The position numbers were made by a program, and so were the translations under genes. A stretch of 64,000 bases of DNA, taken from IMG/VR virus record IMGVR_UViG_3300010885_076238, positions 62,001 through 126,000 of that record, one strand, 5' to 3'. Below the pieces are notes generated by a model. It did not search any database and had not been told where the DNA came from. It worked only from the letters and a program-made list of their open reading frames with translations. Shown here one piece after another: positions 1-64,000 of the stretch; the first letter of the stretch is position 1; the number at the start of each line of letters is the position of its first letter.

Positions 1-2
1 AT

Positions 3-239
3 CACAAGTGTCATCCTGATAATCTTAGCGAAAAAGACGCTGTAGCCGCTTGTTGCAACACTTGGGGTGAATACAAGCCTTTATTTCACTACTCAGAAAG
101 CAAAGAAGGCAAAAATCCACGCGCCCACGCAGATTATGCCATTAATAAATTTGACAACTACGGATTTGATTTTGATATTGACTTTGAATTGAAAATGAAA
201 GACCAAGCCATAGCAAAATATTTGCAAGAAGTAGCATGA
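3..239 (+). CDS. uvsE: UV-damage endonuclease (UvsE/UVDE family), 3' end only
   Basis: Absent from ORF track (runs off left edge). Frame 3 reads ...NTWGEYKPLFHYSESKEGKNPRAHADY...DIDFELKMKDQAI...*, matching UvsE C-terminal TW/P-H-S/RAHAD/E-x-K-x-K motifs. Stop overlaps the next ATG (ATGA). Confidence 0.8.
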   Translation, partial: HKCHPDNLSEKDAVAACCNTWGEYKPLFHYSESKEGKNPRAHADYAINKFDNYGFDFDIDFELKMKDQAIAKYLQEVA

Positions 240-1204
240 TTGATTTATTAGAAAAATACCACGATCAAAAATTACTAATTAAACAGAGCCACCCTACTCT
301 TCCTTTAATTATTTGGAATTATTCTCCAAAAGTTCAATATGATCGGCTATGGAACGAAACAACCCTCATGTGCCGAGCTTTGGTTACTGATCAAGAAGGC
401 AATATAGTAGCTAGAAGCTTCAATAAATTTTTTAATTTAGAAGAAGAAAAGCAAATACCAAACGAGCCTTATGAAATTTATGAAAAATTAGACGGATCAT
501 TAATTGTTCTTTTCTGGTACAAAGACGAATTGATTGTATCTTCTAAAGGATCATTCATTAGTGATCATGCTTTGCAAGCTAAAAGGTTATTGAATAATTA
601 TGATTTATCCTGTTTAGATTCTACGAAAACTTATTGTTTTGAACTTGTGGCTCCTTGGAATCGAATAGTTTGCTCTTATCCTAAAGAAGAATTGTTTTTA
701 TTAGCTAAATTCGACAATTCTGGAAAAGAATACCCAATAGACACTTACACGAACTTTCCTTTTGTTAAAAAATATAATTCTTTAGATATTAATAAAATAA
801 AAGAAACTATAACCGACGATAGAGAAGGTGTGGTTGTTCGTTTTGATTCTGGGAAAAGAATTAAAATAAAAGGAAGCGAATATGTCAGATTGCACAAACT
901 GGTTACTGGGCTATCTGAAAGTTCTATTTTAGAACTATTAAAAAATAATCAATCCGTCGAATCCATATTAGACAAAGTTCCTGACGAATTCTATCAGTGG
1001 GCCAAAAGTGTCGAACAAAAATTTAAATTTGAATTTAATGAAATATTAAATGAGTGTAAAAATTCCTACAAGGAAATGGGAACCAGAAAAGAAACTGCCT
1101 TGTATTTTTTGAGTCAAAAATATCCTCAAATTTTATTTGCTTTGCTTGATAAAAAGGAAACAAATGATATAATTTGGAAAATAGTTGAGAAAAATCATGC
1201 TTGA
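236..1204 (+). CDS. rnlA: RNA ligase, T4 Rnl1-like
   Basis: Nucleotidyltransferase motifs EKLDGS (I), CFEL (IIIa), EGVVV (IV), KIKGSEY (V); N-terminal IWNYS / CRALV / RSFNKFFN typical of Rnl1. Confidence 0.9.
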   Translation: MIDLLEKYHDQKLLIKQSHPTLPLIIWNYSPKVQYDRLWNETTLMCRALVTDQEGNIVARSFNKFFNLEEEKQIPNEPYEIYEKLDGSLIVLFWYKDELIVSSKGSFISDHALQAKRLLNNYDLSCLDSTKTYCFELVAPWNRIVCSYPKEELFLLAKFDNSGKEYPIDTYTNFPFVKKYNSLDINKIKETITDDREGVVVRFDSGKRIKIKGSEYVRLHKLVTGLSESSILELLKNNQSVESILDKVPDEFYQWAKSVEQKFKFEFNEILNECKNSYKEMGTRKETALYFLSQKYPQILFALLDKKETNDIIWKIVEKNHA

Positions 1205-1472
1205 ACACAGAGAAAGTTGCGGACATACTGAAGGGGGTTGGTGTTCTTATTGTATTGAGTTGTGGAAAGAAGCATATTATAAAGGCAAAAAAGATGGAGT
1301 AGTTGGGAAAAAAGCGTTCATGTGCGTTACAGATTATGAGTATGATCTAGAATCAGCAAGTGGTGGCTGTAGGATTTATCCAAGTGAAACAGACTTGAAA
1401 AAGCATTCCAAGTGCTGGGCAGAGTGCGGAATAGTTGAAGTTGAAGTAACACTAAAGAAAGAAGAGTCATGA
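1197..1472 (+). CDS. hypothetical protein
   Basis: ORF in operon, overlaps neighbours; ATG 1197 preferred over 1185. Confidence 0.65.
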   Translation: MLEHRESCGHTEGGWCSYCIELWKEAYYKGKKDGVVGKKAFMCVTDYEYDLESASGGCRIYPSETDLKKHSKCWAECGIVEVEVTLKKEES

Positions 1473-1933
1473 AAGAAGAACTTGAGCAAAAATTATTTGA
1501 TAAATATCCTTATTTATTTGAAAATCGTCATAAGTCCATTCAAGAAAGCTGTATGGCTTGGGGAATTGAATTTTCCGATGGGTGGTTTGATATTATTAAT
1601 AATTTGTGTTTTGAAGTAGAGCAATATGAAAAAGAAGTCGCAAATGAAAAGTCTTCAAGATATAACAAGGATTACCAAAAGGTAAAATTTGATCAAACTA
1701 AAGAAAAATTTGGCGGGCTTAGAGTTTATTATTCTGGCGGGGACGAATACGTCAGAGGACTAATCAACATGGCAGAAGCAATGAGTTATTCTACTTGTGA
1801 AAATTGTGGAAATAAAGGCAAGCCCAATGAAGGTGGTTGGATATCAACTCTTTGTGAAAATTGTAGAACCAAGGCAAGACTAGATTCTTTGCAAAAATTA
1901 TCAGACTCGGATCAGGAATTGGGATTCGTATGA
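1469..1933 (+). CDS. hypothetical phage protein with two C-terminal CxxC pairs
   Basis: GWFDII, QTKEKFGGLRVY, CENC...CENC; ATGA overlaps at both ends. Confidence 0.75.
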   Translation: MKEELEQKLFDKYPYLFENRHKSIQESCMAWGIEFSDGWFDIINNLCFEVEQYEKEVANEKSSRYNKDYQKVKFDQTKEKFGGLRVYYSGGDEYVRGLINMAEAMSYSTCENCGNKGKPNEGGWISTLCENCRTKARLDSLQKLSDSDQELGFV

Positions 1934-2382
1934 AATATCACACCAGCCCAGAAAGATTCAGCTTTCTGAAAAACAATAAAGAAAATGACTTGTCTTTAAC
2001 TCCTGAACAAAAACAAGAATGGGCAAGTTATGTTGAGCAATGTCGTGCTAATGACAGCATTCCAAACACAACTCAGCCATGTTTGGAACATGATTTGAGA
2101 TATTCTGAAACTATCGCCAATAAATGCAAGAATTCAGACAGCTACAGTCAAAATTTGTACGCAGCATTGTGCAACAATGAGTTTGTTAAGAATGATGTAA
2201 ACTGGCATTGTTCTTGGCGACATTCGGGCGGTATTGTTTCTAATTTAAGAGAGGAAGGCGACTATATTGATTGGTACTGTAGTGGAATTCATGTCGAATC
2301 TCCTTTTGTTGAAGAAGGAAGCATTACCGAAGAAGTTCGTAAAGATTTAGAAAATTTAGGCTGGATAGCAAAAAATGAATAG
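1930..2382 (+). CDS. hypothetical phage protein
   Basis: SWRHSGGIVSNLR...DYIDWYCSG block; coupled ORF. Confidence 0.75.
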   Translation: MKYHTSPERFSFLKNNKENDLSLTPEQKQEWASYVEQCRANDSIPNTTQPCLEHDLRYSETIANKCKNSDSYSQNLYAALCNNEFVKNDVNWHCSWRHSGGIVSNLREEGDYIDWYCSGIHVESPFVEEGSITEEVRKDLENLGWIAKNE

Positions 2383-2713
2383 GCGCGACTTACTACAGTG
2401 GATTACAGGACTTTTGGCCGGAACTTTGGCCGGAACTGAACCAAAGACCATATCTACCCCCAAAACGCTTCCTATGCCCAAAGATGCGGGGTTTAACGGT
2501 TCGTTCATGCTCTATAGGAACAAGTGGACATCAGGATATAATGTAAAATTGGCCAGATGTTTGGCCGTTAACCCAAATAGATTTAAAATACCCCCAAATC
2601 AAATGGTCGTGTGGCAATCCGAAGACAAATCCATAGAAAAATTAGTGTATCGAAACAACGAAGGAAAATTATTTTCCTTAGAATTCGCCCCAATGGAAGA
2701 AACTATGATTTAG
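2375..2713 (+). CDS. hypothetical protein with twin-arginine-like N-terminus
   Basis: MNRRDLL followed by a hydrophobic stretch WITGLLAGTLA. Confidence 0.65.
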   Translation: MNRRDLLQWITGLLAGTLAGTEPKTISTPKTLPMPKDAGFNGSFMLYRNKWTSGYNVKLARCLAVNPNRFKIPPNQMVVWQSEDKSIEKLVYRNNEGKLFSLEFAPMEETMI

Positions 2714-2909
2714 CTTTCGATTCGGCCTCAGTTTTTAATTTCTCTAACTCGGACTTCAACTTTTTTACTTCTGCTCTTAGTCCTGCCGCTTCGCTTTCTA
2801 ATTTATTAATGGCATTAATAATTCGGTAAATTTGTGAACTTTTTTCTTGTTCGTAGGTGTTAGCTGCCAATCTCTTTAGTTCCATCATGTCATCATTTGA
2901 AAGGTACAT
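2703..2909 (-). CDS. hypothetical coiled-coil protein
   Basis: AGGAG RBS upstream on minus strand; heptad-like C-terminus. Confidence 0.65.
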   Translation of the reverse strand: MYLSNDDMMELKRLAANTYEQEKSSQIYRIINAINKLESEAAGLRAEVKKLKSELEKLKTEAESKAKS

Positions 2910-2968
2910 AAAATTCTCCTGTTTGTTTATTAGAGTAATAATTATTTAAAATAACAAGAATTTGCTTA

Positions 2969-2993
2969 AATATTTTTTTGTGTCTTTCGTTAT
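2969..2993 (+). promoter_or_regulatory. phage promoter motif AATATT-N13-CGTTAT
   Basis: One of about 30 fixed-spacing copies; followed by AAGGAG and ATG 3015. Confidence 0.7.
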
Positions 2994-3014
2994 CATATCA
3001 ACCAAGGAGATAAA

Positions 3015-3221
3015 ATGAAGACATCCAAGTTGATTAGCTACATGAAAGAAAGAGCGACTTTTGAAAATGTTGGTTGGGAAATGCCCGATGAGATTCTTGA
3101 AAATTTCTTTGTTCAAAAGGGAACTAGAATCTTTTTTGGTGTGATCCTTGACGATTTGGGCAACATTCTTAAAGATCAGCAACAGCCGGAGTTTTACACT
3201 TCTTATTGTGAGAGAAATTAA
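3015..3221 (+). CDS. hypothetical protein
   Basis: AAGGAG RBS and promoter motif upstream. Confidence 0.7.
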   Translation: MKTSKLISYMKERATFENVGWEMPDEILENFFVQKGTRIFFGVILDDLGNILKDQQQPEFYTSYCERN

Positions 3222-3316
3222 ATAATGACAAGGACAAGGATATTCCTTTTTATTGTTTTTGTAATGGGTTGTGCATTTGCTTATTTGATTGATTCAAAGT
3301 AAATAGAAAGAAAAAA

Positions 3317-4591
3317 ATGTTTGAAAAGTTATCTGATCTTGTTCAAGACTTGAAGGCCACTTCATCTTCAAATTCTAAAGTTTCAATTATTAGAGATTAT
3401 TTAAAAGAAGACAAAGACCTTCAAAATATTTTTTATTATGTCTATCATCCCTTTTATCAATTTTATGTTTCAAGTGATAACTGTAAGAAAAATAAAGAAT
3501 TAAAAAATAAGCAGCATGACTGTATTTTTAAATTGTTAGATGATCTTAGAAATAGAAAAATCACTGGTCACGATGCTGTTAGTGCCATTAATGGGTATTT
3601 AGAAAATCATGATCACGTTTCGCTTGTTCATGATATCTTGGACAAAGATTTAAAAATTAGAGCTGCCGATAAATTAATTAATAAAGCAATCCCCGGATTG
3701 ATCCCGGAATTTGAGGTTGCTTTAGCTGAGAAATACACACCGGAAATTATGAATCTCAATGAAGATTGGTATGCGAGTCATAAGCTCGACGGTTGCCGCT
3801 GTGTTTGTGTAGTCGATGATTCTGGTGTGGTGAGCATCTCAAGGCAGGGGAAAATTTTTACAACCTTGGGCTTGGTTGAAGATGCCATTAAAAACTTAAA
3901 CATTAAAAATGTTGTTTTTGACGGAGAGATTTGTCTACTTGATGAAAACGGAAAAGAAAGCTTTCAAGGAATAATGAAGCTTATTCGCAAGAAAGATCAT
4001 GTTATTCAAAACCCTGTTTATAAAATTTTTGATTTGCTAACTACAGGAGAATTTTATAATAAGAAAAGTGAAAGAAAACTATCTGATCGACTTGAATTTC
4101 TCAAGAGTGTTATCAAGGAAGATTCAAATCCTTGTTTGACTGTTTTAGAGCAAATTAAAATTAAAAATAACGAGCATTTTGAAGAGTTAACAAAGAAAGC
4201 AACAGATAGTGGGTGGGAAGGACTAATTCTCAGAAAAGACACAGGATACGCAGGAAAGAGGAGCAAGGATTTATTGAAGTATAAAAACTTCTTTGATGCT
4301 GAGTATGTTGTTGAAGACCTTGAATTCGGCCCGTTCAGATATGTTTTTGAAAACAAGGAAAAAGAAGAGATTATGCTTAGTTGTGCAACAATCAAGCATA
4401 AAGACAATGTCGTGAGAGTGGGCAGCGGCTTTACAATTGATCAAAGAAAGCATTATTACAAAAATCCTCAGGATCTTTTGGGAAAAACAATCAATGTTCA
4501 GTATTTTGAAGAAACCTTCAATCAAGAAGGAGGAATAAGTCTCAGGTTTCCTGTTGTTAAACACATTTATGAAAATGGTAGGGATACATAA
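3317..4591 (+). CDS. lig: ATP-dependent DNA ligase
   Basis: HKLDGCRC (I), FDGEI (III), KIFD (IIIa), WEGLILRK (IV), LLKYK (V), OB-fold VGSGFT and SLRFPV. Confidence 0.95.
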   Translation: MFEKLSDLVQDLKATSSSNSKVSIIRDYLKEDKDLQNIFYYVYHPFYQFYVSSDNCKKNKELKNKQHDCIFKLLDDLRNRKITGHDAVSAINGYLENHDHVSLVHDILDKDLKIRAADKLINKAIPGLIPEFEVALAEKYTPEIMNLNEDWYASHKLDGCRCVCVVDDSGVVSISRQGKIFTTLGLVEDAIKNLNIKNVVFDGEICLLDENGKESFQGIMKLIRKKDHVIQNPVYKIFDLLTTGEFYNKKSERKLSDRLEFLKSVIKEDSNPCLTVLEQIKIKNNEHFEELTKKATDSGWEGLILRKDTGYAGKRSKDLLKYKNFFDAEYVVEDLEFGPFRYVFENKEKEEIMLSCATIKHKDNVVRVGSGFTIDQRKHYYKNPQDLLGKTINVQYFEETFNQEGGISLRFPVVKHIYENGRDT

Positions 4592-4598
4592 ATATAAC

Positions 4599-4970
4599 AT
4601 GGAAGACATTGATGACTTTTGCCAAAGAATTAGAAATTTTGTGTTCGATAGAATTAGACACACCATAGCAAAGATGCTAAATATTGATGTCAATTCTTTA
4701 GACGACGCAGATAAATATATTTCTCAAAAAGAAACAATAATGATTTTTAATGATGTCGTAGAAAATTTTGATGGAAAAATTTCTCAAAAAAAAATTGTTA
4801 AAATTTGTGAAGACATAAATAAAAGAATTTTTAGTAACATTCTCAATAAGATGTCGATTGACGGAGATTTGGATTGTGCGTGGTCAGAGGCAGATCAGTC
4901 GTTTGTTTTTAAAGTTTCACAAGAGGGTCAAAAAAAGGGATTATCTATTCCCAAGATATTTGAAAAATGA
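4599..4970 (+). CDS. hypothetical protein
   Basis: ATG 4599 after ligase stop; ATAAATA at 4588-4594. Confidence 0.7.
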   Translation: MEDIDDFCQRIRNFVFDRIRHTIAKMLNIDVNSLDDADKYISQKETIMIFNDVVENFDGKISQKKIVKICEDINKRIFSNILNKMSIDGDLDCAWSEADQSFVFKVSQEGQKKGLSIPKIFEK

Positions 4971-5072
4971 AAAAGTTTTTTATATTGCTTCGTTTTGCCT
5001 TTAGTATTATAATGATATTTTATGGAATTATGTTGATTTCTTTTTTTACCTATAAAGAAATTATAGAAAAAT

Positions 5073-5309
5073 ATGCAAACCAATTATGAAGAAAAAGCTG
5101 CCTTCAAGGCTTTTTTTGTTGCTTTTTTTGCTCTTTTACTGATTTTAACAAGTGGAATTTATTTGAACTATAAATATCCACTTGTTCCGCCAATTTCAGA
5201 TGACCCAGTAAAAGCTGCGTACGATAAAAGTTCAAACAACAAAATTGAAATCAAAATAAATCAAATTGAAAAAAGATTAGATAAATTAGAGAAACTAAAG
5301 ATTAGATAA
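5073..5309 (+). CDS. small membrane protein
   Basis: One hydrophobic helix FFVAFFALLLILTSGIYL. Confidence 0.6.
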   Translation: MQTNYEEKAAFKAFFVAFFALLLILTSGIYLNYKYPLVPPISDDPVKAAYDKSSNNKIEIKINQIEKRLDKLEKLKIR

Positions 5310-6032
5310 AGAGTTCAATCTTTTAATGGATTTTTCATAATATTCTTTTGACAATTCGCATCCTAAAAAAGTGCGATTTGTATTTTTGCAAGCGATCATA
5401 GTAGACCCAGACCCACTAAATATGTCTAAAACTTTATTTTTTTTATTTGTATATGCTTTTATTATTCTTTCCAAAATTAGAAGCGGCTTTTGTGTTGGAT
5501 GCCAATTGACATACTCTTTGGATTTTGTATGATTATTTTTTTCCCATACACAAGTGGGGATTGTTCCTCTCTCGTACGGTTCGCCAGTTCTTATATTTAT
5601 TTTTTGTTTTCTTTCAACCATAACATCATCGGAATTAAATAAAAATTTATTTCCTTTGGAATAACACCAAATGTATTCGTGTTTTCTAGCAAAATTAACT
5701 TTTGATCTTCCTCCCCAATTATACGACCAAATAATTTCATTTTGTGATTTTGCTTCTTTTATATTGTTAATTATATTTAATTTGTACTTAATAAATGTGT
5801 CTGTTTTTAGTGTTCCGAAAACAGCAAACATTCTGTTTTCTTTCAGAACTCTGAAACATTCCTTTGTCCAAACTTCACACCAATCTAGGTATTCCCCTTC
5901 GCTTTTCCATTGCGAATCCCATCCTTTTCCTCCATCGAATCCTATGAAATATGGGGGATCGGTAAGAATTAAGTCAATGGAATTTGATCTTATTTTTTTT
6001 AAATAACTAATACAATCAATGTTTTCCAGCAT
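5295..6032 (-). CDS. amino (N6A/N4C) DNA methyltransferase, beta class
   Basis: DLILTDPPY (motif IV) precedes HPTQKP and VLDIFSGSGST (motif I), the beta-class order; no cognate endonuclease adjacent. Confidence 0.92.
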   Translation of the reverse strand: MLENIDCISYLKKIRSNSIDLILTDPPYFIGFDGGKGWDSQWKSEGEYLDWCEVWTKECFRVLKENRMFAVFGTLKTDTFIKYKLNIINNIKEAKSQNEIIWSYNWGGRSKVNFARKHEYIWCYSKGNKFLFNSDDVMVERKQKINIRTGEPYERGTIPTCVWEKNNHTKSKEYVNWHPTQKPLLILERIIKAYTNKKNKVLDIFSGSGSTMIACKNTNRTFLGCELSKEYYEKSIKRLNSLSNL

Positions 6033-6050
6033 TAATTAAAGGAGTTAAAT

Positions 6051-6227
6051 ATGATTAGTTTTTCACTTAGAGAACCTATAAATTATCAAAAAATTTGCCA
6101 AGAAATTGATAGGCTATTAAAAAAAGAAATTAATAGCCAGAAACAAGCAGAATCTACGCTACTTGTTATTAAATTAATCGAAACAAAAGAAGTAGAAGAA
6201 ATTAAAAAAATAGAGTTAAACGCATAG
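6051..6227 (+). CDS. hypothetical protein (58 aa, below ORF-track cutoff)
   Basis: AAAGGAG RBS, ATG 6051 to TAG 6227. Confidence 0.55.
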   Translation: MISFSLREPINYQKICQEIDRLLKKEINSQKQAESTLLVIKLIETKEVEEIKKIELNA

Positions 6228-6302
6228 CCGCACAAAATAAATCTTGATTTTAATTAAATTTTATTTATTACCAAGCGTTATGATGGTAGGGAGTATAAAT
6301 TT

Positions 6303-6938
6303 ATGGTTCGTTTGCCAAAGTACAAAAAAGATGCCGAAGCAGCATACAAATATGCGAAAAAAAATAATATAATTTTTTCTTCAGAGGAAGAAAACGTACT
6401 AACACAAAACCCAGAAGTAGCAATCAAATATGCTTTGAATCTTAAGAAAGAAAGACTATCTGATTTTGTTAACAAAAAGGTTTTTGAATATTATTCTTCA
6501 TTGATCAAGAAAACTCAAAAAAATAAACACTCTTCCGTCTTGCATAATTTTTTTGACTATTTGAAAATGATCAAGGACGTTCCTGATTTTTGTAAAAATG
6601 AAATTTTAGAAAATATTGACCCTGAGCTTTTATATATTTTTGCACAAATTTTAGACAACAAATTAACTGAAAAATACGAAAAAAGAATGTTTCAAAAATG
6701 CCAACAACATAATAATCTTTGGCCTTTGGTAGAATATCAATTTTACTTGAAAACAAAACTACCAGACTATATGCACAATTTTATGATAGCTAAAAATTTA
6801 GAATCGAATTGTAATTCTTCAAAAAATGCCATAGAGGCATATTTTCTAAACCTAAAAGATATTAAAAATATCTTGTTAAAAATTTCTTTGGTATTTGGAA
6901 AAGAAACCAAACTTAAAGAAATTATAGAAGAGCTATGA
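6303..6938 (+). CDS. LP-HN-M family protein (degenerate helical repeats)
   Basis: PKYKKDAEAAYKYA N-motif, KLPDYMHNFMIA, terminal TKLKEIIEEL; promoter motif at 6257-6281. Confidence 0.75.
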   Translation: MVRLPKYKKDAEAAYKYAKKNNIIFSSEEENVLTQNPEVAIKYALNLKKERLSDFVNKKVFEYYSSLIKKTQKNKHSSVLHNFFDYLKMIKDVPDFCKNEILENIDPELLYIFAQILDNKLTEKYEKRMFQKCQQHNNLWPLVEYQFYLKTKLPDYMHNFMIAKNLESNCNSSKNAIEAYFLNLKDIKNILLKISLVFGKETKLKEIIEEL

Positions 6939-7166
6939 GTATCAGTAAGAACACTCTTTTTGGTCTCGTTCTGTCTTTTCAATGAGTTCGTTGATAAACT
7001 CAAAATCGTAAACTCTTATTTTGTATTCTTCCATGATTTTGGCAATTTTTTCACTGAGTTCGTTGTTTTGCATCTTGCATTCTCCTAGGTCTTGCCTTCA
7101 TTGAAGATATCCTAGCTGATTTTAGATTGACTGTAAAGACCTGCTTTAAAAATATTAAAAAATTAA

Positions 7167-7191
7167 AATAATAATTGGCTGATTCCGTTAT
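7167..7191 (+). promoter_or_regulatory. phage promoter motif AATAAT-N13-CGTTAT
   Basis: Exact consensus, upstream of the 7266-10502 operon. Confidence 0.7.
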
Positions 7192-7265
7192 CTCTTTGTC
7201 CGCTTGCTTTACAAGTCTAATTTCTGGTCTATATTTATTCCAGCTTCACTAACAAAGGAGAAATC

Positions 7266-7454
7266 ATGAAAGTTTTTACTCTTGAAAATGTTGTTGATCG
7301 ACTCGTCAACGCAAAATCCCCGGCCCACAAAGCCCATGCTACTCGCGCACTCAAAACCTATGCTGTAATGAGAGCATTAGAGATTGGATCCACTCCATCC
7401 AGAGTAATCGCTGGGGTTCGTGCGGTTGTTACAAAGCGCAAGCAAATTGCCTAA
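7266..7454 (+). CDS. small basic hypothetical protein
   Basis: AAGGAG RBS; Lys/Arg/Ala-rich 62 aa. Confidence 0.7.
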   Translation: MKVFTLENVVDRLVNAKSPAHKAHATRALKTYAVMRALEIGSTPSRVIAGVRAVVTKRKQIA

Positions 7455-7477
7455 AAAATTAGAAAAGAAAAGCAGGG

Positions 7478-8230
7478 ATGCTTATGAAAACAATGTCGGT
7501 ATCTAGACAACCAAAATATTGTGAGTCTCCACATAAGTTTATGGCTAGAGATATAATCCCAAGCCTTTATAGACTTTTTAGTGGAAATGAATCAATTCCT
7601 GAAGGAAAACAATATTTGACTTTAGCCTCCATACAGGACAAAAGTCCTCGTAGCGAAGTTAATCAAATGGTTAATTCCGGCGTGTGTACCCGCAAACAAT
7701 TTGTAGGAATTGATAACAACAAAAAATACATCAAAAGAAATAAAAAAGCCCATCCAGAAGCAACTTTTATTTGTGAAGATTGGAATGTTTTGTTGGCAAC
7801 TAGACAATTCGATCCTGCGATTGTTTATTTGGACTCTACTCATTTCGGTGACAAATTACCAGCACTTAGAACCTTAAAGAATACGTTAGACATTTGCAAA
7901 AATGAAACATTAGTTGTTTGCAATGTTATGGAATCAAACCCCCGATCAGGATTAGGTGAGTTCCTAGATTCTAAAGTCTTACTGGAAAGCCTTCTTTATA
8001 GAGAGATTCCAGCAAAATATAAAGACTGGAACAGGAGCAGAGATTGCAAATCTTGGAGTCAGGAAGAAAACTCAAATATTTATATACCAAGCTACACATA
8101 TCAGACGGCCAAGACCTTAATGAAAAGTTATATTTTTTATAAAGGTTTTATGCCTACAGAAGAAGAAATCGAAAGTTTATTTTCTGAATTTAAAATTTGG
8201 TGTAATGATATTGAGAAAACATTTTGCTAA
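7478..8230 (+). CDS. SAM-dependent methyltransferase-like (Rossmann-fold) protein
   Basis: QFVGID (motif II-like), FICEDW (III-like), IVYLDST (IV-like); motif I is degenerate. Confidence 0.45.
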   Translation: MLMKTMSVSRQPKYCESPHKFMARDIIPSLYRLFSGNESIPEGKQYLTLASIQDKSPRSEVNQMVNSGVCTRKQFVGIDNNKKYIKRNKKAHPEATFICEDWNVLLATRQFDPAIVYLDSTHFGDKLPALRTLKNTLDICKNETLVVCNVMESNPRSGLGEFLDSKVLLESLLYREIPAKYKDWNRSRDCKSWSQEENSNIYIPSYTYQTAKTLMKSYIFYKGFMPTEEEIESLFSEFKIWCNDIEKTFC

Positions 8231-8249
8231 AAGAAAGAAGAAAGACATC

Positions 8250-10502
8250 ATGTTAAAAACCATTGGTAATACTAGCTATAGCTTTTCAGATCCTAAAAGG
8301 AAAGGATTATCTTTCCCGCCTAGAAAGTCTGGAAAAAAGCCTGAACTTTCCACTCCTACATTCTTGAAAAGAATGAAGAAGCCAATAACTGTAAGAGTTT
8401 TTAGGTATTGGCAAGATAAAGCTTTTAATAAATTATTCAATTCAAGGTTTTTCTTGGTGAAAGCATTTTGTGGCAGCGGAAAAACAACTCTTTCTGTTGC
8501 TCTGGCTCTTTATGATGTTATTAAAAATCGTAGGAAGCAAATTTTTATCGTGCCGCAATCGCACATTGGTGATGGCTTTTCAATTAGCGGCAAGTTTTAT
8601 GTTCCAGGTTTAGGAATAGTTAATCTTTGTTCTGCTACAAATTATTGTGAAAATTCACCTAGCAAAGTTCAAATGTTGGCGGATTTCATGACTAGACCTG
8701 CAAGTTTTTCAAATTTCGATCTGGATGAGGAACTTAGGGTTGACGGAACAGAGGGCATGGTCGTTTGTACCCACGCGGCATTCAACGCTGCAATGAAAAA
8801 AGTTATAGCAGATGGAAATTTTGATTTGGCCTGTAAGGACACGGCATTTTATATTGACGAGGCCCATCATGTTAAGGGTGGCGAAACCAAAGAAGATGAC
8901 GAAGAATTTGAAGATTACAATCAATTAGGAAAAGTTTTATATAAAATTATAGCAAGTGCTGAGTCGAACAACTCTAGAGTTGGATTGACAACCGCTACTT
9001 TCTTCAGAGGAGATCAAGGAATCATTGTATCAAGTGACTATTTAGCTAAGTTCGATAGATATGAGCTTGATTTTTTGAGTCATTTTGAAACGCTAGGAAT
9101 TGAGAAGGTATTTATTAATTTTGAAGAATATGAAGATGACCCCATAAATCAAATTGTTGAGAATATTAGAAAAGAAATTCACACCGAGCGTCATTTGCTG
9201 GTTGTTCCTACCATTGTAGGAAAGTGGAGGAAGCATAAAGATCCGAATCTGGAAATTCTTCTTGCTAAAATTAGAAAAATGTTAGTAGAAGAAGGGCTGA
9301 ATCCAGATGAGGCCATTTTGGATTTAGTTCCTGAAAACACGCAAGACAAGAATAAGGCTATTTTACTCAAAGAGCCTAAAGAAAGATATGACGAAGAAAA
9401 TAATTCTAAAATTAGAATTGTAATAACTTGTATGCTTGGCCGCGAAGGAACAGATTGGTGTCCATGTTCTCGCTTGCACAACGCATCAATTGAATTAGGC
9501 TCGCCTACTCTGGCCGTTCAAACTCTGGGCAGATTGTTTAGGGCGTTTGAAGGCAAAGATACTGTGGGAATAACCTACTATATTAAGAAATTCAATAATT
9601 TGAAAAATGCTAGTTCTAAAAGAGAATTTCTAATGGATAGAATCAATGCTATGCTTACTTTGATGATTATTGATGATTTGTTGAACCCGATTATTTTGCC
9701 AGAAATTCCAACTCCTGCCAACAAAAGTAGTCGATCAACTAATTCTTCAAAAAATAAATCAAGCGTAGCAATTAGATTGTCTGATGTTTTTGGCGATAAT
9801 TTTGAAAGTGTGAAAAGGAAAATTTTAGACTCAATATCGATGCAGTCTAATTTTGATGAAAAAACTGTAAATCGCATTATTAATTCTGTAATTGCTGAGT
9901 ATGGTCTTGATAAAGTTGTACAAGTTCAAACTGAAGATGGCATCAAAGAGACTGACATAGACAGTGTTGCTGCTGGTCTTAAACTTTTTCTACTCAGGGC
10001 CAGATCGGAAATACTTAGGTCAAAAAGCATAGACATTAGCGTTATCAGAGAACGCGGCTTTGACAAATTGGTTCAGGAAACCGGTTCAAACGGAAATTTT
10101 TGGTGTGGTGTTTTCGATATGGAAACCCTTATTGAATTTAGGGAATTGATCGGAAAAACTTTTTGGAATAGAGAAGAAAATAACCAGATCAAATCTAATC
10201 TATTGGAAATTCTATCTAAAAATATTGGCAGTGAAATTGATGCGAAAAACAAAAGCCACGAAAGAATTATAAGAAAAAATCTTTTAGACTTTGTGAAATT
10301 TCATGGAGCCTATAATGAGATTTCGGAATCTACTGGGTTGGTAGTTCCGAGTAAAAAAGATGTTGCCGAAAGACTTAGGATTTCAACAACGGAATTAGAT
10401 AAAAAAGTTGATCATTTCAATAAAATAGTTCCGAAAGGATTTGAATTCTTTGAAGAAGGTTCAAAGCTTTCAAATAAGGTAGCAATAGATCACGCAGCGT
10501 GA
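8250..10502 (+). CDS. superfamily 2 (DExH-box, Res-subunit-like) helicase
   Basis: AFCGSGKTT (Walker A), IDEAHH (II), TTAT (III), GREGTDW (V), QTLGRLFR (VI). Confidence 0.88.
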   Translation: MLKTIGNTSYSFSDPKRKGLSFPPRKSGKKPELSTPTFLKRMKKPITVRVFRYWQDKAFNKLFNSRFFLVKAFCGSGKTTLSVALALYDVIKNRRKQIFIVPQSHIGDGFSISGKFYVPGLGIVNLCSATNYCENSPSKVQMLADFMTRPASFSNFDLDEELRVDGTEGMVVCTHAAFNAAMKKVIADGNFDLACKDTAFYIDEAHHVKGGETKEDDEEFEDYNQLGKVLYKIIASAESNNSRVGLTTATFFRGDQGIIVSSDYLAKFDRYELDFLSHFETLGIEKVFINFEEYEDDPINQIVENIRKEIHTERHLLVVPTIVGKWRKHKDPNLEILLAKIRKMLVEEGLNPDEAILDLVPENTQDKNKAILLKEPKERYDEENNSKIRIVITCMLGREGTDWCPCSRLHNASIELGSPTLAVQTLGRLFRAFEGKDTVGITYYIKKFNNLKNASSKREFLMDRINAMLTLMIIDDLLNPIILPEIPTPANKSSRSTNSSKNKSSVAIRLSDVFGDNFESVKRKILDSISMQSNFDEKTVNRIINSVIAEYGLDKVVQVQTEDGIKETDIDSVAAGLKLFLLRARSEILRSKSIDISVIRERGFDKLVQETGSNGNFWCGVFDMETLIEFRELIGKTFWNREENNQIKSNLLEILSKNIGSEIDAKNKSHERIIRKNLLDFVKFHGAYNEISESTGLVVPSKKDVAERLRISTTELDKKVDHFNKIVPKGFEFFEEGSKLSNKVAIDHAA

Positions 10503-10509
10503 GGTCAAA

Positions 10510-11133
10510 ATGATATCTAGCATAAATACAAGCTATGATTCTTTATGCAGATTGTTTGATTTTAGTAACGGCAAAATTTCAAGTAATAAAAAATTATTAC
10601 TTAGTCTTGCAAGAAGAGGGAAGCCTAAGCCAAGTTACAAAACAAGCTTGTATGTTTACTTATGCAGTTGCACAAATAAGAATAATTGTCTTTACGACGA
10701 TGTTTTTAGCGAAAGCATTAGACAAATTAGACCAGACTGGTTTGTAAGAAGACAAGAAACAACAAGGAAGAAAAAAGAAAATCTAATAAAAATTGCAAAA
10801 AAGATGATGCCTAGACCTAATCATTCTGATGCCTCTTATAGAGATCTTTTTTCTTATACTAATAAAAATAGCAATGTTTATGACGAAGATTTTGATTCTA
10901 TTATCAGGAAACTCAGACCAGATTGGTTTTTTACTAGAACTCACTTATCGGAAATAAAGAAACAAAACATACTAAAATTAGCAAAAGAAAGAAAGCCTAA
11001 GCCTAGTAGAAATCATGTTCTTGGAATAGCAATCAAAAATTATACAAACAAAAGCAGCCCAGCCTATGATTCTAACTTTGAAGTTGAGTTAAAAAAACTC
11101 AGACCAGATTGGTTTAAAAATTCGGTAAAATAA
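10510..11133 (+). CDS. three-repeat protein (helicase-associated HA-like units)
   Basis: Three ~60-aa units ending TNKxxxxYDxxFxxxxxxxRPDWF; N-terminal YDSLCRLFDFS. Confidence 0.65.
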   Translation: MISSINTSYDSLCRLFDFSNGKISSNKKLLLSLARRGKPKPSYKTSLYVYLCSCTNKNNCLYDDVFSESIRQIRPDWFVRRQETTRKKKENLIKIAKKMMPRPNHSDASYRDLFSYTNKNSNVYDEDFDSIIRKLRPDWFFTRTHLSEIKKQNILKLAKERKPKPSRNHVLGIAIKNYTNKSSPAYDSNFEVELKKLRPDWFKNSVK

Positions 11134-11153
11134 TTTCTTGATCAATGCGTTAT
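11129..11153 (+). promoter_or_regulatory. phage promoter motif AATAAT-N13-CGTTAT
   Basis: Exact consensus, then AAGGAG and ATG 11173. Confidence 0.7.
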
Positions 11154-11172
11154 AGAAACAAGGAGAAATCCA

Positions 11173-12729
11173 ATGATAAACGATATTAGTTCAAATTACG
11201 AAGCTCTTTGCAAGTTATTTGACTTCACTAAAAAGAGCCGTGCAAGCGGCGTTAAAAAGACTCGCATTATTGTAAAACAAAAACTTTCCTATGAAGATTG
11301 CAAAAAAGAAGTTATTAGTTTGGGAATTGAAGGTGAAAAACAATATAGAAAAAAGAGAAATGAATTAAAAAAACATAATTGGCCTGCTTTGCCGTATGTT
11401 TTTTATAAAGAGTGGATAGATTGGGATAACTTTTGTGGAACTAAAAAAATAGAAATATTAAATTGGAATGATTTCTTATCCAGCTTCAGAGAAGAATGTC
11501 GCAATAATAAAATAAACAGTCGCAATTATCGTGAATTTAGGAAAGAAAATTGGCCTAAAGACCCACGTTCGTATTATCGTGAATGGTCAGGATGGGATTA
11601 TTTATGTGGCGGCGTTGTAGTTGAGCCATATCGTTGCAAAGACATTTCTTTTGAAGATCTAAAAGAAGAAGTAAAGAATTGTAATGTCACTTCTTTCCCA
11701 GAATATAGAAAATGCTATAAAAATCACAATTGGCCTGCTTCTCCTCGTTCTATGTACGAGAACGAATGGGTTTCTTTCAATCATTTTTTCGGAAAAGAAA
11801 AGAAATTTTTGTCTTATGAAGATTTAGTAGTAGAAGTTAGAAAAGCTGAGATCAGTAGTATGACTCAGTATCACGAATACAGAATAAAAAATAATAAAAA
11901 ATCATGGAACTCTACTCCTCATAAATTTGCAGAGTGGACTAATAATTTTGATTTCTTCGGAAAAGATAAAGATCATTGGGCTAAAAAAGGTATTTCTTCT
12001 TATAAAGATGCAAAGACTCTTGAGCAGCTTGTCAAGGAGATTAGAGACAATGGGGTAAAAACCAGAAAAGAGTATAGGAAAAATTGTAAAAAATTAGGAT
12101 GGCCTGCTAATCCCGATGATGCCTACAAGGATTGTTGGAAGGGATGGGATTTCCTATTTAGCAGGGAAGAAAAAGTTGAATTGTCTTGGAACGAATTTGT
12201 CGCACAAGTTAGAGACGCAAAAATCAAGGGATTTTGGGACTATAGAAATAGATATAAAAACTATAAAGGCTGGGTCTCTCATCCTATGAAAAAATACGCT
12301 GAAGATTGGACAACTTGGATGGACTTGCTTGGCGAGCATTTTTCTAAAAAAAACTCAGAAAACGAACATAAAAACAAAATTTCTTGGGAAGAACTCAAGA
12401 GACAAGTTAGAGCCGTAGAAATAGAAACGCAACTAGAATACAGAACGAGATATAAAGAGTATGGATGGACTTCAAGCCCAGAAAAAAGCTATCCAGATAA
12501 CTGGAATGGCTGGGATGATTTTATTGGAAAAAGACAAATTACTTTTTCTCAACTGAAAGAAGAAGTCAAATTAAATAATATAAAAGGACAGGTAGAATAT
12601 AGAAAAAGACACAAAGAATTTGATGGCTGGCCTTCTGCTCCTGAACGTGTTTTTGAAAATGAATGGAAAGATTGGTTTGACTTTTTGAGCAAGCCAAGAG
12701 ATAAGTATCACCAAGAGGCTCAAAGATGA
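11173..12729 (+). CDS. 'integrase-repeat'-type tandem repeat protein (no integrase domain)
   Basis: About 9 units of ExxxxVxxxxIxSxxEY...WPxxPxxxYxxxWxGWxxF; N-terminal YEALCKLFDFT. Confidence 0.75.
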   Translation: MINDISSNYEALCKLFDFTKKSRASGVKKTRIIVKQKLSYEDCKKEVISLGIEGEKQYRKKRNELKKHNWPALPYVFYKEWIDWDNFCGTKKIEILNWNDFLSSFREECRNNKINSRNYREFRKENWPKDPRSYYREWSGWDYLCGGVVVEPYRCKDISFEDLKEEVKNCNVTSFPEYRKCYKNHNWPASPRSMYENEWVSFNHFFGKEKKFLSYEDLVVEVRKAEISSMTQYHEYRIKNNKKSWNSTPHKFAEWTNNFDFFGKDKDHWAKKGISSYKDAKTLEQLVKEIRDNGVKTRKEYRKNCKKLGWPANPDDAYKDCWKGWDFLFSREEKVELSWNEFVAQVRDAKIKGFWDYRNRYKNYKGWVSHPMKKYAEDWTTWMDLLGEHFSKKNSENEHKNKISWEELKRQVRAVEIETQLEYRTRYKEYGWTSSPEKSYPDNWNGWDDFIGKRQITFSQLKEEVKLNNIKGQVEYRKRHKEFDGWPSAPERVFENEWKDWFDFLSKPRDKYHQEAQR

Positions 12730-13796
12730 TAAACAATATTAGTTCAAATTATAAAGCTCTTTGCGAACTGTTTAATTTCAGCAAAAAAAGCTATAGTCGC
12801 CCGAAGAGCCGAAGACTCCGCGTAGTGGAATTTTTATTATTTGAAGAATGCAAAAAAGAAGTTAGACAACAAGGGATAAAAAGTTCGACTGAATACAAAA
12901 AGCTCTATGCTAAAAGAAGCTGGCCGTCTGATCCTACGAAATACTATAAAGAACAATGGAAAGGTTGGCATGACTTTTTGGATAAAGAATGTTTGATTTC
13001 TTTTGAAGAACTTAAAAAAGAGGTTGCTTTAAAAGACATCCAGTCTTCTAGTCAATATCAAAAAACTTTCAAAAGTAACAAATGGCCTCGTCAACCATTT
13101 GTTACTTTTGAAAAAGATTGGAAAGGCTGGGATGATTTTTTTGGTAGAGCCAAAAAACTTTCATACGAAGAAATTAAAAAACAATTGAGATTAAAGGGTG
13201 TTATTTCTATGCCCCAATACAAAAAAGTATATAAAAATAATGGATGGCCCTCCAATCCAAACTCGTTTTATAAAAAAGAATGGAAAGGTTGTTATGATTT
13301 TTTCAATACGAAGAAGCCAAAATTTATTTCGTTTGCACAACTAAAAAAAATATTAAAATTTGAGCATGTTGATTCTTGGATTAAGTATAATAAAATATAT
13401 AAAAAAAGAAATTGGCCATCATCTCCGCGAGATTCTTATAAAAGAGAATGGAAAGGAGGGCATGACTTTTTTGGAAATACAGAGCCGACAAAGTTTCCTT
13501 CTTTCGAAGAAATAAAAAAAGAAATGAAAAAAGAAAAAATTAAATTTTGGAGTCAATATAAAAAACTATACAAAGAAAAGGGCTGGCCTTCTAGGCCACA
13601 AGATTATTACAAAGAGTGGAAAAATTGGCGTGGAAAAAAATTTCCTTCTTTTAACGAGTTTAAAGAAAAAATAAAAATAGAGGGCATTGAAATTTTTTCG
13701 AATCAATATAAAAAATTATACAAAAAAAGAGGATGGCCTTCTAACCCAAATAAATTTTATGAAAAAGAGTGGAAGAAAGGTTTGTTTAAAAAATGA
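12726..13796 (+). CDS. 'integrase-repeat'-type tandem repeat protein
   Basis: Six units with WPSxPxxxYKxxWKG; N-terminal YKALCELFNFS; ATGA overlap with previous gene. Confidence 0.75.
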   Translation: MINNISSNYKALCELFNFSKKSYSRPKSRRLRVVEFLLFEECKKEVRQQGIKSSTEYKKLYAKRSWPSDPTKYYKEQWKGWHDFLDKECLISFEELKKEVALKDIQSSSQYQKTFKSNKWPRQPFVTFEKDWKGWDDFFGRAKKLSYEEIKKQLRLKGVISMPQYKKVYKNNGWPSNPNSFYKKEWKGCYDFFNTKKPKFISFAQLKKILKFEHVDSWIKYNKIYKKRNWPSSPRDSYKREWKGGHDFFGNTEPTKFPSFEEIKKEMKKEKIKFWSQYKKLYKEKGWPSRPQDYYKEWKNWRGKKFPSFNEFKEKIKIEGIEIFSNQYKKLYKKRGWPSNPNKFYEKEWKKGLFKK

Positions 13797-13838
13797 ACTC
13801 GTCTTTACCAATAAATTAACTTGACCTACAATGATAGC

Positions 13839-14438
13839 ATGAACATAAAGAACGAACAGTTTTTGAAGCTAATCGATCAATACCCAGATGTTGCTTTTAG
13901 CTATTGTTCAGTAGCAAACAGATTCGCAGATAAAATTAATAAAAAAATATTTGATTCTGCTGAGTCGGTTTTGTTGCGTGATCCAAAGTATTGCTATAGG
14001 TACGCAGACGAAGTTATAAGAGGAAGATGGAAAAAAGCAGAAAACACTTTGTCTAAAGATATCGATTTTGCTTATAATTATGCTAAAAATATCTTAAAAA
14101 AAAGATTTTTATTGGCTGAAAATTTAATTTCTCAAGACCCTGAATATTCTTTATATTATGCTGAATTTGTTGTTAAAAAAAGATGGATGAAGGGCGAACA
14201 AGCAATATCAAGTAACCCAGCTTTCGCATATAAATATGCAGAATTTATAAAAAAAAGATTCTACAAAGGAGAAGAAGCAATAGGAGATAGTCCTGAATAT
14301 TCGTTTTATTATGCACAAAATATTATTCACGGAAAGTTGCCAGTAAAAATGCACTCAAAAATGATTGCGTATGCTTTGGATAATCCAAAAAATGAATTTA
14401 TTAATAAGTATTTTCAATTAATAAAATCTTCTGCTTGA
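13839..14438 (+). CDS. 26-aa helical-repeat protein, LP-HN-M family
   Basis: YAxxVIxGRWxxAE units; GKLPVKMHSKMIAYA. Confidence 0.8.
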   Translation: MNIKNEQFLKLIDQYPDVAFSYCSVANRFADKINKKIFDSAESVLLRDPKYCYRYADEVIRGRWKKAENTLSKDIDFAYNYAKNILKKRFLLAENLISQDPEYSLYYAEFVVKKRWMKGEQAISSNPAFAYKYAEFIKKRFYKGEEAIGDSPEYSFYYAQNIIHGKLPVKMHSKMIAYALDNPKNEFINKYFQLIKSSA

Positions 14439-14462
14439 CTTGTGATAACTGTAGGATACAAT
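14435..14462 (+). promoter_or_regulatory. sigma70-like promoter
   Basis: TTGACT-N16-TACAAT upstream of the HTH gene at 14481. Confidence 0.5.
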
Positions 14463-14480
14463 CAAATTTGACACAGCAAA

Positions 14481-15206
14481 ATGAGAAGAAATATGAACGA
14501 AATCAAAAAAACAATCAACACAGCAAAAATTATCGTCATCGCAGAAGAATTAAAAAGAAATAATAAGGACATTTCTATCTACGCAATCAAAGAAATTGCC
14601 AAGCAAAAAAATATAGAAATGGAAATGAATTATGCTACTATTACAAAAACTCTAAAAGAGAAAGGGTACGAATTTGTAAAAGTTTTTGATAAAAATAAGT
14701 TTTCTCAAAGAAGAATTGAAATGGCCCAGCTAACCAGATTGGGCTGGACTTTGCAAATGATTGCTGATAAATATGGAATAACGAGACAAGGCGTTTCTTT
14801 ATTGCTTAAGAAAGCAGCTTTGGATGACAATCAAGTTGTTGTAAAAAGCAGGACAGTTAAGAGTAACCTTGTTGAAAAGAATGTTGTTTTTGTTAAGAGA
14901 AGCAAAAAAGAATCTTGCATTTGTCAAACTTGTGGAAAACAGTTTTTTTCAAAAAACAAGAAAAGGAAAAACTGTAGCAAGGTGTGTTTGAAAAAGTCAA
15001 TCGAAAAAAGAACTGGCGGCGAGTGGAGTCGAATTGAAAAAGTTGATTTAGTTTGCAGTTTTTGTAGCAAACCTTTTCAAAGATCAAAGTATTTGCATAA
15101 AATTGTAACGCGATCAAAAGGCAACTCAGACAAAAATTATTGTAGCAGAGAATGTTACCACAGTAAAAATCGAACCGTCCCAGTGCAGGGAGTTTTGGTT
15201 TCTTGA
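14481..15206 (+). CDS. HTH + zinc-finger DNA-binding protein
   Basis: TLQMIADKYGITRQGVSLLL helix-turn-helix; CxxC...CSKVC and CxxC...CSREC. Confidence 0.7.
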   Translation: MRRNMNEIKKTINTAKIIVIAEELKRNNKDISIYAIKEIAKQKNIEMEMNYATITKTLKEKGYEFVKVFDKNKFSQRRIEMAQLTRLGWTLQMIADKYGITRQGVSLLLKKAALDDNQVVVKSRTVKSNLVEKNVVFVKRSKKESCICQTCGKQFFSKNKKRKNCSKVCLKKSIEKRTGGEWSRIEKVDLVCSFCSKPFQRSKYLHKIVTRSKGNSDKNYCSRECYHSKNRTVPVQGVLVS

Positions 15207-15232
15207 AACTAAAATGCACTTTTTAGTTTCAA
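15203..15232. repeat. perfect 12-bp inverted repeat (operator or hairpin)
   Basis: TTGAAACTAAAA-tgcact-TTTTAGTTTCAA. Confidence 0.8.
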
Positions 15233-15251
15233 CTCTAAGGAGAGAGATAGA

Positions 15252-15629
15252 ATGAGAATTTTACTCGTTTGTTTAGTGGTTGGATTGTTTTGTTCTGACG
15301 CTCATGCAAAGCCCAGAAAAACTTATAATTATTCGACACCAACGTATTCGAATAATTATTCTATTCCTAACGCCAAAACTTCAACTTATACTTCATTAGT
15401 TGAAAATGGCGGATCCGATCAGGCCAGATGCCAAGCAGAAGCAGATCATATGGCTGCAAATAATATTACGGGCCATGTATGGAGCTGTATCGGTAGATTT
15501 GAAGGGGTTGGCTATGGGTCATCTCCTAATTGCAAAACTTGCACCCCTAGCAGTAGCATGACTCCAACCGGAGATGCCTCTGCTCAGGGCAGAAATGGTA
15601 TGTGGTACAGAGTTCGTTCGTGGAGATAA
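15252..15629 (+). CDS. secreted minimal CAP/SCP-like protein
   Basis: Signal peptide MRILLVCLVVGLFCSDAHA; AxHMA...GH...EGVG...G(x)nWY pattern. Confidence 0.55.
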   Translation: MRILLVCLVVGLFCSDAHAKPRKTYNYSTPTYSNNYSIPNAKTSTYTSLVENGGSDQARCQAEADHMAANNITGHVWSCIGRFEGVGYGSSPNCKTCTPSSSMTPTGDASAQGRNGMWYRVRSWR

Positions 15630-15637
15630 GTTCTTAA

Positions 15638-15687
15638 AAAAGCCCCCTGTCTATGATTTTTCATAGACAGGGGGCTTTTATTTTTTT
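15638..15687 (+). terminator. intrinsic terminator, probably bidirectional
   Basis: Perfect 19-bp stem AAAAGCCCCCTGTCTATGA / TCATAGACAGGGGGCTTTT, TTTT loop, T-run downstream and A-run upstream. Confidence 0.9.
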
Positions 15688-15728
15688 AATTTGTCACTAT
15701 ATAATTCTTCACAAGGAGTTAATTTATT

Positions 15729-16388
15729 TTGGCAAATCAAATCTCTTTTTTTACATCTTTCAACCCAAAAAATTACGGAAATCAATATAAAACTTGGGCT
15801 AGTTATGCTTATAAAACTTACGCCATCCAAGATCCTAAAGATACAAAGATAGATGTTGACTGTAGCATAATACTAAACAAAGCTAATGAAATAGAAAACA
15901 AGAGATTGCACAAAATTTCTGATATAATTAAAATAGCTAGGCTTTTAGAAGAAAATGAAAAATTTGTACTGTTAAATAGTGATATTGAATTAAACTTTCA
16001 AGATGAAACTTGGAGCAATATTTGTGAAATGGCAAATGAAGGTATGGTTGTCGGCTACAGATCAGATTACAAATTAGATCGTAAAAAAAATAAAAAATAT
16101 ATTTATGGTTTAGATTTTTTTGTCATAAATAAAAAAATACAGGTCGCAGACGCTCCATTCGTTATGGGTTCTTGCGGTTGGGACTGGTGGATGGTTTACT
16201 TGTGTATGTCTCAAGACATACCTGTTTATTCCATAAAAGGGGAAGGCAATATATATCATAAGATGCACGAAAGAAACTGGACAGATGAGATGTTATTAGA
16301 ATCTCAAAAGTGGTTTCAAGAAACCGCCAACTTAGATAAAAATTCAATAAAAATAAATTTAGTTAATTATATTGAGAATATAGTATAA
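15729..16388 (+). CDS. glycosyltransferase-like (GT-A) protein
   Basis: LLNSDI (DxD-like), GLDFFV, GxxGWDWW, YHKMH; TTG start with AAGGAG. Confidence 0.45.
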   Translation: MANQISFFTSFNPKNYGNQYKTWASYAYKTYAIQDPKDTKIDVDCSIILNKANEIENKRLHKISDIIKIARLLEENEKFVLLNSDIELNFQDETWSNICEMANEGMVVGYRSDYKLDRKKNKKYIYGLDFFVINKKIQVADAPFVMGSCGWDWWMVYLCMSQDIPVYSIKGEGNIYHKMHERNWTDEMLLESQKWFQETANLDKNSIKINLVNYIENIV

Positions 16389-16548
16389 TCCTTGACTTAG
16401 TTATTTTCTTCCTTGTCTTGATTCTGATATTGTTCTCTCTTCTTTAATTCTTCTTCTGAAAAGGGTGTCCAACCCCTAATGTTTCCCTGCGGCCCATTAG
16501 TGCGCCAGTGAATAACTCCATTAATAATTGATTCTTCGTAGTTCATGA

Positions 16549-16944
16549 TCAGTAGGGACATCTTTTAGCGTCAAAATTTTCGCAAGCCTTATGGTATCCG
16601 TCTGCATAGCCTTTAGTAATAATTTCCTCGTATTTTGCTTCATCTTCTTCTGAAATTTCTTTTGATACTGTATAGCTGAAAATTTTTTCATCGTCATTTT
16701 TAATACCCATTTGTTTTTGGAAATTTCTTCTGCCTCGCTGGTAGGCAGTAATATAAATTTTTTCTTCAACGGGAATTTCTTCGACAGGAATTTCTTCAAC
16801 GGGAATTTCTTCGATTTGTACGTTTTTTGACGTTGCAACATCTTGTTGCACAATTTTTTTATTACTTTGACCTAATAAAAAGTATCCGCTCAAAATTACA
16901 AAAAAACAACCAAAAATAACGATAAATCCTTTTATTTTTTTCAT
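16549..16944 (-). CDS. membrane-anchored protein with EEIPV tandem repeats
   Basis: N-terminal TM helix; three 15-nt repeats encoding EEIPV; GYADGY motif. Confidence 0.7.
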   Translation of the reverse strand: MKKIKGFIVIFGCFFVILSGYFLLGQSNKKIVQQDVATSKNVQIEEIPVEEIPVEEIPVEEKIYITAYQRGRRNFQKQMGIKNDDEKIFSYTVSKEISEEDEAKYEEIITKGYADGYHKACENFDAKRCPY

Positions 16945-17098
16945 TTAAATTTCCCTAAAAAATAGAGCGGAGTTCAGTGTGCAGGCATGAATATACACTT
17001 ATCTTTTAGGTTTTTCAACAGCGATGTGAGCACATAAAATAATATTTTGCTCAAGACGTTGTGCATTTATCCGAAGACACCCAACAAAGGAAAAAACA

Positions 17099-17524
17099 AT
17101 GGAAATCGAACCACCAGACCCCTCTATCATGCTCAATAGTTTTCTTTGCATTCAAAAAGAAATTTTCGTAAATATTTGTGCTCATTTTAGCAAAAATGTT
17201 TGCACCAGTAATCAGGGAGTTTACAAGAGAGCTTTAGACTTCAGCACCGACTTCAATAATTGTGAGCCGTTTGATTTTCAAAGCTTGATGATCAGTGACG
17301 AAAATTTCCCTTTGTTTTGCAATTTTATGTTCGATTTCATAAACTACATTAGGAAGATTGACCAAAACCTCTATAATGAGAGTCTTGGATTCGCCAGAGA
17401 ACAAATGAAATTTCCCTCCATGCCTACTCTGGACATGGCTATTGTAGGTTGTGGAAATTCCATTACTATGTTCTTGGACATGAGAGAAAATGGGCTTTTG
17501 CCAAAAAAAGAGGATTTTGAATGA
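17099..17524 (+). CDS. hypothetical protein
   Basis: AAAGGA RBS; variant promoter AATAAT-N13-CGTTGT at 17038-17062. Confidence 0.7.
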   Translation: MEIEPPDPSIMLNSFLCIQKEIFVNICAHFSKNVCTSNQGVYKRALDFSTDFNNCEPFDFQSLMISDENFPLFCNFMFDFINYIRKIDQNLYNESLGFAREQMKFPSMPTLDMAIVGCGNSITMFLDMRENGLLPKKEDFE

Positions 17525-18084
17525 TGGAAAATAGAGTTGAGAAATACAAATTAAACGCAAAAAAAGCCTTTGAGTTTGCCGGGGGTTTTAGAGAAGTAAT
17601 TCCCGGTAGAGACAGAACCAGAAGAATTTATGGGAAAAAAGCTGGAAGGCCAGAATATACCAAGAAGATAGAGCTTAATTCAGAGGAGCAACTTGTTTTA
17701 TTGTTGGACTTAGAATACGCCTATCGTTATTCTGTAAAATTAATGGGCAAGAGACTTGCCGAAGAGGTTGAGGAAAAGTTTTTATCTCAAGCTGAAACTG
17801 TATTGGATGTTAAATACGCCATAGAATATTGCAATCGTTTTGAAATTGCTCTTCCTTCTTGTTTGCACAACAGAATATTAATGCACTCAGCTGTGCCAGT
17901 TGATAAAAAAGGAATGGCTTGGAGAGAAAGATATCAAATTGAAAGATCAGAAAGAAGGCAAAAAAAATATTTAGTTAAATTTCAAGAACAAAGAAAATCT
18001 TTCAAGATTATTTTAGAGGGAATAATTAAAGAAAATAATCTACATGAAAGCAATACTATAAAAGATTTACTTGATTCGATTTAG
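17521..18084 (+). CDS. LP-HN-M family protein
   Basis: KYKLNAKKAFEFA, ALPSCLHNRIL, terminal TIKDLLDSI. Confidence 0.75.
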   Translation: MMENRVEKYKLNAKKAFEFAGGFREVIPGRDRTRRIYGKKAGRPEYTKKIELNSEEQLVLLLDLEYAYRYSVKLMGKRLAEEVEEKFLSQAETVLDVKYAIEYCNRFEIALPSCLHNRILMHSAVPVDKKGMAWRERYQIERSERRQKKYLVKFQEQRKSFKIILEGIIKENNLHESNTIKDLLDSI

Positions 18085-18105
18085 CATTAATTTAGAAAGA
18101 AATTT

Positions 18106-18381
18106 ATGGACATTTCAGAATTAGATACTTCAAAGTTCACTCAGGTTTGTTCCGGGTATGTTTTGCGATGCATAAAAAATAATAGTTACGCATCACTTGG
18201 AGAAATTAAGAAAGTTGACAAGAACACAGAGGCGTTCTATAGTATGATGGTTGGCAATGAATACTTTGAAATCGTCTCAAAAGGCGAAAAACATACGCAA
18301 AGAGCCTTGAAAGATGCTTTCGTGATAGGAAATGACAAAATGAATGATGATTTCAAGAACGCTTTGATTAGAGGTTGCTAA
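18106..18381 (+). CDS. hypothetical protein
   Basis: Operon ORF. Confidence 0.65.
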   Translation: MDISELDTSKFTQVCSGYVLRCIKNNSYASLGEIKKVDKNTEAFYSMMVGNEYFEIVSKGEKHTQRALKDAFVIGNDKMNDDFKNALIRGC

Positions 18382-18382
18382 A

Positions 18383-18661
18383 ATGGACAGGCACTCAACA
18401 TTATTTAATGTTTTGAAAATTTTGCCAACTGATTATGAAGCATATGGTGGGCAAATTATAAGATGGGAAGATTCTGAAAAAAACTACCCAGACTGTTCTG
18501 GTGGGTGTAAACATTTTGTTCCTCTTGATGGCGACTTAAAATTTGATTGGGGCGTTTGTGCTAATAAAAAATCTCCAAGGGCTGGACTATTAACTTGGGA
18601 ACACCAAGCTGGCGTGGATTGTTTCGAGAAAGAGGAAGAAAATGAAGAAAATTACAATTAA
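18383..18661 (+). CDS. DUF3027-like Cys-rich protein
   Basis: CSGGCKHFVPL...DWGVCANKKSPRAGLLTWEH. Confidence 0.65.
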   Translation: MDRHSTLFNVLKILPTDYEAYGGQIIRWEDSEKNYPDCSGGCKHFVPLDGDLKFDWGVCANKKSPRAGLLTWEHQAGVDCFEKEEENEENYN

Positions 18662-19001
18662 AGACTGTTTTGAAGCAATTAAATATAAAATAAATGATGG
18701 TGCAGAGTATCTCTGGACTTGTTACGGCAAAAATGCCTATATCTTAGACAGTCTAAATTCAAAGGGTTCTGTCGCATTTATTTTCGATAAAAAAGACCAG
18801 ACTATTTATGAACTTTCCGTTTGTGATTATGTAAAAAATACCGCTTATAAATGGGTAAATCCTAGTTTTATAGAAAAAAATAGGAAAGAAATGAAAAAAA
18901 GAGGGTTTTCTGAAGATCAAGCATGGGATTCTATTAATTACCAACCAACAGATATTGAAAAAATAATTAAACTTACCAAGGCTATTGCTAATAGAAAATG
19001 A
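18642..19001 (+). CDS. hypothetical phage protein
   Basis: YLWTCYGKNAY...FDKKDQTIYE...AYKWVNP. Confidence 0.7.
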   Translation: MKKITIKDCFEAIKYKINDGAEYLWTCYGKNAYILDSLNSKGSVAFIFDKKDQTIYELSVCDYVKNTAYKWVNPSFIEKNRKEMKKRGFSEDQAWDSINYQPTDIEKIIKLTKAIANRK

Positions 19002-19255
19002 ATTACTATAATAACTGCATGAAATCCACAGCAAATTGTAAAAAACTTGAAAATCTTCCGTTTTCCGAGAATGAAATTCTTAATATTTTAAGAATTGCAG
19101 ATGTTGCTTTGGCAGACGAAAACTTAGAAAAAGAAGTTTGTAATTGGCTTAATGTTCTACATGAGCCAATTGCTCTTGAAAATTTAGAGGATTTGCATAA
19201 AAAAGTTAATATTTATTTGCAAACAATAAATAGTAAGTATGAATATAAAAGATGA
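18998..19255 (+). CDS. hypothetical protein
   Basis: ATGA-coupled ORF. Confidence 0.55.
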   Translation: MNYYNNCMKSTANCKKLENLPFSENEILNILRIADVALADENLEKEVCNWLNVLHEPIALENLEDLHKKVNIYLQTINSKYEYKR

Positions 19256-19394
19256 TGGCAGTGGCGGCTCACTGATAAATGAATTAAAAGGAAAAATTAC
19301 AAATTGGGTAAGCACAGAAGTGCCCAATGCAATCAATAATTCAATTGAAAATTCAGAAATAACAAAAAGTATGAAAATTTCTGCCGAGTTTGAA

Positions 19395-19419
19395 AATAAT
19401 AAAAAATAAAGCTCGTTAT
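19395..19419 (+). promoter_or_regulatory. phage promoter motif, leaderless class
   Basis: AATAAT-N13-CGTTAT, 6 nt, then ATG 19426; no SD. Confidence 0.75.
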
Positions 19420-19425
19420 AGCCTT

Positions 19426-20466
19426 ATGAAGCTATTTATTGAAACTCTTGAAGCACGAACCGTTTTGTCTGTAGTGTTTTTTGATAAAGAAACCAAAGCA
19501 GCGGTGGCAAATGCTTATAAAGACAAAATTATTTCAAGAGATGAGCTTGTTTCTATTTTTAGGCAGACCACCGATCAGAACACAATCACCGCCAATGAAC
19601 TATCAGATTTGAGAAAAGTTACGACGTTGAGAATGCCAGAGCATGTTCGATACTTGGCTAAAGATGTCGTTTTTGCGAATATTGCAAATGCAAAGTTTCA
19701 AGGCAATACTTTGGGCAACTTGACGGCAAATTCTCCCGCTCAAAAGATTAATAATCTTATAGATAAATGGTTTTATGGAAAAGACCGTCCAGCCTTGCCT
19801 AACAATCTATCATATAAAGAAAGCAAATTGCCTTTATTCGACAATGGAGCGACAAGCACGGATGTTATTCAAGGTCAACTTGGAGATTGTTATTTATTGG
19901 CATCATTAGCCTCTGTTGCAGATAAATTAGGCATAAGAACTTCGTTTATCGACAATGGCGACAGAACATGGACGATTAGGCTTTATGATTTGAATGGCAT
20001 ACGCAAGGTGGATTATATCACCGTTGACAGTTACCTTCCGGTTGATGCGAATGGGTCATCCATTTATGCAAATTTTGATAAAGAATTATGGGTTGCACTA
20101 ATCGAAAAAGCATATGCACAATATAATGAAACGGGTGGCACATGGCATTTAGAAAAGTCAAATAGTTATCAAGCAATAGTGGGTGGCTATCCTGTTCTTG
20201 CACTAGAAAGCATAACGGGAGTGCCTACTAAATGTAATTTTTTCTCTGATGCTATGGCTCAAACAACATTGAACAAATCACTTTATCGCGGCGATGCTGT
20301 TGTTTTATCTGCCCCAGTTAAAGATAAAGATGTTTCTCATTCTTATTATGTAAAATCCTATTTAAATGGCTTGTATTATTTGTATAATCCTTGGGGCTTT
20401 AGTCATTTAGAAGTTACTTGGGATCAATTGAAAACAAACATAAACTTTGTTATAGAGGCAAAATGA
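19426..20466 (+). CDS. calpain-like (peptidase C2) cysteine protease with planctomycete-type LExRxVLS N-terminal motif
   Basis: QGQLGDCYLLA (Cys), LWVALIEKAYA, SHSY (His), YNPWG (Asn); N-terminus MKLFIETLEARTVLS. Confidence 0.88.
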   Translation: MKLFIETLEARTVLSVVFFDKETKAAVANAYKDKIISRDELVSIFRQTTDQNTITANELSDLRKVTTLRMPEHVRYLAKDVVFANIANAKFQGNTLGNLTANSPAQKINNLIDKWFYGKDRPALPNNLSYKESKLPLFDNGATSTDVIQGQLGDCYLLASLASVADKLGIRTSFIDNGDRTWTIRLYDLNGIRKVDYITVDSYLPVDANGSSIYANFDKELWVALIEKAYAQYNETGGTWHLEKSNSYQAIVGGYPVLALESITGVPTKCNFFSDAMAQTTLNKSLYRGDAVVLSAPVKDKDVSHSYYVKSYLNGLYYLYNPWGFSHLEVTWDQLKTNINFVIEAK

Positions 20467-20822
20467 CTCCTTTTTTAGCTTATCAAAAAATCGTTCTTGC
20501 AATGAACAACCTTCATGACAAAAGCGATAAATTCGCCAAAAGAATAAATAAAAAATCGAAAAAGTATAAATATTTTCGCATTCCAGAGTACGAAAAGTTT
20601 TTAATAAATGACGTTAAATTTTCTTATTATTATGCTAGGGATGTGGTGCATGGAAAATTGCCAGAGGACATGCACAATTTAATGCTTTGTGAAGCATTAG
20701 CTAATTCAAATAACGCTTATGTTAAAAACTATTTTGAAATTTGTAAAGGAAATTTTCCAATCACGAATCAAAATCTTGGCTTGAACTCATTGAAAATGGA
20801 AAGACAACTTTATGGAACATAA
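20463..20822 (+). CDS. short LP-HN-M family protein
   Basis: YYARDVVHGKLPEDMHNLML. Confidence 0.75.
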   Translation: MTPFLAYQKIVLAMNNLHDKSDKFAKRINKKSKKYKYFRIPEYEKFLINDVKFSYYYARDVVHGKLPEDMHNLMLCEALANSNNAYVKNYFEICKGNFPITNQNLGLNSLKMERQLYGT

Positions 20823-21630
20823 AATAATTACGCATGATGGCAAGGCTCATCAAGACGATTTTCTAGGAACTTGCGTTTGTATTTTTAAATTGAACGCACC
20901 TGCATTTAGAAAAAAATTTACATCTGAAGAGTTGTCTGATCCTAGTTGTTGGATTTTAGACCAAGGAAGAAGTTTTGAATCAGAGCTTCATAATTTTGAC
21001 CATCATCAATTAGAAGAAGAGATTTGTGCTTTTACAATGGTTTTAGACCATTTTTATGGCAAAGAATATAGAAAATTTTTACCACAACTTAAATACGTTG
21101 AAATATTTGATAGTTACGGCCCCTCTGCTGCCGCCAAGTTCGCAGAAATGCCAGTAGATAGTATTGAAATTATTTCTTCTCCTGTTCACACTTCAATGAT
21201 GAGAGTTTTTTCTAAAATAGATGGAGAAATATTAAATCCAATTTATTCGGTAATGAAAGAAATTGGAAGGGATATTTGCGAACAAATAGAAAATGTTGAT
21301 TTGTTTTTCAAAATTCTTGGAGACTCAAGATTTTTTGATTATAACGGAATTAAAATTTTTGATGTGACACAGTGCGAGATGCCACAAGGATTTAAGCACG
21401 ATCAACTTCCAACTAAAATGTTTTGTAAAACAAGAGGGCTAGAGCCTCAACTAATTCTTACAAAAGATTCAAGGCAAAATGGATTTAGACTTGTTAGCAT
21501 TAATACAAATTCTATCAAGTTCTTACAGAATGAGTTGTCTTATTTTACTCACAACAGTGGTTTTTTGACTAACTTTTTTAAATACGAAGACTATAGAAAA
21601 ATAATAGATAATTATGTCGAAAAATTCTGA
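20812..21630 (+). CDS. MYG1-like (DHH-type) nuclease/hydrolase
   Basis: IITHDGKAHQDD, ILDQG, NFDHHQ. Confidence 0.75.
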   Translation: MEHKIITHDGKAHQDDFLGTCVCIFKLNAPAFRKKFTSEELSDPSCWILDQGRSFESELHNFDHHQLEEEICAFTMVLDHFYGKEYRKFLPQLKYVEIFDSYGPSAAAKFAEMPVDSIEIISSPVHTSMMRVFSKIDGEILNPIYSVMKEIGRDICEQIENVDLFFKILGDSRFFDYNGIKIFDVTQCEMPQGFKHDQLPTKMFCKTRGLEPQLILTKDSRQNGFRLVSINTNSIKFLQNELSYFTHNSGFLTNFFKYEDYRKIIDNYVEKF

Positions 21631-22042
21631 GGAAAACAGAGAAAAAATTAACTTCGCTATAGGTTCTATTGAAAAGCTTCTTGAGGAAGCTATAGACAAA
21701 TGTTTTTATAGAGATCTTAATTCTTTTTGCTCTCTGAGTAGGCTAACCGTATCAGATACTTTTTTGAGCCAAGAGCCAACAAAAATTAAAACTTACCTAT
21801 TTGATTTTGTCGATAAAATAAAAAATAAATATGAAAAAGTAGTTCGCACAAATGGAGAAAGAGATATTTTCGCTGATTTTTGCGAAATTATAAATACATT
21901 ATTTCCTTTTGTTTTTCCAATAAATTTGGAAGAATTTCAATTTAGGAAATTAATGGAAAAGACTTTTTTAGATAAAAAAATTAATAAAATGCCGTACTTA
22001 AATAAAGACGAATTTAAAAATAAAGATATCAAAAAATATTAG
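21614..22042 (+). CDS. hypothetical protein
   Basis: Overlapping operon ORF. Confidence 0.65.
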   Translation: MSKNSEENREKINFAIGSIEKLLEEAIDKCFYRDLNSFCSLSRLTVSDTFLSQEPTKIKTYLFDFVDKIKNKYEKVVRTNGERDIFADFCEIINTLFPFVFPINLEEFQFRKLMEKTFLDKKINKMPYLNKDEFKNKDIKKY

Positions 22043-22052
22043 GAGAACTAAC

Positions 22053-22412
22053 TTGTACAAGGTAAGATTTCATTTGGGACGAGGTCAAAATTACAAAAAG
22101 TGGCAAGTCTCCTCCTTAGATGGAGCGGCAGTATACTTCGATCCAGAAACAACAAAACTAAAACTGATTAATTGCAAGCTTAAGAATAATAAAAATATTT
22201 CTAGAAAAATATTTGAAGGCCAAAATAAAATGGTTTGTGCTTGGGTTGAGTGCGAAGAAATTCAAATAAACCCAAATTCAAATACTATTAAAAACAAAAT
22301 ATCTTACAATCCTAAAAAAGCTCCTTATTGGTGCGACGAAAGCGGGGCAGATATTGACAATCAAAAATTTGATATGATTTTTAGTGAAGGCAACGCTTTG
22401 TATATGGGCTAA
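22053..22412 (+). CDS. hypothetical phage protein
   Basis: YKVRFHLGRG...VCAWVECE; AGGAG before TTG. Confidence 0.75.
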   Translation: MYKVRFHLGRGQNYKKWQVSSLDGAAVYFDPETTKLKLINCKLKNNKNISRKIFEGQNKMVCAWVECEEIQINPNSNTIKNKISYNPKKAPYWCDESGADIDNQKFDMIFSEGNALYMG

Positions 22413-22437
22413 AATAATAATTTCTCTTAGACGTTAT
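22413..22437 (+). promoter_or_regulatory. phage promoter motif AATAAT-N13-CGTTAT
   Basis: Exact consensus, AGGAG 6 nt downstream. Confidence 0.75.
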
Positions 22438-22457
22438 GATTCTAGGAGAAAAATGAA

Positions 22458-22913
22458 GTGAATACAGAAAAGCTACTCATTAGAGGGGAAGAACATGAGA
22501 TTGAAGTCAAGCCTATAAATCTGATCTTCAATTCCTCAGTTGATGAGTCCGTTTATTTAGATCGGATTATGATAACTCCTGATATGACCTTGGAGCATTT
22601 CAAATCTCTCAAGGAAGTAGACCCATACTCAGCGAGATTTTTTAAGATAGTCGTTCCAGATTTTCCATATGAAATTACTAAAGAAAAATTAGAAGGATGT
22701 TCTTTAGCCTTTCAGCATATCATTGGACTTTTTTCTTTGAGTTTTGTTTTATTGTCTCAAAACATAAAGTTTGGATGGAAATATCCAGAGTCATTTCTTC
22801 ATCCAAAATATCAAGGAAATATTGCTGACGCACTAATAGCTTTCTCAGATAAAGAAAAGTTTATTAGAATTATTACAGAAGTCAAAGAAGAACTCTTAAA
22901 AAAGGGCAAATAA
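22458..22913 (+). CDS. hypothetical protein resembling an ABC/OLD ATPase C-terminal fragment
   Basis: YPESFLHPKYQ resembles the EPExxLHPxxQ D-loop; no Walker A. Confidence 0.45.
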   Translation: MNTEKLLIRGEEHEIEVKPINLIFNSSVDESVYLDRIMITPDMTLEHFKSLKEVDPYSARFFKIVVPDFPYEITKEKLEGCSLAFQHIIGLFSLSFVLLSQNIKFGWKYPESFLHPKYQGNIADALIAFSDKEKFIRIITEVKEELLKKGK

Positions 22914-22916
22914 TTT

Positions 22917-23276
22917 ATGAAAGAAAAGCCTTTAATTTTTATCGATAAGATAGAAAAAATAGAGTTTTTTGATGTTTTAGTTGAAGATATTCATTCTGCT
23001 GGAGAAAAATCAAATCATCATTGTTTAGAGGGTAGTTCTAAATTAACCTACCATGAAGTTTGGGAGTGGATAAGTCGAGGTGGAGATTGGAGCTTCATCG
23101 TGACAGAGCATAACAACCCAGAGAAAGTTTTCATGCGTGGCTCTGCATATGAAGATATGGACGCTGCAAGAAAAGGGGAACACCAACTATCGTTGGGACA
23201 GGTAACAGATGCGGAACTTTCTGATCTGCAAAAATTATTACATAGAAAAAGAAAAGAACAATACGGAATCAAATAA
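22917..23276 (+). CDS. hypothetical protein
   Basis: Operon ORF. Confidence 0.65.
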   Translation: MKEKPLIFIDKIEKIEFFDVLVEDIHSAGEKSNHHCLEGSSKLTYHEVWEWISRGGDWSFIVTEHNNPEKVFMRGSAYEDMDAARKGEHQLSLGQVTDAELSDLQKLLHRKRKEQYGIK

Positions 23277-23316
23277 TAAAAAATCAACATCGTTATGTAA
23301 TTGAGGGAAATTTAAA

Positions 23317-24438
23317 ATGTCTAAACCAAAAGAAATAGTAAAAAGTGCGATGGATGGTAAGCTTCTTACAAAAGAAGAAAAGTCCATAGTTGCATCTAAT
23401 GCTCAATGCTCAAAAATCTATGCAGAAAAGGTTTTGCAAGAAAGATTTATTGAGGGCGAAGAAGTAATTAAAACTAGTGCTTCTCAAACCTACCTTTATG
23501 CAAAAGACGTTATAAAAGGAAGGTGGAAAGAAGGGGAAGACACTCTATCTAAAGATGCCCATTACGCAGTAAAATATGCTGCAAATGTTTTATTTGGAAG
23601 ATTTCCAAAAGGCGAAAATGAAATTGCAAAAAATCCTAAGGCGGCATATCAATACGCAGTGGCAAGGAGTGCGAGATTTGAAAAAGCAGAACAAAAAATG
23701 ATAGAAGAACTTCCGGCCATGGATTTGGTTGAATATAGCTTAAGTATTATCGGAGATAGATGGCCGGAAGCAGAAGAAAAGATATTAAAATCTTCGCGTC
23801 GTTCTGAGTCTTCCGTCGCCTTCGCTGAGACAATCGTCTATAGTCCATCTACTTCTTCCTATAGCTCTCCGGCGTGTCATTATGCTTGTGGGCATGAATT
23901 CAAATGGAAAGAAGCTGAGTCCGAAATCTTAAAGAATCCTGTGGAGTCTTCTCAATATGCAATTAACGCCTTAAAAGGAAGGTGGGAAGAAGGAGAAGAA
24001 ATTATTTCTACTTGTGGGTCTTCCTCTCTTACTTATGCTTTGTATTTAGAACAAGAGTTTGAAAAAGGAGAGGACGCAATAATCAATTTGATTGCAGAAG
24101 AAAACTCTTGGAGTTCTAATCACCTTATAAATAATTATGTTGGTCGAGTTTTACATGGGAAAAGATGGCTGAAGTTTGAAAGCTTTATCGATAAAGCAAA
24201 TATTGATGATGAAAAATTAACTACGCTAATACAATACTATAGCGATAATGTTAACGCAAAGCTGCCCGACTTCATTCACAATAGAATGATTGCCGCCGCT
24301 ATAAGCAACCCAGAAGATTGGGGCATTCGCAAATATTTCGATTCATTGGAAGAAAGAGAAGATAACGAAAAATTGCTTTTGGTCAAAAGATTTAGTTTAG
24401 ATCAACTTAGGGAAATATTGAGTTCAGTAAATGATTGA
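23317..24438 (+). CDS. 26-aa helical-repeat protein, LP-HN-M family
   Basis: Multiple YAxxVIKGRWxEGE units; AKLPDFIHNRMIAAA; promoter at 23272-23296. Confidence 0.85.
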   Translation: MSKPKEIVKSAMDGKLLTKEEKSIVASNAQCSKIYAEKVLQERFIEGEEVIKTSASQTYLYAKDVIKGRWKEGEDTLSKDAHYAVKYAANVLFGRFPKGENEIAKNPKAAYQYAVARSARFEKAEQKMIEELPAMDLVEYSLSIIGDRWPEAEEKILKSSRRSESSVAFAETIVYSPSTSSYSSPACHYACGHEFKWKEAESEILKNPVESSQYAINALKGRWEEGEEIISTCGSSSLTYALYLEQEFEKGEDAIINLIAEENSWSSNHLINNYVGRVLHGKRWLKFESFIDKANIDDEKLTTLIQYYSDNVNAKLPDFIHNRMIAAAISNPEDWGIRKYFDSLEEREDNEKLLLVKRFSLDQLREILSSVND

Positions 24439-24907
24439 AAACATTACAAAAGAGTGGAAAACCGAGACTGGCTTGGTTGCAAGGGTCATTCAACACCCTC
24501 TTTTATATCATTTTTGTGGTTATGTAGGACTTGATAAGGGTTCTGGTTTTTATGAACTGGACTATGCCAAAATAGAAAACCGCATATATGTTCATGGAGG
24601 CGTAACATTCACAGGAACCTTTAAAGACTCTGCTTTATGGTGGATTGGTTATGACTGTGCGCACTCTTGCGACTTTAGTAAGTATAATCCAAGTGGCGTA
24701 AAAAGAGACTTGAATTTTTGTGTGGATGAGTGCGAATATTTAGCGAAACAAATTTTTCAAACTCCTATTGACTACTATTTTTTAGCTAAGAGAATAGGAA
24801 GACTACCGGAAGACCTTCACAATAAAATGATTGCTTGGGCAATTGAGAATCCTAATGATGAAATAATTAAGGAGTATTTTGAAAATTATGGAATGCCACT
24901 TCTTTGA
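24431..24907 (+). CDS. phage protein (CGYV/VHGG/WWIGYDCAH domain) with appended LP-HN-M motif
   Basis: N-domain unrelated to the repeats; C-terminal GRLPEDLHNKMIAWA. Confidence 0.75.
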   Translation: MIENITKEWKTETGLVARVIQHPLLYHFCGYVGLDKGSGFYELDYAKIENRIYVHGGVTFTGTFKDSALWWIGYDCAHSCDFSKYNPSGVKRDLNFCVDECEYLAKQIFQTPIDYYFLAKRIGRLPEDLHNKMIAWAIENPNDEIIKEYFENYGMPLL

Positions 24908-25139
24908 ATGCCATTGTCACAGCCCAGAACACACTTTGGTTTTTCATCTTTTTGATGATGATCCAAAAATGCTTTACGCCCATGTGTTTTTGAATCCAGA
25001 TACTTTTTTTAAGAGAATTTGGAATTCAATTAAATATATTTTTGGATATAAATGTGTGTATGGTCATTTCGATGAATTTATTTTCAATCCAAAAGATGCT
25101 CAAAAATTAATAAATTTATTAGAACAAATAAAGGAATGA
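24888..25139 (+). CDS. hypothetical protein
   Basis: CHCHSPEH metal-binding-like N-terminus. Confidence 0.65.
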   Translation: MECHFFECHCHSPEHTLVFHLFDDDPKMLYAHVFLNPDTFFKRIWNSIKYIFGYKCVYGHFDEFIFNPKDAQKLINLLEQIKE

Positions 25140-25145
25140 CTTAAA

Positions 25146-25493
25146 ATGATCACCGAATTTAGACTGCCCTATCACGGAACCTATGTCCGTGAGATCAAAT
25201 ACTCTGTTCAGGTCATGTGCTTGCCAGAAAACAGCAACGACCTTATCGTCGCTCTCCTACGCCGCTGCTACCCTGAGATCACCGAAGAAGCGATCAACGA
25301 ACTCGCCTACAAGAACAAGGCGTTCACAATCTTCGGAACGATCAAGATTTTCAACGGCGGGCCAATGTACGCAGTTCTCTACCGTCACGATGAGAAGTGG
25401 TTCATCTACTACGTTCCACAATCCATTCGCAACTCAAAAAGCTTCACGGATCACGACATTCCGAAGAATATTCCTTGCTTCATGGGTTTCTGA
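25146..25493 (+). CDS. hypothetical protein, GC-rich relative to flanks
   Basis: C/G-ending codons dominate, unlike neighbours. Confidence 0.7.
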   Translation: MITEFRLPYHGTYVREIKYSVQVMCLPENSNDLIVALLRRCYPEITEEAINELAYKNKAFTIFGTIKIFNGGPMYAVLYRHDEKWFIYYVPQSIRNSKSFTDHDIPKNIPCFMGF

Positions 25494-25545
25494 GGAAGTC
25501 AACAAATTACTTAAAATAATAATAAATTAGAGTCGTTATCTGATT

Positions 25546-26511
25546 ATGAACATGAACTCAAAAATAATTTCGATAATCAATCACGCTCAGTATTCTGATC
25601 GGGATGCTTGGGAAAAAGCTATAAGCGGAAACAAAGATTTTTTTGAACGAGAATTTATAGCAAAAAGTGCTCACATTTCTTTTGATTATGCCAAATCACT
25701 TGGAGAAAGATTTTCTCTTGGTGAAAAAGTGATTAGCGAAAGTGCAGAAAAAAGCTATAGATATGCCAAAGAAGTTTTGCTATCTAGGTTTGAATTAGGC
25801 GAGGAAAAAGTTCAAAAAGATATTGAATATTGTTACAGATATGCAAAAGATGTTATAAAAAATAGGTGGGAGCCAGCAGAAAAAAATCTCTTGAACTTAA
25901 AGTCATCGGAAGCAAATGAATTTTTAGTTTCCTATGCAATTAATATAATCAAAAGCCAATGGCCCGAGGCAGAGGAAAGAATCAAAAGTATTGAGCCTTA
26001 CCGAATTCACGATTATTGTGTAAATGCTCGAAAAAGCAGATGGGAAGAAGTAGAGCCTCAAATTTTGAACATGAGTGCAACTTCAATTATTGATTATTGT
26101 AAAAACTGCGTAAAAGGACGATGGGAAAAGGCCGAGGAAAAAATTCTAAAGTCTAAACCAACACATAATTTTATTGTTGATTATGCAAAGGAAGTTGTGT
26201 GCGGTCGATGGGTTGAGGGAGAAAAAGAAATGTTGACCGATAAAAAGGTCGCCATTAAAATTAAATATTGCGATGAAGTTCTTGAAGGAAGATGGAAAGA
26301 ATTAGAAGATATTTTATTTGAAAAAGAAAGTACCCAAAGATTATATCAATACGCAAAAGATGTAATAAAAGGGAAGCTGCCTGAGATTCTTCATAATAAA
26401 ATGCTTATGATAGCAATGCTCAAAAAAGACGATTGGACGAACAAGTATTTGAAAGCCAAAAAATACAAGATTGAAAAGAAACTAAAACTTTACGAGACCA
26501 ACAATGCCTAA
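25546..26511 (+). CDS. 26-aa helical-repeat protein, LP-HN-M family
   Basis: About 10 units; KGKLPEILHNKML; leaderless promoter at 25515-25539. Confidence 0.85.
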   Translation: MNMNSKIISIINHAQYSDRDAWEKAISGNKDFFEREFIAKSAHISFDYAKSLGERFSLGEKVISESAEKSYRYAKEVLLSRFELGEEKVQKDIEYCYRYAKDVIKNRWEPAEKNLLNLKSSEANEFLVSYAINIIKSQWPEAEERIKSIEPYRIHDYCVNARKSRWEEVEPQILNMSATSIIDYCKNCVKGRWEKAEEKILKSKPTHNFIVDYAKEVVCGRWVEGEKEMLTDKKVAIKIKYCDEVLEGRWKELEDILFEKESTQRLYQYAKDVIKGKLPEILHNKMLMIAMLKKDDWTNKYLKAKKYKIEKKLKLYETNNA

Positions 26512-27037
26512 AGACAAAAGCAAACTGCCCCTTCCGATTCTTTATGAATTTCTTGTGACTGCAACAAATAACAATGGCTTTCTTTATTATAATCTAAGGA
26601 CTGCTCTGAAGTCTAGATTTAATTTAGACACAGAAGCCAAAGCGGAAGAAAAGTACGAAGAATTGAAGAGTGATTTCGACAAAGACCCAGACAAGTATTT
26701 CTTGCAGCTTTTAAAAAGTAAAAATGTAACTTCAAATTGGCTTGAAAAAAAAAGAATTAGATTTACTGAAAACGTAGAAAAGCAATTTTTTGAAAAATAT
26801 AAAGATACCCCTTTGTATTTTAGATATTGTGAAATTTTCAATATTATTGTCGGCAATTACGAACAAGTTGTGACCGAGGTTGCATTGGGCTGCGAAGTTT
26901 CTTATAATAAAAAGCGTTACTTAGAAACCTTGTTGAAGAGAAGAAAAATGATGAAAGAATGGATTAATGAATTTTTGTCGCACAAGACAGAGATCACACA
27001 GGACGATTCTATCAAAACGTTATTGGAAAATTTATGA
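26504..27037 (+). CDS. divergent member of the LP-HN-M family
   Basis: C-terminal half aligns by eye with the 52734 C-terminus (YC..F...V.EVAL...K.L...[S/T][I/V]..L...[L/I]). Confidence 0.6.
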   Translation: MPKDKSKLPLPILYEFLVTATNNNGFLYYNLRTALKSRFNLDTEAKAEEKYEELKSDFDKDPDKYFLQLLKSKNVTSNWLEKKRIRFTENVEKQFFEKYKDTPLYFRYCEIFNIIVGNYEQVVTEVALGCEVSYNKKRYLETLLKRRKMMKEWINEFLSHKTEITQDDSIKTLLENL

Positions 27038-27222
27038 GTCAAGAAGAAGTCGAAAGCCTTAAGATGCAGCTTGAAGAACTAAAAAATAGTTTCAAGGTTG
27101 TTGCGTATGCAAAAACAAATGAGCATGGGGATTTGTTTGATCTTAGATTACAGAACAACCCGTACAACGATCAGAAAACTATTGTACCGCTTTTCAGACT
27201 AATTGATTCCGTTAATAATTAA
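27034..27222 (+). CDS. hypothetical protein
   Basis: ATGA-coupled. Confidence 0.6.
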   Translation: MSQEEVESLKMQLEELKNSFKVVAYAKTNEHGDLFDLRLQNNPYNDQKTIVPLFRLIDSVNN

Positions 27223-27230
27223 GGTAAGAA

Positions 27231-27416
27231 ATGACTTATATTTGGATGGTTTTAGTTAATAATAGTAGAATTATTGGCTATGTAAGATCAGAAAGCGAAA
27301 CCAGTGCTTTTAACATTGCAAAAGAAAAGGTTGCGAAGGATGTTCCCTTTTTTTTAGAGAGGGTTTATTTAGGAAGCCCCATACCAGTTGGCGAAGAATT
27401 CTTTATTTCCAATTAA
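27231..27416 (+). CDS. hypothetical protein
   Basis: AAGGT RBS. Confidence 0.6.
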   Translation: MTYIWMVLVNNSRIIGYVRSESETSAFNIAKEKVAKDVPFFLERVYLGSPIPVGEEFFISN

Positions 27417-27434
27417 ATAGCTGGACGGTGATGT

Positions 27435-28043
27435 TTGACAAATAACATATCTTTGATTGGAGATGTTCATGGTAAATATAAAAGATACCATGAAATAATT
27501 AGGGAGAAAGATCGCCATGAATACACTGTGCAAATTGGAGATTTTGGATTCAATTATGAAACTTTAAAAAATGTTGATCCAAATAATCATAAAATTATAG
27601 GTGGCAACCATGATAATTATGATAAAATAATAAATACTCCACATTATCTTGGAGACTATGGAAATACAACTCTAAATGGAGTAGAGTTTTTCTTTTATAG
27701 AGGGGCTTATAGCATAGACCGCCAATATCGCACAATTGGAGTGGATTGGTGGGAATCTGAGCAATTAAAAATTGAACAGTTCATGGAGGCAAGAGAACTC
27801 TATAGAAGCATCAAGCCAAAAATTGTTATAACTCATGATTGTCCTGAGTGCATTGTTCCATATTACATAGGTTTTCAAGGAAAAATATATCAGAACATAA
27901 CCAGTTGGGGATTGAATGAATTACTTAATATTCATCAACCAGAACTTTGGATTCATGGTCATTTTCATCAATCCAAAACCACAAAATATGGAAATACAAA
28001 CTTTATTTGTTTGAATGAATTAGAAGTTTTTAAAATTAAATAA
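27435..28043 (+). CDS. calcineurin-like metallophosphoesterase
   Basis: GDVHG, QIGDFG, GGNHD, ITHDCP, HGHFH. Confidence 0.92.
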   Translation: MTNNISLIGDVHGKYKRYHEIIREKDRHEYTVQIGDFGFNYETLKNVDPNNHKIIGGNHDNYDKIINTPHYLGDYGNTTLNGVEFFFYRGAYSIDRQYRTIGVDWWESEQLKIEQFMEARELYRSIKPKIVITHDCPECIVPYYIGFQGKIYQNITSWGLNELLNIHQPELWIHGHFHQSKTTKYGNTNFICLNELEVFKIK

Positions 28044-28103
28044 TAAATTGTGCAGATCGTTATCTCTGCAAGTTGAAAAATAATCTGCAAAAGGAATTAA
28101 AAT

Positions 28104-28328
28104 ATGATAATAATGCCAGCTTGGATAATTAGTGAAGATGAAAATGGATATGTCGCTCTTTTGGGTAGCGAACCTAAGATGGATGCAGAAAAAGAGTTTT
28201 TGCCCAAAGAATGTGTTGACAAAATTGTTTACGCTCCTATGATTCACGAATCTGGTTACAAATTTTCTTTGCTTACTCTCAACCCAGACAAAGTTCCAGA
28301 AAAAATTAAAAACATGATCAATCACTGA
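28104..28328 (+). CDS. hypothetical protein
   Basis: AAGGA RBS; promoter at 28039-28063. Confidence 0.65.
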   Translation: MIIMPAWIISEDENGYVALLGSEPKMDAEKEFLPKECVDKIVYAPMIHESGYKFSLLTLNPDKVPEKIKNMINH

Positions 28329-28372
28329 AAATAAAAATTTATTCAAGCCGTTATGTGTATAAGGAGACAAAA

Positions 28373-29497
28373 ATGAACGAACAATTTGCCAATGTCATTC
28401 GCCAAAGAATTTACCAGCGTGTTCCTCTTGAGCAACTCGCAGAAGCAGGAATTAAGGAATTTTATGTTGCTGGCAATTCTTTGAATAAACAGCCCCCTAA
28501 CGATATTGATATTTTCCCAGTGGGAAATCTCTTTACTCAAGAGCAAGCTGAAAAGCTTGGAAATATCGTTAGTTCAACTAAAAACGCAATCACTGTTAAG
28601 GTTGGTCTTGATAAAAAAATCAACCATCAAACCGTAGATGGTCAGAATGAAATTGAAGTTAGTGGCAAAAACATTGTGGTTCAACTTTGTAATTACCAAC
28701 ACGGTGAACTTGAGTCTTTAGTTAATTCTTTTGATTTTTCTCATATCCAAATTGGAGCCAAGGTAGACAATCTTGGCATCACAGTCTATTACACTAAGGA
28801 ATATGAGAATGCAAAAATGTGTCAATCTACCGAATATGTCGGTAGCGAATACCCTTTGTCTTCTATGATTAGAATGTTCAAATACGCAAAGCGTGGCGAC
28901 TTTGCTGGAAATTCTCATATTTTTTCTGCTTTCAAAATCGTCACAGATGTTGTAGACAGAGGGTTTGATGACTTCGATGACTTCAAGAATCAATTGGATG
29001 CTATTGATCTTGGATTGGTTCCAGAAAATCAAAAGGAACTTGTTGATGCAGGCTTGGCATCAGAAGAATCCGGCTTGGATTTTTCTGAAGAAGGCAAAAA
29101 AGTTCTTAATAAACTGATGAGCTTTTTGATTTTGAGCAAGAAGGCGATTTGCAAAGACGCACAGGCTGCGTATGATTACGCACAAAGCTCTGGCGAACGA
29201 TTTGAAAAGGGCGAAGATGCGATTAGCAAAGATGAAAAATTGGCTCTTGCATATGCAAAAAATATATTGAAAGGTAGGTTTGAAAAAGGCGAAGAAGCCA
29301 TTTCTAACAATCCTTATTTGGTTCATGATTATTGGTGCAATGTGATTAACAAATCAATTCATGTATATGATGTATATAATAATAGCGATATGCAAAAACT
29401 GCCTGAATTTTTGCATAATAAAATGATCGCTTATGGGATGGATAATAATCATTATGCAAAAGACTATCTTTTTAGAATTTCAAAAATCGCAGCGTAA
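28373..29497 (+). CDS. Pol-beta-superfamily nucleotidyltransferase fused to helical repeats and LP-HN-M motif
   Basis: VAGNS...NDIDIF, SFDF, SMIRMFKYAKRG; C-terminal AYDYA...RFEKGE units and KLPEFLHNKMIA; promoter at 28330-28354. Confidence 0.7.
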   Translation: MNEQFANVIRQRIYQRVPLEQLAEAGIKEFYVAGNSLNKQPPNDIDIFPVGNLFTQEQAEKLGNIVSSTKNAITVKVGLDKKINHQTVDGQNEIEVSGKNIVVQLCNYQHGELESLVNSFDFSHIQIGAKVDNLGITVYYTKEYENAKMCQSTEYVGSEYPLSSMIRMFKYAKRGDFAGNSHIFSAFKIVTDVVDRGFDDFDDFKNQLDAIDLGLVPENQKELVDAGLASEESGLDFSEEGKKVLNKLMSFLILSKKAICKDAQAAYDYAQSSGERFEKGEDAISKDEKLALAYAKNILKGRFEKGEEAISNNPYLVHDYWCNVINKSIHVYDVYNNSDMQKLPEFLHNKMIAYGMDNNHYAKDYLFRISKIAA

Positions 29498-29503
29498 ATT
29501 CTT

Positions 29504-29803
29504 TCATTTGTGCTTCTTCTTCTTTTTGATTCTCTCTAATTCATCTAAATATTGATTTTGATACATCGCTTGATTTTTTTCTTTGAGTTTTCTTGCTTTT
29601 TTATGCTGCTTATCTTCTATTAATTTAATTTTAATAGTTTTTATTCCAGAGAATATTAGAAAAAATGGCACAATGGCAATTAAAAAAAGTATTACATAAG
29701 AAAAATAAAATAGCATCTTAAGAACGAAAGATGTAAACAGAATACAATAGTAGCAAAATGGAGCGTCTCTCTGAAAATATTCCATCCATTCTGGTTCATA
29801 CAT
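29504..29803 (-). CDS. membrane protein
   Basis: Long hydrophobic segment, basic tail. Confidence 0.65.
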   Translation of the reverse strand: MYEPEWMEYFQRDAPFCYYCILFTSFVLKMLFYFSYVILFLIAIVPFFLIFSGIKTIKIKLIEDKQHKKARKLKEKNQAMYQNQYLDELERIKKKKKHK

Positions 29804-30049
29804 AATTTATTATAGTTAGCTTCTTAAAACTAAATAACATATAGCCAATGTCAAAAACGCTTCTCTTACATGAAACCAAAATTCAATATCATAAAACATA
29901 TAAAACATTTTAATTCTCCAAATTAGGAGTACCAGAAAAGAAAAGTTATCCAAACAGCTAATATAAAATAAATCCAAAAATTTGGCGGGCTTTTCATAAT
30001 AGTATATATGAAAAATCCTAACAATTTCCTAACAATTCAATTAAAAAGC

Positions 30050-32536
30050 TTATTTTTTACTAACTTGATAGCACCAAAATTTAATTGTTTTATCATTATT
30101 ATAGCCAACCTTCACACAACTCTTAATTTGTTTAATTTTTGATAAAATCTTTGCGAATTGTGGTTGGTATTTAAAAGAACCTTCTAAATTCATAACAAAT
30201 TCTAATATAACAAAAACTAAAGACTTAATTTCTGAAAATTCTTTTGTCTGTCTCCAGTGTGGGTTTAGATCAAATCTATTACTTAGCTTCACATCTACTG
30301 ATTCTAAATTAATCATAGTTTGAATAAAGCTATCAATTACATCATTTATTTCTCTAGATTTGTATGTAGCATCCATATTATTATCATAAGAAATAACTCT
30401 AAATTTTCTTTGCATTTCTCCAAGAATTCTTACAAATCTTTTGCCGATATTGGCAACACCTGTTTGGGACTTTGAAATTCCTTCTTTTGTAGAACCGATT
30501 TTGCTAAAATCTATTTTAGAATAATCGCCATCAAAAAGTCCAGAACTTATCAATTGATCACTTAATAAGATTGCTTTATTAATTTGAATCTTTAGTTCTT
30601 CTGTAATAATGCCTGGGCCGGTCATGCTTAGTATATAATTAAGATTGGTTCCGATGTAACGAACTTTATCTTTATTGAATATTCCCTTTGTAATAAGAGC
30701 TTGATATTCATCTTCGCTTATTTTTTTGGCTTCTCTCACAAGAGAAGAACATAAAACAAAAAAGTTATTGAGCACTCTTTCAATTTTACCCATTCCATAA
30801 TATTTCACATTGCCTAATTCAGTCTGAACTTTGCTAAGATTACGCTCCAATCCCATAAACCATTTTTCTTTAGGAGTGGCATCTAGTCCAAAACGGATTT
30901 CGTCTTTTTTTTGTTTATCATAATAGTCATTGTCACACTCGCCAATTTGATTAATAATAATTGTAGAAATTAATTCGATATTTTTTGTGCTAAAAAATAC
31001 TCCCTGAGTTGGCTCTGAGGGATATATTGATCCTGTATCGTGCGAGTCTAAAAGACCATCAATCCCTAGTTTTCTTAGTAGTCCCGTCCACATTGCCCAA
31101 GGGCGATATTTTTTTTGATTACGTTCGGGCTTTTCTTTTTCCCCTCTGTTTGAACCTATGTAGCCTTTTTTTGCTATTATCATATCTGATATTTTTTTTG
31201 TGATCACATAAAGAAATTTACCGGAAACGTCCTGCTTCCCAGATGATCTCAGACTGATTAGAGACTTCATTAAAGCTTGATTCCAATCTATATCATTTTT
31301 TTCACAAAAATCTTGTAGTTCTTTGCCAAATGGAACTTTTATGGATTCTGATATTTCTTTTTTTCTTTTTGCTATTTCAACTTCAAAATTACCAATTTTT
31401 TTTACCCAATAATCTAATAATTTTTTTACTTTTTTATTTGATAATAAGAAATAACTTTCAATGTAAGTATTGAAATTAGGGCTTGCATCAATATCTCTAA
31501 AATAAGATCCTAAATTAACATAAGATCTCAGACTTTTTGAAATTTTAGTTAATTCTTCTAAAGAAATTTTATCATTTCCAAGCATTTCGAGCATTTTGCG
31601 ATCATTTTCTCTTGAAATGCCCCCAGTACCGCTAGAAAAAGGCTCGGTTTTTATCATTTTATTTGCAAAATTTCTAACCTCGTCAGACAATGCAAAAGAA
31701 TTATTGTCTAAATTAGTGAATAAAGGTAGTTTTTGCGAAGAACCGGGCCATGGCGATAAACTAGAAATCAAATTATCAAGACCAAAATTAATCATCATTC
31801 TTGTTGCGTTGAAAGTCAATTCAGAAATTATTCTTTCAAAATTTTCTTTCGATGAAAGTTTTTCAATTCTATCAACAGAATATTTTTTAATTGATTTTTC
31901 TTCTTCTGAGTAGTCGTCCATCTCGCTCTTAGCAGTTGATACTGTGTTATGATAGAAATTATAAACAATATCATCGCTATACAATTCTGCTCCGCTTTTT
32001 AATAATTCCTCTTTTATTGTTTTTTTTAATAATTTAATTTTTAAATTTTCATGCTTGTAAATATAGTTGCTTATTTGTTGTTTTATGGTTTTGTTTATTT
32101 CATCAACATCGGAAATTTCTTTTATTTCTCCTTCTCCTGGCTTCATAGAAATATAACTTTCTTTATTTTTAATTTTAAAAATGTGAAGATACTTTCTGCT
32201 TCCGGCCATAGGAACGCCTGAGACATTCTTTTTAATAATATACTCAAGAGGAAAAGCATATAATCCTAAAGGAGTTCCACCATCGTCAGCAGAATATTTT
32301 GGCCCAAGTCTTTGAACACAAGAAAAATTACCCCATATGTCTTCGGGCTTAGTGTTATTGTTCACAGCTTTTTCAAAGACAGTCTTTATTTGTTTGATTT
32401 TTTCAAACTTTCTGTAAGGTTTTCCTGTTTGAGGATCGGCTATAGATGGATCAACTCTGCCCACGGCTCTTGAAAGGAGTTGTGGTTCTTCTATCAAATA
32501 TGTGTCTATTGGTTGAAAATATTCTTTAAAATTCAT
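30050..32536 (-). CDS. large putative internal head protein with split ART-like domain (paralogue of 34149-36446)
   Basis: MNFKEY...LIEE N-peptide; TPLGLYAFP and LGIDG..D...IYPSEPTQGVFF blocks shared with the paralogue. Confidence 0.6.
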   Translation of the reverse strand: MNFKEYFQPIDTYLIEEPQLLSRAVGRVDPSIADPQTGKPYRKFEKIKQIKTVFEKAVNNNTKPEDIWGNFSCVQRLGPKYSADDGGTPLGLYAFPLEYIIKKNVSGVPMAGSRKYLHIFKIKNKESYISMKPGEGEIKEISDVDEINKTIKQQISNYIYKHENLKIKLLKKTIKEELLKSGAELYSDDIVYNFYHNTVSTAKSEMDDYSEEEKSIKKYSVDRIEKLSSKENFERIISELTFNATRMMINFGLDNLISSLSPWPGSSQKLPLFTNLDNNSFALSDEVRNFANKMIKTEPFSSGTGGISRENDRKMLEMLGNDKISLEELTKISKSLRSYVNLGSYFRDIDASPNFNTYIESYFLLSNKKVKKLLDYWVKKIGNFEVEIAKRKKEISESIKVPFGKELQDFCEKNDIDWNQALMKSLISLRSSGKQDVSGKFLYVITKKISDMIIAKKGYIGSNRGEKEKPERNQKKYRPWAMWTGLLRKLGIDGLLDSHDTGSIYPSEPTQGVFFSTKNIELISTIIINQIGECDNDYYDKQKKDEIRFGLDATPKEKWFMGLERNLSKVQTELGNVKYYGMGKIERVLNNFFVLCSSLVREAKKISEDEYQALITKGIFNKDKVRYIGTNLNYILSMTGPGIITEELKIQINKAILLSDQLISSGLFDGDYSKIDFSKIGSTKEGISKSQTGVANIGKRFVRILGEMQRKFRVISYDNNMDATYKSREINDVIDSFIQTMINLESVDVKLSNRFDLNPHWRQTKEFSEIKSLVFVILEFVMNLEGSFKYQPQFAKILSKIKQIKSCVKVGYNNDKTIKFWCYQVSKK

Positions 32537-32607
32537 GTATCTATATCTATGTTTTTACTGAAATAAATTAGTCGATCTATTTCGTATATAAATTTATAGG
32601 AGATTCT

Positions 32608-32994
32608 ATGTATAAAATTGTATTGCGATCTATATTTTACCATTGGTTTGCCTTATTTATTGGAATTTCCATAGGTTTTATAGCTAATTCGGAGTGGGTT
32701 GGGGACAAATATGCGATTGTAGAAAGATCGGTCAGAAACATATTTTTCCCAATTCAATATGACGAGAATATTGAGGCTTTTGTAAAACAGGCTGGAAAAG
32801 TGAGGTTGTGGTCTAGTTTAGAATGCCCCGAGGATTTTGTTGTATTAGACGATTTGGTAAAGGGCGAAGAATTTTATTGGGCATTGTATAAATATAAGGA
32901 TAAGAACGGAAAAGAAGTCAAGGATGTTGGAAGCATTAGAGTCAAATGGAAAACTTGGGAATATTATTATAAGCTAGATGAAATAATTAAATAA
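32608..32994 (+). CDS. membrane-anchored hypothetical protein
   Basis: AGGAG RBS; N-terminal TM helix. Confidence 0.7.
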   Translation: MYKIVLRSIFYHWFALFIGISIGFIANSEWVGDKYAIVERSVRNIFFPIQYDENIEAFVKQAGKVRLWSSLECPEDFVVLDDLVKGEEFYWALYKYKDKNGKEVKDVGSIRVKWKTWEYYYKLDEIIK

Positions 32995-33003
32995 AGGTAA
33001 AAT

Positions 33004-33273
33004 ATGAAAACTTTCAATGAATGGCTAAAAAACAGAGTATTGAGCGAAGGCAATCAAAAAAACGCAAGAGAACTCAGAGCGTTATTAGAAAAAGAGGGCT
33101 TTATTTTTGTGCGAGACGGTGACGAGCTTATAATGAAAAAAGACGACATTCCAATCACAGTAAGCAAACAATCGGATCGCGTTTTGCCAAGAAAACTTGT
33201 AAAAACCGTCCTGCGAGATTGGCAAAGAAACAAGGATAAAATAGACGCACTAAGAGCCAGACGAGCCGTATAA
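33004..33273 (+). CDS. putative internal head protein with HicA-like fold
   Basis: MKTFNEWL...LSE then ARELRALLEKEGF..R......ITV.....LPRKLVKTVLRD; TAAATA at 32988-32993. Confidence 0.55.
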   Translation: MKTFNEWLKNRVLSEGNQKNARELRALLEKEGFIFVRDGDELIMKKDDIPITVSKQSDRVLPRKLVKTVLRDWQRNKDKIDALRARRAV

Positions 33274-33294
33274 TATTATTTACAAATTCCTTAA

Positions 33295-33319
33295 AATAAT
33301 AATTTATTATATGCGTTAT
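33295..33319 (+). promoter_or_regulatory. phage promoter motif AATAAT-N13-CGTTAT
   Basis: Exact consensus, AGGAGG 5 nt downstream. Confidence 0.75.
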
Positions 33320-33338
33320 ACCATAGGAGGAAACTTTT

Positions 33339-33701
33339 ATGTGGCTTTTTACTAAATATGGGTTTTTCAGTGTTGTTTGTGCAAGAAAGAACAATGGTTT
33401 GAGTTCTGACGTAGATACAGAAACTCTTATGATCAGAGCTAGATCAAAAAATCATCTTGAAAATTTGATCAATAGTTTTCAAGATTTGAATGATTGTCAA
33501 ATAGCAACAACACACGACACAGATTACCGATACAGAATCTTTGTTCCAAAGAAGATATGGAGCAATGTGATGCTAGAATTATCAAGTGAAATTGATTATG
33601 GAAACTTCAAGAGCAAAGTTCACAAATCTTTGCAAGACCAAGAATTTTCTCATTGCTTGGGTGATATTTGGAGTGTAATGTATAGGTATCAAGATGAGTA
33701 A
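33339..33701 (+). CDS. hypothetical phage protein
   Basis: MWLFTKYGFFSVV...IRAR...DYRYR...IDYGNFK. Confidence 0.75.
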   Translation: MWLFTKYGFFSVVCARKNNGLSSDVDTETLMIRARSKNHLENLINSFQDLNDCQIATTHDTDYRYRIFVPKKIWSNVMLELSSEIDYGNFKSKVHKSLQDQEFSHCLGDIWSVMYRYQDE

Positions 33702-34152
33702 GGTTCTATTTTTGCACGGGATGTTTGGTCAAAATAGTTCCAAGCCTTATTTTATAAGATCTTTAGGATTAGAGGTTTTTCATCCATTTTTGAATGATTG
33801 GAGCTTTGAAGATTCTATCAAAGAAGCCCAAAAACATCTAAATGAAACAGAGCCAGACCTAATCGTAGGTTCTTCAAGAGGCGGTGCGGTTGCGATGAAC
33901 ATTGATTCAAAAAATATACCAATTATTTTATTGGCTCCTGCTTGGAGGTTTTTTGGCAAGAAAGATCGAACCAAAGATAATGCAACTATAATTCATAGCG
34001 AAAATGACAACTTGATTCCGATTAGTGATAGCATAAAATTATCAGCAAATTCAAATTGCAAATTGGTAATTGCAGGAAAAGACCATAGACTAAATTGCGA
34101 AGATGGCAAAAATGCAATCAAAAAAATAATTAATACATATTTGAACTGCTAA
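33694..34152 (+). CDS. small alpha/beta hydrolase
   Basis: FLHG, GSSRGG nucleophile elbow, IHSEND, DHRL. Confidence 0.85.
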   Translation: MSKVLFLHGMFGQNSSKPYFIRSLGLEVFHPFLNDWSFEDSIKEAQKHLNETEPDLIVGSSRGGAVAMNIDSKNIPIILLAPAWRFFGKKDRTKDNATIIHSENDNLIPISDSIKLSANSNCKLVIAGKDHRLNCEDGKNAIKKIINTYLNC

Positions 34153-36446
34153 AGTATATCGGGGTCAAACATTTTAGAGCCATCTGGGTTAAGCGGCTCA
34201 GAGTCCTCGCTTGGCTTTCTAGGTGGTTTTGGCTTCTTATGCTGCGGATGCGTAGTCATTCTAAGTTGAGATGGCTTCAAAAACTCTGCGTTTTGGGGAA
34301 TATCGGGAGTGTATGGAAACATTCCAATCTTTATCAAATATCCAATAACATAAGAATGGTGTTCTATAATCTTTCTTAATTGCTCAAGACTCAACCCAGA
34401 AGAATTGGTTTGCAATTCATCAGCTTGAACGGTTCCAGATATTGGCTCGACTAGGTTCCCTTTATTATCATAAGAATAGCCATCCCCATAACGATCACAA
34501 AACATTATCAAATATCTATCAGAATCGACTTTTTCTAAAACTTTCCCGTAGTCATAATTTTGAAATGGCTTTATGAGCCTTACGACCGCTCCAATTTTTG
34601 GAATTAATAATTTTTCTATATTTGTCTTATTGGCAAGTAAAGTTGAAGACACTCTCTTAATTTCTTGTTCTATTGCATTTTTTAAATCTTGATCACTATC
34701 GGGATTATCTCTTTGTTTCATGAATGAATCAAATAAAATTTGAAATTTTGTTAAAAGTTTCATTGAGCTTAATGGCGATTCTCCTTCATATCTAATACTA
34801 TCTCGATAATTTCCAACAAGCTCTGAAAATCCTTTTTTGATTCCTTTAAGAAATCTATTTGCAGGCGTATCTTCAATATCCCAATCTAAAGGTTCTCCTG
34901 ATTTTCTTTTTTGATTTCTTGTTTGTTTTGGATGCTGCCAACTTTGTGAAAGATCTCTTGGGTTAAATTTATTATTTTGTAAGACTTTCAAAAGTTTAAA
35001 TTGCCTTGGATTAAAAAATGCTCCCTGAGTCGGCTCTCCACTGTGAATAGTGGATGTTCCTTCTGTATCTATTACTCCATCGATTCCCAATTCCCTTAAT
35101 ATTTTTGTCCACAATGCCCATTGTCTAATTGAACTATCGTCTTTATCAGTAACTTCTTGAGACATTATTTTTGTTATTTGATAAACGAAAGCCCCAGAAA
35201 TTGTGCTTAGTCCCCGTCGAGACATTTCTTCAACAGTTGTTGCTAAAACTTCCAGCCAATCAATTTTGTACTTATCACAGAGTTGTTTGATCTTATGATC
35301 AAGGGGGAAGTGAATATCTTTTAAATATTTGCCTTTTTGTGAATTAAATTCATCAAGACTTTTTTCTAGTGACTTTTTGATTTTTTTAGAAATCATTAAA
35401 GCCTTATCAAAAATTTCTGGATTTTTGAGAAATTCTGTTTGGGTTGCCATTTTACTGCGATCTTCGATGTAAGGCGTTCCTATTCTAATATTACCATCCG
35501 CCCCAGAAAAATTCGCTAGACTCATTATTTTATCGATATTAAAATTAAAAAATGATTCTTCTTCGTTTTCTTCATTCCAATTCAAACCATATAATTTTAT
35601 TAAGCTTTGCTTGTCTTCATCACCTGCACTTTTTATTATTTGTATTGCTCCACTAGACAAATAAATTCTAAGCTTTTCTTCATCTAACTTGCCAATGTTC
35701 ACAAATTGAGTTGGGCCATTGCTGGATCCATATCTTTTAATTATCATGTTATCCACAAATTTTTTAATTTCTTTTAATATTTCTGATTTTTCTGGAATGT
35801 CTAAAAGTTTTAATTTTTCTTTTATGCCAAAATAGCCACCTTGCAAACTATCATAATAAACATTTGAATGTAAATCGCCCAATGAATCTTCTATTAGCTC
35901 AAGAATTACTGGGGCATTTCTAAGATTAGATCGCACGAACTTTTTAAGAAAATCAATTTTTTTTGAAAAAACTTTTTTGAAATTTTTGCTAAGAAAATCT
36001 TTCTCTTCTCTTATATTTTTACGAATAGACTCTAAATTAGAAACTTCCATTTGCCCTCTTTTCATAGAAACTACATTATCACTAACCATCTCAAATATAA
36101 GAATGTATTTTCTACTGTATCCATAAGGGACTCTTAATCCGTTTTCTAAAACGTAATTTATAGGATAAGCATAAAGGCCCAAAGGGGTTTGTCCGTTTTT
36201 TGCGTTATAATAAATACCCAATCTTTGATAATCACTAAAACTAGCCCAAATTTTATCTTTAGGAACCTTTAGTTTGCTTACTATATTTTCTAGTTCTTTC
36301 TTTTTATTATTAGCTCTCCAAGGCTTGCCGGTTTCTGGCTCTACGAGCGAACTGTCTACGTCACCAATTCTTTTTTTAACTATGGCTTCAACGATTGTTT
36401 CAAAATAACTTGCGTCATATGTTGTGTAATATTCTTTGAAATTCAT
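34149..36446 (-). CDS. large putative internal head protein with split ART-like domain (paralogue of 30050-32536)
   Basis: MNFKEY...IVEA; TPLGLYAYP; LGIDGVIDT...IHSGEPTQGAFF. Confidence 0.6.
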   Translation of the reverse strand: MNFKEYYTTYDASYFETIVEAIVKKRIGDVDSSLVEPETGKPWRANNKKKELENIVSKLKVPKDKIWASFSDYQRLGIYYNAKNGQTPLGLYAYPINYVLENGLRVPYGYSRKYILIFEMVSDNVVSMKRGQMEVSNLESIRKNIREEKDFLSKNFKKVFSKKIDFLKKFVRSNLRNAPVILELIEDSLGDLHSNVYYDSLQGGYFGIKEKLKLLDIPEKSEILKEIKKFVDNMIIKRYGSSNGPTQFVNIGKLDEEKLRIYLSSGAIQIIKSAGDEDKQSLIKLYGLNWNEENEEESFFNFNIDKIMSLANFSGADGNIRIGTPYIEDRSKMATQTEFLKNPEIFDKALMISKKIKKSLEKSLDEFNSQKGKYLKDIHFPLDHKIKQLCDKYKIDWLEVLATTVEEMSRRGLSTISGAFVYQITKIMSQEVTDKDDSSIRQWALWTKILRELGIDGVIDTEGTSTIHSGEPTQGAFFNPRQFKLLKVLQNNKFNPRDLSQSWQHPKQTRNQKRKSGEPLDWDIEDTPANRFLKGIKKGFSELVGNYRDSIRYEGESPLSSMKLLTKFQILFDSFMKQRDNPDSDQDLKNAIEQEIKRVSSTLLANKTNIEKLLIPKIGAVVRLIKPFQNYDYGKVLEKVDSDRYLIMFCDRYGDGYSYDNKGNLVEPISGTVQADELQTNSSGLSLEQLRKIIEHHSYVIGYLIKIGMFPYTPDIPQNAEFLKPSQLRMTTHPQHKKPKPPRKPSEDSEPLNPDGSKMFDPDIL

Positions 36447-36452
36447 AAATTT

Positions 36453-37067
36453 TTAGGAGGTAGTAGGAATATTTTTTGGAATGGTTATGCCCAAACTAAT
36501 CAGGTGTTTATCTATTGCTAATTTAACAATTGGCAAAGGAATTCCGTGGCCGATATTACTATAGGTTGTTAGTCTAAATCCATAATTATATGCCAACTCA
36601 ATACTATCTTCTACTGGAACCGTAATGTCTTTTTTTCCATGAATAACTATGGTATCACTTGGTAATTTGTCTGGTTTTGAATTGAATATTTTCCAAGCAG
36701 GGCATCCTAAAACAAATTTAGCGTTTGGGTATCTGTAGCCTAATTTCATTGCAACAGCCCCGCCTTGACTTGTTCCAACAACCACATCTGGCACAAAATT
36801 TTTAATTTCTTCATCATGCTTTTTAACATTATCCTGCATATGCTGACTTCCCCAAGTATCTACCTTTTTTCTAATCATAAAAAATGGCTGATACCTCTTA
36901 ATTCTACCCAAATAAGCAGCAAAATAGTGATTTGTAGTGCCTATGGATTTAACATCATAGCCCAGAGTAGCTAGTTTTTTGGGTTTAGAGCCGCTACTAT
37001 TCATTCCGGTAAACCATAAGACCCTTGGTGGTCTTTCTTTTTCTTGAAGCCAGGTTTTAAATTCCAT
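36453..37067 (-). CDS. alpha/beta hydrolase with capsid-targeting-like N-terminus
   Basis: Preferred start MEFKTWLQE at 37067; GTSQGG, IHGKKD, GHG triad. Confidence 0.8.
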   Translation of the reverse strand: MEFKTWLQEKERPPRVLWFTGMNSSGSKPKKLATLGYDVKSIGTTNHYFAAYLGRIKRYQPFFMIRKKVDTWGSQHMQDNVKKHDEEIKNFVPDVVVGTSQGGAVAMKLGYRYPNAKFVLGCPAWKIFNSKPDKLPSDTIVIHGKKDITVPVEDSIELAYNYGFRLTTYSNIGHGIPLPIVKLAIDKHLISLGITIPKNIPTTS

Positions 37068-37138
37068 ATTTAATATATATATTGTAGTAGATAAAAAGTG
37101 CAAAAAACAATGATTTAATAAATAACTAGGCACTCATA

Positions 37139-37146
37139 TATAAATA
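37139..37146 (+). promoter_or_regulatory. T4-type late promoter TATAAATA
   Basis: Exact T4 gp55 consensus, 16 nt upstream of ATG 37163, with GAGG RBS between. Confidence 0.65.
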
Positions 37147-37162
37147 TAAAAAAGAGGGTTGA

Positions 37163-38764
37163 ATGATTAATTTTTATGAATTCTTAAATATTATAAACGT
37201 CAAAAACGAAGCTTTTGAAAAAGATTTATTCGACCCTCATCCAGATAACTCCGATCCAGAAGGCGGCTCATCTCACGATGTTTACAGACTAAAAAATAAA
37301 AAGGGAGAAGACTTTTGGAGCAAATCTGCTGCGTCTAACCTACAGACGGTTAATGAGTATTTGGCTTGGAAAATTTATAAATTATTTGACATTAGCGTTG
37401 CCTCAAACGCTCATTTAGTTGTTAATAATAATAAAATGAGATTGGTTTCTAGCCAAGTTTCTGGAAAGCAAATTCCTTTGGACTATAGTTCAAGTTTCTC
37501 AAGTGCTTTATCTGGTTCTGATATTCATAAAGGATTTTTTGTTGATGCCTTTTTAGGACATTGGGATGTTGTTGGAAACGCTCCTAGATCGAATTTATTT
37601 ATAGATGATCAAAAACGGGTTGTAAGAATTGATTTGGGCGGTTTAGATTTTAGAGCTACTGGCCCAAGAAAAAGCAAAACAATTCCTGGCTCTTGGGGTG
37701 GAGAAGTTGGAGAATTAAAAACAATGGGCGGATTAGGTGGCCCAATAATGAAAAGTAATGCTTCTGCCGTGTTGGGAAATCTACAAAAAGATCAACTTTT
37801 AGAATCTGCTAAGATTTTTTCAAGAGTAGGTTGGTCACAAATAGAAAACGTACTGAAGCAAGTAGAAGCAGAGGTAGTAGATATTTCCAAAGAACATAAC
37901 TTGCCTGAAGTCGCAGAAGAAACTTCTAAATACATAAAAGAAATAGAAGAAGTTCTATACAGTCGTTTTCAAGACATGCACAAAAAAATAAAAGAACTAG
38001 GATTGGATCAATTTTCAGAATGGCAAAAACTAGCAGGAGTGCAAATCTTTTCAGAAGAAATAGCGACTTACAATCAAATCGAAGATAAGGAGATGCTCTA
38101 CAAGACATATTACGACACATATGCAGATGCAAATGCAAAAGATGGCAAAGGTCTAAAGCCTTGGAGCAAAAGCGATTTTGAATGGCGAGCAGAAAAATGG
38201 ACATATGCAGGAATACTTCCAAAAGAAGGAGTTCCTTTTGAGCAATTAGGATTCATTACAGCAAGAGAAAAAGGCGGGGTCTTTAAATTAACTGGTATGC
38301 AAGGCCCAAACACAAAAGCAAAAATAAAAGGATTGATGGAGCTTGCTGCTTTAGCAAGACCAATTTGGGGAGCGATGGATAAAGACTTTACAGAAAGACT
38401 TAAGAAATTAGGATTTTTAACTCCTCCGAAAAAAATCATGACTTTCCTTCTTCCTGTTATACAAAGTGATCCTCAATTTTCTTCAGGTGGCGAATGGGGA
38501 AATCTGAACGATGATGGTGGAATAAATTTTGAATTAAGCGGCATAGGAAGCACTATCAAATATTTTACAGCTAACAAACAATTTTATAAATTGATCATAG
38601 ACAAAATGGTTTCTAAAGGTAAGATTGATGCAAAAATGATTAAATTATTAGAAAAATGGCCGACCATGCCAGAAGCAATGAAGCAAATGTCTTTATCGTT
38701 TTTGCCAAAAAACTTAGACTTGGACGTTGAATCTTTAGATTGGCTATCGTTTGTTTTAGCTTAA
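37163..38764 (+). CDS. putative internal head protein: HipA/PI3-4K-like kinase domain + possible GNAT-like domain
   Basis: MINFYEFL N-peptide; WSKS, NEYLAWKIY, GHWDVVGN...N, RIDLG; C-domain GFITARE...LKKLGF. Confidence 0.6.
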   Translation: MINFYEFLNIINVKNEAFEKDLFDPHPDNSDPEGGSSHDVYRLKNKKGEDFWSKSAASNLQTVNEYLAWKIYKLFDISVASNAHLVVNNNKMRLVSSQVSGKQIPLDYSSSFSSALSGSDIHKGFFVDAFLGHWDVVGNAPRSNLFIDDQKRVVRIDLGGLDFRATGPRKSKTIPGSWGGEVGELKTMGGLGGPIMKSNASAVLGNLQKDQLLESAKIFSRVGWSQIENVLKQVEAEVVDISKEHNLPEVAEETSKYIKEIEEVLYSRFQDMHKKIKELGLDQFSEWQKLAGVQIFSEEIATYNQIEDKEMLYKTYYDTYADANAKDGKGLKPWSKSDFEWRAEKWTYAGILPKEGVPFEQLGFITAREKGGVFKLTGMQGPNTKAKIKGLMELAALARPIWGAMDKDFTERLKKLGFLTPPKKIMTFLLPVIQSDPQFSSGGEWGNLNDDGGINFELSGIGSTIKYFTANKQFYKLIIDKMVSKGKIDAKMIKLLEKWPTMPEAMKQMSLSFLPKNLDLDVESLDWLSFVLA

Positions 38765-38845
38765 ATATTAATTATTTTTACCAGCTTGATTTGAATCTGC
38801 GTATAGAGTAAGATACCGTCTTCATTAAATTTTCAAGGAGGAAAA

Positions 38846-39505
38846 ATGAGTAAAAGACGTTGGACTCAGAGTGAGATAAATCTCTTAAAAGAAGGAAAAA
38901 TTCCTTCAAATCGCTCTGAAAATTCCATTAGCAATATGCGAAAAAGACTTGGATTGACAAGGAAATCTTATTCAAGATGGCTTAAAGAACACAAAGATCA
39001 ACTTGCAGCTTTGCTGGAAAAAGGAATGCAGCAAAAAGAAATTTATAAAATTTTGCCTTATTCTCCAAGAGCAATTCAAAAGCAAGTAATGAGAATGAAA
39101 CTGCAAAAAACTCATCAATACAAGTTCACCAGAAAAGAACTTGAAAAATTTATAGATTTCTTAAAAAATAATTGGCAACAAAAAACTCCAAAAGAACTAA
39201 CTGAAATTTGGAACAAAGATAACAAAAAGATCCACAAAAAAAAGGTAGAATACCATCTTGCCAAATTAGGAATTAAAATTCCAAAGCGTGAAAGTTTACG
39301 AATGGGATTTTTAAGAAAGAAAGAAGAAGAAATTTACAAAAATTATAAAACTACAAAAAAATCTGAAGAAAAAATTAAGTCTTTGAGAATAGAATTAATG
39401 AAAAAAAGAATTGAAGAAAACAAAGATTTGTGGACAGGATTGCCGGGACATAATACATTTAGTTGGGAAGACGAATCGGAAATGGAGGAAATTATCAATG
39501 GCTAA
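38846..39505 (+). CDS. basic DNA-binding protein with Myb/HTH-like repeats
   Basis: RWTQSEINLL, RWLKEHKDQL, KFTRKELEKF repeats; TTGATT-N17-TAAGAT at 38786-38814. Confidence 0.5.
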   Translation: MSKRRWTQSEINLLKEGKIPSNRSENSISNMRKRLGLTRKSYSRWLKEHKDQLAALLEKGMQQKEIYKILPYSPRAIQKQVMRMKLQKTHQYKFTRKELEKFIDFLKNNWQQKTPKELTEIWNKDNKKIHKKKVEYHLAKLGIKIPKRESLRMGFLRKKEEEIYKNYKTTKKSEEKIKSLRIELMKKRIEENKDLWTGLPGHNTFSWEDESEMEEIING

Positions 39506-39848
39506 GAAAAAGAAATCCGCTAAACCAAAGAAGAAAGTAACTAGCCCGCAAGAATTATTTAACGATTGGTGGGCAAAAGTTGCATCAAAAAAAGCGGAAA
39601 AAATAGAGTCTGCTTATTTAAAAGAAAATCCAGACTATGACCCCGAAGATGATGATATGAGTGATAGCGGGTGCGTCCACAGAATGATGCACGAAGGCGA
39701 AGCTGAAAATATATCATACGACGAATCTCAAACAGCTTTTATTCAAGGATTCAATAACGAAAAGTTTGATGCTGGATACCTTTATTGCGAATTAGACGAT
39801 ATTGTTGCCGAAGCGTACGAAGCTGGAAAAGCACATGCACAAAATTAG
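39498..39848 (+). CDS. hypothetical protein
   Basis: GGAGG RBS; MAKKKK start. Confidence 0.7.
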   Translation: MAKKKKSAKPKKKVTSPQELFNDWWAKVASKKAEKIESAYLKENPDYDPEDDDMSDSGCVHRMMHEGEAENISYDESQTAFIQGFNNEKFDAGYLYCELDDIVAEAYEAGKAHAQN

Positions 39849-40149
39849 TTTGAAATTAAAAGAGAGCAAAACAGAGCCTCTAATTTACAATTTAAAAAAT
39901 TTGAATTTTATTTTTGGTCTTGTTGTGCAAGAACAAACTAATATTAATATTACTTTTTATTCTCAATACCAAATTGAAAGATTGTTAAACATAACAGACC
40001 TAAAAAAATACAGTCTGCAAACTTTTGTAGAAAATTTTCCATCAGAAAATGAAAGCCATTATAAAATAGGATTTATTTTTTCTTTTGGCTTAGATGAAGT
40101 TGAATTAATTAATAATAAGCTTGAGTGCTGGTTTAAGCCGAAACAATAG
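39802..40149 (+). CDS. hypothetical protein
   Basis: Operon ORF; true start probably about 39835. Confidence 0.55.
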   Translation: MLPKRTKLEKHMHKISLKLKESKTEPLIYNLKNLNFIFGLVVQEQTNINITFYSQYQIERLLNITDLKKYSLQTFVENFPSENESHYKIGFIFSFGLDEVELINNKLECWFKPKQ

Positions 40150-40194
40150 CTAATATTATTTTGCCGCAATCGTTATCTGTGTAAGGAGAACAAC

Positions 40195-40470
40195 ATGGAT
40201 AACATTGCTAATCTTTTGCGACAGGTTGAAAGCGAGTACGAGGCTCAGTCTAGGCAAAATTCAAAGATGATCGAGAGAAATCTTGAATATCTCAAGATCA
40301 TGGCTACAGTCAAGAACGATTTGGAAAAGACCCTAAAGAAGCCGGAAACTCTCAAAGAGACTGTATACAATTGCATAAATCTTTTACGAGCCAACACTCC
40401 GTATTATTCGGCAACAGAGGCGGTCAATAAGATAGACCCTCCTTTGAGTGATGAGCAGAAAACTTTGTGA
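40195..40470 (+). CDS. coiled-coil hypothetical protein
   Basis: AAGGAG; promoter AATATT-N13-CGTTAT at 40152-40176. Confidence 0.7.
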   Translation: MDNIANLLRQVESEYEAQSRQNSKMIERNLEYLKIMATVKNDLEKTLKKPETLKETVYNCINLLRANTPYYSATEAVNKIDPPLSDEQKTL

Positions 40471-40690
40471 ACCCGCAATTTTATCAAAAACCAATAAGGA
40501 GCTAAACATGAGTGCTAACGATTTGCTTGATATTTTGAAAAGTCTTGAACATAATGATGTTGTTGAGTCTGGCGAAGATTACGAAGGAAACTCAGTCTTT
40601 TCTGTTAGGATCGGCAACAGAGTTTCAACTCTAATCATTGGCAACCAAGATGCAGCAGACTATCCAGAATTTTATGAGGAAGCATACTGA
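40448..40690 (+). CDS. hypothetical protein
   Basis: Likely start at MSANDLL with AAGGAG. Confidence 0.65.
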   Translation: MMSRKLCEPAILSKTNKELNMSANDLLDILKSLEHNDVVESGEDYEGNSVFSVRIGNRVSTLIIGNQDAADYPEFYEEAY

Positions 40691-40953
40691 ACACCATTCA
40701 AGAATTCGTTGATTTTATTGATCAACTTGAAAATTCTAATGTTCGACTTGAGTCTGCTGACTTTCAAAGTGAATTGTTTCACACAATAAATTTAAAAGTT
40801 TTGACCAAAGATATTAAAGATTTTGAATCTTTTCAAACATGGTGGAAAAGTAAAAACTTAACAGATCATCTTCACAAAAAATTAGTTAACACATTATTAA
40901 AAATAAACCCACCAGATAATGTAAAGAACGAACTTTTAGCTATGATGATCTAA
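40687..40953 (+). CDS. 88-aa ORF with apparent CTG start (not in track)
   Basis: Open frame LNTIQEF...PPDNVKNELLAMMI*; GAGGA upstream; CTGA overlap with upstream stop. Confidence 0.55.
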   Translation: MNTIQEFVDFIDQLENSNVRLESADFQSELFHTINLKVLTKDIKDFESFQTWWKSKNLTDHLHKKLVNTLLKINPPDNVKNELLAMMI

Positions 40954-41009
40954 AATAATAATTAACTCAGTTCGCACATCTGTGCGGACATAAACAAGGG
41001 GAGAGCGAT

Positions 41010-41390
41010 ATGGGTGCTTGGGGATATGAACCATTTGAAAATGATGGGGCCGTGGATTGGCTTTGTAACTTAGAGAAGTTTCTCATACAATCCATAAATG
41101 GAGAGAATGCTCCAATAAAAGAATCGGGCATAGACGAAAAGATTGCAGCCATAGAAGTTGTTACTATGCTTGAATTAAAACCAAATTTCAATGAATTTGG
41201 AACTTGTCCTCTAGGATATAAATTTCCTAACAATAGGGTACTAGATGCTTGCTTAAAATCAATTGCTAAAATGAGAAAGCAAATCAAGAAAAAAGAATAT
41301 TGGTCTGACGAGGCTCCAACAAAATTGTTGGATAAACTTCAAGATAAAGTAGAAACTATTAAAAATAAATTGTTGATGGAACACATATGA
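41010..41390 (+). CDS. DUF4259-like protein
   Basis: MGAWGYEPFENDGAVDWL N-terminus. Confidence 0.7.
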   Translation: MGAWGYEPFENDGAVDWLCNLEKFLIQSINGENAPIKESGIDEKIAAIEVVTMLELKPNFNEFGTCPLGYKFPNNRVLDACLKSIAKMRKQIKKKEYWSDEAPTKLLDKLQDKVETIKNKLLMEHI

Positions 41391-41421
41391 AATAAAAATT
41401 AATGAGCGTCGTTATCAAACT

Positions 41422-42345
41422 ATGGAACCAAAAGAAGCACATAAGGCCGCAAGGTCTGGCGAAATGCGTTGGACAGACGCAATAGAAATTTTCAAGAAAG
41501 ATCCCCAAACTGCTTTCGATTATGCGTCAGAAAATCGATCTAGATTTCTAGAAGCAGAAGAATACATCAAAACCAATGCTGAATTAGCTTGTGCATATGC
41601 ACAACGATTTATCAATGGAAGGTTTCCAGAAGCAGAAGAATACATTAAAAAAGATGCTCAACAGGCTTATAATTATGCCAGATATGTGATTAAAGGTAGA
41701 TTCCCAGAAGCAGAAGAACATATCAAAATCAACCCTGCGGTCGCTTGCAATTATGCAGATAGTGTGCTTGACGAAAGATTCTTAGAAGCAGAAGAATTTA
41801 TCAAACAAGACCCAAGAATTGCATTTGAGTACGCAAGAAGAGTAATTAGGGGAAGATGGATTGAAGCAGAAGATCATATTAAAATAGATGCTCAATCTGC
41901 TTACTTATATGCAAGAGATATTCTAGATCGAAGATGGGAAGAAGCAGAAGAATATATTAAAAAGCAGCCTGACTATGCCTGTGCATATGCAAGAAATGTA
42001 ATCAGAGGCAGATGGGAAGAAGCAGAGCCTTTTATCAAGAACGAAGTATTTGAAGCATTTGGTTATGCAAAAGATATTATCAGAGGTAGATTCTTAGAAG
42101 CAGAGAGCTTGATTAAAAAGAATTTGAGCATTGCTTTTGATTATGTTGAAGAAGTAGTAAAAGGAAGATGGATTGAAGCAGAAGATACCATTCTTAATGG
42201 CAAAAAGAAATCTCTAGAATATTGTTTGCGATATAACGCAAAATTGCCAGAAGCAATTCATAACAAAGTGTTAACAGAAGTTGCTTTTGATAGTAAAGTG
42301 CCAAACCTTGATCTTAAAAAGAAATATGTGAACAGGATCAAGTGA
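41422..42345 (+). CDS. 26-aa helical-repeat protein, LP-HN-M family
   Basis: About 9 regular units AxxYAxxVIxGR[W/F]xEAExxIK; AKLPEAIHNKV; leaderless promoter at 41391-41415. Confidence 0.88.
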   Translation: MEPKEAHKAARSGEMRWTDAIEIFKKDPQTAFDYASENRSRFLEAEEYIKTNAELACAYAQRFINGRFPEAEEYIKKDAQQAYNYARYVIKGRFPEAEEHIKINPAVACNYADSVLDERFLEAEEFIKQDPRIAFEYARRVIRGRWIEAEDHIKIDAQSAYLYARDILDRRWEEAEEYIKKQPDYACAYARNVIRGRWEEAEPFIKNEVFEAFGYAKDIIRGRFLEAESLIKKNLSIAFDYVEEVVKGRWIEAEDTILNGKKKSLEYCLRYNAKLPEAIHNKVLTEVAFDSKVPNLDLKKKYVNRIK

Positions 42346-42830
42346 TGCACAAAAACTCTTCTAAATTAAATAAAAATTTAATCAAAGACGCTCAACAATT
42401 TGATGTTGTTAGGAAAGAATTCGAAAAAAAAGAAAAAAAATTCAAAAAAGATTTTAGTAGGATAAAAGACAGGGTTGACTTTATTTTAAATAAACTAGCA
42501 AATGTTTACAAAATGTGCATCGGCAGTTGGGGCTTTAGTAATTGTTGCTACGATGACCTCAATTCAAAATACGACTCTAGCGGTTATTTTGTGAGTGCCA
42601 TGTTGCTAGAAAAGGACTTTATAGTTTGTGTTAATTTTAATATAGATCGCAAAAGTCATATTGGTGAGTTTGATTCTAAAATAATTATAAATGATGGCGA
42701 ATACGAGCCATTCAAACTTTATCAAGACGAGGTGAGTTCGCATGTGCAATTTCCTACAAGATGGATTTTTGAAGACTTTGAAAAAGAACTTGAGAAAAGC
42801 AAAATTTTATACGAAATAGGCAAAAAATAA
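42342..42830 (+). CDS. hypothetical protein
   Basis: GTGA-coupled ORF. Confidence 0.6.
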   Translation: MMHKNSSKLNKNLIKDAQQFDVVRKEFEKKEKKFKKDFSRIKDRVDFILNKLANVYKMCIGSWGFSNCCYDDLNSKYDSSGYFVSAMLLEKDFIVCVNFNIDRKSHIGEFDSKIIINDGEYEPFKLYQDEVSSHVQFPTRWIFEDFEKELEKSKILYEIGKK

Positions 42831-42869
42831 TAATTTTGTTTGCGAGTTATACCAATAAGGAGACATGAA

Positions 42870-43415
42870 ATGAGCGAAAACGGAAGCCAAAAATACTTTG
42901 ATTTTCTTCACAAGTTAGAAAACGACGCTTCTTTTTGTTATAGTTATCTCGGAAATTGCCAAAGGGGTAGCGAAACATGGAACCAATGCTTGCAGACTAT
43001 TGCTAAAGACGCAAGCATTTCCTATACTTGGGCTGCCGCACTAAAATCAAGATTTGAACTTGGTGAACTTGCTATTTCAAAAGTGCCTCAATACTCTATT
43101 CCATATGCAAAAGATATTATAAAGGGCAGGTTCGTATTGGCAGAGCCAAAAATTTTAGAATCTTCTGCCGACTCTTTTAGGTACGCATCGACCGTAATAC
43201 ATGGAAGATGGTTAGAAGCAGAGCCAATAATTGCAAAAGATCCAAATCATTCTTTTCTTTATGCAAGAGATATAATCAAAGGAAGATTTGAACTTGGAGA
43301 AGAAACCATTGCTCACGATGAAGATGCTGCTTTTAGATACGCAACCGATATAATCAAGGGCAAGTTGCCAGAAAAAATGCACAATATTATGATTGCAAAA
43401 GGAGTGGCGGCATGA
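42870..43415 (+). CDS. 26-aa helical-repeat protein, LP-HN-M family
   Basis: Units plus KGKLPEKMHNIMIA; ATG 42870 with AAGGAG; variant promoter at 42826-42850. Confidence 0.85.
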   Translation: MSENGSQKYFDFLHKLENDASFCYSYLGNCQRGSETWNQCLQTIAKDASISYTWAAALKSRFELGELAISKVPQYSIPYAKDIIKGRFVLAEPKILESSADSFRYASTVIHGRWLEAEPIIAKDPNHSFLYARDIIKGRFELGEETIAHDEDAAFRYATDIIKGKLPEKMHNIMIAKGVAA

Positions 43416-43825
43416 GCGAAGATTATGAAGAAGATTACCTAATCGAAGACATAGAAGTATTTGCAGAATTCTTAAGAAGTCAATACGTAAAAGTTTATAC
43501 AGCTTATCCACCAGAAACCTCAAAAAATCCCACTGAACAAGAAAAATTCAATTATGATGTGCGAGAGCAAATCAAAGACGTAATGCAGCAATACGAATTA
43601 GACCAACTAATCACCATTTCTCAAATCGCAGAAATAATTACTAATGATCCTAATGTAGAAAAAATAGATCAAGGATTTTTGGTCAATATGGATTCTGTAG
43701 TTGAAATCACACAAAAAATTGAAGGAGCCATATTTCAATCTGCTTTTTCTAAATTATCAGCACAAGACAAAATAAATTGTGGTTGGAATCCAGAAACAAA
43801 TAAGATGGAATTTTGGCCCAAATGA
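43412..43825 (+). CDS. hypothetical protein
   Basis: ATGA-coupled. Confidence 0.7.
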   Translation: MSEDYEEDYLIEDIEVFAEFLRSQYVKVYTAYPPETSKNPTEQEKFNYDVREQIKDVMQQYELDQLITISQIAEIITNDPNVEKIDQGFLVNMDSVVEITQKIEGAIFQSAFSKLSAQDKINCGWNPETNKMEFWPK

Positions 43826-43896
43826 AGCACAAAATAATAACTGAGCAGGTTCGTTATACCATATATGACTGCCACGGCTCATAACAAGGAATAAAA

Positions 43897-44325
43897 ATGT
43901 ATTTCAAGTGTGTTTTTGAAGACGGAACAGAAACTTATAAAGATCTTAACAATGATGATCTTAGAAAAGTAATAGATGAAGATGTTATGGTTGATCTTAT
44001 CTGTGAAGAAACCGGAGAGAATGTAGAAGAATGGGACTTCACTGAAAGACCAATTACGTATTCGGACATTGTTGAAATTGACGTTAGTTCTGCCGTTATT
44101 AAAGAAAACCCAGGATTGATTATTAACGACAAAAAAGTATTAAAAATTGATCTTTTAGAAGGTTCAACATACGAACACGCTTTGGCTACACTTAGTTTGA
44201 CAAATCCTAAAGCCTTAGTGTATTCAACAAACGTCCTTTATGTTTCTCAAGTCGATGATGATGATTATGAAAACTATGAAGAAGATGATGGTGGCTATAA
44301 TGACGAACCACCAGACTACGATTAA
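43897..44325 (+). CDS. acidic hypothetical protein
   Basis: D/E-rich; promoter at 43833-43857. Confidence 0.7.
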   Translation: MYFKCVFEDGTETYKDLNNDDLRKVIDEDVMVDLICEETGENVEEWDFTERPITYSDIVEIDVSSAVIKENPGLIINDKKVLKIDLLEGSTYEHALATLSLTNPKALVYSTNVLYVSQVDDDDYENYEEDDGGYNDEPPDYD

Positions 44326-44336
44326 TAGGAAATAAA

Positions 44337-44699
44337 ATGCCTACAAAAAAGAAAAATGCAAAAGAACAGAGACTTGCCAACATTGAATACGATATTGGTT
44401 GGTATCGAATTCGCAAGCCTATCGCAAACGCAATTCGTAAATGCGGAGAATTAGGCTTTTCAATGGCAGGACACGGATGCGGATTTGGTGGCGAAGATTT
44501 TAGCCTAATCAATAAAAGCAAGGATATGTATGTGAACTTTTGTGACACAGGAAATAGTTGTGAGGTTACTATAAGCACCGTCAAAACCACCGACAAAGAA
44601 GGCTACCCTATCCTGTTGTTTACAGGAACTACTAAGAAGGCAATGGATTTTATTGAGAATACCTTGACAGCATCCTTAGACTATGGTAATTTTGGCTAA
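44337..44699 (+). CDS. hypothetical protein
   Basis: AGGA RBS. Confidence 0.7.
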   Translation: MPTKKKNAKEQRLANIEYDIGWYRIRKPIANAIRKCGELGFSMAGHGCGFGGEDFSLINKSKDMYVNFCDTGNSCEVTISTVKTTDKEGYPILLFTGTTKKAMDFIENTLTASLDYGNFG

Positions 44700-44725
44700 T
44701 CCCAATTCTTTTCAGAGAATAACCA

Positions 44726-44917
44726 ATGAGCATCGTAATTAAAGATTCTTATAAGGCCGATGTTTTTAATTTTACTGCCGAGCAAAATGGCGGCATAATT
44801 GACCTTACCATCAATAATGTTATCTCTTGGGAGTGGGTTAATATGAAACTAACAAGAGAAGAAATTAAGGGTCTGGCTCAATTTCTCAACAACTTTTCAG
44901 ATATTAAGGCTAATTAA
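44726..44917 (+). CDS. hypothetical protein
   Basis: Short operon ORF. Confidence 0.55.
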   Translation: MSIVIKDSYKADVFNFTAEQNGGIIDLTINNVISWEWVNMKLTREEIKGLAQFLNNFSDIKAN

Positions 44918-45096
44918 TGAACGATTGGAAATTTGTTCTAATTGTTGTTGATTCAAATGAAAAAACAAAATATTTTGGCCCATTTGATGATGGTGAAAAG
45001 GCATTAGAGTGGGGTCAAAAACACTTTAGTGGTATTGATTATTTTCTAACGTCAACTACATTGTATAATCCGGCAAGGTTGGATTTCAATGAATAA
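44917..45096 (+). CDS. hypothetical protein (59 aa, not in track)
   Basis: TAATG overlap; MNDWKFVLIVV...GPFDDGEKALEWG. Confidence 0.6.
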   Translation: MNDWKFVLIVVDSNEKTKYFGPFDDGEKALEWGQKHFSGIDYFLTSTTLYNPARLDFNE

Positions 45097-45304
45097 AGAC
45101 CACAATACAGTGATCTCTTTGGTGGGAGGGCCGCTATGTGGGACAAGTCTCACAATGAAAGAAGGCCGATTACCCAACAGCGTTCCCGTATTTAATAATG
45201 GGAAATTTTATGTCTACAATCTTTTTCTAGAACAAGGCAAAGATTGGACTACGCTGCACTATGAATATTCCAATGAAATTATAGAAACCTTCTTGAAAAA
45301 CTAA
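45089..45304 (+). CDS. hypothetical protein
   Basis: LVGGPLCG motif. Confidence 0.6.
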   Translation: MNKDHNTVISLVGGPLCGTSLTMKEGRLPNSVPVFNNGKFYVYNLFLEQGKDWTTLHYEYSNEIIETFLKN

Positions 45305-45312
45305 GGTTTTGA

Positions 45313-45390
45313 ATGAGATTATATAGAGTTGTTTGTAAAATTTGTGGGGGCAACTGGAAAAGATGCCCTAAGTGTCAATTTGGAACTTAA
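45313..45390 (+). CDS. 25-aa four-cysteine micro-protein
   Basis: MRLYRVVCKICGGNWKRCPKCQFGT*; AAGG upstream. Confidence 0.5.
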   Translation: MRLYRVVCKICGGNWKRCPKCQFGT

Positions 45391-45415
45391 AATAATAATT
45401 TTGTAATGCCGTTAT
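45391..45415 (+). promoter_or_regulatory. phage promoter motif AATAAT-N13-CGTTAT (GCCGTTAT)
   Basis: Exact consensus, AGGAG 6 nt downstream. Confidence 0.75.
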
Positions 45416-45432
45416 TGGTTTAGGAGACAACA

Positions 45433-46521
45433 ATGCCTAATACAATTACGCCAATCGAAGCAGCAAGCCTTTACTTCAAAGAAGGCTCAAGTGATAAAGT
45501 TTACAATGCTACCTTGGAAAAAGAGGATGACAACAAATATGTTGTTAATTTCTCTTACGGCAGACGAGGAAGTGCATTGAAGTCTGGATCCAAAACCTCA
45601 AGCCCCGTTTCTCTTAAGGAAGCCAAGACCATCTTTGACAAAATTGTCAGAGAGAAAACTTCTAAGGGCTATAAATACGTCACCGACGCTGTTGCTAAAG
45701 AAATTCATGTTGCCGACAACCCACCGGACACGCCTACTGAGTCCAAGTGCGTTTTGCTCAATCCAATCAGCGAAGAAGAACTTGAAAAGTATTTGAACGA
45801 TCCAGATTGGATTGCCCAACAGAAAATTGATGGAGTTAGATTTATGCTCCATAAGGTAAAAGATAAAATTACTGCGTATAACCGTCGCGGACTTTACGCA
45901 AACATTCCAACCGATCTTTATAATTTCGCAAAAAACACTCAAGAAGATTTTCTAGTTGATGGAGAATTGATTGGAGATGTTTTTCACACCTTCGATATTC
46001 TTGAATATAACGGCAAAGACCTTACTCAAAACTCAGTTGTCGAAAGGCTTGAGGTTTTGTTGAATTGGGTTAATAATAATCCGTGCGAACTTGTAAAGTA
46101 TACAGAAACTCAAAGTTCAAGCAAAATTGAATTTTATGATCGTCTTGTTCGTGAAAACCAAGAAGGAATTGTTTTCAAACATAAAGACGCAAAGTATTAT
46201 GCTGGTAGGCCCGCCAGCGGTGGAAAGTATGTAAAATATAAGTTTTACAGCACTTGTAGTTGTGTCGTGACTGATGTGAATAATAAAAGAAGCGTAAGTA
46301 TAGGCTTGCTCAATGGCAAAAAATTAGTTGATGCTGGGAATGTTACTATTCCTATCAATTTTGAAATTCCTAATAAGGATGACATTGTGGAAGTCAGATA
46401 CCTTTATGCAAGAAAGCAGTCTGGCTCTCTTTATCAGCCTGTGTATCTTGGCAAAAGAACCGATATTGTTAGAGAAGATTGCAAGCAAAGTCAACTGAAG
46501 TATAAATTTGATGATGAATAA
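45433..46521 (+). CDS. WGR-domain + ATP-dependent DNA ligase
   Basis: WGR: SSDKVY...YGRRG...EKTSKGY; ligase: QKIDG, DGEL, FDIL, EGIVFK, KYKF; OB fold VEVRY, LYQPVY. Confidence 0.85.
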   Translation: MPNTITPIEAASLYFKEGSSDKVYNATLEKEDDNKYVVNFSYGRRGSALKSGSKTSSPVSLKEAKTIFDKIVREKTSKGYKYVTDAVAKEIHVADNPPDTPTESKCVLLNPISEEELEKYLNDPDWIAQQKIDGVRFMLHKVKDKITAYNRRGLYANIPTDLYNFAKNTQEDFLVDGELIGDVFHTFDILEYNGKDLTQNSVVERLEVLLNWVNNNPCELVKYTETQSSSKIEFYDRLVRENQEGIVFKHKDAKYYAGRPASGGKYVKYKFYSTCSCVVTDVNNKRSVSIGLLNGKKLVDAGNVTIPINFEIPNKDDIVEVRYLYARKQSGSLYQPVYLGKRTDIVREDCKQSQLKYKFDDE

Positions 46522-46524
46522 ACT

Positions 46525-46758
46525 ATGAGATCAAGTCGAATGAGGGGCTACGGTAGCTGGTGCATAGGCTGGAACGAAGCGAACAGAAAGCCATCCCCGC
46601 CCAATGATAATGGGGGTTGTGTGATTGTCGCATTAGGCTTGTTTTTTATATTATTAGTTCTATGCCTTTTTAAGGCATCTCTCGACACCGGAAGTCCCCT
46701 AGGATTTTTATTTGGAATCTGTGTTATAGCAGGTTTTATAAAGGGATTGAACAAATGA
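46525..46758 (+). CDS. small membrane protein
   Basis: Two TM segments. Confidence 0.6.
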   Translation: MRSSRMRGYGSWCIGWNEANRKPSPPNDNGGCVIVALGLFFILLVLCLFKASLDTGSPLGFLFGICVIAGFIKGLNK

Positions 46759-47318
46759 AAAAATATTATTATCACGTTACTGAAAAGTTTTGGGGAAAGC
46801 AAATTACCCTCAATCCCCGAATTACTGGCAAAAAACGAGATTTAGATTATGAACCCAAAGTAAAAAGAATCTGCGTTAGTTCAACCATCGAAGGATGCTT
46901 GACTGCTGTATATCTTTACGAAATGACCGAATGGAATATTTATAGAACCAAAAGAAAAGTCATAGCACACAAAACAAAAGATATTCCAGATAGTAAAATA
47001 ACAAATGAATTTTGGCTCAAAAGACCAACGCAATTTGTTTACCACGGCTCAGTCAGAGGAAGACATTTTGCAAAAATTATTAAAAAGTCGTTCGACTTTT
47101 TTAACAAAAATGACTTGCTGATTGGCGACGGAGAAAAGAAAACTTTCAATCACCAAATAATTATTAAGAACCAACTAAAGAAATTAATAAAAGAAAACAA
47201 GATAACATTTGAAAAATTACCTAAGAACGAAATGCACGACATGACAGATTTCATCTTAGAGTTATCAGACAGTAAAAAATTTGAAGGCATCGAAGAACTT
47301 GAAGAAGATTATACTTAA
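46755..47318 (+). CDS. possible ADP-ribosyltransferase-fold protein
   Basis: YYHVT (beta1 His), RICVSS (beta2 Ser), TNEFW (beta5 Glu). Confidence 0.4.
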   Translation: MKKYYYHVTEKFWGKQITLNPRITGKKRDLDYEPKVKRICVSSTIEGCLTAVYLYEMTEWNIYRTKRKVIAHKTKDIPDSKITNEFWLKRPTQFVYHGSVRGRHFAKIIKKSFDFFNKNDLLIGDGEKKTFNHQIIIKNQLKKLIKENKITFEKLPKNEMHDMTDFILELSDSKKFEGIEELEEDYT

Positions 47319-47337
47319 TTCGGAGCGTTGTGCATCT

Positions 47338-47535
47338 ATGAACACGATTGACCAGCATCTTTCCGCTCTGATTCTAAAGCAAAGAGGCGATAATAGAAAA
47401 TTGGTTGACGAAGTTCTAAGTCTGTCGGCAGATAGTAAAAATAAAATTTTTCATATTCTTCTTGACTTAGACAACGAAAATAAAAGATTAAAAAATGATG
47501 CTCGTAGAGCAAAGTTTTATCCAAGTTTCAGATGA
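47338..47535 (+). CDS. hypothetical protein
   Basis: Short coupled ORF. Confidence 0.55.
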   Translation: MNTIDQHLSALILKQRGDNRKLVDEVLSLSADSKNKIFHILLDLDNENKRLKNDARRAKFYPSFR

Positions 47536-48074
47536 TAAAAAATCATGGCTACCAATCCATCATGGCTACCAATCCTATAGATTTCAAAAAAGCAACGCTT
47601 AATTATGGCAAGGAAGCCATAGAAGGTGTTCTAGTAATTGCGAATGATCCAGCAATAACTAAACTAGATAAAAAGTCAAGCGTTAAGATTCCTAAAAAAA
47701 TATTCGTGCCTGTAAAGGAGTCTGTTTTTTACACGAATAGTCCTGCTCATATGAATGAAGTTCTTGAAAGATGCAAACAAAGCGATATGTTAGAATTGCT
47801 TAGTTATTTAGACTTATCCGTACCTTTTATAGATGATTATTTCTTTGACGGCGACTCAGGATTTATAGTTAATTTTTATCAGCCAGATCAAGGAGATTGT
47901 CTGGCAGATCAGCGTTATCATAAATGTCCAGTTTGTATTCAATTGCTTGACCCAATCGAATGGCTAAACAATTGGGATATGAGCGACGATGATAAAAATA
48001 AATGGATCGTCGCCATGATAAACCAAAACCTACCAGAAAATATTAAAAATAAACTGCTTTTGATAGGCCTTTAA
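47532..48074 (+). CDS. hypothetical protein with terminal LP-xN motif
   Basis: C-terminus NLPENIKNKLLL. Confidence 0.65.
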   Translation: MIKNHGYQSIMATNPIDFKKATLNYGKEAIEGVLVIANDPAITKLDKKSSVKIPKKIFVPVKESVFYTNSPAHMNEVLERCKQSDMLELLSYLDLSVPFIDDYFFDGDSGFIVNFYQPDQGDCLADQRYHKCPVCIQLLDPIEWLNNWDMSDDDKNKWIVAMINQNLPENIKNKLLLIGL

Positions 48075-48120
48075 TATTAATTATTAAAACGCGTTATCAA
48101 GTATCAAGCAAGGACAACAA

Positions 48121-49137
48121 ATGAATAGCTACCACAAGCAATATAGAGAATTTGTCAAAGAACTCAACCCAACCGATGCAGAAGTTAATAATTTTTTGTG
48201 GGGACATAAAGCAGATTTCTCTCAACATAAGAAATTAGGAATAATTAAAAAAATTCTCACCAGTCCAAAATGGTGTTACGAATACGCAAAACTTATAAAT
48301 AAAGATAGATGGGAAAAGGGCGAAAAAACCATACTGACTGATGCCCAACATTCACACCTTTACGCAAGAGATATAATCAAAGGTAGATGGATCGAAGCAG
48401 AAGAAATTATCAAAACAGAATCCTCAATTGCGTATGATTATGCAGCAAACATAATCAAAGGCAGATGGATCGAAGCAGAAGAAATTATCAAAGAGGATTC
48501 ATATAGAACATATTTTTACGCAGCAAACATAATCAAAGGCAGATGGATCGAAGGCGAAGAAATTATCAAAACAGCCGGTGACGCTGACGCTGCTTATCAT
48601 TATGCAAAAGATATAATTAAAGGTAGATGGATAGAAGCAGAAGATTTTATTAAAACAAATCCAGGTTGTGCTTTTGGTTACGCAAATGATGTTATCAAAG
48701 GTAGATGGATCGAAGCAGAAGATTTTATTAAAACAAATCCATGCTATGCTTATGAGTATGCAAAAGATGTGATCAAAGGCAGATGGATCGAAGCAGAAGA
48801 TTTTATTAAAACAGATCCATACTATGCTTATTATTACGCAAGAGATGTCATCAAAGGTAGATGGATCGAAGGCGAAGAAATTATTAAAACAGATCCACGC
48901 CATGCTTATGATTATGCAAAAGATGTGATCGAAGGCAGATGGATCGAAGGTGAAGATATTATTAAAACAGATCTGCGTTATTCATGGGATTATGTTCGAA
49001 ATTTAGTAAAAGAAAGATGGGAAAATGGAGAAGGAATCTTCGCATCTGATCCACAATATTTGTATAGATATGCCACGGAAATTCTAATAGACGAACTACC
49101 CCCCGAATTAGAAGCAGCATACGCTTTACATGAATAA
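48121..49137 (+). CDS. 26-aa helical-repeat protein with near-identical units
   Basis: [I/V]I[K/E]GRWIE[A/G]E x8 plus degenerate flanks; promoter at 48073-48097. Confidence 0.9.
   Translation: MNSYHKQYREFVKELNPTDAEVNNFLWGHKADFSQHKKLGIIKKILTSPKWCYEYAKLINKDRWEKGEKTILTDAQHSHLYARDIIKGRWIEAEEIIKTESSIAYDYAANIIKGRWIEAEEIIKEDSYRTYFYAANIIKGRWIEGEEIIKTAGDADAAYHYAKDIIKGRWIEAEDFIKTNPGCAFGYANDVIKGRWIEAEDFIKTNPCYAYEYAKDVIKGRWIEAEDFIKTDPYYAYYYARDVIKGRWIEGEEIIKTDPRHAYDYAKDVIEGRWIEGEDIIKTDLRYSWDYVRNLVKERWENGEGIFASDPQYLYRYATEILIDELPPELEAAYALHE
48373..49002 (+). repeat. 78-bp coding tandem repeat, 8 copies (one of 84 bp)
   Basis: Near-constant core ATCAAAGGYAGATGGATCGAAG...ATYAAAAC with variable codons between copies. 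Confidence 0.9.
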
Positions 49138-49146
49138 GGAAATAAA

Positions 49147-49671
49147 ATGAAAATTATTAAGAAGATAGAAAAAAAATCAGAATACAGTGACAGGTTAGTA
49201 GCCACTACAATTTTATTTAAAAATGAACACGGAATTTTTCAACTAGACGATAGTAAAAATATTTTGCACAAGTGGAATGATAACGAAGGTTGGGTTTACG
49301 TTACCAACGAAACGACAGGCATTAATGACGCAAAAAATTTAATAGAAGAAATGTTTACGCCAGAAACGATCCTGCCTAAAGAAATTGAAGAGCCTCAAAA
49401 ATTTCTTATAAGTAACGATTCGATTTTATCCGACGAAGAAGTGATGATAGTAGTAAACATTGTGAAAAAAGCAGTGAATGAATGGAGACTGTTTCCCGGC
49501 ATGAACGAAGAAAAAAAAGAATGTTTACAAGAATTGGAGTATCTTAGATATTGTAATGATAACGAACTCACAGCCTTCTTTAAACACTCTGGCAAAATCT
49601 TTCTTAGTAGTCTGCCAGAAATGATTAAAAATAAACTAATCTGCAAAATGGCTTTCAAAGAAGCTGCCTAG
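49147..49671 (+). CDS. hypothetical protein with terminal LP-xN motif
   Basis: SLPEMIKNKLIC near the C-terminus. Confidence 0.7.
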   Translation: MKIIKKIEKKSEYSDRLVATTILFKNEHGIFQLDDSKNILHKWNDNEGWVYVTNETTGINDAKNLIEEMFTPETILPKEIEEPQKFLISNDSILSDEEVMIVVNIVKKAVNEWRLFPGMNEEKKECLQELEYLRYCNDNELTAFFKHSGKIFLSSLPEMIKNKLICKMAFKEAA

Positions 49672-49692
49672 TATTAAATTAAAGGAGAAACA

Positions 49693-50049
49693 ATGGAAAA
49701 TAAAGTTTTTGCGTTAATTTCTAAAGAGGAAGGCTACGAACTACTTCTTGAATTTTATAGTATCTGGTTTGCTGCAAGAAACATCAAAGATATTCTGAGT
49801 GAAGATAGACATCTTGACCTTCCTTCTTTTAGAAACTGCTCAGAGGACATTTGCTTGTTGTCACGAACATTGGGGCAAAAAGAAGTGTTTGATTTTATTA
49901 AAGAAAAACTAGATTGTGAAGAAATAGTTCTAGAAGATGAAAGAAATAAAATTCTAGTTAATTCACAAGAAGATGACGACGAAGAAGATGACGAAGATGA
50001 TGATGACGACGAATATGACGATGATGACGACGAAGAAGAAGATGAATAA
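49693..50049 (+). CDS. protein with long poly-D/E tail
   Basis: Ends EDDDEEDDEDDDDDEYDDDDDEEEDE. Confidence 0.75.
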   Translation: MENKVFALISKEEGYELLLEFYSIWFAARNIKDILSEDRHLDLPSFRNCSEDICLLSRTLGQKEVFDFIKEKLDCEEIVLEDERNKILVNSQEDDDEEDDEDDDDDEYDDDDDEEEDE

Positions 50050-50067
50050 TTATTAAGGAATTAAAAG

Positions 50068-50292
50068 ATGTGGATAAGCCCCAATAAGCACCGTGTAAAG
50101 GTTGGAGACAGACTTAGGCTCACTAACCACCTAAGTCAAGAAAGCCTGCCTATCGGCCTATTAGGAACCGTTACCCATGTAAATGAAGGAACCTATAACC
50201 TTCATATTCATATGAAATGGGACAACGGCTCAACCCTAGCATTACTGGAAACTGACAGCGATTGCTACGAAATTGTCAAAGAAGAAAAATAA
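50068..50292 (+). CDS. DUF4314-like SH3-fold protein
   Basis: VGDRLRL...GTV...WDNGSTLAL. Confidence 0.6.
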   Translation: MWISPNKHRVKVGDRLRLTNHLSQESLPIGLLGTVTHVNEGTYNLHIHMKWDNGSTLALLETDSDCYEIVKEEK

Positions 50293-50315
50293 AAATTAGA
50301 AATGGATAATAACTA

Positions 50316-50630
50316 ATGACTAGTATTAGATTGATTACTTTTTATGAAGCCCCCGACTGCTGGGACATTGCAGAGGCCGATCTAGACAAAGAGATTGATG
50401 AACAATTAGATGAATATGTAGCCTCTAACATACAAAACATTACCAGTCCAGGCTTTGTTGTAAAAGATTTTGAAGTGCCAGAAAATTTAGAAAAACAACT
50501 AATTCTAGATATTTGTAACGGAAAGTCTATGGCAGTTTGGATCGAGAAATCCGTGGATTTTCATAGCGAATATTACCAAAATTGGATCTTTTTCAAGAAT
50601 AAAGAAAACTCTTGGGAAGACCTAAAATAA
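50316..50630 (+). CDS. hypothetical protein
   Basis: Operon ORF. Confidence 0.65.
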   Translation: MTSIRLITFYEAPDCWDIAEADLDKEIDEQLDEYVASNIQNITSPGFVVKDFEVPENLEKQLILDICNGKSMAVWIEKSVDFHSEYYQNWIFFKNKENSWEDLK

Positions 50631-50656
50631 TAATTAACCCAACGCGTTATGCCACT

Positions 50657-50899
50657 ATGAGATGGAACTACAGACTGCTTGATAGGTCGCACAAAAACGG
50701 TGGAGAACCTTGGCTTGAAATCGTAGAGGTTTATTATGATGAACATAACAAACTAATAGGATTTTCTGAACCTTGTCTCAACGCAGAAAATAAAGAAGAA
50801 GTTATAAGCACCCTACAGATGATTATTAAAGATATTAGCAAAGAAAATGTGCTAAATGTTTCTGATTTCGGAATGACAATACAACAGGATACGCAATAA
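50657..50899 (+). CDS. hypothetical phage protein (MRWNYR...EVYY)
   Basis: Leaderless ATG 6 nt after the promoter at 50626-50650. Confidence 0.7.
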   Translation: MRWNYRLLDRSHKNGGEPWLEIVEVYYDEHNKLIGFSEPCLNAENKEEVISTLQMIIKDISKENVLNVSDFGMTIQQDTQ

Positions 50900-50901
50900 A
50901 T

Positions 50902-51138
50902 ATGAATATTCTTTCAAAACAACAACATTTGTTTGTTAAAAATGCTGTTGATAAACATTTGGGATTTAAAGAAAATCACAACTACTCAGAAAACGAAGAA
51001 ATCAAAATTAAAAAAGTTGTTGCAAACTTTGTGAACTCAATCAATGAAGAAGCAAGTGTGCCTAAAGTATTGGATGGATATTTAGATGATTATCTCGATT
51101 TTCTCGTAATTTGTGCTTGTGCCGATTCTGTGGAATAA
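50902..51138 (+). CDS. hypothetical protein
   Basis: Operon ORF. Confidence 0.6.
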   Translation: MNILSKQQHLFVKNAVDKHLGFKENHNYSENEEIKIKKVVANFVNSINEEASVPKVLDGYLDDYLDFLVICACADSVE

Positions 51139-51290
51139 AAATAAACATGAGTGAAACCGAAAATTATTCTCTGAGTGAGTTGGCTAATTCTTTGGCAACT
51201 GCATCAAATATTGCCAAAATATTAGGAATATAGCCTAGTTACTACTGGCGATTCGTTTAATCTTTTAAGGGAAGTTTTGGAGAATAAATA

Positions 51291-51638
51291 ATCAAAATAA
51301 TCCCTCTACAAGACTGTAAAGACAGACACCTTTACATAATTAATTCTAGAAATTTTAATCTTGGTGTTTTTGACGCTAAGAACAGAGATTTTATTGGAAT
51401 AAGAATAAAAATTGGAGATACATTTTTAGACAGAGAAAACCACAGTATTGGCTGTGTCAAAGTGTTTGAAGAAATAGAAAATATTCCAGACCATATTGAA
51501 CTAAAAATAGGACACCGCTCTGAAACTGAACTTAATGTTTGGGGAGATCGTTTATGGGTGGAAAATAAAGATCTTTTTAACTATCTGGAAGATAAGTGCC
51601 GTAATCTATTAGCAAAGGATAATGACAAAATACAGTAG
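51291..51638 (+). CDS. 115-aa ORF with apparent ATC start (not in track)
   Basis: IKIIPLQDCKDRHLYIINSRNFNLGVFD...FIGIR...*; GGAG 8 nt upstream; TAATC junction. Confidence 0.55.
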   Translation: MKIIPLQDCKDRHLYIINSRNFNLGVFDAKNRDFIGIRIKIGDTFLDRENHSIGCVKVFEEIENIPDHIELKIGHRSETELNVWGDRLWVENKDLFNYLEDKCRNLLAKDNDKIQ

Positions 51639-51737
51639 AATAAAAAAGCTCAATCTCTTGTCTCAAGTTCATTTTTGGCACTACAACCCCTGAAATAATA
51701 TTTGATCTGATCCGCTATCCTCAATGAAGGTAACACC

Positions 51738-52691
51738 ATGAACGCTAAAGAATCATACTTTCACGCAAAAAATGTTCTCAAAGGAAGAAGCAAAGACTTT
51801 GAAGATCATATATTAAAAACCAAATGGAATTGTTGGTCAGAAGATCATAAGTATTACAACCTTTATTTTAAAAATATACTCAAAGGCAGATGGGAAGAAT
51901 TAGAAAATCGCCTTGTAAAAGACATTGTGGCTCCAAAAAAAGGAGATATGCTTTCGCACAACGAGTGGAACATAGCAATAAATTATTGTGAAAATATTAA
52001 TGAAAGATGCAATGAATTAGAAGAAAAAATATTATCTCTTGTTAAAAATTGGCGCTTTGATGATATGGCAATAAACTATTGTGAAAAAGTCATCAAAGGA
52101 AGATGGGAAGAATTAGAAGAAATTATTAAAAAAGAGCCAAATTCCCTTTCTCGCGCACACACTTGCTACTTGTACGCAGAAAGAATCATAAAAGGCAGAT
52201 GGAAGGAAGCAGAAGAACTTATTAAAGAAGAACCAAGAGTCGCTGTTGATTATGCTAGAGAAATAATCAAAGGCAGATGGAATGAAGCAGAGCCATACAT
52301 TCTAAAAAATGAATTATGGGCATTCAATTATGCAAGAGACATAATCAAAGATAGATGGATCGAAGCAGAAAATATTATTACAGGCTCCGCACAAAAATAT
52401 TACAAACAACTTGTTAAAAATAAAATTCTCGACCTGTTACAAAAAAAAGATTATGACAATGTTTTGAAATACGTTGATTATAAGCACTTCACTAATATCA
52501 TTAAAAATGCAGAGAAAAAGCACCACATTCCAGATGCTATCCGAAATGCGATGATGGCATCCTGCATCACAGGAAACGACCAAAACAGCACCAGCTTTTT
52601 CAAACAAGAAAAAATCTTCAAGGAAAAAATGAAAAATTTCTTGAAAGATTATAAAGGATTACTTGTTGATGATGTAATCGACAAGCTATAA
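51738..52691 (+). CDS. helical-repeat protein, LP-HN-M family
   Basis: IKGRWxE[L/A]E units; IPDAIRNAMMA; terminal VDDVIDKL. Confidence 0.85.
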   Translation: MNAKESYFHAKNVLKGRSKDFEDHILKTKWNCWSEDHKYYNLYFKNILKGRWEELENRLVKDIVAPKKGDMLSHNEWNIAINYCENINERCNELEEKILSLVKNWRFDDMAINYCEKVIKGRWEELEEIIKKEPNSLSRAHTCYLYAERIIKGRWKEAEELIKEEPRVAVDYAREIIKGRWNEAEPYILKNELWAFNYARDIIKDRWIEAENIITGSAQKYYKQLVKNKILDLLQKKDYDNVLKYVDYKHFTNIIKNAEKKHHIPDAIRNAMMASCITGNDQNSTSFFKQEKIFKEKMKNFLKDYKGLLVDDVIDKL

Positions 52692-52733
52692 AATAATAAT
52701 TAATATCATTGGTTATCAAGCAGAGGAACAAAT

Positions 52734-53552
52734 ATGACCCCACAAGAAGCATATTCTGAATTAATTAATCTTTTCAATAGCTCCCGACGAGGAATCGTCT
52801 TTTACTTTAAAGATTTTATTAATGCACCCGAACACAAAAAAGAAGTAGATGAACTAAAAAAAATAATTATTCAAGACCCCTTCACCGCTTCAGATTTTGC
52901 AATAAGTTCCGGCGAAAGATGGATCGAAGCAGAAGAAATTATTAAAACAAATCCAAAAATATTAAGCCATTATTTTTGTATGTTGTTTACAAGGGAATTC
53001 AAAAGAAGATGGAATGAAGCAGAAGCAGATATTCTAAAAGGAACTCCTAATAGTGTTTGGGATTATTATAAACCTGTGCAGTATCATGTGTCAAACTCTT
53101 TCCCAGACAATGTTTGGATAGAAGCAGAACCAGTTTTTGAAAAGAAAATGAGCATCTTTCATCAATATGTTCTAACCACAAAAAAGCCCAACAAAACCTA
53201 TGAACAAAAAATATTAAATGATCCAAGTTCTAAATATAATCCCAAATACATCTATGACTACTCTTCCAAAGTTCTACAAAGCAGATGGAAAGAAGCAGAA
53301 CATATAATATTAAAAAATCCAGACTACGCAGCAAAATATTGCTCGAAATTTAAGATGGTAGTTCCAGAAGAAATTCATAACCAAATAGTTGCAGAAGTCG
53401 CCTTAACCGACAAATCTTCCTCTTTCAGAAAGAAATTTCTCCAAGATCAAACCAAAAGAAAAGAAAAATTTTTAGAATATCTCAAAGAACTTGTTAGTAG
53501 TAATGTTATTAACAAAGATAGCACAGTTGAAGAATTAATAAATAATATTTAA
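52734..53552 (+). CDS. helical-repeat protein, LP-HN-M family
   Basis: RWIEAE units; VPEEIHNQIVA; terminal TVEELINNI. Confidence 0.85.
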   Translation: MTPQEAYSELINLFNSSRRGIVFYFKDFINAPEHKKEVDELKKIIIQDPFTASDFAISSGERWIEAEEIIKTNPKILSHYFCMLFTREFKRRWNEAEADILKGTPNSVWDYYKPVQYHVSNSFPDNVWIEAEPVFEKKMSIFHQYVLTTKKPNKTYEQKILNDPSSKYNPKYIYDYSSKVLQSRWKEAEHIILKNPDYAAKYCSKFKMVVPEEIHNQIVAEVALTDKSSSFRKKFLQDQTKRKEKFLEYLKELVSSNVINKDSTVEELINNI

Positions 53553-53571
53553 TCCCAACCGTTATAACACT

Positions 53572-54441
53572 ATGACAACTCTAAAAATCCCCAAGTTCAG
53601 AAATGCCAAAAGAGCAGCAGAGTTTGCTGTTAAACACAAAGTTACACTAAACGAAGAAACAGAAAAATTAATAGCACAAGACGCTGTAGCGTCCTACAAC
53701 TACGCATATCACGTTAAAGGCAAATTTGAACTTGCTGAACCCTTAATCGCTAAAGATTTGCATTTAGCAGTAATCTACGCCATCTATATTCTAAAAGGTA
53801 GATTCTATCTGGCCGAAAAAATGATTGCAGAATCTATCACAGAATATGGCTTGAAAAAAGAAAATTTCTATAACGCACCAGCATTTAATTACGCAAGAAG
53901 TGTTTGCCAAGGAAGATTTGAACTATTAGAACCATTAATTATTAATGATCCTGATCTTTGCTATCATTACGCCGCAGATGTTATTGGAGGAAGATGGGAG
54001 GAAGGAGAACCAACAATAGCAAAAGATTTACAACTTTCTCTGAATTATGCAAGATATGTATTAGACGGAAGATTTGAACTAGCAGAACCCTTGCTTGCAC
54101 AAGACTCAGACTACGCTTTTGAATACGCATCAGATGTTATTAACAGATATATAACTAACTGCGACTACAGAGACAGAACAAATAAACTTGCAAAAAGATT
54201 TGAACTTGGTGAAGAAGCTATTTCTAAAAATATTAAGAAATTAGCAAAATATATCGATCTAACCAAACAAGAACTAACAGGCACTATTCACAACATGATG
54301 ATCGCAAGAAGCCTAACCGATGACCTTCTTTCAAAAACATACTTCGATTACATCAGCGATAATAAAAAAACACTACTAGAGTATTTGAGCAAATATCCCG
54401 AAAATATGACCGTAAAAGAAATAACCCAATCTCTTAGTTAA
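53572..54441 (+). CDS. helical-repeat protein, LP-HN-M family
   Basis: PKFRNAKRA N-motif; GRFELAE units; LTGTIHNMMIA; leaderless promoter at 53541-53565. Confidence 0.85.
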   Translation: MTTLKIPKFRNAKRAAEFAVKHKVTLNEETEKLIAQDAVASYNYAYHVKGKFELAEPLIAKDLHLAVIYAIYILKGRFYLAEKMIAESITEYGLKKENFYNAPAFNYARSVCQGRFELLEPLIINDPDLCYHYAADVIGGRWEEGEPTIAKDLQLSLNYARYVLDGRFELAEPLLAQDSDYAFEYASDVINRYITNCDYRDRTNKLAKRFELGEEAISKNIKKLAKYIDLTKQELTGTIHNMMIARSLTDDLLSKTYFDYISDNKKTLLEYLSKYPENMTVKEITQSLS

Positions 54442-54469
54442 TAATAATTATTCCAAACCGTTATGAGGT

Positions 54470-55174
54470 ATGGAAGAACTAAACGAAATTATCATCTGCT
54501 CAATCCTCAACAAACTGAAAATTGATGCTATCGCCACTGTTTCAGAACAACTCAGTTGGGCAGATGCAGATGAAGATGGAAAAGTAGACGGCGGTGTGCA
54601 TTATTTTTTGGAACTTGACGCACTAAAAGAAACAAGAGAAAGATTAGTAAAAGAAATTCTTGAAGGATTCAATCGTCCAGAAATTCGAAATTATAGATTC
54701 AACAATAGCATCAAATACTCAAAAGTGCATCAGTTACAAGAAAACGAAAAACACATAAAGGAAATAAAATTTTTCGGAATCAACAGCAAAAATAAAACAA
54801 TAGAACCAATAAGTGAAAAATTAGATAAAAATATTAAAGATCTACTGCCAGAAAAAGTATACAATTTTATTATTGCAAAATGTTTGGTAGATGAAAATCA
54901 TAAACATATACTCAGTCTAAATGGATTAGATTTAATTCTCAATTATTGGAAAAATAATCTCCCCGATACAGATAATGATTGTTGGTCGGGTGACGGAAAT
55001 TCACAATATTTTTGGGAAGTGTTGTTCAAAGAAAACAACCAAATAAACGTAGATTATGGAGGCGAATTTGGAGCAGGCGAACTAAATTTCTATAGCCACA
55101 GTCAAGATTTATTAAAATATGATTTTTGGAAGGTTTTTACCGAAAATTATCCAAAAATTACTAATAATTCATAA
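54470..55174 (+). CDS. hypothetical protein (paralogue of 57301-57921)
   Basis: MEELNEIII vs MQEFNEIII; LPEKVYNFIIA; promoter at 54440-54464. Confidence 0.75.
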   Translation: MEELNEIIICSILNKLKIDAIATVSEQLSWADADEDGKVDGGVHYFLELDALKETRERLVKEILEGFNRPEIRNYRFNNSIKYSKVHQLQENEKHIKEIKFFGINSKNKTIEPISEKLDKNIKDLLPEKVYNFIIAKCLVDENHKHILSLNGLDLILNYWKNNLPDTDNDCWSGDGNSQYFWEVLFKENNQINVDYGGEFGAGELNFYSHSQDLLKYDFWKVFTENYPKITNNS

Positions 55175-55182
55175 ATAAAATT

Positions 55183-55761
55183 ATGACAACATTCAAAGAA
55201 TGGCTATGGAATAAAACCAAAGAACCCGAATACAAAGACTATAGTGCCTATGCCGCTGCTGTTGCTGCCAAAGAGAAAGAGCAGAAGGATAAGGATTCTA
55301 AGTACAATACAGTAAAAATAGACGATATTGAGATTCAAGGCGATGAAGACTTTATAAATAAAACAAAAAGTGCCTTATCACTATTATCACGCTCAAAAAC
55401 CTTCCAAGAAATTAAAAAATATTTAGGAAAGATAAAACAACACCGAGCGTCAGGAATGGTTCCTTATGCAAAACCACCCACTTTTGAAGTCGCAAAACCA
55501 ACATACTCAAGCGGTTCAAAATGGTACGCATCTGGTATCGCACACGATACCTACCACTCTTATCTTTATCACAACAATCAAGAATGGCATGGCAAAAAAG
55601 CAGAACAAGAATGTATTGCAATACAAATAAAGGTACATGACGAAATAGTTGGGAAAAGAATAATTCCAAACCCAATAGATCACCTTAATAAAAGATATCT
55701 GCAATCAATAAAAGATAATCCTACCCATCAAGACATTCCTTACGAAAAACGAGATTGGTAA
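55183..55761 (+). CDS. putative internal head protein, zincin-like (HDxxH)
   Basis: MTTFKEWL; WYASGIAHDTYHS...AEQEC; ATAAATA at 55171-55177. Confidence 0.6.
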   Translation: MTTFKEWLWNKTKEPEYKDYSAYAAAVAAKEKEQKDKDSKYNTVKIDDIEIQGDEDFINKTKSALSLLSRSKTFQEIKKYLGKIKQHRASGMVPYAKPPTFEVAKPTYSSGSKWYASGIAHDTYHSYLYHNNQEWHGKKAEQECIAIQIKVHDEIVGKRIIPNPIDHLNKRYLQSIKDNPTHQDIPYEKRDW

Positions 55762-55852
55762 ATTCATAAAAATAATTCTATATATGAATTAATAATAATT
55801 AATCAAATTCGTTATAACACTATGGCCCAAAACATGAACCCAAAGATAATCA

Positions 55853-56068
55853 ATGGATAACGAAATGGTTAGTATGATTCAAACCTTAATCGATAAGTTC
55901 TCTAGTGAGCAAAAACGATTAGAACAAAAGATTATAAAAGGCTCTATTAAAGAATCTGTCTCAAACGATGAACTTTTAGCCCTAGCAAAAGACTTGGTTT
56001 CTGAAATCAAAAAGATCAAAAGAATCATACTTACGCTAGAAGATATTAAAAGTATGATGAATAATTAA
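55853..56068 (+). CDS. coiled-coil hypothetical protein
   Basis: Promoter at 55791-55815. Confidence 0.6.
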   Translation: MDNEMVSMIQTLIDKFSSEQKRLEQKIIKGSIKESVSNDELLALAKDLVSEIKKIKRIILTLEDIKSMMNN

Positions 56069-56329
56069 TTGGATAACACGATGAGAAAACGAATTTTGTC
56101 TGATGATGAAATTATAGAATCTATTAATATTTTCTATAATTCAAATCAATTACAAGAAAATTACGCAAGAATATCCGTTATGCGAAGAATTTTAAATAAA
56201 CCCCTACACGAAAATATAGCAAACGTGGCAGAAGAATCAATTACTGTCGCCTGCAAAGAAACACCCAAAATTATCGACCTTATACAAAACAAAGATACCA
56301 AAGAAAAAATATTACTACTCGTATTATAA
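56069..56329 (+). CDS. hypothetical protein
   Basis: Abuts upstream stop. Confidence 0.55.
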   Translation: MDNTMRKRILSDDEIIESINIFYNSNQLQENYARISVMRRILNKPLHENIANVAEESITVACKETPKIIDLIQNKDTKEKILLLVL

Positions 56330-56521
56330 TCATTTCTTATCGCTGCTGATTAGATTTAAATAACCGCCGCAATTCCTACATTTGGCTTTACCAGCATTTA
56401 TATCATACATTTTGGCCTTTTCTTTGTTTCCGCATCTACTGCACTCAGCATTACGATGGCCTTGAGGAGCATTTTTAGTTTTCGCTTCTAATATTTGTTG
56501 AAACTCATAAAAATTAATCAT
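56330..56521 (-). CDS. small zinc-ribbon protein with capsid-targeting-like N-terminus
   Basis: MINFYEFQQILEA; CSRC...CRNC; TAAATA (minus, 56540-56545) and AAGGAG. Confidence 0.7.
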   Translation of the reverse strand: MINFYEFQQILEAKTKNAPQGHRNAECSRCGNKEKAKMYDINAGKAKCRNCGGYLNLISSDKK

Positions 56522-56573
56522 AATATCTCCTTTTATTTTTATTTAGATTTGTGCAAATAAAAATCAACTTGAA

Positions 56574-56606
56574 AATATTAATAATTCCAAACCGTTATAC
56601 AGTATG
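56574..56606 (+). repeat. 33-bp promoter/start repeat identical to 57271-57303
   Basis: AATATTAATAATTCCAAACCGTTATACAGTATG at both sites; the last 23 nt also at 57927-57949. Confidence 0.9.
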
Positions 56607-57272
56607 AGATACGAAAAAGTAGAACCAAGAGAAATTAAATACTACTACAGCAACTATATTGAGAACGAAAATGTAACAAACTTCTTCGCACAAAAATACG
56701 CGGGAGATAAAACCACCACAGAAGAACTAAACCTACTACAAATTCTTATCTCAAATGTTACAAAAAATATACTTGAAAAAACAAAATCAACCCAAGATTG
56801 TATAGTATTTGACCCTACCACAGAAGATTTTTTTGTAACCGATCTAGATTCTTTCCAAAATCAACGCAGTTTTTTCTACCGAAGCGACTTTACTGATTTT
56901 TCAACTAAATGGAACGAAAATTGTTTACCAAGTTTACATAATGCAAAATTAATAAAAAATCGAAAAGTAGATACGCTGCTTTTTGATAATGTTCGACAAC
57001 ACCTAGATGAAAAAGTATTTAATGCTCTATTGGCTACCGCCGCTTTTTGCCAAGATGAACTCAAAAATTACACAAATGTTTCTTGCGGCTTCTTATTCAA
57101 ATTCTTATCCACTCAGCACTACAACGCACATAAAGAAAAATATTATGAGCAAATAAGTCAAGAATATTACATTTGCAAACAGTACGAAGGACAAGTTGTT
57201 ATAGCAAACAAAAAAACAGTAAATTTAATGCCTATCGAATGGAATGATGTAAATATTGATTATAACCCTTAA
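56604..57272 (+). CDS. hypothetical protein
   Basis: Leaderless; degenerate LDEKVFNALLA motif. Confidence 0.7.
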   Translation: MRYEKVEPREIKYYYSNYIENENVTNFFAQKYAGDKTTTEELNLLQILISNVTKNILEKTKSTQDCIVFDPTTEDFFVTDLDSFQNQRSFFYRSDFTDFSTKWNENCLPSLHNAKLIKNRKVDTLLFDNVRQHLDEKVFNALLATAAFCQDELKNYTNVSCGFLFKFLSTQHYNAHKEKYYEQISQEYYICKQYEGQVVIANKKTVNLMPIEWNDVNIDYNP

Positions 57273-57300
57273 TATTAATAATTCCAAACCGTTATACAGT

Positions 57301-57921
57301 ATGCAAGAATTCAACGAAATTATTATTAAGTCAATATTTAAGAAATTAAATATTGATTGCCTCATTCTAAGCCAAAAAGATTTCGTCGCTCACGATAAAG
57401 AAGATTGCTGGGTAAATCACAAACTAAGAAAGAAAATCTTCGCCCTAAAAAATGACAAAGTGTCCCTCGTAGAACTCAGCCTAAAAGACTCATTGCCCGA
57501 AAAAGTCTACAACTATATCTTGGCAGAATCCTTGGCTAAAGATTCTAAAGAATTATTAAAAAGCCCAAGAGAAATCCTTATGGATATGTGGAAAAACTTT
57601 CGTCCAGACCTAGATGATGAATTATTTGATGATGATTGCGGCAACGACGAAAGAAACGAAAGAAACGGAGCAATGGAATTTATAAGTTATTGGATCTTCT
57701 TGTATCTAGAAAATAATGAAGTAAAAATTAAATACTCTGTGCGTGACGTTAAACGCTCAGGATGGAACAACGAAGAAGTAAAAATTCCAGATATAATATC
57801 AATAAGAACATCAGAAGATGACCTCAAATACCAAGAAAAAACCAACCTTATAATCTCAGAAGATGACCTCAAAAACCCTATGTGGGAAAAAATCTGCTGC
57901 AAAGATAATTGGATAAAATAA
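57301..57921 (+). CDS. hypothetical protein (paralogue of 54470-55174)
   Basis: Leaderless ATG 57301; LPEKVYNYILA. Confidence 0.75.
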   Translation: MQEFNEIIIKSIFKKLNIDCLILSQKDFVAHDKEDCWVNHKLRKKIFALKNDKVSLVELSLKDSLPEKVYNYILAESLAKDSKELLKSPREILMDMWKNFRPDLDDELFDDDCGNDERNERNGAMEFISYWIFLYLENNEVKIKYSVRDVKRSGWNNEEVKIPDIISIRTSEDDLKYQEKTNLIISEDDLKNPMWEKICCKDNWIK

Positions 57922-57966
57922 TAATTATTCCAAACCGTTATACAGTATGAACCAAAAGGAAGCCAA

Positions 57967-58593
57967 ATGACTAAATACCCACCTATCGATCCAAAAGAAG
58001 TCTACGACAGCCTCTATACCCGTTCTAAGAATATTGTAGACTGGTATGAGTTTCTCGGAGATCACAATATCGAAACAATCTCATACTTAGACCCTTGCAC
58101 TATGGAATCTAAGGGAAATAAATTCGTTGTTTGTGACGATCCTGCCGGTGGACGTTCTCTTAAAATCCCTGAGCAACTTGCCCACGAAATTAGAGGAAAT
58201 CCTTATTTTGATGTTGAAGCAACCGATGCTGACCTTCCAAGAATCGAAGCCGCACTAGACAATCTCTCAGAACAAGATAAAGAAATTGTCGAAAAAGCAA
58301 AAGAATACGGCGACGGTTCTGGAAATAGAAACACAGAAGTTTCTCTCACCGTTAATCTATATTGCAATTGGGACGGCGATCTATTATTTCCAACAGTAAT
58401 CGTAGACGAAATAGCCAATCACGATACCCTCAAATATGGGGTAAATTGGGATAAAGCAAAAGAACTTGAACATAAGGCGAAAAAAGAAGTTCTTAATAAA
58501 GTCGCCCAATATAAGAACATCGTTATTAAAATCGCCACAGAACTTAAAATTAACTCACACGATGTTCATGAGTATATTATGGGATGGGGATGA
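57967..58593 (+). CDS. hypothetical protein
   Basis: AAGGA RBS; promoter at 57917-57941. Confidence 0.75.
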   Translation: MTKYPPIDPKEVYDSLYTRSKNIVDWYEFLGDHNIETISYLDPCTMESKGNKFVVCDDPAGGRSLKIPEQLAHEIRGNPYFDVEATDADLPRIEAALDNLSEQDKEIVEKAKEYGDGSGNRNTEVSLTVNLYCNWDGDLLFPTVIVDEIANHDTLKYGVNWDKAKELEHKAKKEVLNKVAQYKNIVIKIATELKINSHDVHEYIMGWG

Positions 58594-58717
58594 TGAAAAT
58601 TAGATTTCAAGATGAAATTATGCAAAAGCATTACGAGTCTTTAATAAAAGATGGGTATCATTGGAAAATAGCAGAAATCAAAACAATAAAAAGATTTGAA
58701 GAATATGACCAATAAGA

Positions 58718-59098
58718 TTACCCCAATGCTTTTTTAATTTGTCCACTATCCAACGCAGGACTTCTTAATTTCGCAACAACATAATCCCTAAGTTGCTTAC
58801 TACTCACTTTTCTCAGTTCTCCCACAATGCCATTGTTTTTTATCACAGGCAGTTCCATCAAATTATCCACGCCCAAAGGCTCTGTAGCATCGTAATACCT
58901 TCCATCGTAATAAATGAAAGCATGAGCATCATCTGCAAATAATTGACCCGATTTTAAATAATATTTAGCAGCCAATGCCCAATTATAACAATGACCACGA
59001 TTAATAATCTCTGGACTCATTCCAGAAAATATTTTTTCACTTATAATCGATAAATCAACCGATTCTAATATGTTGTAAAATTTATAAAAATTAATCAT
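58718..59098 (-). CDS. Cys-His-Asp (transglutaminase/papain-like) protein with capsid-targeting-like N-terminus
   Basis: MINFYKFYNILES; NRGHCYNWA, HAF, YYDA; ATAAATA on minus strand at 59105-59111. Confidence 0.6.
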   Translation of the reverse strand: MINFYKFYNILESVDLSIISEKIFSGMSPEIINRGHCYNWALAAKYYLKSGQLFADDAHAFIYYDGRYYDATEPLGVDNLMELPVIKNNGIVGELRKVSSKQLRDYVVAKLRSPALDSGQIKKALG

Positions 59099-59139
59099 CT
59101 TAATTATTTATCCAAGAATTTAATAATTGTAAATAATGA

Positions 59140-59676
59140 GTGGAAAAAAATATATCACTCATAGGAAATTGCCAAACAACAGCATTATGTAAGTTTCTCA
59201 GACAACTAAAATATAACGCTAAATGGCTATGCTTTGAAACAGAATGGATAAATTCCAATTGGCCCAAAAACCAATCATTGTTTCAAAATCAAATTCAACA
59301 TAATATCTTCGACCAAAACGATTGTGTAAACTTCCTAAAAATATCAGATATTATCATATTCCAACCAAATTACTTACATTGCAATGTAGTTGATAATTAT
59401 AAAAATGATACCGCCCAAACTATTACACTATCTCCCGTTTTTGTTAATAATTTAGATTACATCTTAGAAAAAGAATCAAAATATCAAACCAATGTTAAAA
59501 TATCCAGTATCATCAGCCAATACCCTAAAGAAAAATTGTACGTTATAAACGATAACCACCTATCAACACTACTAACACTAGAAATACTAAAACAAATAGC
59601 CAACTTGGCTAACCTGCAATTCTTCGACAATATCACCTACCAAGAATTAATAAAAATACAATACCCTAATTATTAA
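59140..59676 (+). CDS. WcbI-like polysaccharide-biosynthesis protein
   Basis: LIGNCQTTAL...DIIIFQP. Confidence 0.5.
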   Translation: MEKNISLIGNCQTTALCKFLRQLKYNAKWLCFETEWINSNWPKNQSLFQNQIQHNIFDQNDCVNFLKISDIIIFQPNYLHCNVVDNYKNDTAQTITLSPVFVNNLDYILEKESKYQTNVKISSIISQYPKEKLYVINDNHLSTLLTLEILKQIANLANLQFFDNITYQELIKIQYPNY

Positions 59677-59723
59677 TTTTCCCAAATCGTTATCTCATAT
59701 CAACCCGACATAAGGATAAAACC

Positions 59724-60035
59724 ATGCCATTTGCTCTTTACCCCTCAAGAACGTACTCTCAAGATTTAGAACTGCTCAAAGAATTGGGCATAAAGCCATT
59801 CCAAGCACCAGACCAAGAAGAAATTCTAGTCGGTCAATATAAGCCGCCACACCACAAAAGAGCAAAAGTGAAAATATGGGTGAGTTGTATGCCTGCTCAA
59901 TTTTGGCGATTTGAGATCATCACAGAAGAAAACAAGAAGTTTGAAGTTCAAACCGGCTCAGGATGTTTATCAGAATATTGGCCGGGAGTATTGAAAATCG
60001 CAGAAGGTATGATGGAAGTGAAATCACTAAAATGA
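59724..60035 (+). CDS. hypothetical protein
   Basis: AAGGA RBS; variant promoter at 59669-59693. Confidence 0.7.
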   Translation: MPFALYPSRTYSQDLELLKELGIKPFQAPDQEEILVGQYKPPHHKRAKVKIWVSCMPAQFWRFEIITEENKKFEVQTGSGCLSEYWPGVLKIAEGMMEVKSLK

Positions 60036-60594
60036 ATTTATTAATTATTGTGGGTTATCTACCCAAATCTAACCTTTTATAATATTTAGCTGTGGGAAAC
60101 TAACCCATCTGCACAAATTTTGGTTCACCTAATAAATTAAATAATGGCTAATATTTAATTATAAAAATAGGGTCTAGTTAAATTAAGTAATAAATTTATT
60201 AAAAAAGGTAGTGCTTAGACCCCCTTTATAATTATAACTAACTAACGGGGAAATATAGTTTTCTAATAAAATCTAAGGGTTTCTAGTAAAATCTAGGTAA
60301 AAACAATGTATATTACTAATTATGAGTATCTGAGTGCGTTATTGAGTGTATTATTGATGGGAGTTGGGTTGGGGCTTTCATTGAGTAAGCTATTTTTTGT
60401 TGAATAATTAAAAAATAAGTAGAAAATAATCTCTTCTGCACAAATTTTGGTAGAGATTATATAGAAAATTAATAAAAAATAGTTTTTACGATATTGGGTG
60501 GTACTTTTTTTAAAGTAAAAAGACACCTGATGTTTATTTTGTATCTGGTATAATAATATTTTGTCTTATTCGATATGGTATACCGGAGGATAGA
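60036..60594. other. putative replication origin / strand-asymmetry switch
   Basis: Longest largely non-coding AT-rich tract; C>G to the left, G>C to the right; contains direct repeats, palindromes and hairpins. Confidence 0.55.
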
Positions 60595-61341
60595 ATGGCT
60601 AAGATAAACTTATTGGACTTTTCTAAGACGTTCTCGTTGAATAGTCATGGATACAGGGGAGATTACTGGTCTAATTCTACTATAGGCGCTCCTGCTGGCG
60701 GGGGTGCTTGGACATTATCTTCTGATTTTGAAGTTGCTGTTATCAATAAGATAGTTAGTTGGAGTGATTGGAAGGGTTGTCCTGAGAATATTTTGTTATT
60801 GGCCTTTTTTAAGAAGGCTGGGAAGTTATCGGACAACAGTATTTTCTACAGCAATATTAATTCAATAAAGAGACATAGTCATTGGCGTGGATGTGACGTA
60901 GTTTATACATTTTGTAGGAATGTATTGAAGGGTAGGTTGCCGAGTGGAGCGGAGGGGAATTTTCTTTCGGACATATGGGATAATCATTATGGTAGTAGGT
61001 TTGCATATAAGTATGCTAAGTATGTGATTCGTGGTCGGTTGCCTGTGGAGTATGAGAAGGGTTGTCAGAGTCTTGATTACTTGGGATTTTTGGAGACTAA
61101 GGGGATAGAGATTAGTGATATATTAATTAATAGTACGGCTTTATCCTTTAGTTACTACAAGTATTTTTATCATTTGCCTGAGGTTGTTCATAATTTTATG
61201 TTGGCGATGCAGTTGAGTGGAGATGGTTATGCTTCTGCTTATTTCCGTCAGCGTAATAAGGATGATGTTTTGATAAAGAACAGGTTGAAGATGGTTGATC
61301 CTAATAAGACTGTGAAGGAAGTATTGATGGGGTTGAAATGA
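60595..61341 (+). CDS. LP-HN-M family protein
   Basis: KGRLP/RGRLP units; HLPEVVHNFMLA; terminal KTVKEVL; GGAGG; promoter AATAAT-N13-CGATAT at 60552-60576. Confidence 0.75.
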   Translation: MAKINLLDFSKTFSLNSHGYRGDYWSNSTIGAPAGGGAWTLSSDFEVAVINKIVSWSDWKGCPENILLLAFFKKAGKLSDNSIFYSNINSIKRHSHWRGCDVVYTFCRNVLKGRLPSGAEGNFLSDIWDNHYGSRFAYKYAKYVIRGRLPVEYEKGCQSLDYLGFLETKGIEISDILINSTALSFSYYKYFYHLPEVVHNFMLAMQLSGDGYASAYFRQRNKDDVLIKNRLKMVDPNKTVKEVLMGLK

Positions 61342-61829
61342 ATATATTGGGTAGAATTTTATTGATAATTCCTTTTTGTAAATTGTTATATGATTACGTT
61401 CCTTCCTTGGACTTTTATAGTCTTAATTATCCTCTTGGAGCGTGGCTATTAATTTTATTGGGTTTGATTTCAATTTTATTTAATATTAGTAGAATATTGG
61501 GTATAATTTACATATTGGTTGGGTATGGGTTATACAGTTATTTTATACAGAGTGATATTTATAGTTTGTGGCCGGTTGGTGGTTTAATTTTATTAATTAG
61601 ATCAGATGTTAGTAAGAAGGTTGTGGAGAAGGTTGTTCCTGTAAAGGAGAAGGCAGTTGAGAAGGTAGTTCCTGCAAAGAAGAAAGTTGTAGTTGAGAAG
61701 GTAGTTCCTGTAAAAATTAATAAAACGAAGTCTGATGAATATTGGGAGAGGTATGACGCTCGCAATAAAAAGAATTTGTTTTTTAACTTAAAAGACAAAT
61801 TTAATAAATTATTGGTAGTGGGTAGGTAG
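61338..61829 (+). CDS. membrane protein with EKVVP repeats
   Basis: 3-4 TM segments, then three EKVVP units. Confidence 0.7.
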   Translation: MNILGRILLIIPFCKLLYDYVPSLDFYSLNYPLGAWLLILLGLISILFNISRILGIIYILVGYGLYSYFIQSDIYSLWPVGGLILLIRSDVSKKVVEKVVPVKEKAVEKVVPAKKKVVVEKVVPVKINKTKSDEYWERYDARNKKNLFFNLKDKFNKLLVVGR

Positions 61830-61949
61830 TAAATTAAAAAAAATTAAGTGTGGTTTTTTGCGGGGAAAAGTGAGCTTTACAAGAAAAAAAATTGGGCTAA
61901 AATGTTTGTTGTGTTTACGGTAAAATTTTTTTCACATGGAGGCTAAATT

Positions 61950-62423
61950 ATGCCCGCTGGAAGACCAAAGGGATCGAGTGGAACTAACAAGAGTTCGATT
62001 ATTCGGGAATACATTAAAGCTAATCCCACAGCGACTACGAATGAAGTGATGGAGGCGTTGGGTCAGAAGGGCATTGAGGTTAGTCAAGCTCTTGTGGCTG
62101 GAGTACGTTCTAGGGAGATGCGTGGCCCTGGGAATAAGAGTCGCAAGCGTGGTGAGATCACGGTTAGCGAATTGAATAGTATTAATGCGATGGTGGAGAA
62201 GTTTGATGATCGTTCTGTAATTATGAATATTATAGACGACATGACGACCTTGATTAAGGAAATTGGTGGTATTGATCGTTTTGAAGAAGCGATGAAGGAG
62301 TTCCAGAATTGGAAGCCTGAGTCTGAATCTTTGAAGGCGGAAGCTGCTTCTGACATATCTGGTGATGACGATGATGAGGATTCGGATGATGATGAGGACG
62401 AGGATGAAGACGAGGACGAATGA
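61950..62423 (+). CDS. AT-hook + winged-helix nucleoid-type protein with acidic tail
   Basis: GRPKGS; NKSSIIREYIKANPTATTNEVMEAL...GIEVS; poly-D/E tail; TTTACA-N16-TAAAAT at 61876-61903; GGAGG. Confidence 0.7.
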   Translation: MPAGRPKGSSGTNKSSIIREYIKANPTATTNEVMEALGQKGIEVSQALVAGVRSREMRGPGNKSRKRGEITVSELNSINAMVEKFDDRSVIMNIIDDMTTLIKEIGGIDRFEEAMKEFQNWKPESESLKAEAASDISGDDDDEDSDDDEDEDEDEDE

Positions 62424-62425
62424 AT

Positions 62426-62623
62426 TGGGAAGTTTTCGCTGACTTCCCATAGTTAAGCCTTCGGGTTAGGATCGCGGGTAATCCTTTAATTAACTGCCGT
62501 AGAGTTTTTAGAAGTTTCTGTAAGACTGAAATCTTCTATTGTTGGTTGCACAAATTTTAATAAAGAATATACTAGGGCCATTTCTGTGATATACTTTACA
62601 GAAGTGGCCTTAGTATTTCTTTA
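62426..62623 (+). ncRNA. candidate structured RNA (several hairpins)
   Basis: 8-bp stem 62426-62449; cUUCGg-containing junction 62451-62495; 28-bp stem 62561-62623 with 3 G-U pairs. Confidence 0.4.
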
Positions 62624-62671
62624 AACCAAGTAGGCATCTCCTGATGTTTATTTACTCAAGGAAGGGTAGGT

Positions 62672-62857
62672 ATGTTTAGGAATGAGAAGATAGTTGTTTT
62701 GGATATAGTTGATAGGTGTCTTAAGTTGGAGGATGATCGTGGTCAGATAATAAGTTTGATTTTTATTAAGGGTGGAAAATTAATAATTAAGGGTGAGTTG
62801 AAAGTTTCAGATAGTTCGATAGAGGCTCCAGAGATTAATTACTTGGATAAAAAATAA
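62672..62857 (+). CDS. hypothetical protein
   Basis: Short ORF with purine-rich leader. Confidence 0.55.
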   Translation: MFRNEKIVVLDIVDRCLKLEDDRGQIISLIFIKGGKLIIKGELKVSDSSIEAPEINYLDKK

Positions 62858-62894
62858 AAATAATTATGTATCGTTATGGGGTAGGAGACAAAAA

Positions 62895-63608
62895 ATGGAA
62901 AATACCCCTAAGAAGCCTACTGAAATTCTTCCTTATAGGGAAGAGGATTGGGCAGGCGTTAGCGTTCCTAAGTTTAGGGATGCGAGTCGTGCGTGGAAGT
63001 TTTTGAAGAAGCATGGTTTTTATCGGCTTCCTGAGAAAACTGAATTAGTATTTTTGAAGGATTTATCATTAGCGATAGATTATGCTGTTCGGGTAGGCAC
63101 TAGGTTGCCGGTTGTTTTTGAAACTGAGTTGAAGAAGCATCCTCAGTTGAGTTATGATTATATTTCTAGGGTGATTCAGGCGCCTTTGGAGGAATTTGAA
63201 GAAACTATTAGCAAGGTTCCTTCGTTGCTTGTGAAGTATAGTCATGAAATTTTAGAGGCGCCTTTGCCGGAGCATTTGGAAAATTGTTTGGCGGGTGATC
63301 CGTATAATTGTTTTGAATATGCGTGGCAGGTTCTTGACGGACGTTTGCCGGAAACTTTGCACAACTATATGTTTTGTGCTAACATGGACAATAACTTTGG
63401 ACGTAGGTATCGTGGTGGGTATCATACTAAGTTGAAGGGAGCAGAGGAATACAGTCCTGACTATGTTAGTCCAGAGACTTATTTTGAATTTATCAAGTGG
63501 CAAAGGAAAAATTTGCACAGGCAGATTCAGCATTATCAAAAAATTTATGGTGTTGAATCGAAGCAGACTGTTGGCGAATTTTTACATGAATTAGAGCATG
63601 GTCGTTAA
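62895..63608 (+). CDS. LP-HN-M family protein
   Basis: VPKFRDASRAW N-motif; GRLPETLHNYM; terminal QTVGEFL; promoter at 62853-62877. Confidence 0.8.
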   Translation: MENTPKKPTEILPYREEDWAGVSVPKFRDASRAWKFLKKHGFYRLPEKTELVFLKDLSLAIDYAVRVGTRLPVVFETELKKHPQLSYDYISRVIQAPLEEFEETISKVPSLLVKYSHEILEAPLPEHLENCLAGDPYNCFEYAWQVLDGRLPETLHNYMFCANMDNNFGRRYRGGYHTKLKGAEEYSPDYVSPETYFEFIKWQRKNLHRQIQHYQKIYGVESKQTVGEFLHELEHGR

Positions 63609-64000
63609 ATTATTTTTTACTGATGGGTCTAGTTCTATTCGATCTTTTTCGGATGAAGAATTAAGAGATTTAAAATTAAATAATAGTTTGAAAGATTATT
63701 TCTCAGAGCATTTGAGTCCAGATTTCCCTATTGACACCTTTGAAATATTTGATATAAAGAAGTGTCCGGTGGACAATGATTATAATTTACGGACATTCAA
63801 TTATCGGGATTATTTTAATTATTCTAAATCGTTTATAGGTTTAGAGATAGATGGTTGTGTAGTGGAGCGGGTGGAATTTTTTGACTATGATAGTTACGAG
63901 TATGGTTTGGATAGTTTGGATGGTGAGCCATACGAGCGTGGTGTAATTTTTAATTACACTATGGATCATTATTATTATTCAAAGGGAACAGTTGATCCAG
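63598..64000 (+). CDS. hypothetical protein, truncated by window edge
   Basis: ATG 63598 open to end of window (MVVKLFFTDG...). Confidence 0.6.
   Translation, partial: MVVKLFFTDGSSSIRSFSDEELRDLKLNNSLKDYFSEHLSPDFPIDTFEIFDIKKCPVDNDYNLRTFNYRDYFNYSKSFIGLEIDGCVVERVEFFDYDSYEYGLDSLDGEPYERGVIFNYTMDHYYYSKGTVDP

What the first reader, a model, noticed from the sequence alone, without database searches (positions are those of the whole stretch)
2375..62423. Converging signs of a Planctomycetota host for a large T4-like phage
Seen: an LExRxVLS N-terminal motif on the calpain (19426), a secreted minimal CAP-like protein (15252), an NKSxxIRxYxxANP nucleoid-type protein (61950), a MYG1-like protein (20812), a small HG/GSSRGG hydrolase, a WGR-ligase and an MNRRDLL leader (2375). 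From recall, not a search, the first and third patterns are characteristic of planctomycete proteomes (Planc_extracel / LEPR-xLL motif). Very few planctomycete phages are described. The phage is far more AT-rich than typical planctomycetes.
Basis: inference. Interest (0 to 1): 0.7.

Follow-up and report, generated by a model that had tools for sequence, protein, structure and literature searches.

The report
Freshwater jumbo phage, likely Pirellulaceae host
The window lies in a 204-kb AT-rich freshwater phage that is not T4-like, and three independent gene-level signals point to a planctomycete host, probably of the family Pirellulaceae, a group with almost no described phages.

Summary
The "T4-like" label fails. 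Pfam Gp23 and Portal_T4 find nothing in the 204,311-bp record, and none of 336 ORFs matches 100 kb of T4 that holds its structural and replication genes.

The host idea gains independent support.
- **Calpain (19426-20466).** It starts with MKLFIETLEARTVLS, the published planctomycete-specific export signal (RRLxxExLExRxLLA). Every phage-type homologue examined keeps the core of this motif. Upstream of the calpain module, 13 of the 27 homologues labelled Planctomycetota match it, and so does one MAG labelled Hyphomicrobiales. None of 47 cyanobacterial homologues does.
- **"NKS" protein (61950-62423).** This is a two-domain helix-turn-helix (HTH)-like protein conserved across the phage clade. 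Its profile hits 42 of 81 genomes in the family of a freshwater Pirellula MAG. It hits 6 of 251 Planctomycetota overall, 1 of 201 Myxococcota, 0 of 251 Bacteroidota and no true match in 151 Cyanobacteriota.
- **Phage tmRNA.** Its 5′ half aligns best to Planctomycetia tmRNAs.

Four points weigh against. The phage has 35% GC against about 51% in the Pirellula MAG. An AU test does not exclude a cyanobacterial affinity for the calpain core. No spacer-like DNA match was found. The MYG1, WGR-ligase, hydrolase and Tat-leader genes say nothing about the host.

Probability of a Planctomycetota host: about 0.7.

The parts
19426..20466 (+). Calpain-family cysteine protease (346 aa) with conserved Cys155, His305 and Asn321. 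It is the main carrier of the host signal.
   Evidence: Peptidase_C2 E 1.4e-17. Conserved columns C155, H305, N321. Relatives in genomes are Cyanobacteriota, Planctomycetota and six otherwise-labelled MAGs.
19426..19470 (+). N-terminal MKLFIETLEARTVLS, a planctomycete-type export-signal motif (consensus RRLxxExLExRxLLA).
   Evidence: PF07595 E 0.0082, below cut-off. Sole hit in the phage genome, E 0.0049. Kept in all phage-type homologues examined. Described in the literature in PMC8567305.
19392..19419 (+). Promoter-like element GAAAATAAT-N13-CGTTAT, ending 6 nt before the calpain ATG. It overlaps the alternative upstream TTG at 19390, which favours 19426 as the true start.
   Evidence: One of 74 plus-strand copies of the motif, against 2 on the minus strand and about 8 in shuffles.
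61950..62423 (+). 'NKS' protein: an N-terminal three-helix HTH-like domain (NKSSIIREYIKANP...), a basic linker, a second helical domain and an acidic tail. It is conserved across the phage clade and has relatives in Pirellulaceae-type genomes.
   Evidence: family. (distribution). (weak likeness to the ArgR N-terminal domain).
15252..15629 (+). Small secreted protein with a Sec-like leader MRILLVCLVVGLFCSDAHA. Possibly a minimal CAP-like fold.
   Evidence: No Pfam hit. Atlas: viral clusters come first, then a CAP cluster (commonest phylum Planctomycetota) at 0.89. TM 0.54-0.56 to CAP proteins.
2375..2713 (+). 112-aa protein with a twin-arginine-like leader MNRRDLLQWITGLLAGTLAG. Not informative about the phylum.
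   Evidence: Only viral look-alike clusters.
20812..21630 (+). MYG1-like protein, with only the N-terminal part matching. A gene of this phage clade.
   Evidence: PF03690 E 4.4e-5 over residues 4-68. Found near the calpain gene in a related phage contig too.
33694..34152 (+). Small alpha/beta-hydrolase-like protein with HG and GSSRGG motifs.
   Evidence: UPF0227 E 1.1e-4, Abhydrolase_1 E 2.3e-3. GSSRGG located.
45433..46521 (+). WGR-domain ATP-dependent ligase.
   Evidence: DNA_ligase_A_M 2.1e-19, WGR 1.4e-8. Lies directly upstream of the calpain gene in a related phage contig.
236..1204 (+). RnlA-like RNA ligase 1, one of the few genes reminiscent of T4.
   Evidence: phrog_562 E 1e-64.
3317..4591 (+). 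ATP-dependent DNA ligase.
   Evidence: phrog_114 E 7.8e-83.

Best explanation
The window is the middle third of a 204-kb fragment of an AT-rich jumbo phage from freshwater. CheckV estimates the record as 88% complete. The phage belongs to an undescribed clade with related contigs of about 120-330 kb, and it is not T4-like.

Its host is most likely a member of the Planctomycetota, probably of the family that holds freshwater 'Pirellula' MAGs (Pirellulaceae; the family name is inferred from the NCBI label).

Shown: three host-linked traits.
1. A catalytically intact calpain-type protease begins with the planctomycete-specific N-terminal export signal.
2. A clade-wide small HTH-like protein has cellular relatives concentrated in that bacterial family.
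3. The phage tmRNA has a 5' half and tag that look planctomycete-like.

Inferred mechanism: during infection the calpain is recognised by the host's own surface-export route and acts on envelope or surface proteins. The 14 phage tRNAs, nearly all for A-ending codons that Planctomycetia rarely use, let a 35%-GC genome be translated in a host of about 50% GC or more.
For: **Motif.**
- The N-terminus MKLFIETLEARTVLS fits RRLxxExLExRxLLA. [quoted passage not shown]
- PF07595 is the only Pfam hit to the first 40 residues and the only hit in the phage genome (E 0.0049).
- The same model gives 29 and 35 hits in two Planctomycetia genomes, none in Calothrix, and none over the cut-off in 14 control genomes.
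- The ExLEx[RK] core is kept in every phage-type homologue examined, at 37-86% identity.
- Among cellular relatives, 13 of the 27 labelled Planctomycetota match the motif upstream of the calpain module, as does one MAG labelled Hyphomicrobiales. None of 47 cyanobacterial relatives does.

**Tree.** The phage clade (SH-aLRT 93) joins at the Planctomycetota end. The cyanobacteria are nested far inside.

**NKS profile.**
- It hits 42 of 81 genomes of the family of G001, best E 8.2e-18. N-terminal identity reaches 43-49%, for example NKSQAIREYYKANP.
- Across Planctomycetota it hits 6 of 251.
- In Myxococcota it hits 1 of 201.
- In Bacteroidota it hits 0 of 251.
- In Cyanobacteriota it has no N-terminal-domain match in 151 genomes.

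**tmRNA.**
- BLAST matches to the 5' domain or tag region appear only in the Planctomycetota sample. The Bacteroidota and Cyanobacteriota samples match only the 3' end.
- The phage tag GTNSYAMAA is closest to GNNSYAMAA of genome G110.
- In 5' 140-nt alignments, all Planctomycetota tmRNAs except Phycisphaera scored 103-126. Bacteroidota scored 74-92 and Cyanobacteria 62.

**tRNAs and source.** AGA makes up 56% of phage Arg codons against 2-9% in Planctomycetia. ATA makes up 36% of Ile codons against 4-9%. The sequence is held in freshwater metagenomes, as are the nearest Pirellula MAGs.
Against: - GC is 34.7% against about 51% in the Pirellula MAG and 62-63% in the other Planctomycetia sampled.
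- The AU test does not reject grouping the phage calpains with the cyanobacterial clade (p 0.107).
- The motif scores below Pfam's cut-off.
- At E<=0.001 only 1 of 86 Planctomycetota genomes has PF07595 hits, so the canonical motif is lineage-restricted.
- The genomes with the closest tmRNA tags (G110, G176, G193, G210) lack both the motif and the calpain. The signals therefore do not converge on one lineage.
- Bacteroidota also have similar tags, such as GNTQYAMAA.
- The best named cellular hit of glf is Bacteroidota, at 61% against 56-57% for Planctomycetota.
- No nucleotide or spacer-like match of window 1-20000 was found in 30 Planctomycetota genomes.
- Verrucomicrobiota, Actinomycetota and Pseudomonadota were not sampled.
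Confidence: 0.7

Rival explanations
1. The host is a cyanobacterium, filamentous or Pseudanabaena-like. The calpain came from cyanobacteria, whose GC of 36-42% matches the phage.
For: - 47 of the 80 best genomic relatives of the calpain are cyanobacterial, at 34-40% identity.
- Local GC of these cyanobacterial loci ranges 0.36-0.63, with many filamentous ones at 0.36-0.42.
- The AU test does not reject phage plus cyanobacterial calpains as one group (p 0.107).
Against: - No cyanobacterial homologue carries the LExR signal.
- The free tree puts the cyanobacteria far from the phage clade.
- The NKS N-terminal domain was not found in 151 cyanobacterial genomes.
- Cyanobacterial tmRNAs match only the last 30 nt and have long, unrelated tags.
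- PF07595 gives no hit in Calothrix.
- A set of tRNAs for A-ending codons would be of little use in a host of similarly low GC (inference).
Confidence: 0.07
2. The host is a low-GC freshwater member of the Bacteroidota. The planctomycete-like genes are older transfers.
For: - GC of about 35% is typical of many freshwater Bacteroidota (general knowledge).
- Bacteroidota tmRNA tags such as GNTQYAMAA resemble GTNSYAMAA.
- The best named cellular hit of the phage glf is Pontibacter, at 61%.
Against: - NKS family: 0 of 251 genomes.
- The tmRNA matches only at the 3' end in 250 genomes, and 5' alignment scores are lower.
- No Bacteroidota genome carries this calpain subfamily. The single MAG labelled 'Chitinophaga' draws the same phylum sample as the Pirellula MAG.
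- AGGAG is enriched 10-fold upstream of phage starts, whereas Bacteroidota largely lack Shine-Dalgarno-led initiation (general knowledge).
Confidence: 0.06
3. The host belongs to another phylum, unsampled or related, for example Verrucomicrobiota or Kiritimatiellota in the PVC group. The planctomycete-type signals would then reflect ancient gene exchange or a wider distribution of these families than the five samples show.
For: - Only four phyla plus one family were sampled, and the NKS family also occurs in 1 of 201 Myxococcota.
- The nearest Atlas clusters of the FGE-sulfatase protein are Kiritimatiellota, at a weak score of 0.83.
- The three signals do not converge on one planctomycete lineage.
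- The phage versions are only 27-49% identical to the cellular ones.
Against: - The motif is kept under selection across diverged phage calpains.
- The literature describes it as planctomycete-specific.
- The 52% prevalence of NKS relatives in one planctomycete family is a sharp peak.
Confidence: 0.15

Closest known systems
Metagenomic lake phages predicted to infect Planctomycetes (Jaffe et al. 2022, mSystems, PMC9040852)
   Same: They are freshwater phages with large genomes, including three circular genomes over 100 kb and fragments over 300 kb. Hosts were assigned from CRISPR spacers and gene content.
   Different: Those assignments include CRISPR spacers, and here none was obtained. Whether this phage is related to them could not be tested, because their sequences are not in the collections searched. 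The GenBank phage collection has no relative of the calpain, the NKS protein or the two largest window proteins.
T4-like phages (Straboviridae and the wider T4 superfamily)
   Same: Large genome, many tRNAs, an RnlA-type RNA ligase, a Dda-like helicase and an ATP-dependent DNA ligase.
   Different: Neither Pfam (Gp23, Portal_T4) nor tblastn against T4 detects gp23, gp20, gp17, gp18/19, gp43, gp41, gp44/45/62, UvsX or gp46/47. About 12% of the genome is missing, so structural genes may lie off the contig.
Planctomycete surface proteins with the RRLxxExLExRxLLA signal (Pfam PF07595; Studholme 2004; Tuwongella proteome, PMC8567305)
   Same: The motif sits at the extreme N-terminus and precedes an extracellular-type enzyme domain. 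Cellular calpains of Planctomycetota carry the same signal.
   Different: The phage form is minimal, with the motif followed at once by the calpain module. It lacks the basic RR stretch and scores below the Pfam cut-off. Cellular forms have 100-600 residues of extra domains between signal and protease. Export has not been shown for any phage copy.
AT-rich cyanomyophages that carry tRNAs and infect high-GC Synechococcus
   Same: A phage much more AT-rich than its presumed host, with tRNAs for codons common in the phage and rare in the host (the parallel comes from general knowledge).
   Different: A different phage lineage and a different host phylum. The host here is inferred, not known.

Membership tests
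T4-like phage (T4 core gene set) | gp23-type major capsid protein | tested here: not met
   PF07068 finds no match in the 204-kb record, but nothing rang in the controls either, so that search is weak. tblastn of all ORFs against T4 70-120 kb gives no hit at E<=1e-3. About 12% of the genome is missing.
T4-like phage (T4 core gene set) | gp20-type portal, gp17 terminase, gp18/gp19 tail sheath and tube | tested here: not met
   PF07230 finds no match. tblastn against the T4 structural region finds nothing.
T4-like phage (T4 core gene set) | T4-type replisome (gp43, gp41, gp44/62, gp45, UvsX, gp46/47) | tested here: not met
   tblastn against T4 1-50 kb gives no hit at E<=1e-3.
Calpain / Peptidase C2 | Match to the family model above the curated cut-off | tested here: met
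   PF00648, 64.2 bits against a cut-off of 23.8.
Calpain / Peptidase C2 | Catalytic Cys-His-Asn triad | tested here: met
   C155 is invariant. H305 and N321 are at least 90% conserved in a 20-sequence alignment and are present in the phage protein.
Planc_extracel N-terminal export signal (PF07595) | Score at or above Pfam's gathering cut-off | tested here: not met
   16.3 bits against 25.5 and 15.8 bits in the genome search. Several bona fide planctomycete homologues also score below the cut-off, at 11.9-23.2 bits.
Planc_extracel N-terminal export signal (PF07595) | Consensus L-x-x-E-x-L-E-x-R-x-x-L-[AS] at the extreme N-terminus of a secreted-type protein | tested here: met
   KLFIETLEARTVLS at residues 2-15. 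The consensus is quoted in PMC8567305.
Planc_extracel N-terminal export signal (PF07595) | Directs export in a planctomycete cell | not testable with these tools
   Needs a reporter fusion in a tractable planctomycete.
Phage of Planctomycetota (host assignment) | Direct link: CRISPR spacer, integrated copy, Hi-C, single cell or culture | tested here: inconclusive
   Only window 1-20000 was searched, against 30 Planctomycetota genomes, with no match. No spacer database was available.
Phage of Planctomycetota (host assignment) | Shared lineage-restricted genes or signals with the host group | tested here: met
   LExR signal. NKS family in 42 of 81 genomes of the G001 family, against 0-1 in three other phyla.
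MYG1 / UPF0160 | Full-length match to the family | tested here: inconclusive
   23.7 bits, just over the cut-off of 22.1, but only profile positions 1-66 of 318 match.
CAP / SCP superfamily | Match to PF00188 or a confident structural match | tested here: inconclusive
   No Pfam hit. Atlas feature score 0.89 and TM 0.54-0.56 over 95 residues.
tmRNA (RF00023) | Score above the Rfam gathering score, with a tag reading frame | tested here: met
   127.3 bits against 47. ARAGORN reads the tag GTNSYAMAA. The gene lies outside the window, at genome 184862-185213, minus strand.

The most novel reading that the evidence does not exclude
This record represents an undescribed clade of AT-rich freshwater jumbo phages (related contigs of about 120-330 kb) that infect Pirellulaceae. 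The clade has captured the planctomycete-specific surface-export signal to send a phage-encoded calpain protease to the host envelope. That would be the first viral use of this signal. The clade also carries a phage version of a Pirellulaceae-typical small HTH protein fused to an acidic tail, possibly to interfere with host DNA-binding proteins.
Probability: 0.45. Interest if true: 0.65.

Novelty: new member of a known kind. Interest (0 to 1): 0.55.

Why it matters
Planctomycetota are abundant in lakes and have an unusual cell envelope, yet almost no phage-host systems exist for them. Known links are a few metagenomic predictions (PMC9040852). A phage clade that can be tied to Pirellulaceae through a host-specific export signal gives two things. 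One is a concrete target for isolation or Hi-C confirmation. The other is a natural probe of the still uncharacterised RRLxxExLExRxLLA export route. The case also shows that short lineage-specific sorting signals on phage proteins can serve as host markers when GC and k-mer similarity fail, as here at 35% against about 51% GC.

Tried and rejected
- **T4 likeness.** Pfam Gp23 and Portal_T4, and tblastn of all ORFs against 100 kb of T4, all found nothing.
- **Structural genes.** PHROGs and Pfam on about 50 of the largest ORFs found no capsid, portal, terminase or polymerase. The structural module may lie beyond the contig ends.
- **GenBank phages.** Neither the two largest window proteins, the calpain nor the NKS protein has a relative there. 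The best helicase hits are Rhodothermus RM378 and Thermus MN1 at 32%, which tells nothing about the host.
- **glf as a host marker.** The best hits are related phage contigs. Cellular hits split between Bacteroidota (61%) and Planctomycetota (56-57%), so it was rejected as uninformative.
- **Other LExR-type proteins.** A regex scan of the phage proteome finds only the calpain. Four other IMG/VR records gave one weak hit.
- **Spacer-like DNA matches.** None for window 1-20000 in 30 Planctomycetota genomes.
- **Prevalence of PF07595.** Testing the phylum at E<=0.001 proved too strict to be useful: 1 of 86 genomes.
- **tmRNA tag.** A literature search for SYAMAA found nothing relevant. I first suspected a Bacteroidota origin from memory of Cytophaga and Chlorobi tags. 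Sampling showed the same tag type in Planctomycetota and a looser version in Bacteroidota.
- **Atlas look-ups.** The Tat-leader protein and the FGE-sulfatase protein gave no usable host signal.

Full report
**What the window is.** The window is bases 62001-126000 of an IMG/VR virus record of 204,311 bp. The record is linear, and CheckV estimates it as 88% complete. GC is 34.7%. The record carries 14 tRNA genes and a tmRNA, all outside the window. Public runs labelled freshwater metagenome hold the sequence. Proteins of the window have close relatives (60-86% identity) on unnamed metagenome contigs of about 120-330 kb, so the phage belongs to a clade of jumbo phages. One such contig is a 245-kb JGI record. 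A 30-kb contig from a relative keeps an RnlA-like ligase, MYG1, the WGR-ligase and the calpain in one neighbourhood.

**Check of the observations.** All seven listed features are present.
- The calpain at 19426-20466 matches Peptidase_C2 (E 1.4e-17). Its catalytic Cys155, His305 and Asn321 are conserved.
- The calpain begins MKLFIETLEARTVLS.
- The 125-aa protein at 15252 has a Sec-type leader and no Pfam hit. Its CAP likeness rests on Atlas leads only: feature score 0.89 and TM 0.54-0.56.
- The protein at 61950 carries NKSSIIREYIKANP.
- MYG1 (20812) matches just over the cut-off, but only across 65 residues. The GSSRGG hydrolase (33694) hits UPF0227 and alpha/beta-hydrolase models weakly.
- The WGR-ligase is at 45433-46521.
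- The MNRRDLL leader at 2375 looks like a twin-arginine signal and matches no family.

**Not T4-like.** Pfam Gp23 and Portal_T4 find nothing in the record. A tblastn of all 336 ORFs against T4 positions 1-50,000 and 70,001-120,000, which hold the replication and structural cores, gives no hit at E<=1e-3. PHROGs and Pfam on about 50 of the largest ORFs found several enzymes:
- an RnlA-like RNA ligase, an ATP-dependent DNA ligase, a WGR-ligase and a tRNA nucleotidyltransferase
- a Dda-like helicase and an SNF2-type helicase
- an N6/N4 DNA methylase
- glf, a carbamoyltransferase and glycosyltransferases
- a protein with an FGE-sulfatase domain

They found no capsid, portal, terminase or polymerase. 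The contig starts with tail-fibre-like proteins, so the structural module may lie in the missing part. The two largest window proteins, the calpain and the NKS protein have no relative among 50,697 GenBank phage records.

**Host signal 1: the export motif on the calpain.** PMC8567305 describes the motif RRLxxExLExRxLLA (Pfam PF07595, after Studholme 2004) as a planctomycetes-specific cell-surface signal. That paper found 52 proteins carrying it in Tuwongella.
- *Pfam match.* PF07595 is the only Pfam family that hits the first 40 residues of the phage calpain. The E-value is 0.0082 and the score 16.3 bits, below the 25.5-bit cut-off.
- *Genome searches.* It is the only hit in a six-frame search of the phage genome (E 0.0049). 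The same search gives 29 hits in a freshwater Pirellula MAG (G001), 35 in a Planctomycetia MAG and none in Calothrix. None of the 14 control genomes has a hit over the cut-off.
- *Named relatives.* The best named hits are Lacipirellulaceae, Planctomycetia and Pirellulaceae at 36-39% identity, with Calothrix and Rivularia at 34%.
- *Relatives in species genomes.* The 80 best relatives in 185,579 species genomes are 47 Cyanobacteriota, 27 Planctomycetota and 6 oddly labelled MAGs. One of those six, labelled 'Chitinophaga', draws exactly the same phylum sample as the Pirellula MAG. I therefore take it to belong to Planctomycetota.
- *Motif among relatives.* The ExLExR motif lies upstream of the protease module in 13 of the 27 Planctomycetota-labelled relatives and in one MAG labelled Hyphomicrobiales. 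It is in none of the 47 cyanobacterial relatives.
- *Motif among phages.* All short, AT-rich, phage-borne homologues keep it directly at the N-terminus, at 37-86% identity. Examples are IEQLEAKQMLS, FETLENRRLMA, FESLEPRSMMA, IETLEKKTLMA and IESLENKSMMA. Two of the carriers are IMG/VR contigs of 57 and 75 kb with 37-41% GC.
- *Reading.* This conservation argues that the motif is functional in the host.
- *Tree.* In a maximum-likelihood tree the phage forms make their own clade (SH-aLRT 93). It joins at the Planctomycetota end, next to a Pirellula group, while the cyanobacteria are nested deep inside. However, an AU test does not reject forcing the phage and cyanobacterial clades together (p 0.107, log-likelihood difference 20.5). 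The discriminating evidence is therefore the signal, not the protease core.

**Host signal 2: the NKS protein.** Its close homologues are all unnamed metagenome proteins, many on long phage-like contigs of up to about 490 kb.
- *Architecture.* The family has two three-helix domains, a basic linker and an acidic tail. The N-terminal domain weakly resembles the DNA-binding domain of ArgR/AhrC: Pfam E 0.004, Foldseek probability 0.84 with E 0.43.
- *Distribution.* A profile of the family was searched in six frames against sampled genomes:

| Sample | Genomes with a hit | Note |
|---|---|---|
| Family of G001 | 42 of 81 | best E 8.2e-18, matches span both domains |
| Planctomycetota | 6 of 251 | best E 1.1e-11, up to 8 copies per genome |
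| Myxococcota | 1 of 201 | |
| Bacteroidota | 0 of 251 | |
| Cyanobacteriota | 3 of 151 | weak hits to the linker only |

- *Sequence likeness.* Examples from the G001 family read NKSQAIREYYKANPKAKPKEV. They are 43-49% identical to the phage protein over the first 61 residues.
- *Resident genes.* The cellular copies lie in loci of 44-65% GC, far above the phage's 35%, so they appear to be resident genes.

**Host signal 3: the tmRNA.** The phage tmRNA scores 127 bits against Rfam and has the tag GTNSYAMAA.
- *BLAST by phylum.* Against 250 Planctomycetota genomes it matches the 5' domain or the tag region in about nine of them. The best match is 87% identity over positions 89-133. Against 250 Bacteroidota and 150 Cyanobacteriota it matches only the 3' tRNA-like end.
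- *Tags.* Planctomycetota tags include GNNSYAMAA, A[DE]NNSYAMAA, AEENLALAA and ANNNYALAA. Bacteroidota also have GNTQYAMAA, so the tag alone is not exclusive.
- *Alignment scores.* In global alignments of the first 140 nt, all Planctomycetota tmRNAs except Phycisphaera score 103-126. Bacteroidota score 74-92 and Cyanobacteria 62. This holds for the four Planctomycetia tmRNAs that were not chosen by similarity to the phage.
- *Discordance.* The genomes with the closest tags lack both the motif and the calpain. The three signals agree on the phylum but not on one lineage.

**GC gap and tRNAs.** Sampled DNA of the Pirellula MAG has 50.8% GC, and two other Planctomycetia have 62-63%. The phage tRNAs read AAA, AGA, GAA, AUA, CCA, GCA, CAA, GGA and ACA, among others. 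AGA makes up 56% of phage Arg codons against 2-9% in these genomes. ATA makes up 36% of Ile codons against 4-9%. This is what a phage much more AT-rich than its host would need. It fits any GC-richer host and is not specific to planctomycetes.

**Uninformative signs.** MYG1, the WGR-ligase, the hydrolase and the Tat leader carry no phylum signal. Three of them recur in relatives as clade genes. The best hits of glf are related phages, with Pontibacter (61%) and Pirellulales or Planctomycetia (56-57%) behind them. AGGAG is enriched 10-fold upstream of starts, which is weak evidence against a Bacteroidota host. No DNA match of window 1-20000 was found in 30 Planctomycetota genomes.

**Comparison with what is known.** Jaffe et al. 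2022 (PMC9040852) reconstructed lake phages, some over 100 kb, predicted from CRISPR spacers and gene content to infect Planctomycetes. A full-text search found no other paper using such phrases. The finding is therefore a new member of a known but very sparsely populated kind. What is new is a phage calpain that carries the host phylum's own export signal.

**Verdict.** The observations are real. 'T4-like' is wrong. A Planctomycetota host is the best-supported reading (about 0.7), probably Pirellulaceae (about 0.5). It remains an inference from shared lineage-restricted features, without a direct link.

Noticed in passing
window 2993-62877 (21 copies); whole genome 54.9-166 kb: A strongly over-represented, strand-specific promoter-like motif, AAAATAAT-N12-14-(T/C)CGTTAT. 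There are 74 copies on the plus strand and 2 on the minus strand, against about 8 in shuffles. Eleven copies end 6 nt before an ATG, which suggests leaderless or near-leaderless mRNAs. Others lie 17-20 nt upstream, with AGGAG in between. The exact motif is missing from the related phage contigs checked.
   Followed up: partly
genome 183421-187063 (L010:3421-7063), outside the window: A cluster of tRNA genes with a full-length tmRNA (Rfam 127 bits, tag GTNSYAMAA), next to a tRNA nucleotidyltransferase (genome 192021-193346). One tRNA match spans 136 nt (L010:4220-4355), which may indicate an intron or insert.
   Followed up: partly
window 30050-32536 (-) and 34149-36446 (-): The two largest proteins of the window (828 and 765 aa) lie on the minority strand. 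They have no significant Pfam or PHROG family and no relative in 50,697 GenBank phage records.
   Followed up: partly
genome 174425-176428 (-), L009:9425-11428: A 667-aa phage protein with an FGE-sulfatase (formylglycine-generating-enzyme-like) domain, E 3.8e-13. The nearest Atlas clusters are Kiritimatiellota, at a weak score of 0.83.
   Followed up: partly
genome 7149-8240 and 22298-23764 (L002, L003); 187086-189419 (L010): Sugar-modification genes: UDP-galactopyranose mutase (glf; 66-78% identical copies on related jumbo-phage contigs), a Nol-like carbamoyltransferase, and a 777-aa methyltransferase/glycosyltransferase.
   Followed up: partly
L015 (CAZIGZ010000046.1, MAG labelled 'uncultured Chitinophaga sp.'): This MAG's calpain nests among the Pirellula sequences, and its genome draws exactly the same phylum sample as the Pirellula MAG. 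The NCBI label is therefore probably wrong. The MAGs labelled Hyphomicrobiales (L069) and Alcaligenaceae (L081) also group with Planctomycetota in the tree.
   Followed up: partly
window 11173-12729 and 12726-13796: Two adjacent ORFs (518 and 356 aa) both give a weak hit to Pfam INT_rpt at a similar position, so they may be paralogues of unknown function.
   Followed up: no
window 41422-42345 and 51738-52691: Two proteins give weak RepB/ParB-type HTH hits (E 1.7e-4 and 2e-5). They may be partition-like or DNA-binding proteins.
   Followed up: no
window 5295-6032 (-): An N6/N4 DNA methyltransferase (PF01555, E 5.4e-50) encoded on the minus strand among plus-strand genes.
   Followed up: no
P0126/P0127 versus L014: The protein table lists longest contigs of 480,941 and 490,601 bp for NKS homologues, while the record fetched is 245,663 bp. 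The ratio is roughly two, so some 'megaphage' contigs may be head-to-tail concatemer assemblies.
   Followed up: no

What the first reader, a model, noticed from the sequence alone, without database searches (positions are those of the whole stretch)
2969..62877. A fixed-spacing phage promoter AATAAT-N13-CGTTAT, about 30 copies, resembling a sigma28-type element
Seen: copies start at 2969, 6257, 7167, 11129, 17038, 19395, 22413, 23272, 25515, 28039, 28330, 33295, 40152, 41391, 42826, 43833, 45391, 48073, 50626, 51694, 52692, 53541, 54440, 55791, 56574, 57271, 57917, 59669, 60552 and 62853. All are on the + strand and at gene boundaries, with exactly 13 nt between boxes. Upstream variants are AATATT, AATAAA, AATTTT and ATTATT; downstream variants are CGTTGT, CGCTAT, CGATAT, AGTTAT and GGTTAT. 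In most copies an ATG or an AGGAG-like SD begins 5-7 nt after the box, placing the TSS there. Known: sigma28/FliA reads TAAAGTTT-N11-GCCGATAA. Several copies read TAAAATAA-N12-nnCGTTAT (GCCGTTAT at 45408). Inference: a phage-encoded group-3-like sigma factor, or a hijacked host alternative sigma, defines this regulon.
Basis: partly seen in the sequence, partly recalled or inferred. Interest (0 to 1): 0.78.

Follow-up and report, generated by a model that had tools for sequence, protein, structure and literature searches.

The report
Phage promoter regulon with its own sigma
An uncultured 204-kb freshwater phage carries about 96 copies of one fixed-spacing two-box signal placed just before its genes, which is almost certainly a phage-specific promoter, probably read by host RNA polymerase carrying a divergent sigma factor that the phage encodes just upstream of this window.

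Summary
All 30 listed copies are present, and a 31st lies at 47307. The whole 204-kb contig holds 96 copies on the + strand and 3 on the – strand, against 0-4 in shuffles. All lie between 54.9 and 166 kb.

The logo is AAAATAAT(W)nT, then C-G-T-T-A-T. The gap between the boxes is fixed at 13 nt. Eighty-one percent of copies sit in the 14% of the block that is non-coding.

- An ATG lies 4-7 nt after the box in 41 copies (leaderless type).
- A Shine-Dalgarno sequence starts 3-13 nt after it in 25 more.
- Three tRNA genes start 8-34 nt after it.

This fixes a transcription start about 6 nt after CGTTAT, so CGTTAT acts as a –10 box. Its invariant G at –11 excludes a housekeeping sigma-70.

The contig encodes one sigma-70-family protein ("sigma1", 337 aa), 3.8 kb upstream of the window. 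No phage RNA polymerase was detected. Related metagenomic phages keep the boxes at orthologous promoters, but the –10 box changes by lineage, and sigma1 evolves faster than its neighbours.

No transcript data exist, and the sigma assignment is an inference. This is a new member of a known kind: a phage-sigma regulon.

The parts
2969..2993 (+). motif copy AATATT-N13-CGTTAT; SD-led 68-aa gene follows
   Evidence: orthologous promoter in L010
6257..6281 (+). motif copy AATTTT-N13-CGTTAT; AGGGAG 6 nt after the box
7167..7191 (+). motif copy, exact; long leader (74 nt to the next ORF)
11129..11153 (+). motif copy, exact; AAGGAG 6 nt after the box; GATC in the spacer
17038..17062 (+). motif copy with CGTTGT
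19395..19419 (+). motif copy, exact; ATG 6 nt after the box (leaderless type; calpain-like protease gene)
22413..22437 (+). motif copy, exact; AGGAG 6 nt after the box
23272..23296 (+). motif copy, exact; SD-led 373-aa gene
25515..25539 (+). motif copy, exact; ATG 6 nt after the box (leaderless type, 321-aa gene)
28039..28063 (+). motif copy, exact; 40-nt leader; GATC in the spacer
28330..28354 (+). motif copy AATAAA-N13-CGTTAT; AAGGAG 6 nt after the box
33295..33319 (+). motif copy, exact; AGGAGG 5 nt after the box
40152..40176 (+). motif copy AATATT-N13-CGTTAT; AAGGAG 6 nt after the box
41391..41415 (+). motif copy AATAAA-N13-CGTTAT; ATG 6 nt after the box (leaderless type, 307-aa gene)
42826..42850 (+). 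motif copy with AGTTAT; AAGGAG 6 nt after the box
43833..43857 (+). motif copy, exact; 39-nt leader
45391..45415 (+). motif copy, exact (GCCGTTAT); AGGAG 6 nt after the box; second ligase-like gene
48073..48097 (+). motif copy AATATT-N13-CGTTAT; SD-led 338-aa gene
50626..50650 (+). motif copy, exact; ATG 6 nt after the box (leaderless type)
51694..51718 (+). motif copy with CGCTAT; SD-led 317-aa gene
52692..52716 (+). motif copy with GGTTAT; SD-led 272-aa gene
53541..53565 (+). motif copy, exact; ATG 6 nt after the box (leaderless type, 289-aa gene)
54440..54464 (+). motif copy, exact; ATG 5 nt after the box (leaderless type; member of a paralogous gene family)
55791..55815 (+). motif copy, exact
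56574..56598 (+). motif copy AATATT-N13-CGTTAT; ATG 5 nt after the box (leaderless type)
57271..57295 (+). motif copy AATATT-N13-CGTTAT; ATG 5 nt after the box (leaderless type; paralogue of the 54470 gene)
57917..57941 (+). motif copy, exact; the highest score in the window (30.6 bits)
59669..59693 (+). motif copy ATTATT-N13-CGTTAT; 30-nt leader
60552..60576 (+). motif copy with CGATAT (identical to the sigma-D-type core)
62853..62877 (+). motif copy AATAAA-N13-CGTTAT; AGGAG 5 nt after the box

Best explanation
The motif is the promoter of a phage-specific transcription class. That class covers most + strand genes between 54.9 and 166 kb of the contig: ligases, helicases, several tRNAs, and many small genes of unknown function.

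CGTTAT acts as the -10 element (-12 to -7). AAAATAAT(W)nT acts as a -35-like element (-33 to -23). Transcription starts at an A about 6 nt after CGTTAT.

About a quarter of the transcripts therefore begin at, or 1 nt from, the AUG and are leaderless. About a third begin right at the SD. Some begin with a 5' hairpin or a tRNA.

The most likely reader is host core RNA polymerase carrying the phage's own divergent sigma-70-family protein, sigma1. Sigma1 lies at contig 58185-59198, 3.8 kb upstream of the window. Its gene sits behind a copy of the motif, so sigma1 would amplify its own synthesis after an initial low level of expression.

A few conserved TTGACA-N16-TATAAT promoters mark the genes that the unmodified host enzyme reads first.

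What is shown: the motif itself, its placement, its conservation, and the existence of sigma1. What is inferred: the start site, the holoenzyme, and the timing.
For: Signal statistics:
- 96 + strand and 3 - strand sites, against 0-4 in shuffles.
- Spacing is fixed at 13 nt.
- 87 sites are independent.
- 81% of sites are intergenic in a block that is 86% coding.

Coupling to gene starts. The distance from the box to the ATG of an ORF of 40 or more codons is bimodal:
- 4-6 nt in 27 sites.
- 16-25 nt in 31 sites, with AGGAG in between.
- The figures are 28% and 32% of sites, against 2.4% and 5.7% at random positions.
- Only 4 of 28 leaderless-type genes have an alternative SD-led start downstream.

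The signal acts on transcription, not translation. tRNA-Lys, tRNA-Arg and tRNA-Ile begin 20, 34 and 8 nt after a box.

Orientation follows the gene. The two strong - strand copies form divergent pairs with + copies, and one of them faces a - strand gene 86 nt away.

It is not a sigma-70 promoter. G at -11 is present in 87 of 87 independent sites. Sigma-70-like promoters and terminators are not enriched in window 40-60 kb.

The candidate reader:
- Exactly one sigma-like gene was found.
- It hits Pfam Sigma70_r2 at 24.9 bits and phrog_351 'RNA polymerase sigma factor'.
- A profile search hits the PDB structures of sigma-H and SigF.
- The AlphaFold2 model (pLDDT 77) matches sigma-A chains of holoenzyme structures, with Foldseek E = 7e-5 and probability 1.0.
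- No T7-like or multisubunit RNA polymerase domains were found.

Comparative evidence:
- Orthologous promoters (g347, sigma1, UvdE, g68) keep both boxes in relatives.
- The -10 box shifts by lineage. It is CGTTAT here and in L017, K-GTT-R-T in L010, CGTATA in L018, and AGTTGTG in L012. In L018, CGTATA has 4 matches against 0.14 expected and CGTTAT has none. In the window the reverse holds.
- Sigma1 is 57/54/49/37% identical in L010/L017/L018/L012. The neighbouring genes are 61-84% identical.
- Sigma1's region-4-like end is the best conserved part (58-77%). Its region-2-like part diverges more (36-62%). This parallels the conserved AT-rich box and the drifting -10 box.
Against: - There is no direct evidence of transcription. 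No RNA run holding this phage was listed.
- Nothing links sigma1 physically to the motif.
- The sigma1 gene is preceded by the motif in this phage and in L010, L017, L018 and L012. If sigma1 is the only reader, something else must make the first molecules. Only a weak, chance-level TTTACT-N16-TATAGT lies upstream.
- The contig is 88% complete, so a second sigma or a polymerase could lie in the missing part. The L010 lineage does carry a second sigma-like gene.
- The host is unknown, so host alternative sigmas cannot be examined.
- The lineage comparison rests on few sites per relative.
Confidence: 0.6

Rival explanations
1. The motif is a promoter, but sigma1 does not read it. An unrecognised phage factor would redirect the host enzyme, in the manner of T4 MotA/AsiA, or an undetected phage polymerase or a second sigma would read it. 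The early alpha-CTD-like protein and the AAA+ proteins are candidate helpers. Sigma1, itself a product of this regulon, would then serve a later class of promoters.
For: - The sigma1 gene lies behind a motif copy in every relative examined. This is the arrangement expected of a cascade: class 1 makes the sigma for class 2.
- The upstream box is centred near -29, with a 13-nt gap to the -10 box. That resembles the geometry of the T4 MotA box (own knowledge).
- A conserved early alpha-CTD-like gene sits behind a sigma-70-type promoter.
- Two large proteins (828 and 765 aa) remain unexplained.
- The contig is only 88% complete.
Against: - G at -11 is invariant. This is incompatible with a sigma-70 -10 element, which sigma appropriation retains.
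- No RNA polymerase domains were found, and no second sigma.
- No other distinctive bipartite motif was found upstream of the remaining genes. Only cTATAAT and the SD are enriched there. Sigma1 would therefore have no visible promoter class of its own.
Confidence: 0.2
2. The phage hijacks a host alternative sigma, of sigma-28/FliA or ECF type, to read the motif.
For: - The geometry is identical to sigma-28 promoters, and the core shares C-G and T-A with GCCGATAA/GCCGATAT.
- CGT-type -10 boxes are typical of ECF sigmas, and the L018 variant CGTATA equals the B. subtilis sigma-W box. These consensus sequences are from my own knowledge.
- One window copy (60552) reads CGATAT.
Against: - T replaces the conserved A of CGATAA in 85 of 87 independent sites.
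- No AAC -35 element is present.
- The -10 box changes between closely related phages across all orthologous promoters at once. This fits a reader that evolves with the phage.
- The phage lineage universally carries its own sigma.
- Relying on a stress or flagellar sigma for about 96 promoters would tie infection to the state of the host.
Confidence: 0.1
3. The motif is not a promoter. It would be a repeated intergenic element of another kind: an RNA processing or stability site, a translation signal, a duplication remnant, or a strand-polar DNA motif.
For: - No transcript data exist.
- Some copies share conserved spacers. One subclass is TTCCAAAC in window 50-60 kb; another is TTTCGATCCAGTT at 148-166 kb. 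These suggest spread by duplication.
- The AATAATAA run supplies stop codons for the upstream gene.
Against: - 87 of 96 copies are independent by their flanks.
- The two boxes are not complementary, and the spacer varies, so no RNA structure links them.
- Copies precede tRNA genes, so the signal is not a translation signal.
- In SD-led genes the box lies upstream of a normal SD.
- A strand-polar DNA motif would not sit at a fixed 5-6 nt from start codons.
- Paralogous genes that are only 30-35% identical keep nearly identical motif copies. The motif is under stronger selection than the proteins.
Confidence: 0.05

Closest known systems
Phage-encoded sigma regulons: Bacillus phage SPO1 gp28 (middle) and gp33/34 (late); phiEco32 gp36 and phage 7-11
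   Same: A lytic phage without its own polymerase encodes a divergent sigma-70-family protein. That sigma redirects host core enzyme to dozens of phage promoters with a non-host consensus. A few host-type promoters serve the earliest genes. Sources: own knowledge; PMC4331800 and PMC13401047 found; the jumbo-phage overview PMC7824862, read.
   Different: - The sigma has no relative in GenBank phages and passes no curated subfamily model.
- The consensus is new: AAAATAAT-N11-nnCGTTAT.
- The copy number is very high, at about 96.
- Many transcripts would be leaderless.
- The sigma gene lies behind its own promoter type. In SPO1, gene 28 lies behind host-type early promoters.
Sigma-28 / FliA / sigma-D promoters (TAAAGTTT-N11-GCCGATAA; TAAA-N15-GCCGATAT)
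   Same: The box positions are identical: -33 to -26 and -14 to -7. Both have an A-rich -35 beginning (T/A)AAA. C-12, G-11, T-9 and A-8 are shared (logo; consensus sequences from own knowledge). Sigma1 family members weakly hit the FliA_WhiG model: 17 of 25, best E = 3.3e-6.
   Different: - T stands at -10 where sigma-28 promoters have a conserved A.
- The -35 box reads ATAAT where sigma-28 has GTTT.
- Sigma1 scores 21 bits against a cut-off of 189.6.
- Sigma1 carries a 95-113-residue N-terminal domain and a disordered 50-residue linker.
ECF (group 4) sigma promoters, e.g. B. subtilis sigma-W TGAAAC-N16-CGTATA
   Same: Both have a CGT-type -10 box. The L018 relative uses exactly CGTATA. TIGR02937 is the commonest weak hit for the family (20 of 25 members).
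   Different: - No AAC motif is present in the -35 box.
- The sigma1 model aligns over the full length of sigma-A chains, including the parts N-terminal to region 2 and between regions 2 and 4. ECF sigmas lack these parts.
- The score is 22.3 bits against a cut-off of 42.9.
T4 middle promoters (MotA box at -30 plus a sigma-70 -10 element; sigma appropriation)
   Same: The upstream box is centred near -29/-30, replacing a -35 hexamer, and lies about 12-13 nt from the -10 element. The class switches on non-structural genes and tRNAs, with dozens of copies.
   Different: The -10 element here is not TAnnnT, since G-11 is invariant. MotA and AsiA homologues were not searched for. A sigma gene is present instead.

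Membership tests
Bacterial-type promoter (functional class) | Primary transcript 5' ends 5-8 nt downstream of the -10 element | not testable with these tools
   No RNA run holding this sequence was listed. The start is inferred only from ATGs and SD sequences at fixed distances.
Bacterial-type promoter (functional class) | Upstream of genes, co-oriented with them, mostly intergenic, and far above chance | tested here: met
   There are 96 + and 3 - sites, 81% are intergenic, and 3 tRNA genes follow a copy.
Housekeeping sigma-70 promoter | -10 hexamer TAnnnT with A at -11, and a TTGACA-like -35 at 17 +/- 1 nt | tested here: not met
   G at -11 in 87 of 87 sites and C at -12 in 81 of 87. The upstream box is 13 nt away and reads AATAAT.
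Sigma-28 (FliA/WhiG/sigma-D) promoter | TAAA-type -35 and GCCGATAA/T -10 separated as TAAAGTTT-N11-GCCGATAA | tested here: inconclusive
   The geometry is identical, and 4 of the 6 core -10 bases are shared with GATAA-type boxes (5 of 6 with CGATAT). However, the conserved A is T in 85 of 87 sites and the -35 box lacks GTTT. The consensus sequences are recalled from the literature.
FliA/WhiG sigma subfamily (protein) | Scores above the curated cut-off of TIGR02479 | tested here: not met
   21.0 bits against 189.6.
ECF sigma (group 4) | Only sigma-2 and sigma-4 domains; AAC -35 and CGT -10; scores above the TIGR02937 cut-off | tested here: not met
   22.3 bits against 42.9. The model has extra N-terminal and central helical parts and aligns along full sigma-A chains. 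A CGT -10 box is present but no AAC.
Sigma-70 superfamily (protein sigma1) | Region 2 fold and sequence signature | tested here: met
   PF04542 scores 24.9 bits in the six-frame search against a cut-off of 24, and 23.2 bits on the ORF. Other support: phrog_351, a profile hit to sigma-H 3mzy at E = 1.2e-4, and Foldseek to sigma-A chains at E = 7e-5, probability 1.0.
Sigma-70 superfamily (protein sigma1) | Region 4 helix-turn-helix at the C-terminus | tested here: inconclusive
   There is no Pfam r4 or r4_2 hit on sigma1. The C-terminal 60 residues are the most conserved part and are modelled as three helices. The alignment to SigF runs to chain residue 240.
Sigma-70 superfamily (protein sigma1) | Binds core RNA polymerase and confers promoter specificity | not testable with these tools
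Biochemistry is needed.
Single-subunit (T7-like) phage polymerase promoter | A phage gene with the PF00940 domain, and a continuous ~20-bp conserved promoter running into +1 | tested here: not met
   There is no PF00940 match, although the control genomes cannot ring for this family. The motif is bipartite with a variable spacer.
T4-type middle promoter (sigma appropriation) | Activator box near -30 plus a sigma-70-type -10; MotA and AsiA homologues | tested here: not met
   A box near -29 is present, but the -10 element is not sigma-70 type. MotA and AsiA homologues were not searched for.

The most novel reading that the evidence does not exclude
The motif might not be read by a simple sigma swap. 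It could be read by a previously undescribed phage transcription apparatus. In that reading the fast-evolving sigma1, its translationally adjacent AAA+ partner, and the early free-standing alpha-CTD-like protein would together rebuild host polymerase into an enzyme that recognises a G-11 type -10 box. That enzyme would be specialised for starting exactly at AUG, producing leaderless mRNAs on a genome-wide scale. A variant of this reading is that an unrecognised polymerase in the unexplained 765-828-aa proteins, or in the missing 12% of the genome, is the true reader.
Probability: 0.12. Interest if true: 0.75.

Novelty: new member of a known kind. Interest (0 to 1): 0.45.

Why it matters
If confirmed, this would be one of the largest and cleanest phage-sigma regulons known. 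It has about 96 near-identical promoters in one uncultured freshwater phage, with a new consensus and a sigma family that has no cultured representative.

Three things make it useful:
- The relatives form a natural series of sigma and promoter pairs (CGTTAT, CGTATA, GTTGTG). These could be used to work out how region 2 reads a non-A base at -11.
- It could supply orthogonal sigma and promoter pairs for synthetic biology.
- It is a case where a phage appears to make a large share of its early or middle mRNAs leaderless.

It also allows gene starts and operons to be annotated in a genome where about 80% of proteins have no known family.

Tried and rejected
- RNA evidence. No RNA run was listed. 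The seven runs that hold the sequence are DNA metagenomes kept as contigs. Read laying was therefore not used, because it could not show 5' ends.
- Protein-DNA complex of sigma1 with a 46-bp promoter. The job was counted but not folded, so it gives no evidence.
- GenBank phages. There is no DNA match and no tblastn match to sigma1.
- IMG/VR pattern scans. Only single chance matches per contig were found. No other record there shows the regulon, though the window's own record and near copies of it may be left out.
- Whole-record scan of relatives. Only one distant 533-kb record was held, and it has no match.
- My own EM motif finder on the relatives' upstream regions gave nothing usable with 24-61 sequences. 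The relatives' motifs were read from orthologous promoters instead.
- A second promoter class for the remaining genes. Only cTATAAT and SD k-mers are enriched. A listing of -10-like hexamers was too noisy to interpret.
- The weak Sigma70_r4 hit at window 14742-14816 belongs to an HNH/HTH homing-endonuclease-like ORF, not to a sigma.
- The sigma-like gene 'sig2' of the L010 lineage has no homologue here.
- The two large - strand proteins. The Atlas gave only weak leads to ADP-ribosyltransferase domains, with scores below 0.9 and no polymerase.
- Structural genes. No Gp23-type capsid was found, and PHROG scans of 25 larger proteins outside the block found tail-fibre-like, helicase and sugar-modification genes but no capsid or terminase. 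The temporal label 'middle' is therefore an inference.

Full report
**What the window is.** The window is bases 62001-126000 of a single 204,311-bp IMG/VR virus contig. The contig has 34.7% G+C and a CheckV completeness estimate of 88%. It has no near relative among GenBank phages at the DNA level. The DNA occurs in freshwater metagenomes. Most of its proteins match no family. Those recognised in and around the window are two ATP-dependent ligases, a T4-type RNA ligase, helicases, a ClpX-like ATPase, HNH endonucleases and a calpain-like protease.

**The observation.**
- The exact pattern occurs 15 times in the window, all on the + strand, against 0.03 expected.
- With one mismatch it occurs 30 times against 0.9 expected.
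- A 28-nt weight matrix built from the 30 sites and iterated over the whole contig finds 96 sites on the + strand and 3 on the - strand at 12 bits or more. First-order Markov shuffles give 0-4.
- The sites are confined to 54.9-166 kb.
- Clustering by flank and spacer identity leaves 87 independent sites, so this is not a recently copied repeat.
- The spacing is rigid. N13 gives 89 + strand hits, N12 gives 1 and N14 gives 5. The apparent hits at N10 and N16 are the same sites read out of register in the AATAATAAT run.

**The logo.** I set the last T of CGTTAT to -7. The 87 independent sites then read as follows:
- A-33 (61/87), A-32 (76), A-31 (86), A-30 (86), T-29 (87), A-28 (80), A-27 (75), T-26 (66), W-25, T-23 (69).
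- A variable stretch follows.
- T-13 (52), C-12 (81), G-11 (87), T-10 (85), T-9 (87), A-8 (84), T-7 (86), and not-T at -6.
- T at -1 (52), A at +1 (51) and G at +3 (58).

**Why it is a promoter.**
- Seventy-eight of the 96 copies lie mostly in intergenic DNA, although the block is 86% coding.
- The distance from the end of the box to the ATG of a downstream ORF of at least 40 codons is sharply bimodal. It is 4-6 nt in 27 sites and 16-25 nt in 31 sites, with an AGGAG-type SD in between. That is 28% and 32% of sites, against 2.4% and 5.7% at random positions in the same block.
- Counting any ATG at 4-7 nt or any SD at 3-13 nt, 66 of 96 sites qualify (25 of 31 in the window), against 11% of random positions.
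- Of 28 genes whose ATG lies 4-7 nt after the box, only 4 have an alternative in-frame start with an SD further down. These genes must be translated from an mRNA that begins at or next to the AUG. This places the transcription start 5-7 nt after CGTTAT, the normal distance from a -10 hexamer.
- Three + strand tRNA genes (Lys, Arg and Ile-tat) begin 20, 34 and 8 nt after a box. The signal therefore acts on transcription, not translation.
- The two strong - strand copies (contig 156640 and 157775) lie back to back with + copies. One of them faces a - strand gene 86 nt away.
- Paralogous genes in window 54.4-58.6 kb are only 30-35% identical in protein, yet they keep nearly identical motif copies.
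- In window 40-60 kb, neither sigma-70-like promoters (99 found, 79 +/- 10 expected) nor intrinsic terminators (16 found, 12 +/- 4 expected) are enriched. The motif is the only strong signal there.

**Why it is not a host housekeeping promoter.** G at -11 is invariant and C at -12 nearly so. A sigma-70 -10 element requires A at -11 (established knowledge). The phage does carry a handful of textbook host promoters:
- TTGACA-N16-TATAAT at contig 54476, 134994 and 141385.
- Near-perfect versions at 49388, 36160, 43896, 60469 and 142913.
- The promoters in front of the alpha-CTD-like gene and the ~80-aa gene are conserved at orthologous positions in relatives.

Upstream regions that lack the motif are enriched only for cTATAAT (24 of 117, 6.4 expected) and for the SD. 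The genome therefore has two visible promoter classes.

**Who reads it.** No T7-like or multisubunit RNA polymerase domain was found. The contig encodes exactly one sigma-like protein, sigma1. It lies at contig 58185-59198 (337 aa), 3.8 kb upstream of the window. The evidence that it is a sigma factor is:
- Sigma70_r2 at 24.9 bits and phrog_351 'RNA polymerase sigma factor'.
- Weak sub-threshold hits to the sigma70-ECF and FliA/WhiG models in 20 and 17 of 25 family members.
- Profile hits to the solved structures of sigma-H and SigF.
- An AlphaFold2 model (mean pLDDT 77) whose best Foldseek matches are sigma-A chains in Thermus and Mycobacterium holoenzyme structures, over nearly its whole length (E = 7e-5, probability 1.0). 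A SigB chain is also among the matches.

The model shows a confident N-terminal domain (residues 1-113), region-2-like and central helices, a disordered stretch (222-270), and a three-helix C-terminal domain. Sigma1 is followed 6 nt later by a conserved AAA+ gene.

**Relatives.** Sigma1 has 24 homologues, all from metagenomes and none from GenBank phages. The flanking regions are syntenic: ClpX-like, alpha-CTD-like, AAA+, g347, a - strand 231-aa gene, sigma1, AAA+, UvdE, RNA ligase, DNA ligase. At orthologous promoters both boxes are kept, but the -10 box differs by lineage:

| Lineage | Sigma1 identity | -10 box |
|---|---|---|
| This phage | - | CGTTAT |
| L017 | 54% | CGTTAT |
| L010 | 57% | TGTTAT, GGTTGT, TGTTAA, GGTTAT |
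| L018 | 49% | CGTATA |
| L012 | 37% | AGTTGTG |

- In L018, CGTATA has 4 matches against 0.14 expected and the CGTTAT form has none. In the window the reverse holds: 30 matches against 1.
- Sigma1 diverges much faster than its neighbours. It is 57/54/49/37% identical in L010/L017/L018/L012. Over the same four, g347 is 84/80/69/61% and UvdE is 74/81/78/70%.
- Within sigma1 the region-4-like end is the best conserved part (58-77%). The region-2-like part drifts more (36-62%). This parallels the conserved AT-rich box and the drifting -10 box.
The fast-evolving, always-present phage sigma is the obvious candidate. This is an inference from few sites per relative.

**The main difficulty.** The sigma1 gene itself sits behind a motif copy (contig 58130), and it does so in every relative examined. 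There are two readings:
- Sigma1 amplifies its own synthesis after a first trickle. Only a weak, chance-level TTTACT-N16-TATAGT lies upstream.
- Something else reads the motif first, and sigma1 serves a later class.

I found no separate motif that such a later class could use. I therefore prefer self-amplification, but the cascade remains the main rival.

**Comparison with known systems** (consensus sequences from my own knowledge).
- *Sigma-28.* The box positions coincide exactly with TAAAGTTT-N11-GCCGATAA. CGTTAT differs from the B. subtilis sigma-D core CGATAT at one base, but that base is the conserved A. Sigma1 fails the FliA/WhiG model by a wide margin.
- *ECF sigmas.* The CGT start of the box, and the L018 variant CGTATA, equal ECF-type -10 boxes (sigma-W). 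However, there is no AAC -35 box, and the sigma1 model is not a two-domain ECF protein.
- *T4 middle promoters.* The position of the upstream box resembles the MotA box, but the -10 element is not sigma-70 type.
- *Function.* The closest analogues are the phage-sigma regulons of SPO1, phiEco32 and 7-11, and the sigma-encoding, polymerase-less jumbo phages described in PMC7824862.
- *Literature.* Searches found no description of this consensus.

**Verdict.** The promoter reading is strongly supported by indirect evidence. The assignment to the phage's own sigma is the best available explanation (about 0.6) but is untested. The sigma-28 label describes the geometry, not family membership. This is a new member of a known kind of system. 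Its notable features are its size, its many predicted leaderless transcripts, and a natural series of co-varying sigma and promoter pairs.

Noticed in passing
contig 148.5-165.6 kb (L007:2575-19640), outside the window: About 13 motif copies are followed, from about +3, by a conserved hairpin, GGCCG-CGATTGAGA-CGGCC. It has compensatory variants (GGCAG/CTGCC in 4 copies). No Rfam family matches. It could be a 5' stabiliser or a protein-binding (boxB-like) element on these transcripts. It overlaps a possible MAAIETA peptide start in some copies but not all.
   Followed up: partly
contig 49405-49722 (L005:9405-9722), outside the window: [quoted passage not shown] It lies behind a sigma-70-type promoter and is followed by an AAA+ gene. 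The pair is conserved in all relatives examined. It may act as a decoy or adaptor for UP-element or activator contacts of the host enzyme.
   Followed up: partly
contig 132840-133015 (L006:6840-7015), outside the window: A group I intron (RF00028, 57.6 bits) begins 37 nt after the box of the motif copy at contig 132779.
   Followed up: no
window 53094-53065 (- strand): A perfect TTGACA-N18-TATAAT lies antisense inside a + strand gene. It could be a host-type antisense promoter or a chance match.
   Followed up: no
window 50626-59693 and contig 148-166 kb: The spacers fall into subclasses. One is (A/T)TTCCAAAC, in seven window copies. The other is TTTCGATCCAGTT, in about 20 copies downstream of the window. 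GATC sits at -21 in 10 of 96 sites and somewhere in the spacer in 17 of 96. These may be sub-regulons, a second binding site, methylation-sensitive promoters, or shared ancestry.
   Followed up: partly
window 30050-32536 (-), 34149-36446 (-), 36453-37133 (-): Three - strand genes interrupt the + strand regulon. The two large ones (828 and 765 aa) match no Pfam or PHROG family. They give only weak Atlas leads to ADP-ribosyltransferase (ART-PolyVal) domains.
   Followed up: partly
window 54470-58593: A family of four paralogous genes of unknown function (about 206-234 aa, 30-35% identical). Each has its own near-identical motif copy, and most are of the leaderless type.
   Followed up: partly
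contig 183-187 kb (L008, L009), outside the window: The phage encodes a tmRNA (tag GTNSYAMAA) and 13 tRNAs. The - strand tRNA cluster uses sigma-70-type promoters rather than the motif. A tRNA nucleotidyltransferase gene lies nearby.
   Followed up: no
L010:19856-20728 (relative, NCBI metagenome contig): The L010/L011 lineage carries a second sigma-like gene (290 aa, weak r2 and r4 hits) just before the g68 promoter. It has no homologue in this contig.
   Followed up: partly
window 14481-15206: A 241-aa ORF with a weak Sigma70_r4-like helix-turn-helix is an HNH/HTH homing-endonuclease-like protein, not a sigma factor. Neighbouring ORFs at 11173-13796 carry integrase-repeat-like motifs.
   Followed up: yes

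What the first reader, a model, noticed from the sequence alone, without database searches (positions are those of the whole stretch)
6303..63608. Large expansion of a 26-aa helical-repeat family sharing an LPxx(L/M/I)HNx(M/I) cap
Seen: about 15 ORFs (6303, 13839, 17521, 20463, 23317, 25546, 26504, 41422, 42870, 48121, 51738, 52734, 53572, 60595, 62895) are built from, or retain traces of, a unit A[Y/F]xYAxx[V/I][I/L]KGR[W/F]xE[A/G]ExxIxx[D/N]P. Most end in a cap such as KGKLPEILHNKM. Subsets add an N-motif (PK[F/Y][R/K]xA) and a terminal T[V/I]xE[L/I]xxx[L/I] helix. Copy number per protein ranges from about 1 to 10, and most genes have their own promoter. Inference: a diversified alpha-solenoid binder library, analogous to ankyrin/LRR expansions in giant viruses, used against many host targets such as defence proteins. 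I know no named family for this repeat.
Basis: partly seen in the sequence, partly recalled or inferred. Interest (0 to 1): 0.85.

Follow-up and report, generated by a model that had tools for sequence, protein, structure and literature searches.

The report
Unnamed 26-residue helical-repeat phage family
A 204-kb uncultured freshwater phage spends a fifth of this window on 17 related genes for helical-repeat proteins built from a 26-residue unit that no database names; the same unit occurs in thousands of proteins that look virus-borne, so it is a large overlooked family of probable binding proteins of unknown target.

Summary
It covers 12,975 nt, 20% of the window. The unit is A[YF]xYAxxVIKGRWxEAExxIxxDPxx with period 26. 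AlphaFold2 gives confident all-alpha solenoids (pLDDT 95.7 and 90.1): a 12-residue helix A, a KGRW loop and a 7-residue helix B.

No Pfam-A, NCBIfam, PDB sequence, PDB fold or BFVD fold match reaches significance, and GenBank phages hold nothing similar. A profile nevertheless finds 6,575 protein clusters in metagenomes and 72 viral-contig loci. One of those loci carries 25 tandem paralogues.

The LPxxΦHNxΦ cap marks a subfamily kept, paralogue by paralogue, in related large phages. The variable positions (25, 26, 3, 6, 7) lie on one face of helix A. There pN/pS is 3.1 in the young array of another virus and about 1.2 inside window gene 48121.

Best reading: a new kind of alpha-solenoid binding scaffold, with paralogues that have diverged in role. 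The solenoid, the diversification and the lack of a name are supported. The proposed targets (host defence) are untested.

The parts
6303..6938 (+). Family member, 211 aa, long-tail type: N-motif (LPKYKK), degenerate repeats, cap LPDYMHNFM (6759-6785), tail helix KLKEIIEEL
   Evidence: Cap HMM E 2e-8. In the BLAST cluster. No repeat-HMM domain at E<0.01. Tail motif.
13839..14438 (+). Family member, 199 aa, short-tail type: 5 repeats (13992-14333), cap LPVKMHSKM (14337-14363), KYF helix
   Evidence: Repeat HMM E 9e-39. Cap HMM E 1e-14.
17521..18084 (+). Family member, 187 aa, long-tail type: degenerate repeats, cap LPSCLHNRI (17851-17877), tail helix TIKDLLDSI
   Evidence: Cap HMM E 4e-5. BLAST edge to 52734, E 4e-8. 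Orthologue in L094 at 53% identity.
20463..20822 (+). Family member, 119 aa: one repeat plus cap LPEDMHNLM (20658-20684) plus KYF helix. Its start overlaps the stop of the calpain-like protease gene 19390-20466.
   Evidence: Cap HMM E 7e-18. Repeat HMM E 6e-4.
23317..24438 (+). Family member, 373 aa, long-tail type: 5-8 repeats (23419-24012), cap LPDFIHNRM (24262-24288), tail helix LREILSSV
   Evidence: Repeat HMM E 2e-43. Cap HMM E 2e-22. Homologue P0063 and L099 2737-3837 share the architecture.
24431..24907 (+).
   Evidence: Cap HMM E 1e-12. BLAST edges to 13821, 20418 and 23317. No Pfam hit. Orthologue L099 3943-4410.
25546..26511 (+). Family member, 321 aa, short-tail type: 9 repeats (25678-26373), cap LPEILHNKM (26377-26403), KYLKAKKY helix
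   Evidence: Repeat HMM E 8e-62. Cap HMM E 2e-18. Orthologues in L094 and L095 at 46-53% identity, with a whole-repeat indel.
26504..27037 (+). Doubtful or peripheral member, 177 aa: no repeat and no cap; shares only the C-terminal region and tail helix SIKTLLENL
   Evidence: Single BLAST edge to 52734, E 1e-6, over the last 70 aa. Tail motif.
28373..29497 (+).
   Evidence: Repeat HMM E 1e-17. Cap HMM E 6e-11. phrog_4400, unknown function. 63 homologues: those of 340-412 aa carry repeats plus cap (26 of 28 checked), and those of 214-259 aa (one of 300) are the N-domain alone. No PDB sequence match.
41422..42345 (+). Family member, 307 aa, short-tail type: 9 repeats (41512-42198), cap LPEAIHNKV (42244-42270); the protein modelled
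   Evidence: Repeat HMM E 1e-88. AF2 pLDDT 95.7, pTM 0.86, 23 helices. Orthologues P0001 and L094 at 48-51% identity.
42870..43415 (+). Family member, 181 aa: 5 repeats (43041-43361); cap LPEKMHNIM (43365-43391) sits almost at the C-terminus
   Evidence: Repeat HMM E 6e-42. Orthologues in L094 and L095 at 51-54% identity, lacking one repeat.
48121..49137 (+). Family member, 338 aa: 10 repeats (48274-49050), no LPxxxHN cap (degenerate ELPPELE). Contains a 78-bp tandem DNA array at 48360-48973.
   Evidence: Repeat HMM E 7e-112. TRF: period 78, 7.8 copies, 78% matches.
51738..52691 (+). Family member, 317 aa, long-tail type: 7 repeats (51753-52379), variant cap IPDAIRNAM (52527-52553), tail helix VDDVIDKL
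   Evidence: Repeat HMM E 4e-54. Orthologue in L094 at 38% identity with the same IPDTLRN variant.
52734..53552 (+). Family member, 272 aa, long-tail type: 2-4 repeats, cap VPEEIHNQI (53361-53387), tail helix TVEELINNI
   Evidence: Repeat HMM E 5e-15. Cap HMM E 3e-4. Orthologue L099 14715-15563.
53572..54441 (+). Family member, 289 aa, long-tail type: N-motif IPKFRNAKRA, 6 repeats (53692-54231), variant cap LTGTIHNMM (54271-54297), tail helix TVKEITQSL; the second protein modelled
   Evidence: Repeat HMM E 9e-54. Orthologues P0122-P0124 at 39-42% identity with the same tail.
60595..61341 (+). Family member, 248 aa, long-tail type: 1-2 recognisable repeats, cap LPEVVHNFM (61174-61200), tail helix TVKEVLMGL
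   Evidence: Cap HMM E 1e-9. Repeat HMM E 2e-5. BLAST edges to 41422, 25546 and 51738.
62895..63608 (+). Family member, 237 aa, long-tail type: N-motif VPKFRDASRA, degenerate repeats (RLP in place of RW), cap LPETLHNYM (63345-63371), tail helix TVGEFLHEL
   Evidence: Cap HMM E 2e-7. BLAST edges to nine members.
54470..55174 (+). Possible outlier: 234-aa protein with an internal cap-like LPEKVYNFI (54845-54871); paralogue of 57256-57921
   Evidence: Cap HMM E 0.21, not significant. Paired with 57256 by BLAST. No Pfam hit.
57256..57921 (+). Possible outlier: 221-aa protein with an internal cap-like LPEKVYNYI (57493-57519)
   Evidence: Cap HMM E 0.011. Paired with 54470 by BLAST.

Best explanation
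What is shown. The 17 genes encode soluble all-alpha solenoid proteins made from a previously unnamed 26-residue helix-loop-helix repeat.
- Helix A is 12 residues (positions 24-26 and 1-9: PxxA[YF]xYAxxVI). The loop is KGRW. Helix B is 7 residues (xEAExxI), and xxD links to the next unit.
- The conserved residues are A1, Y4, A5, V8, I9, R12, W/F13, E17 and I20. The hypervariable residues are 25, 26, 3, 6 and 7.
- The window's subfamily ends in a special terminal unit (VIxGK-LPxxΦHNxΦ followed by a ...KYF helix). Nine members add a K/E-rich helix and a terminal T[VI]xEΦΦxxΦ helix.
- Two members keep the cap but replace the repeat array. 28373-29497 carries a 230-aa N-domain ahead of two repeats. 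24431-24907 carries a different unknown domain and no repeats.
- The genes lie among DNA/RNA ligase, helicase and methylase genes. About half follow a promoter-like motif shared with those genes.

What is inferred.
- The conserved residues form the core and the ladder between repeats. The hypervariable residues fall within a 120-degree arc on the solvent side of helix A, so stacked repeats display one continuous variable ribbon.
- The proteins act inside the infected cell as stoichiometric binding modules (adaptors, inhibitors or targeting domains). The variable ribbon sets the partner, and each paralogue has its own partner.
- The cap and tail are first of all a structural terminator. They may also be a common docking element.
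- The partners (host or phage, defence or not) are unknown.
For: Fold: AF2 models with pLDDT 95.7 and 90.1 are regular helical hairpins throughout.

Repeat anatomy and per-position conservation.

Helix-face geometry: positions 25, 26, 3, 6, 7 are i, i+1, i+4, i+7, i+8. At 100 degrees per residue this spans -20 to +100 degrees. The conserved A1, Y2, Y4, A5, V8 and I9 span 140-300 degrees (own calculation from the DSSP assignment).

Diversification at exactly those positions:
- In the 83 units of the 25-gene array in L024, pN/pooled pS is 3.14 (bootstrap 2.64-3.71), against 0.12 for core positions.
- In the 8 young units of window gene 48121 it is 1.19 (0.99-1.45), against 0.07 for the core.
- Between orthologues, positions 3, 7, 19 and 26 keep only 7-16% identity, while Y4, R12, E17 and I20 keep 82-100%.

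Modularity:
- Elsewhere the repeat array is fused to AAA_5, ClpA/B-type AAA, AAA+lid_6 and ankyrin domains, and to 55 BLAST clusters of non-repeat flanking segments; one 243-aa unknown domain accounts for 117 of 194 segments.
- In the window it is fused to the 28373 N-domain, which also exists alone in other contigs.

Retention: seven of the paralogues were matched to their own orthologue in related contigs L094, L095 and L099, with whole-repeat indels.

Location and signals: the N-termini as read look hydrophilic, with no obvious signal peptide or membrane segment (no predictor was run). The setting is non-structural, with shared promoter-like motifs.
Against: - No partner, ligand or phenotype is known for any member, and no homologue has been characterised.
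- Model coordinates could not be read. Which side of the solenoid (concave or convex) carries the variable ribbon was not seen, and the roles of R12, E17 and Y4 are inferred.
- The clear pN/pS>1 signal comes from another virus's array. Inside the window it is borderline, and at the orthologue level the variable positions are simply saturated, which also fits weak constraint.
- Many conserved residues are charged (K10, R12, E15, E17, D23). That could mean a conserved functional surface rather than a purely structural ladder.
- The pairwise pN/pS treats repeat units as independent and ignores gene conversion.
Confidence: 0.6

Rival explanations
1. Hub-and-adaptor system. The conserved LPxxΦHNxΦ-KYF cap (with or without the tail helix) is a docking module. 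It plugs 17-19 different heads (repeat arrays or enzymes) into one common machine, for example an AAA+ unfoldase or protease of phage or host. The family would then work like F-box or poxvirus ANK-PRANC substrate receptors.
For: - The cap is kept even where the repeat array is gone (24431) or reduced to two units behind another domain (28373).
- Cap-like motifs sit inside two further proteins (54470, 57256).
- 26 of 28 checked fusion orthologues of 28373 keep the cap.
- Elsewhere the same repeats are fused covalently to AAA+ ATPases.
- An AAA gene lies about 2 kb upstream of the window and a DUF2201/VWA gene just downstream.
- The tail motif occurs only at the C-termini of family members.
Against: - A solenoid needs a terminal cap for purely structural reasons.
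- The cap is only slightly better conserved between orthologues than the rest of the protein (0.43-0.62 against 0.37-0.66).
- 48121 has no cap and most of the wider family lacks it (2 of 134 top hits).
- No hub was identified.
- The AAA fusions are a small minority among 274 inspected proteins.
Confidence: 0.15
2. Modular nucleic-acid readers in the manner of PPR, PUF or TAL-type repeats: one repeat per base, with the hypervariable positions as the code.
For: The tandem helical hairpins have two to five hypervariable positions each. A basic K10-G-R12 loop is conserved in every unit. The genes sit among DNA/RNA-metabolism genes.
Against: - pI ranges from 5.2 to 9.4, and half the members are net acidic.
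- Each unit also carries conserved E15, E17 and D23.
- The hypervariable positions use a wide alphabet rich in W, Y, L, E and R rather than a small polar code.
- The period is 26, not 34-36.
- No sequence or fold match to PPR, PUF, mTERF or TAL structures.
Confidence: 0.08
3. Structural or assembly role: scaffold, internal, decoration or compartment-forming proteins of a large phage. The repeats would serve self-assembly, and variability would reflect weak constraint.
For: Solenoids can polymerise. Copy number and repeat number vary freely. Variable positions are saturated between orthologues.
Against: - The genes lie in a non-structural region next to ligases, a helicase and a methylase, and share its promoter-like motif.
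- No PHROG structural category matched, apart from a spurious partial terminase hit.
- pN/pS of about 3 on one helix face in L024 is not expected from mere relaxation.
- Seventeen distinct retained paralogues are hard to explain by a scaffold role.
Confidence: 0.07
4. Anti-defence or host-takeover arsenal: each paralogue neutralises a different host defence or host factor. This is a special case of the best explanation, with the targets specified.
For: The same evidence as for the binding-module reading. In addition, there is diversifying selection in a young array, the family is almost confined to viral contigs, and the genes lie in an accessory, early-like region.
Against: No direct evidence for any target. 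Orthologue-by-orthologue retention at 38-72% identity across related phages suggests conserved partners rather than fast arms races in this lineage. Comparison with defence-system models (PADLOC) was not run.
Confidence: 0.2

Closest known systems
DUF4116 (PF13475) short helical repeats of giant viruses, amoeba-associated bacteria and protists
   Same: Both are short-period tandem helical hairpins, and both are expanded in large viruses. From memory, DUF4116 has a period of about 24-25 residues and a Y-A motif at the start of helix A. DUF4116 proteins are the named repeat family with the highest query TM-scores among the viral structure matches (TMq 0.37-0.40). One orthologue (P0131) gives a 13-bit DUF4116 hit in its repeat region.
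   Different: No window protein matches the Pfam model even at E<=1. The 13.2-bit hit is far below the 24.9-bit cut-off. The fold E-values are 0.8-1.3. The KGRW loop, the E17/R12 signature and the LPxxΦHN cap were not found in any Pfam model; that they are foreign to DUF4116 itself is from memory. The relationship, if any, is remote and was not tested by profile-profile comparison.
Classical alpha-solenoid repeats: TPR (34 aa), Sel1, HEAT/ARM, PBS-lyase HEAT-like repeats, and the 24-aa leucine-rich repeat variant
   Same: Stacked antiparallel helix pairs form a superhelix. Conserved small and hydrophobic core positions alternate with variable surface positions. These repeats commonly serve as protein-binding scaffolds and as fusion partners of enzymes.
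   Different: The period is 26, with an unusually short helix B of 7 residues. There is no significant sequence match: the best is TPR_7 at 20 bits against a 27.9-bit cut-off. There is no significant fold match either (best PDB E 0.03, TM <= 0.29).
Poxvirus ankyrin-PRANC proteins and cellular F-box proteins (analogy of architecture only)
   Same: Many paralogues in one large viral genome combine a variable repeat array with a short conserved C-terminal module.
   Different: There is no sequence or fold relation. The host is prokaryotic, with no ubiquitin system. Whether the cap binds anything is unknown.
PF13693 (HTH_35) and PF05798 (Phage_FRD3), the Pfam labels that precomputed annotation attaches to some family members
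   Same: Repeat-rich homologues collect summed scores above the cut-off for these models.
   Different: The matches cover only 17-31 of the 75 profile positions, and no single stretch is significant. No window protein matches. T4 Frd.3 itself resembles one unit only over about 14 residues. These labels are by-products of repetition, not homology of domains.

Membership tests
TPR / Sel1-type repeats | 34-residue (Sel1: 36-44) helix-turn-helix unit matching the Pfam TPR/Sel1 models | tested here: not met
   The period is 26. The only hit is TPR_7 at 20.1 bits against a 27.9-bit cut-off, in one protein. NCBIfam gives only a 16-bit TPR_BatC hit against a cut-off of 175.
TPR / HEAT / ARM solenoids | Significant structural superposition on a solved member | tested here: not met
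   Foldseek of two confident models against 350,542 PDB chains gave no match with E<=0.001. The best were E 0.03 and 0.4, with TM <= 0.29.
DUF4116 (PF13475) | Match to the Pfam model above its gathering score | tested here: not met
   No hit at E<=1 in ten window proteins. Orthologue P0131 scores 13.2 bits against a 24.9-bit cut-off.
DUF4116 (PF13475) | Remote homology by profile-profile or fold comparison | tested here: inconclusive
   BFVD DUF4116 proteins give TMq 0.37-0.40, with E 0.83-1.3. No DUF4116 alignment was at hand for hhalign.
HTH_35 (PF13693) / Phage_FRD3 (PF05798) | Alignment over the whole 75-residue domain, with a significant single stretch | tested here: not met
   Only profile positions 10-54 are touched, in pieces of 17-31 residues, with '0 stretches' significant. 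There is no hit in the window proteins. T4 Frd.3 was read directly.
Ankyrin / LRR expansions | 33-residue ANK unit, or a 20-30-residue LRR unit with a beta strand | tested here: not met
   The models are all helix, with no strand. No Ank or LRR Pfam hits were found in the window proteins. An Ank domain occurs only as a separate fusion partner in L077.
PPR / PUF / TAL-type nucleic-acid code repeats | 34-36-residue unit, a small alphabet at one or two code positions, and a basic binding surface | tested here: not met
   The period is 26. There are five hypervariable positions with a broad, aromatic-rich alphabet. pI is 5.2-9.4. No sequence or fold match was found. Binding itself is not testable here.
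F-box / PRANC-like adaptor architecture (works-like claim only) | Variable recognition part plus a conserved short C-terminal module in many paralogues | tested here: met
   Fifteen window ORFs match the cap HMM, 14 of them through the cap region itself, behind arrays of 0-9 repeats or behind other domains.
F-box / PRANC-like adaptor architecture (works-like claim only) | The conserved module binds one common hub protein | not testable with these tools
   No complex prediction or interaction data were available. There is only circumstantial AAA+ linkage.
Known phage protein families (PHROGs) | Full-length match to an annotated PHROG | tested here: not met
   The best hit is phrog_28193 (unknown function), E 8e-12, over 47 of 681 profile positions. 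The other hits are short pieces of unknown-function PHROGs. tblastn of 41422 and 48121 against 50,697 GenBank phage records gave no match.

The most novel reading that the evidence does not exclude
The 26-residue unit would be a new natural hypervariable binding scaffold used across thousands of proteins that look virus-borne, with a single helix face under diversifying selection. In this phage lineage the LPxxΦHNxΦ-KYF cap (with or without the tail helix) would be a docking module that connects 17-19 different recognition or enzymatic heads to one hub, such as an AAA+ unfoldase or protease. That would be a bacteriophage counterpart of F-box or ANK-PRANC substrate-receptor families.
Probability: 0.15. 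Interest if true: 0.85.

Novelty: new variant of a known kind. Interest (0 to 1): 0.6.

Why it matters
- Scale. A profile of this unit finds 6,575 protein clusters (at 50% identity) in public metagenomes. Proteins reach 2,253 residues, and one viral contig carries 25 tandem genes. Yet the unit has no Pfam or NCBIfam model, no solved structure, no cultured-phage representative and no literature trace found here. Naming and modelling it would annotate a sizeable piece of viral dark matter.
- Testability. Its variable residues are confined to one helix face and show pN/pS of about 3 in a young array. That gives a concrete hypothesis: it is a binding scaffold engaged in conflict or in partner diversification.
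- Practical use. A very regular 26-residue hairpin that AlphaFold predicts at pLDDT above 95 is also a candidate scaffold for designed binders.
- This phage. A fifth of a 64-kb accessory region is devoted to the family, and the paralogues are retained in related contigs. The family is therefore probably central to how this lineage handles its still unknown host.

Tried and rejected
1. Named-family searches. Pfam-A on 25 window proteins and about 26 outside homologues, NCBIfam, PHROGs, PDB sequence search (single protein and two profiles) and Foldseek against PDB and BFVD gave only sub-threshold or partial hits: RepB, TPR_7, Phage_gp38, HTH_35, Phage_FRD3 and CW_7-like lysozyme repeats at E 0.3. 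All were rejected as single-hairpin or compositional resemblances.
2. T4 Frd.3 was fetched and read. It resembles one unit over only about 14 residues.
3. tblastn against GenBank phages found nothing for 41422, 48121 or the 828-aa neighbour. The ligase is at most 32% identical to any cultured phage, so neither lineage nor host could be assigned.
4. The DNA-mimic (Ocr/ArdA-like) idea was rejected, because pI runs from 5.2 to 9.4.
5. The N-domain of 28373 and the 243-aa N-domain that dominates the wider family gave no PDB or Pfam identity. The nucleotidyltransferase reading of 28373 rests on a motif only.
6. The upstream motif is not a family-specific promoter, because non-family genes share it, and it is not conserved in relatives.
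7. Literature searches for the motif strings and for jumbo-phage repeat expansions found no description.
8. The search for related loci with broad alignments failed for lack of conserved stretches. A degenerate DNA pattern was used instead.
9. Not done: mapping variable positions on 3D coordinates (the models are not readable from the sandbox), a PADLOC scan, and HHsearch against DUF4116.

Full report
**Source.** The window is positions 62,001-126,000 of a 204,311-bp contig from a JGI metagenome (3300010885, Ga0133913_10000027), which is also IMGVR_UViG_3300010885_076238. It has 31-36% G+C, is densely coded on the + strand, and carries no tRNA gene. Its recognisable genes are phage-like and non-structural:
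- a T4-type RNA ligase 1;
- two ATP-dependent DNA ligases, one with a WGR domain;
- a helicase, an N6/N4 DNA methylase and a metallophosphoesterase;
- a HicA-like protein and a calpain-type cysteine protease.

The DNA ligase is at most 32% identical to that of any cultured phage.

- A repeat HMM seeded on ORF 48121 and iterated on all six-frame ORFs finds a 23-residue core with period 26 in 12 ORFs, with 1 to 10 copies each.
- A strict regular expression for the core hits 31 times, against none in 200 shuffles. The strict cap [LIV]PxxΦHNxΦ hits 12 times against 0.035 expected.
- A cap HMM built only from proteins outside the window recovers 15 window ORFs, including the repeat-poor 6303, 17521, 60595 and 62895.
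- ORF 26504 hangs on by its C-terminal tail alone, and 48121 has no cap.
- Two more proteins (54470, 57256) carry an internal cap-like LPEKVYN motif, but this is not significant.
- Together the 17 genes take 12,975 nt, 20% of the window. The 10-kb flanks on either side hold no further member.
- The tail motif T[VI]x[ED]ΦΦxxΦ occurs five times in the whole ORF set, each time at the very C-terminus of a family member. A relaxed form marks nine members and no other ORF.
- Gene 48121 contains a 78-bp tandem DNA array (7.8 copies, 78% matches), so it grew by recent internal duplication.

**Anatomy.** AlphaFold2 models of 41422 (pLDDT 95.7, pTM 0.86) and 53572 (pLDDT 90.1) are regular all-alpha solenoids. 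From the DSSP strings:
- helix A covers repeat positions 24-26 and 1-9 (PxxA[YF]xYAxxVI);
- the loop is K10-G11-R12-W13;
- helix B covers positions 14-20 (xEAExxI);
- positions 21-23 (xxD) lead into the next unit.

Y4, R12, E17 and I20 are 92-100% conserved among window units. A1, A5, V8, I9, W/F13 and A/G16 are strongly conserved. Positions 3, 6, 7, 14, 18, 19, 25 and 26 vary. The family-wide consensus from 42 double units of many contigs is AYxYA(R/K)DVIKGRWPEAExxIxxDPxx.

In the window's subfamily the last unit turns into VIxGK-LPxxΦHNxΦ(I/L)xxA, followed by a helix ending in KYF. The 'long-tail' members (6303, 17521, 23317, 51738, 52734, 53572, 60595, 62895, and 26504 as a remnant) add a long K/E-rich helix and the short terminal helix. 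The PK[FY][RK]xA N-motif, from its alignment with the repeat register, looks like the start of a degenerate first unit.

Two members are fusions. ORF 28373-29497 has a conserved 230-aa N-domain whose GNSLN...NDIDIFP motif resembles, by my reading, the G[SN]S...DxD signature of nucleotidyltransferases. This is an inference from the motif only. The domain is followed by two repeats and the cap. It also exists on its own in other contigs. ORF 24431-24907 has a different unknown domain joined directly to the cap.

**Is it a known family?** Nothing says so.
- Sequence models: Pfam-A, NCBIfam and the PDB sequence search gave no hit above threshold. PHROGs gave only a 47-residue piece of an unknown-function family.
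- Folds: Foldseek of both models found no PDB or BFVD match at E<=0.001. The best PDB hits are designed or generic solenoids with TM<=0.29.
- DUF4116: giant-virus DUF4116 proteins are the named repeat family with the highest query TM-scores (TMq 0.37-0.40, E about 1). One orthologue gives a 13-bit DUF4116 hit against a cut-off of 24.9. This is a lead to a possible remote relationship, not membership.
- Spurious labels: the HTH_35 and Phage_FRD3 labels in precomputed annotations come from summed partial matches to 17-31 residues. T4 Frd.3, read directly, resembles one unit over about 14 residues.
- Isolates and literature: GenBank phages contain nothing similar, and full-text searches for the motif strings found no paper.

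**How widespread is it?** Very.
- One protein search returned 247 metagenomic homologues, all unnamed.
- A profile of the double unit scored against 1.84 billion representatives found 6,575 proteins at E<=0.001 and 1,701 at E<=1e-30, up to 2,253 residues with 38 matched stretches.
- A back-translated pattern found 72 loci in IMG/VR, many on contigs of 100-480 kb.
- The same kind of pattern found only 17 stretches in one genome each of 185,579 prokaryotic species. All are in MAGs, scattered from Nitrososphaerota and Promethearchaeota to Polynucleobacter and Bacteroidota. That is the distribution expected of virus-borne genes binned with cells.
- Expansions recur. IMGVR_UViG_3300035181_001867 has 25 tandem paralogues in 15.7 kb, and several other loci have 3-6.
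- Of 274 inspected proteins, 95 are essentially repeats only. Another 143 have an N-terminal extra domain of at least 100 aa; 117 of these share one unknown 243-aa domain and the rest fall in many small clusters. A few carry AAA_5, ClpA/B-type AAA, AAA+lid_6 or ankyrin domains.
- The LPxxΦHN cap is rare in the wider family: 20 of 120 close hits and 2 of 134 top representatives. It marks a subfamily.

**Evolution in this lineage.** Related contigs carry one-to-one orthologues of seven window paralogues (17521, 23317, 25546, 28355, 41422, 42840, 51738) at 38-72% identity, in broadly the same order, with gains and losses of whole repeats. These contigs are L094 from SRR3184736 and L095 from SRR23126155. 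L099, from a 487-kb JGI contig, carries cap-bearing counterparts of 24431, 52734 and five of these. They share the WGR ligase and the calpain-like protease as neighbours. The expansion is therefore old and each copy is retained. This argues for separate roles rather than a rapidly turning-over library.

**Where is the variation?**
- Between orthologues, positions 3, 7, 19 and 26 keep 7-16% identity, while Y4, R12, E17 and I20 keep 82-100%.
- Among the 83 in-register units of the young 25-gene array, nonsynonymous diversity at positions 25, 26, 3, 6 and 7 is 3.14 times the pooled synonymous diversity (bootstrap over units 2.64-3.71). Core positions give 0.12 and the variable positions of helix B give 1.04.
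- Among the eight young units of window gene 48121 the same ratio is 1.19 (0.99-1.45), against 0.07 for the core.
- Positions 25, 26, 3, 6 and 7 are i, i+1, i+4, i+7 and i+8 of helix A, within an arc of about 120 degrees. The conserved A1, Y2, Y4, A5, V8 and I9 occupy the opposite arc (own calculation from the helix limits).
- The variable residues thus form one stripe per helix, and a ribbon along the stack.

**Mechanism.**
- Shown: the fold class, the repeat architecture, the cap and tail modules, the fusions, the retention of paralogues, and the location of variability.
- Inferred: the proteins are intracellular binding modules whose helix-A ribbon sets the partner, and the paralogues bind different partners. 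Where the repeats are fused to another domain, as in 28373 or the AAA+ fusions elsewhere, they would target that activity. The cap is at least a structural terminator.
- Open: whether the cap is also a shared docking site (the hub-and-adaptor rival). The cap's survival in 24431 and 28373 and the AAA+ fusions make this worth testing.
- Less likely: a nucleic-acid code reading, given the mixed pI (5.2-9.4), the broad aromatic-rich alphabet at variable sites and the lack of any match.
- Less likely: a structural virion role, given the genomic setting and the selection signal.

**Verdict.** The finding is real and larger than described. It is best filed as a new kind of alpha-solenoid repeat: a new variant of a known kind of system, repeat-protein expansions in large viruses. 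Its target is unknown. Interest 0.6.

Noticed in passing
window, about 21 + strand sites, e.g. 7167-7191, 11129-11153, 23272-23296, 25515-25539, 28330-28354, 41391-41415, 45391-45415, 53541-53565, 54440-54464, 57917-57941, 62853-62877: A promoter-like motif, AATAAT(A/T)AT-N(about 10)-CGTTAT, with fixed overall length of 25 nt, lies mostly 5-60 nt upstream of ORF starts, up to about 75 nt at one site. There are about 21 distinct + strand sites (34 overlapping pattern matches), against 3 matches on the - strand and 2.8 matches in shuffles. It precedes family and non-family genes alike. At 41422, 53572, 25546 and 54470 it ends 5-6 nt before the ATG, which suggests leaderless or near-leaderless mRNAs. 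It is almost absent from the related contigs L094, L095 and L099.
   Followed up: partly
window 11173-12729 and 12726-13796 (+): A second repeat family: two adjacent paralogues (518 and 356 aa) built from units of about 57 residues (…SFEELKKEV…EY+K…WPS.P…Y…W.GW.DFFG) that match Pfam INT_rpt (PF14882) near its threshold.
   Followed up: no
window 19390-20466 (+): A calpain-family (Peptidase_C2) cysteine protease domain, E 1e-17, in a phage. Its stop overlaps the start of family member 20463. The protease is conserved next to the WGR ligase in the related 487-kb contig (L099 403-1479).
   Followed up: partly
window 236-1204, 3317-4591, 45433-46521 (+): Three ligases lie in one 46-kb stretch: a T4 RnlA-type RNA ligase, an ATP-dependent DNA ligase, and a second ligase with an N-terminal WGR domain and a weak similarity to capping enzymes.
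   Followed up: no
window 30050-32536 and 34149-36446 (-), with 33694-34152 (+) / 36453-37133 (-): A minus-strand island holds two large paralogous proteins (828 and 765 aa) and a second small paralogue pair. None has a Pfam, PHROG or GenBank-phage match.
   Followed up: partly
L024 (IMGVR_UViG_3300035181_001867, contig positions 2982-18650): There are 25 head-to-tail paralogous genes of the same repeat family. They have near-identical N- and C-termini and 2-11 repeats each (mostly 4-8). Overall pN/pS is 1.3, and about 3 on one helix face. The array has 39-40% G+C, against about 34% in the 4 kb downstream of it (upstream flank not examined).
   Followed up: partly
outside the window: proteins P0002-P0036 and others: The commonest architecture of the wider family is an unknown 243-aa N-terminal domain (motifs DPTxNxxYxxW, GTKWCTA, GPLY, KYQxH) followed by 4-10 repeats. 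The domain has no Pfam or PDB match.
   Followed up: partly
contig positions about 59.2-60.3 kb and about 126.1-127.4 kb (L097 6970-8094; L098 11162-12481): An AAA ATPase gene lies just upstream of the window and a DUF2201 (VWA plus metallopeptidase-like) gene just downstream. The related contig L094 has an AAA_5/CbbQ plus VWA pair close to its family members.
   Followed up: no
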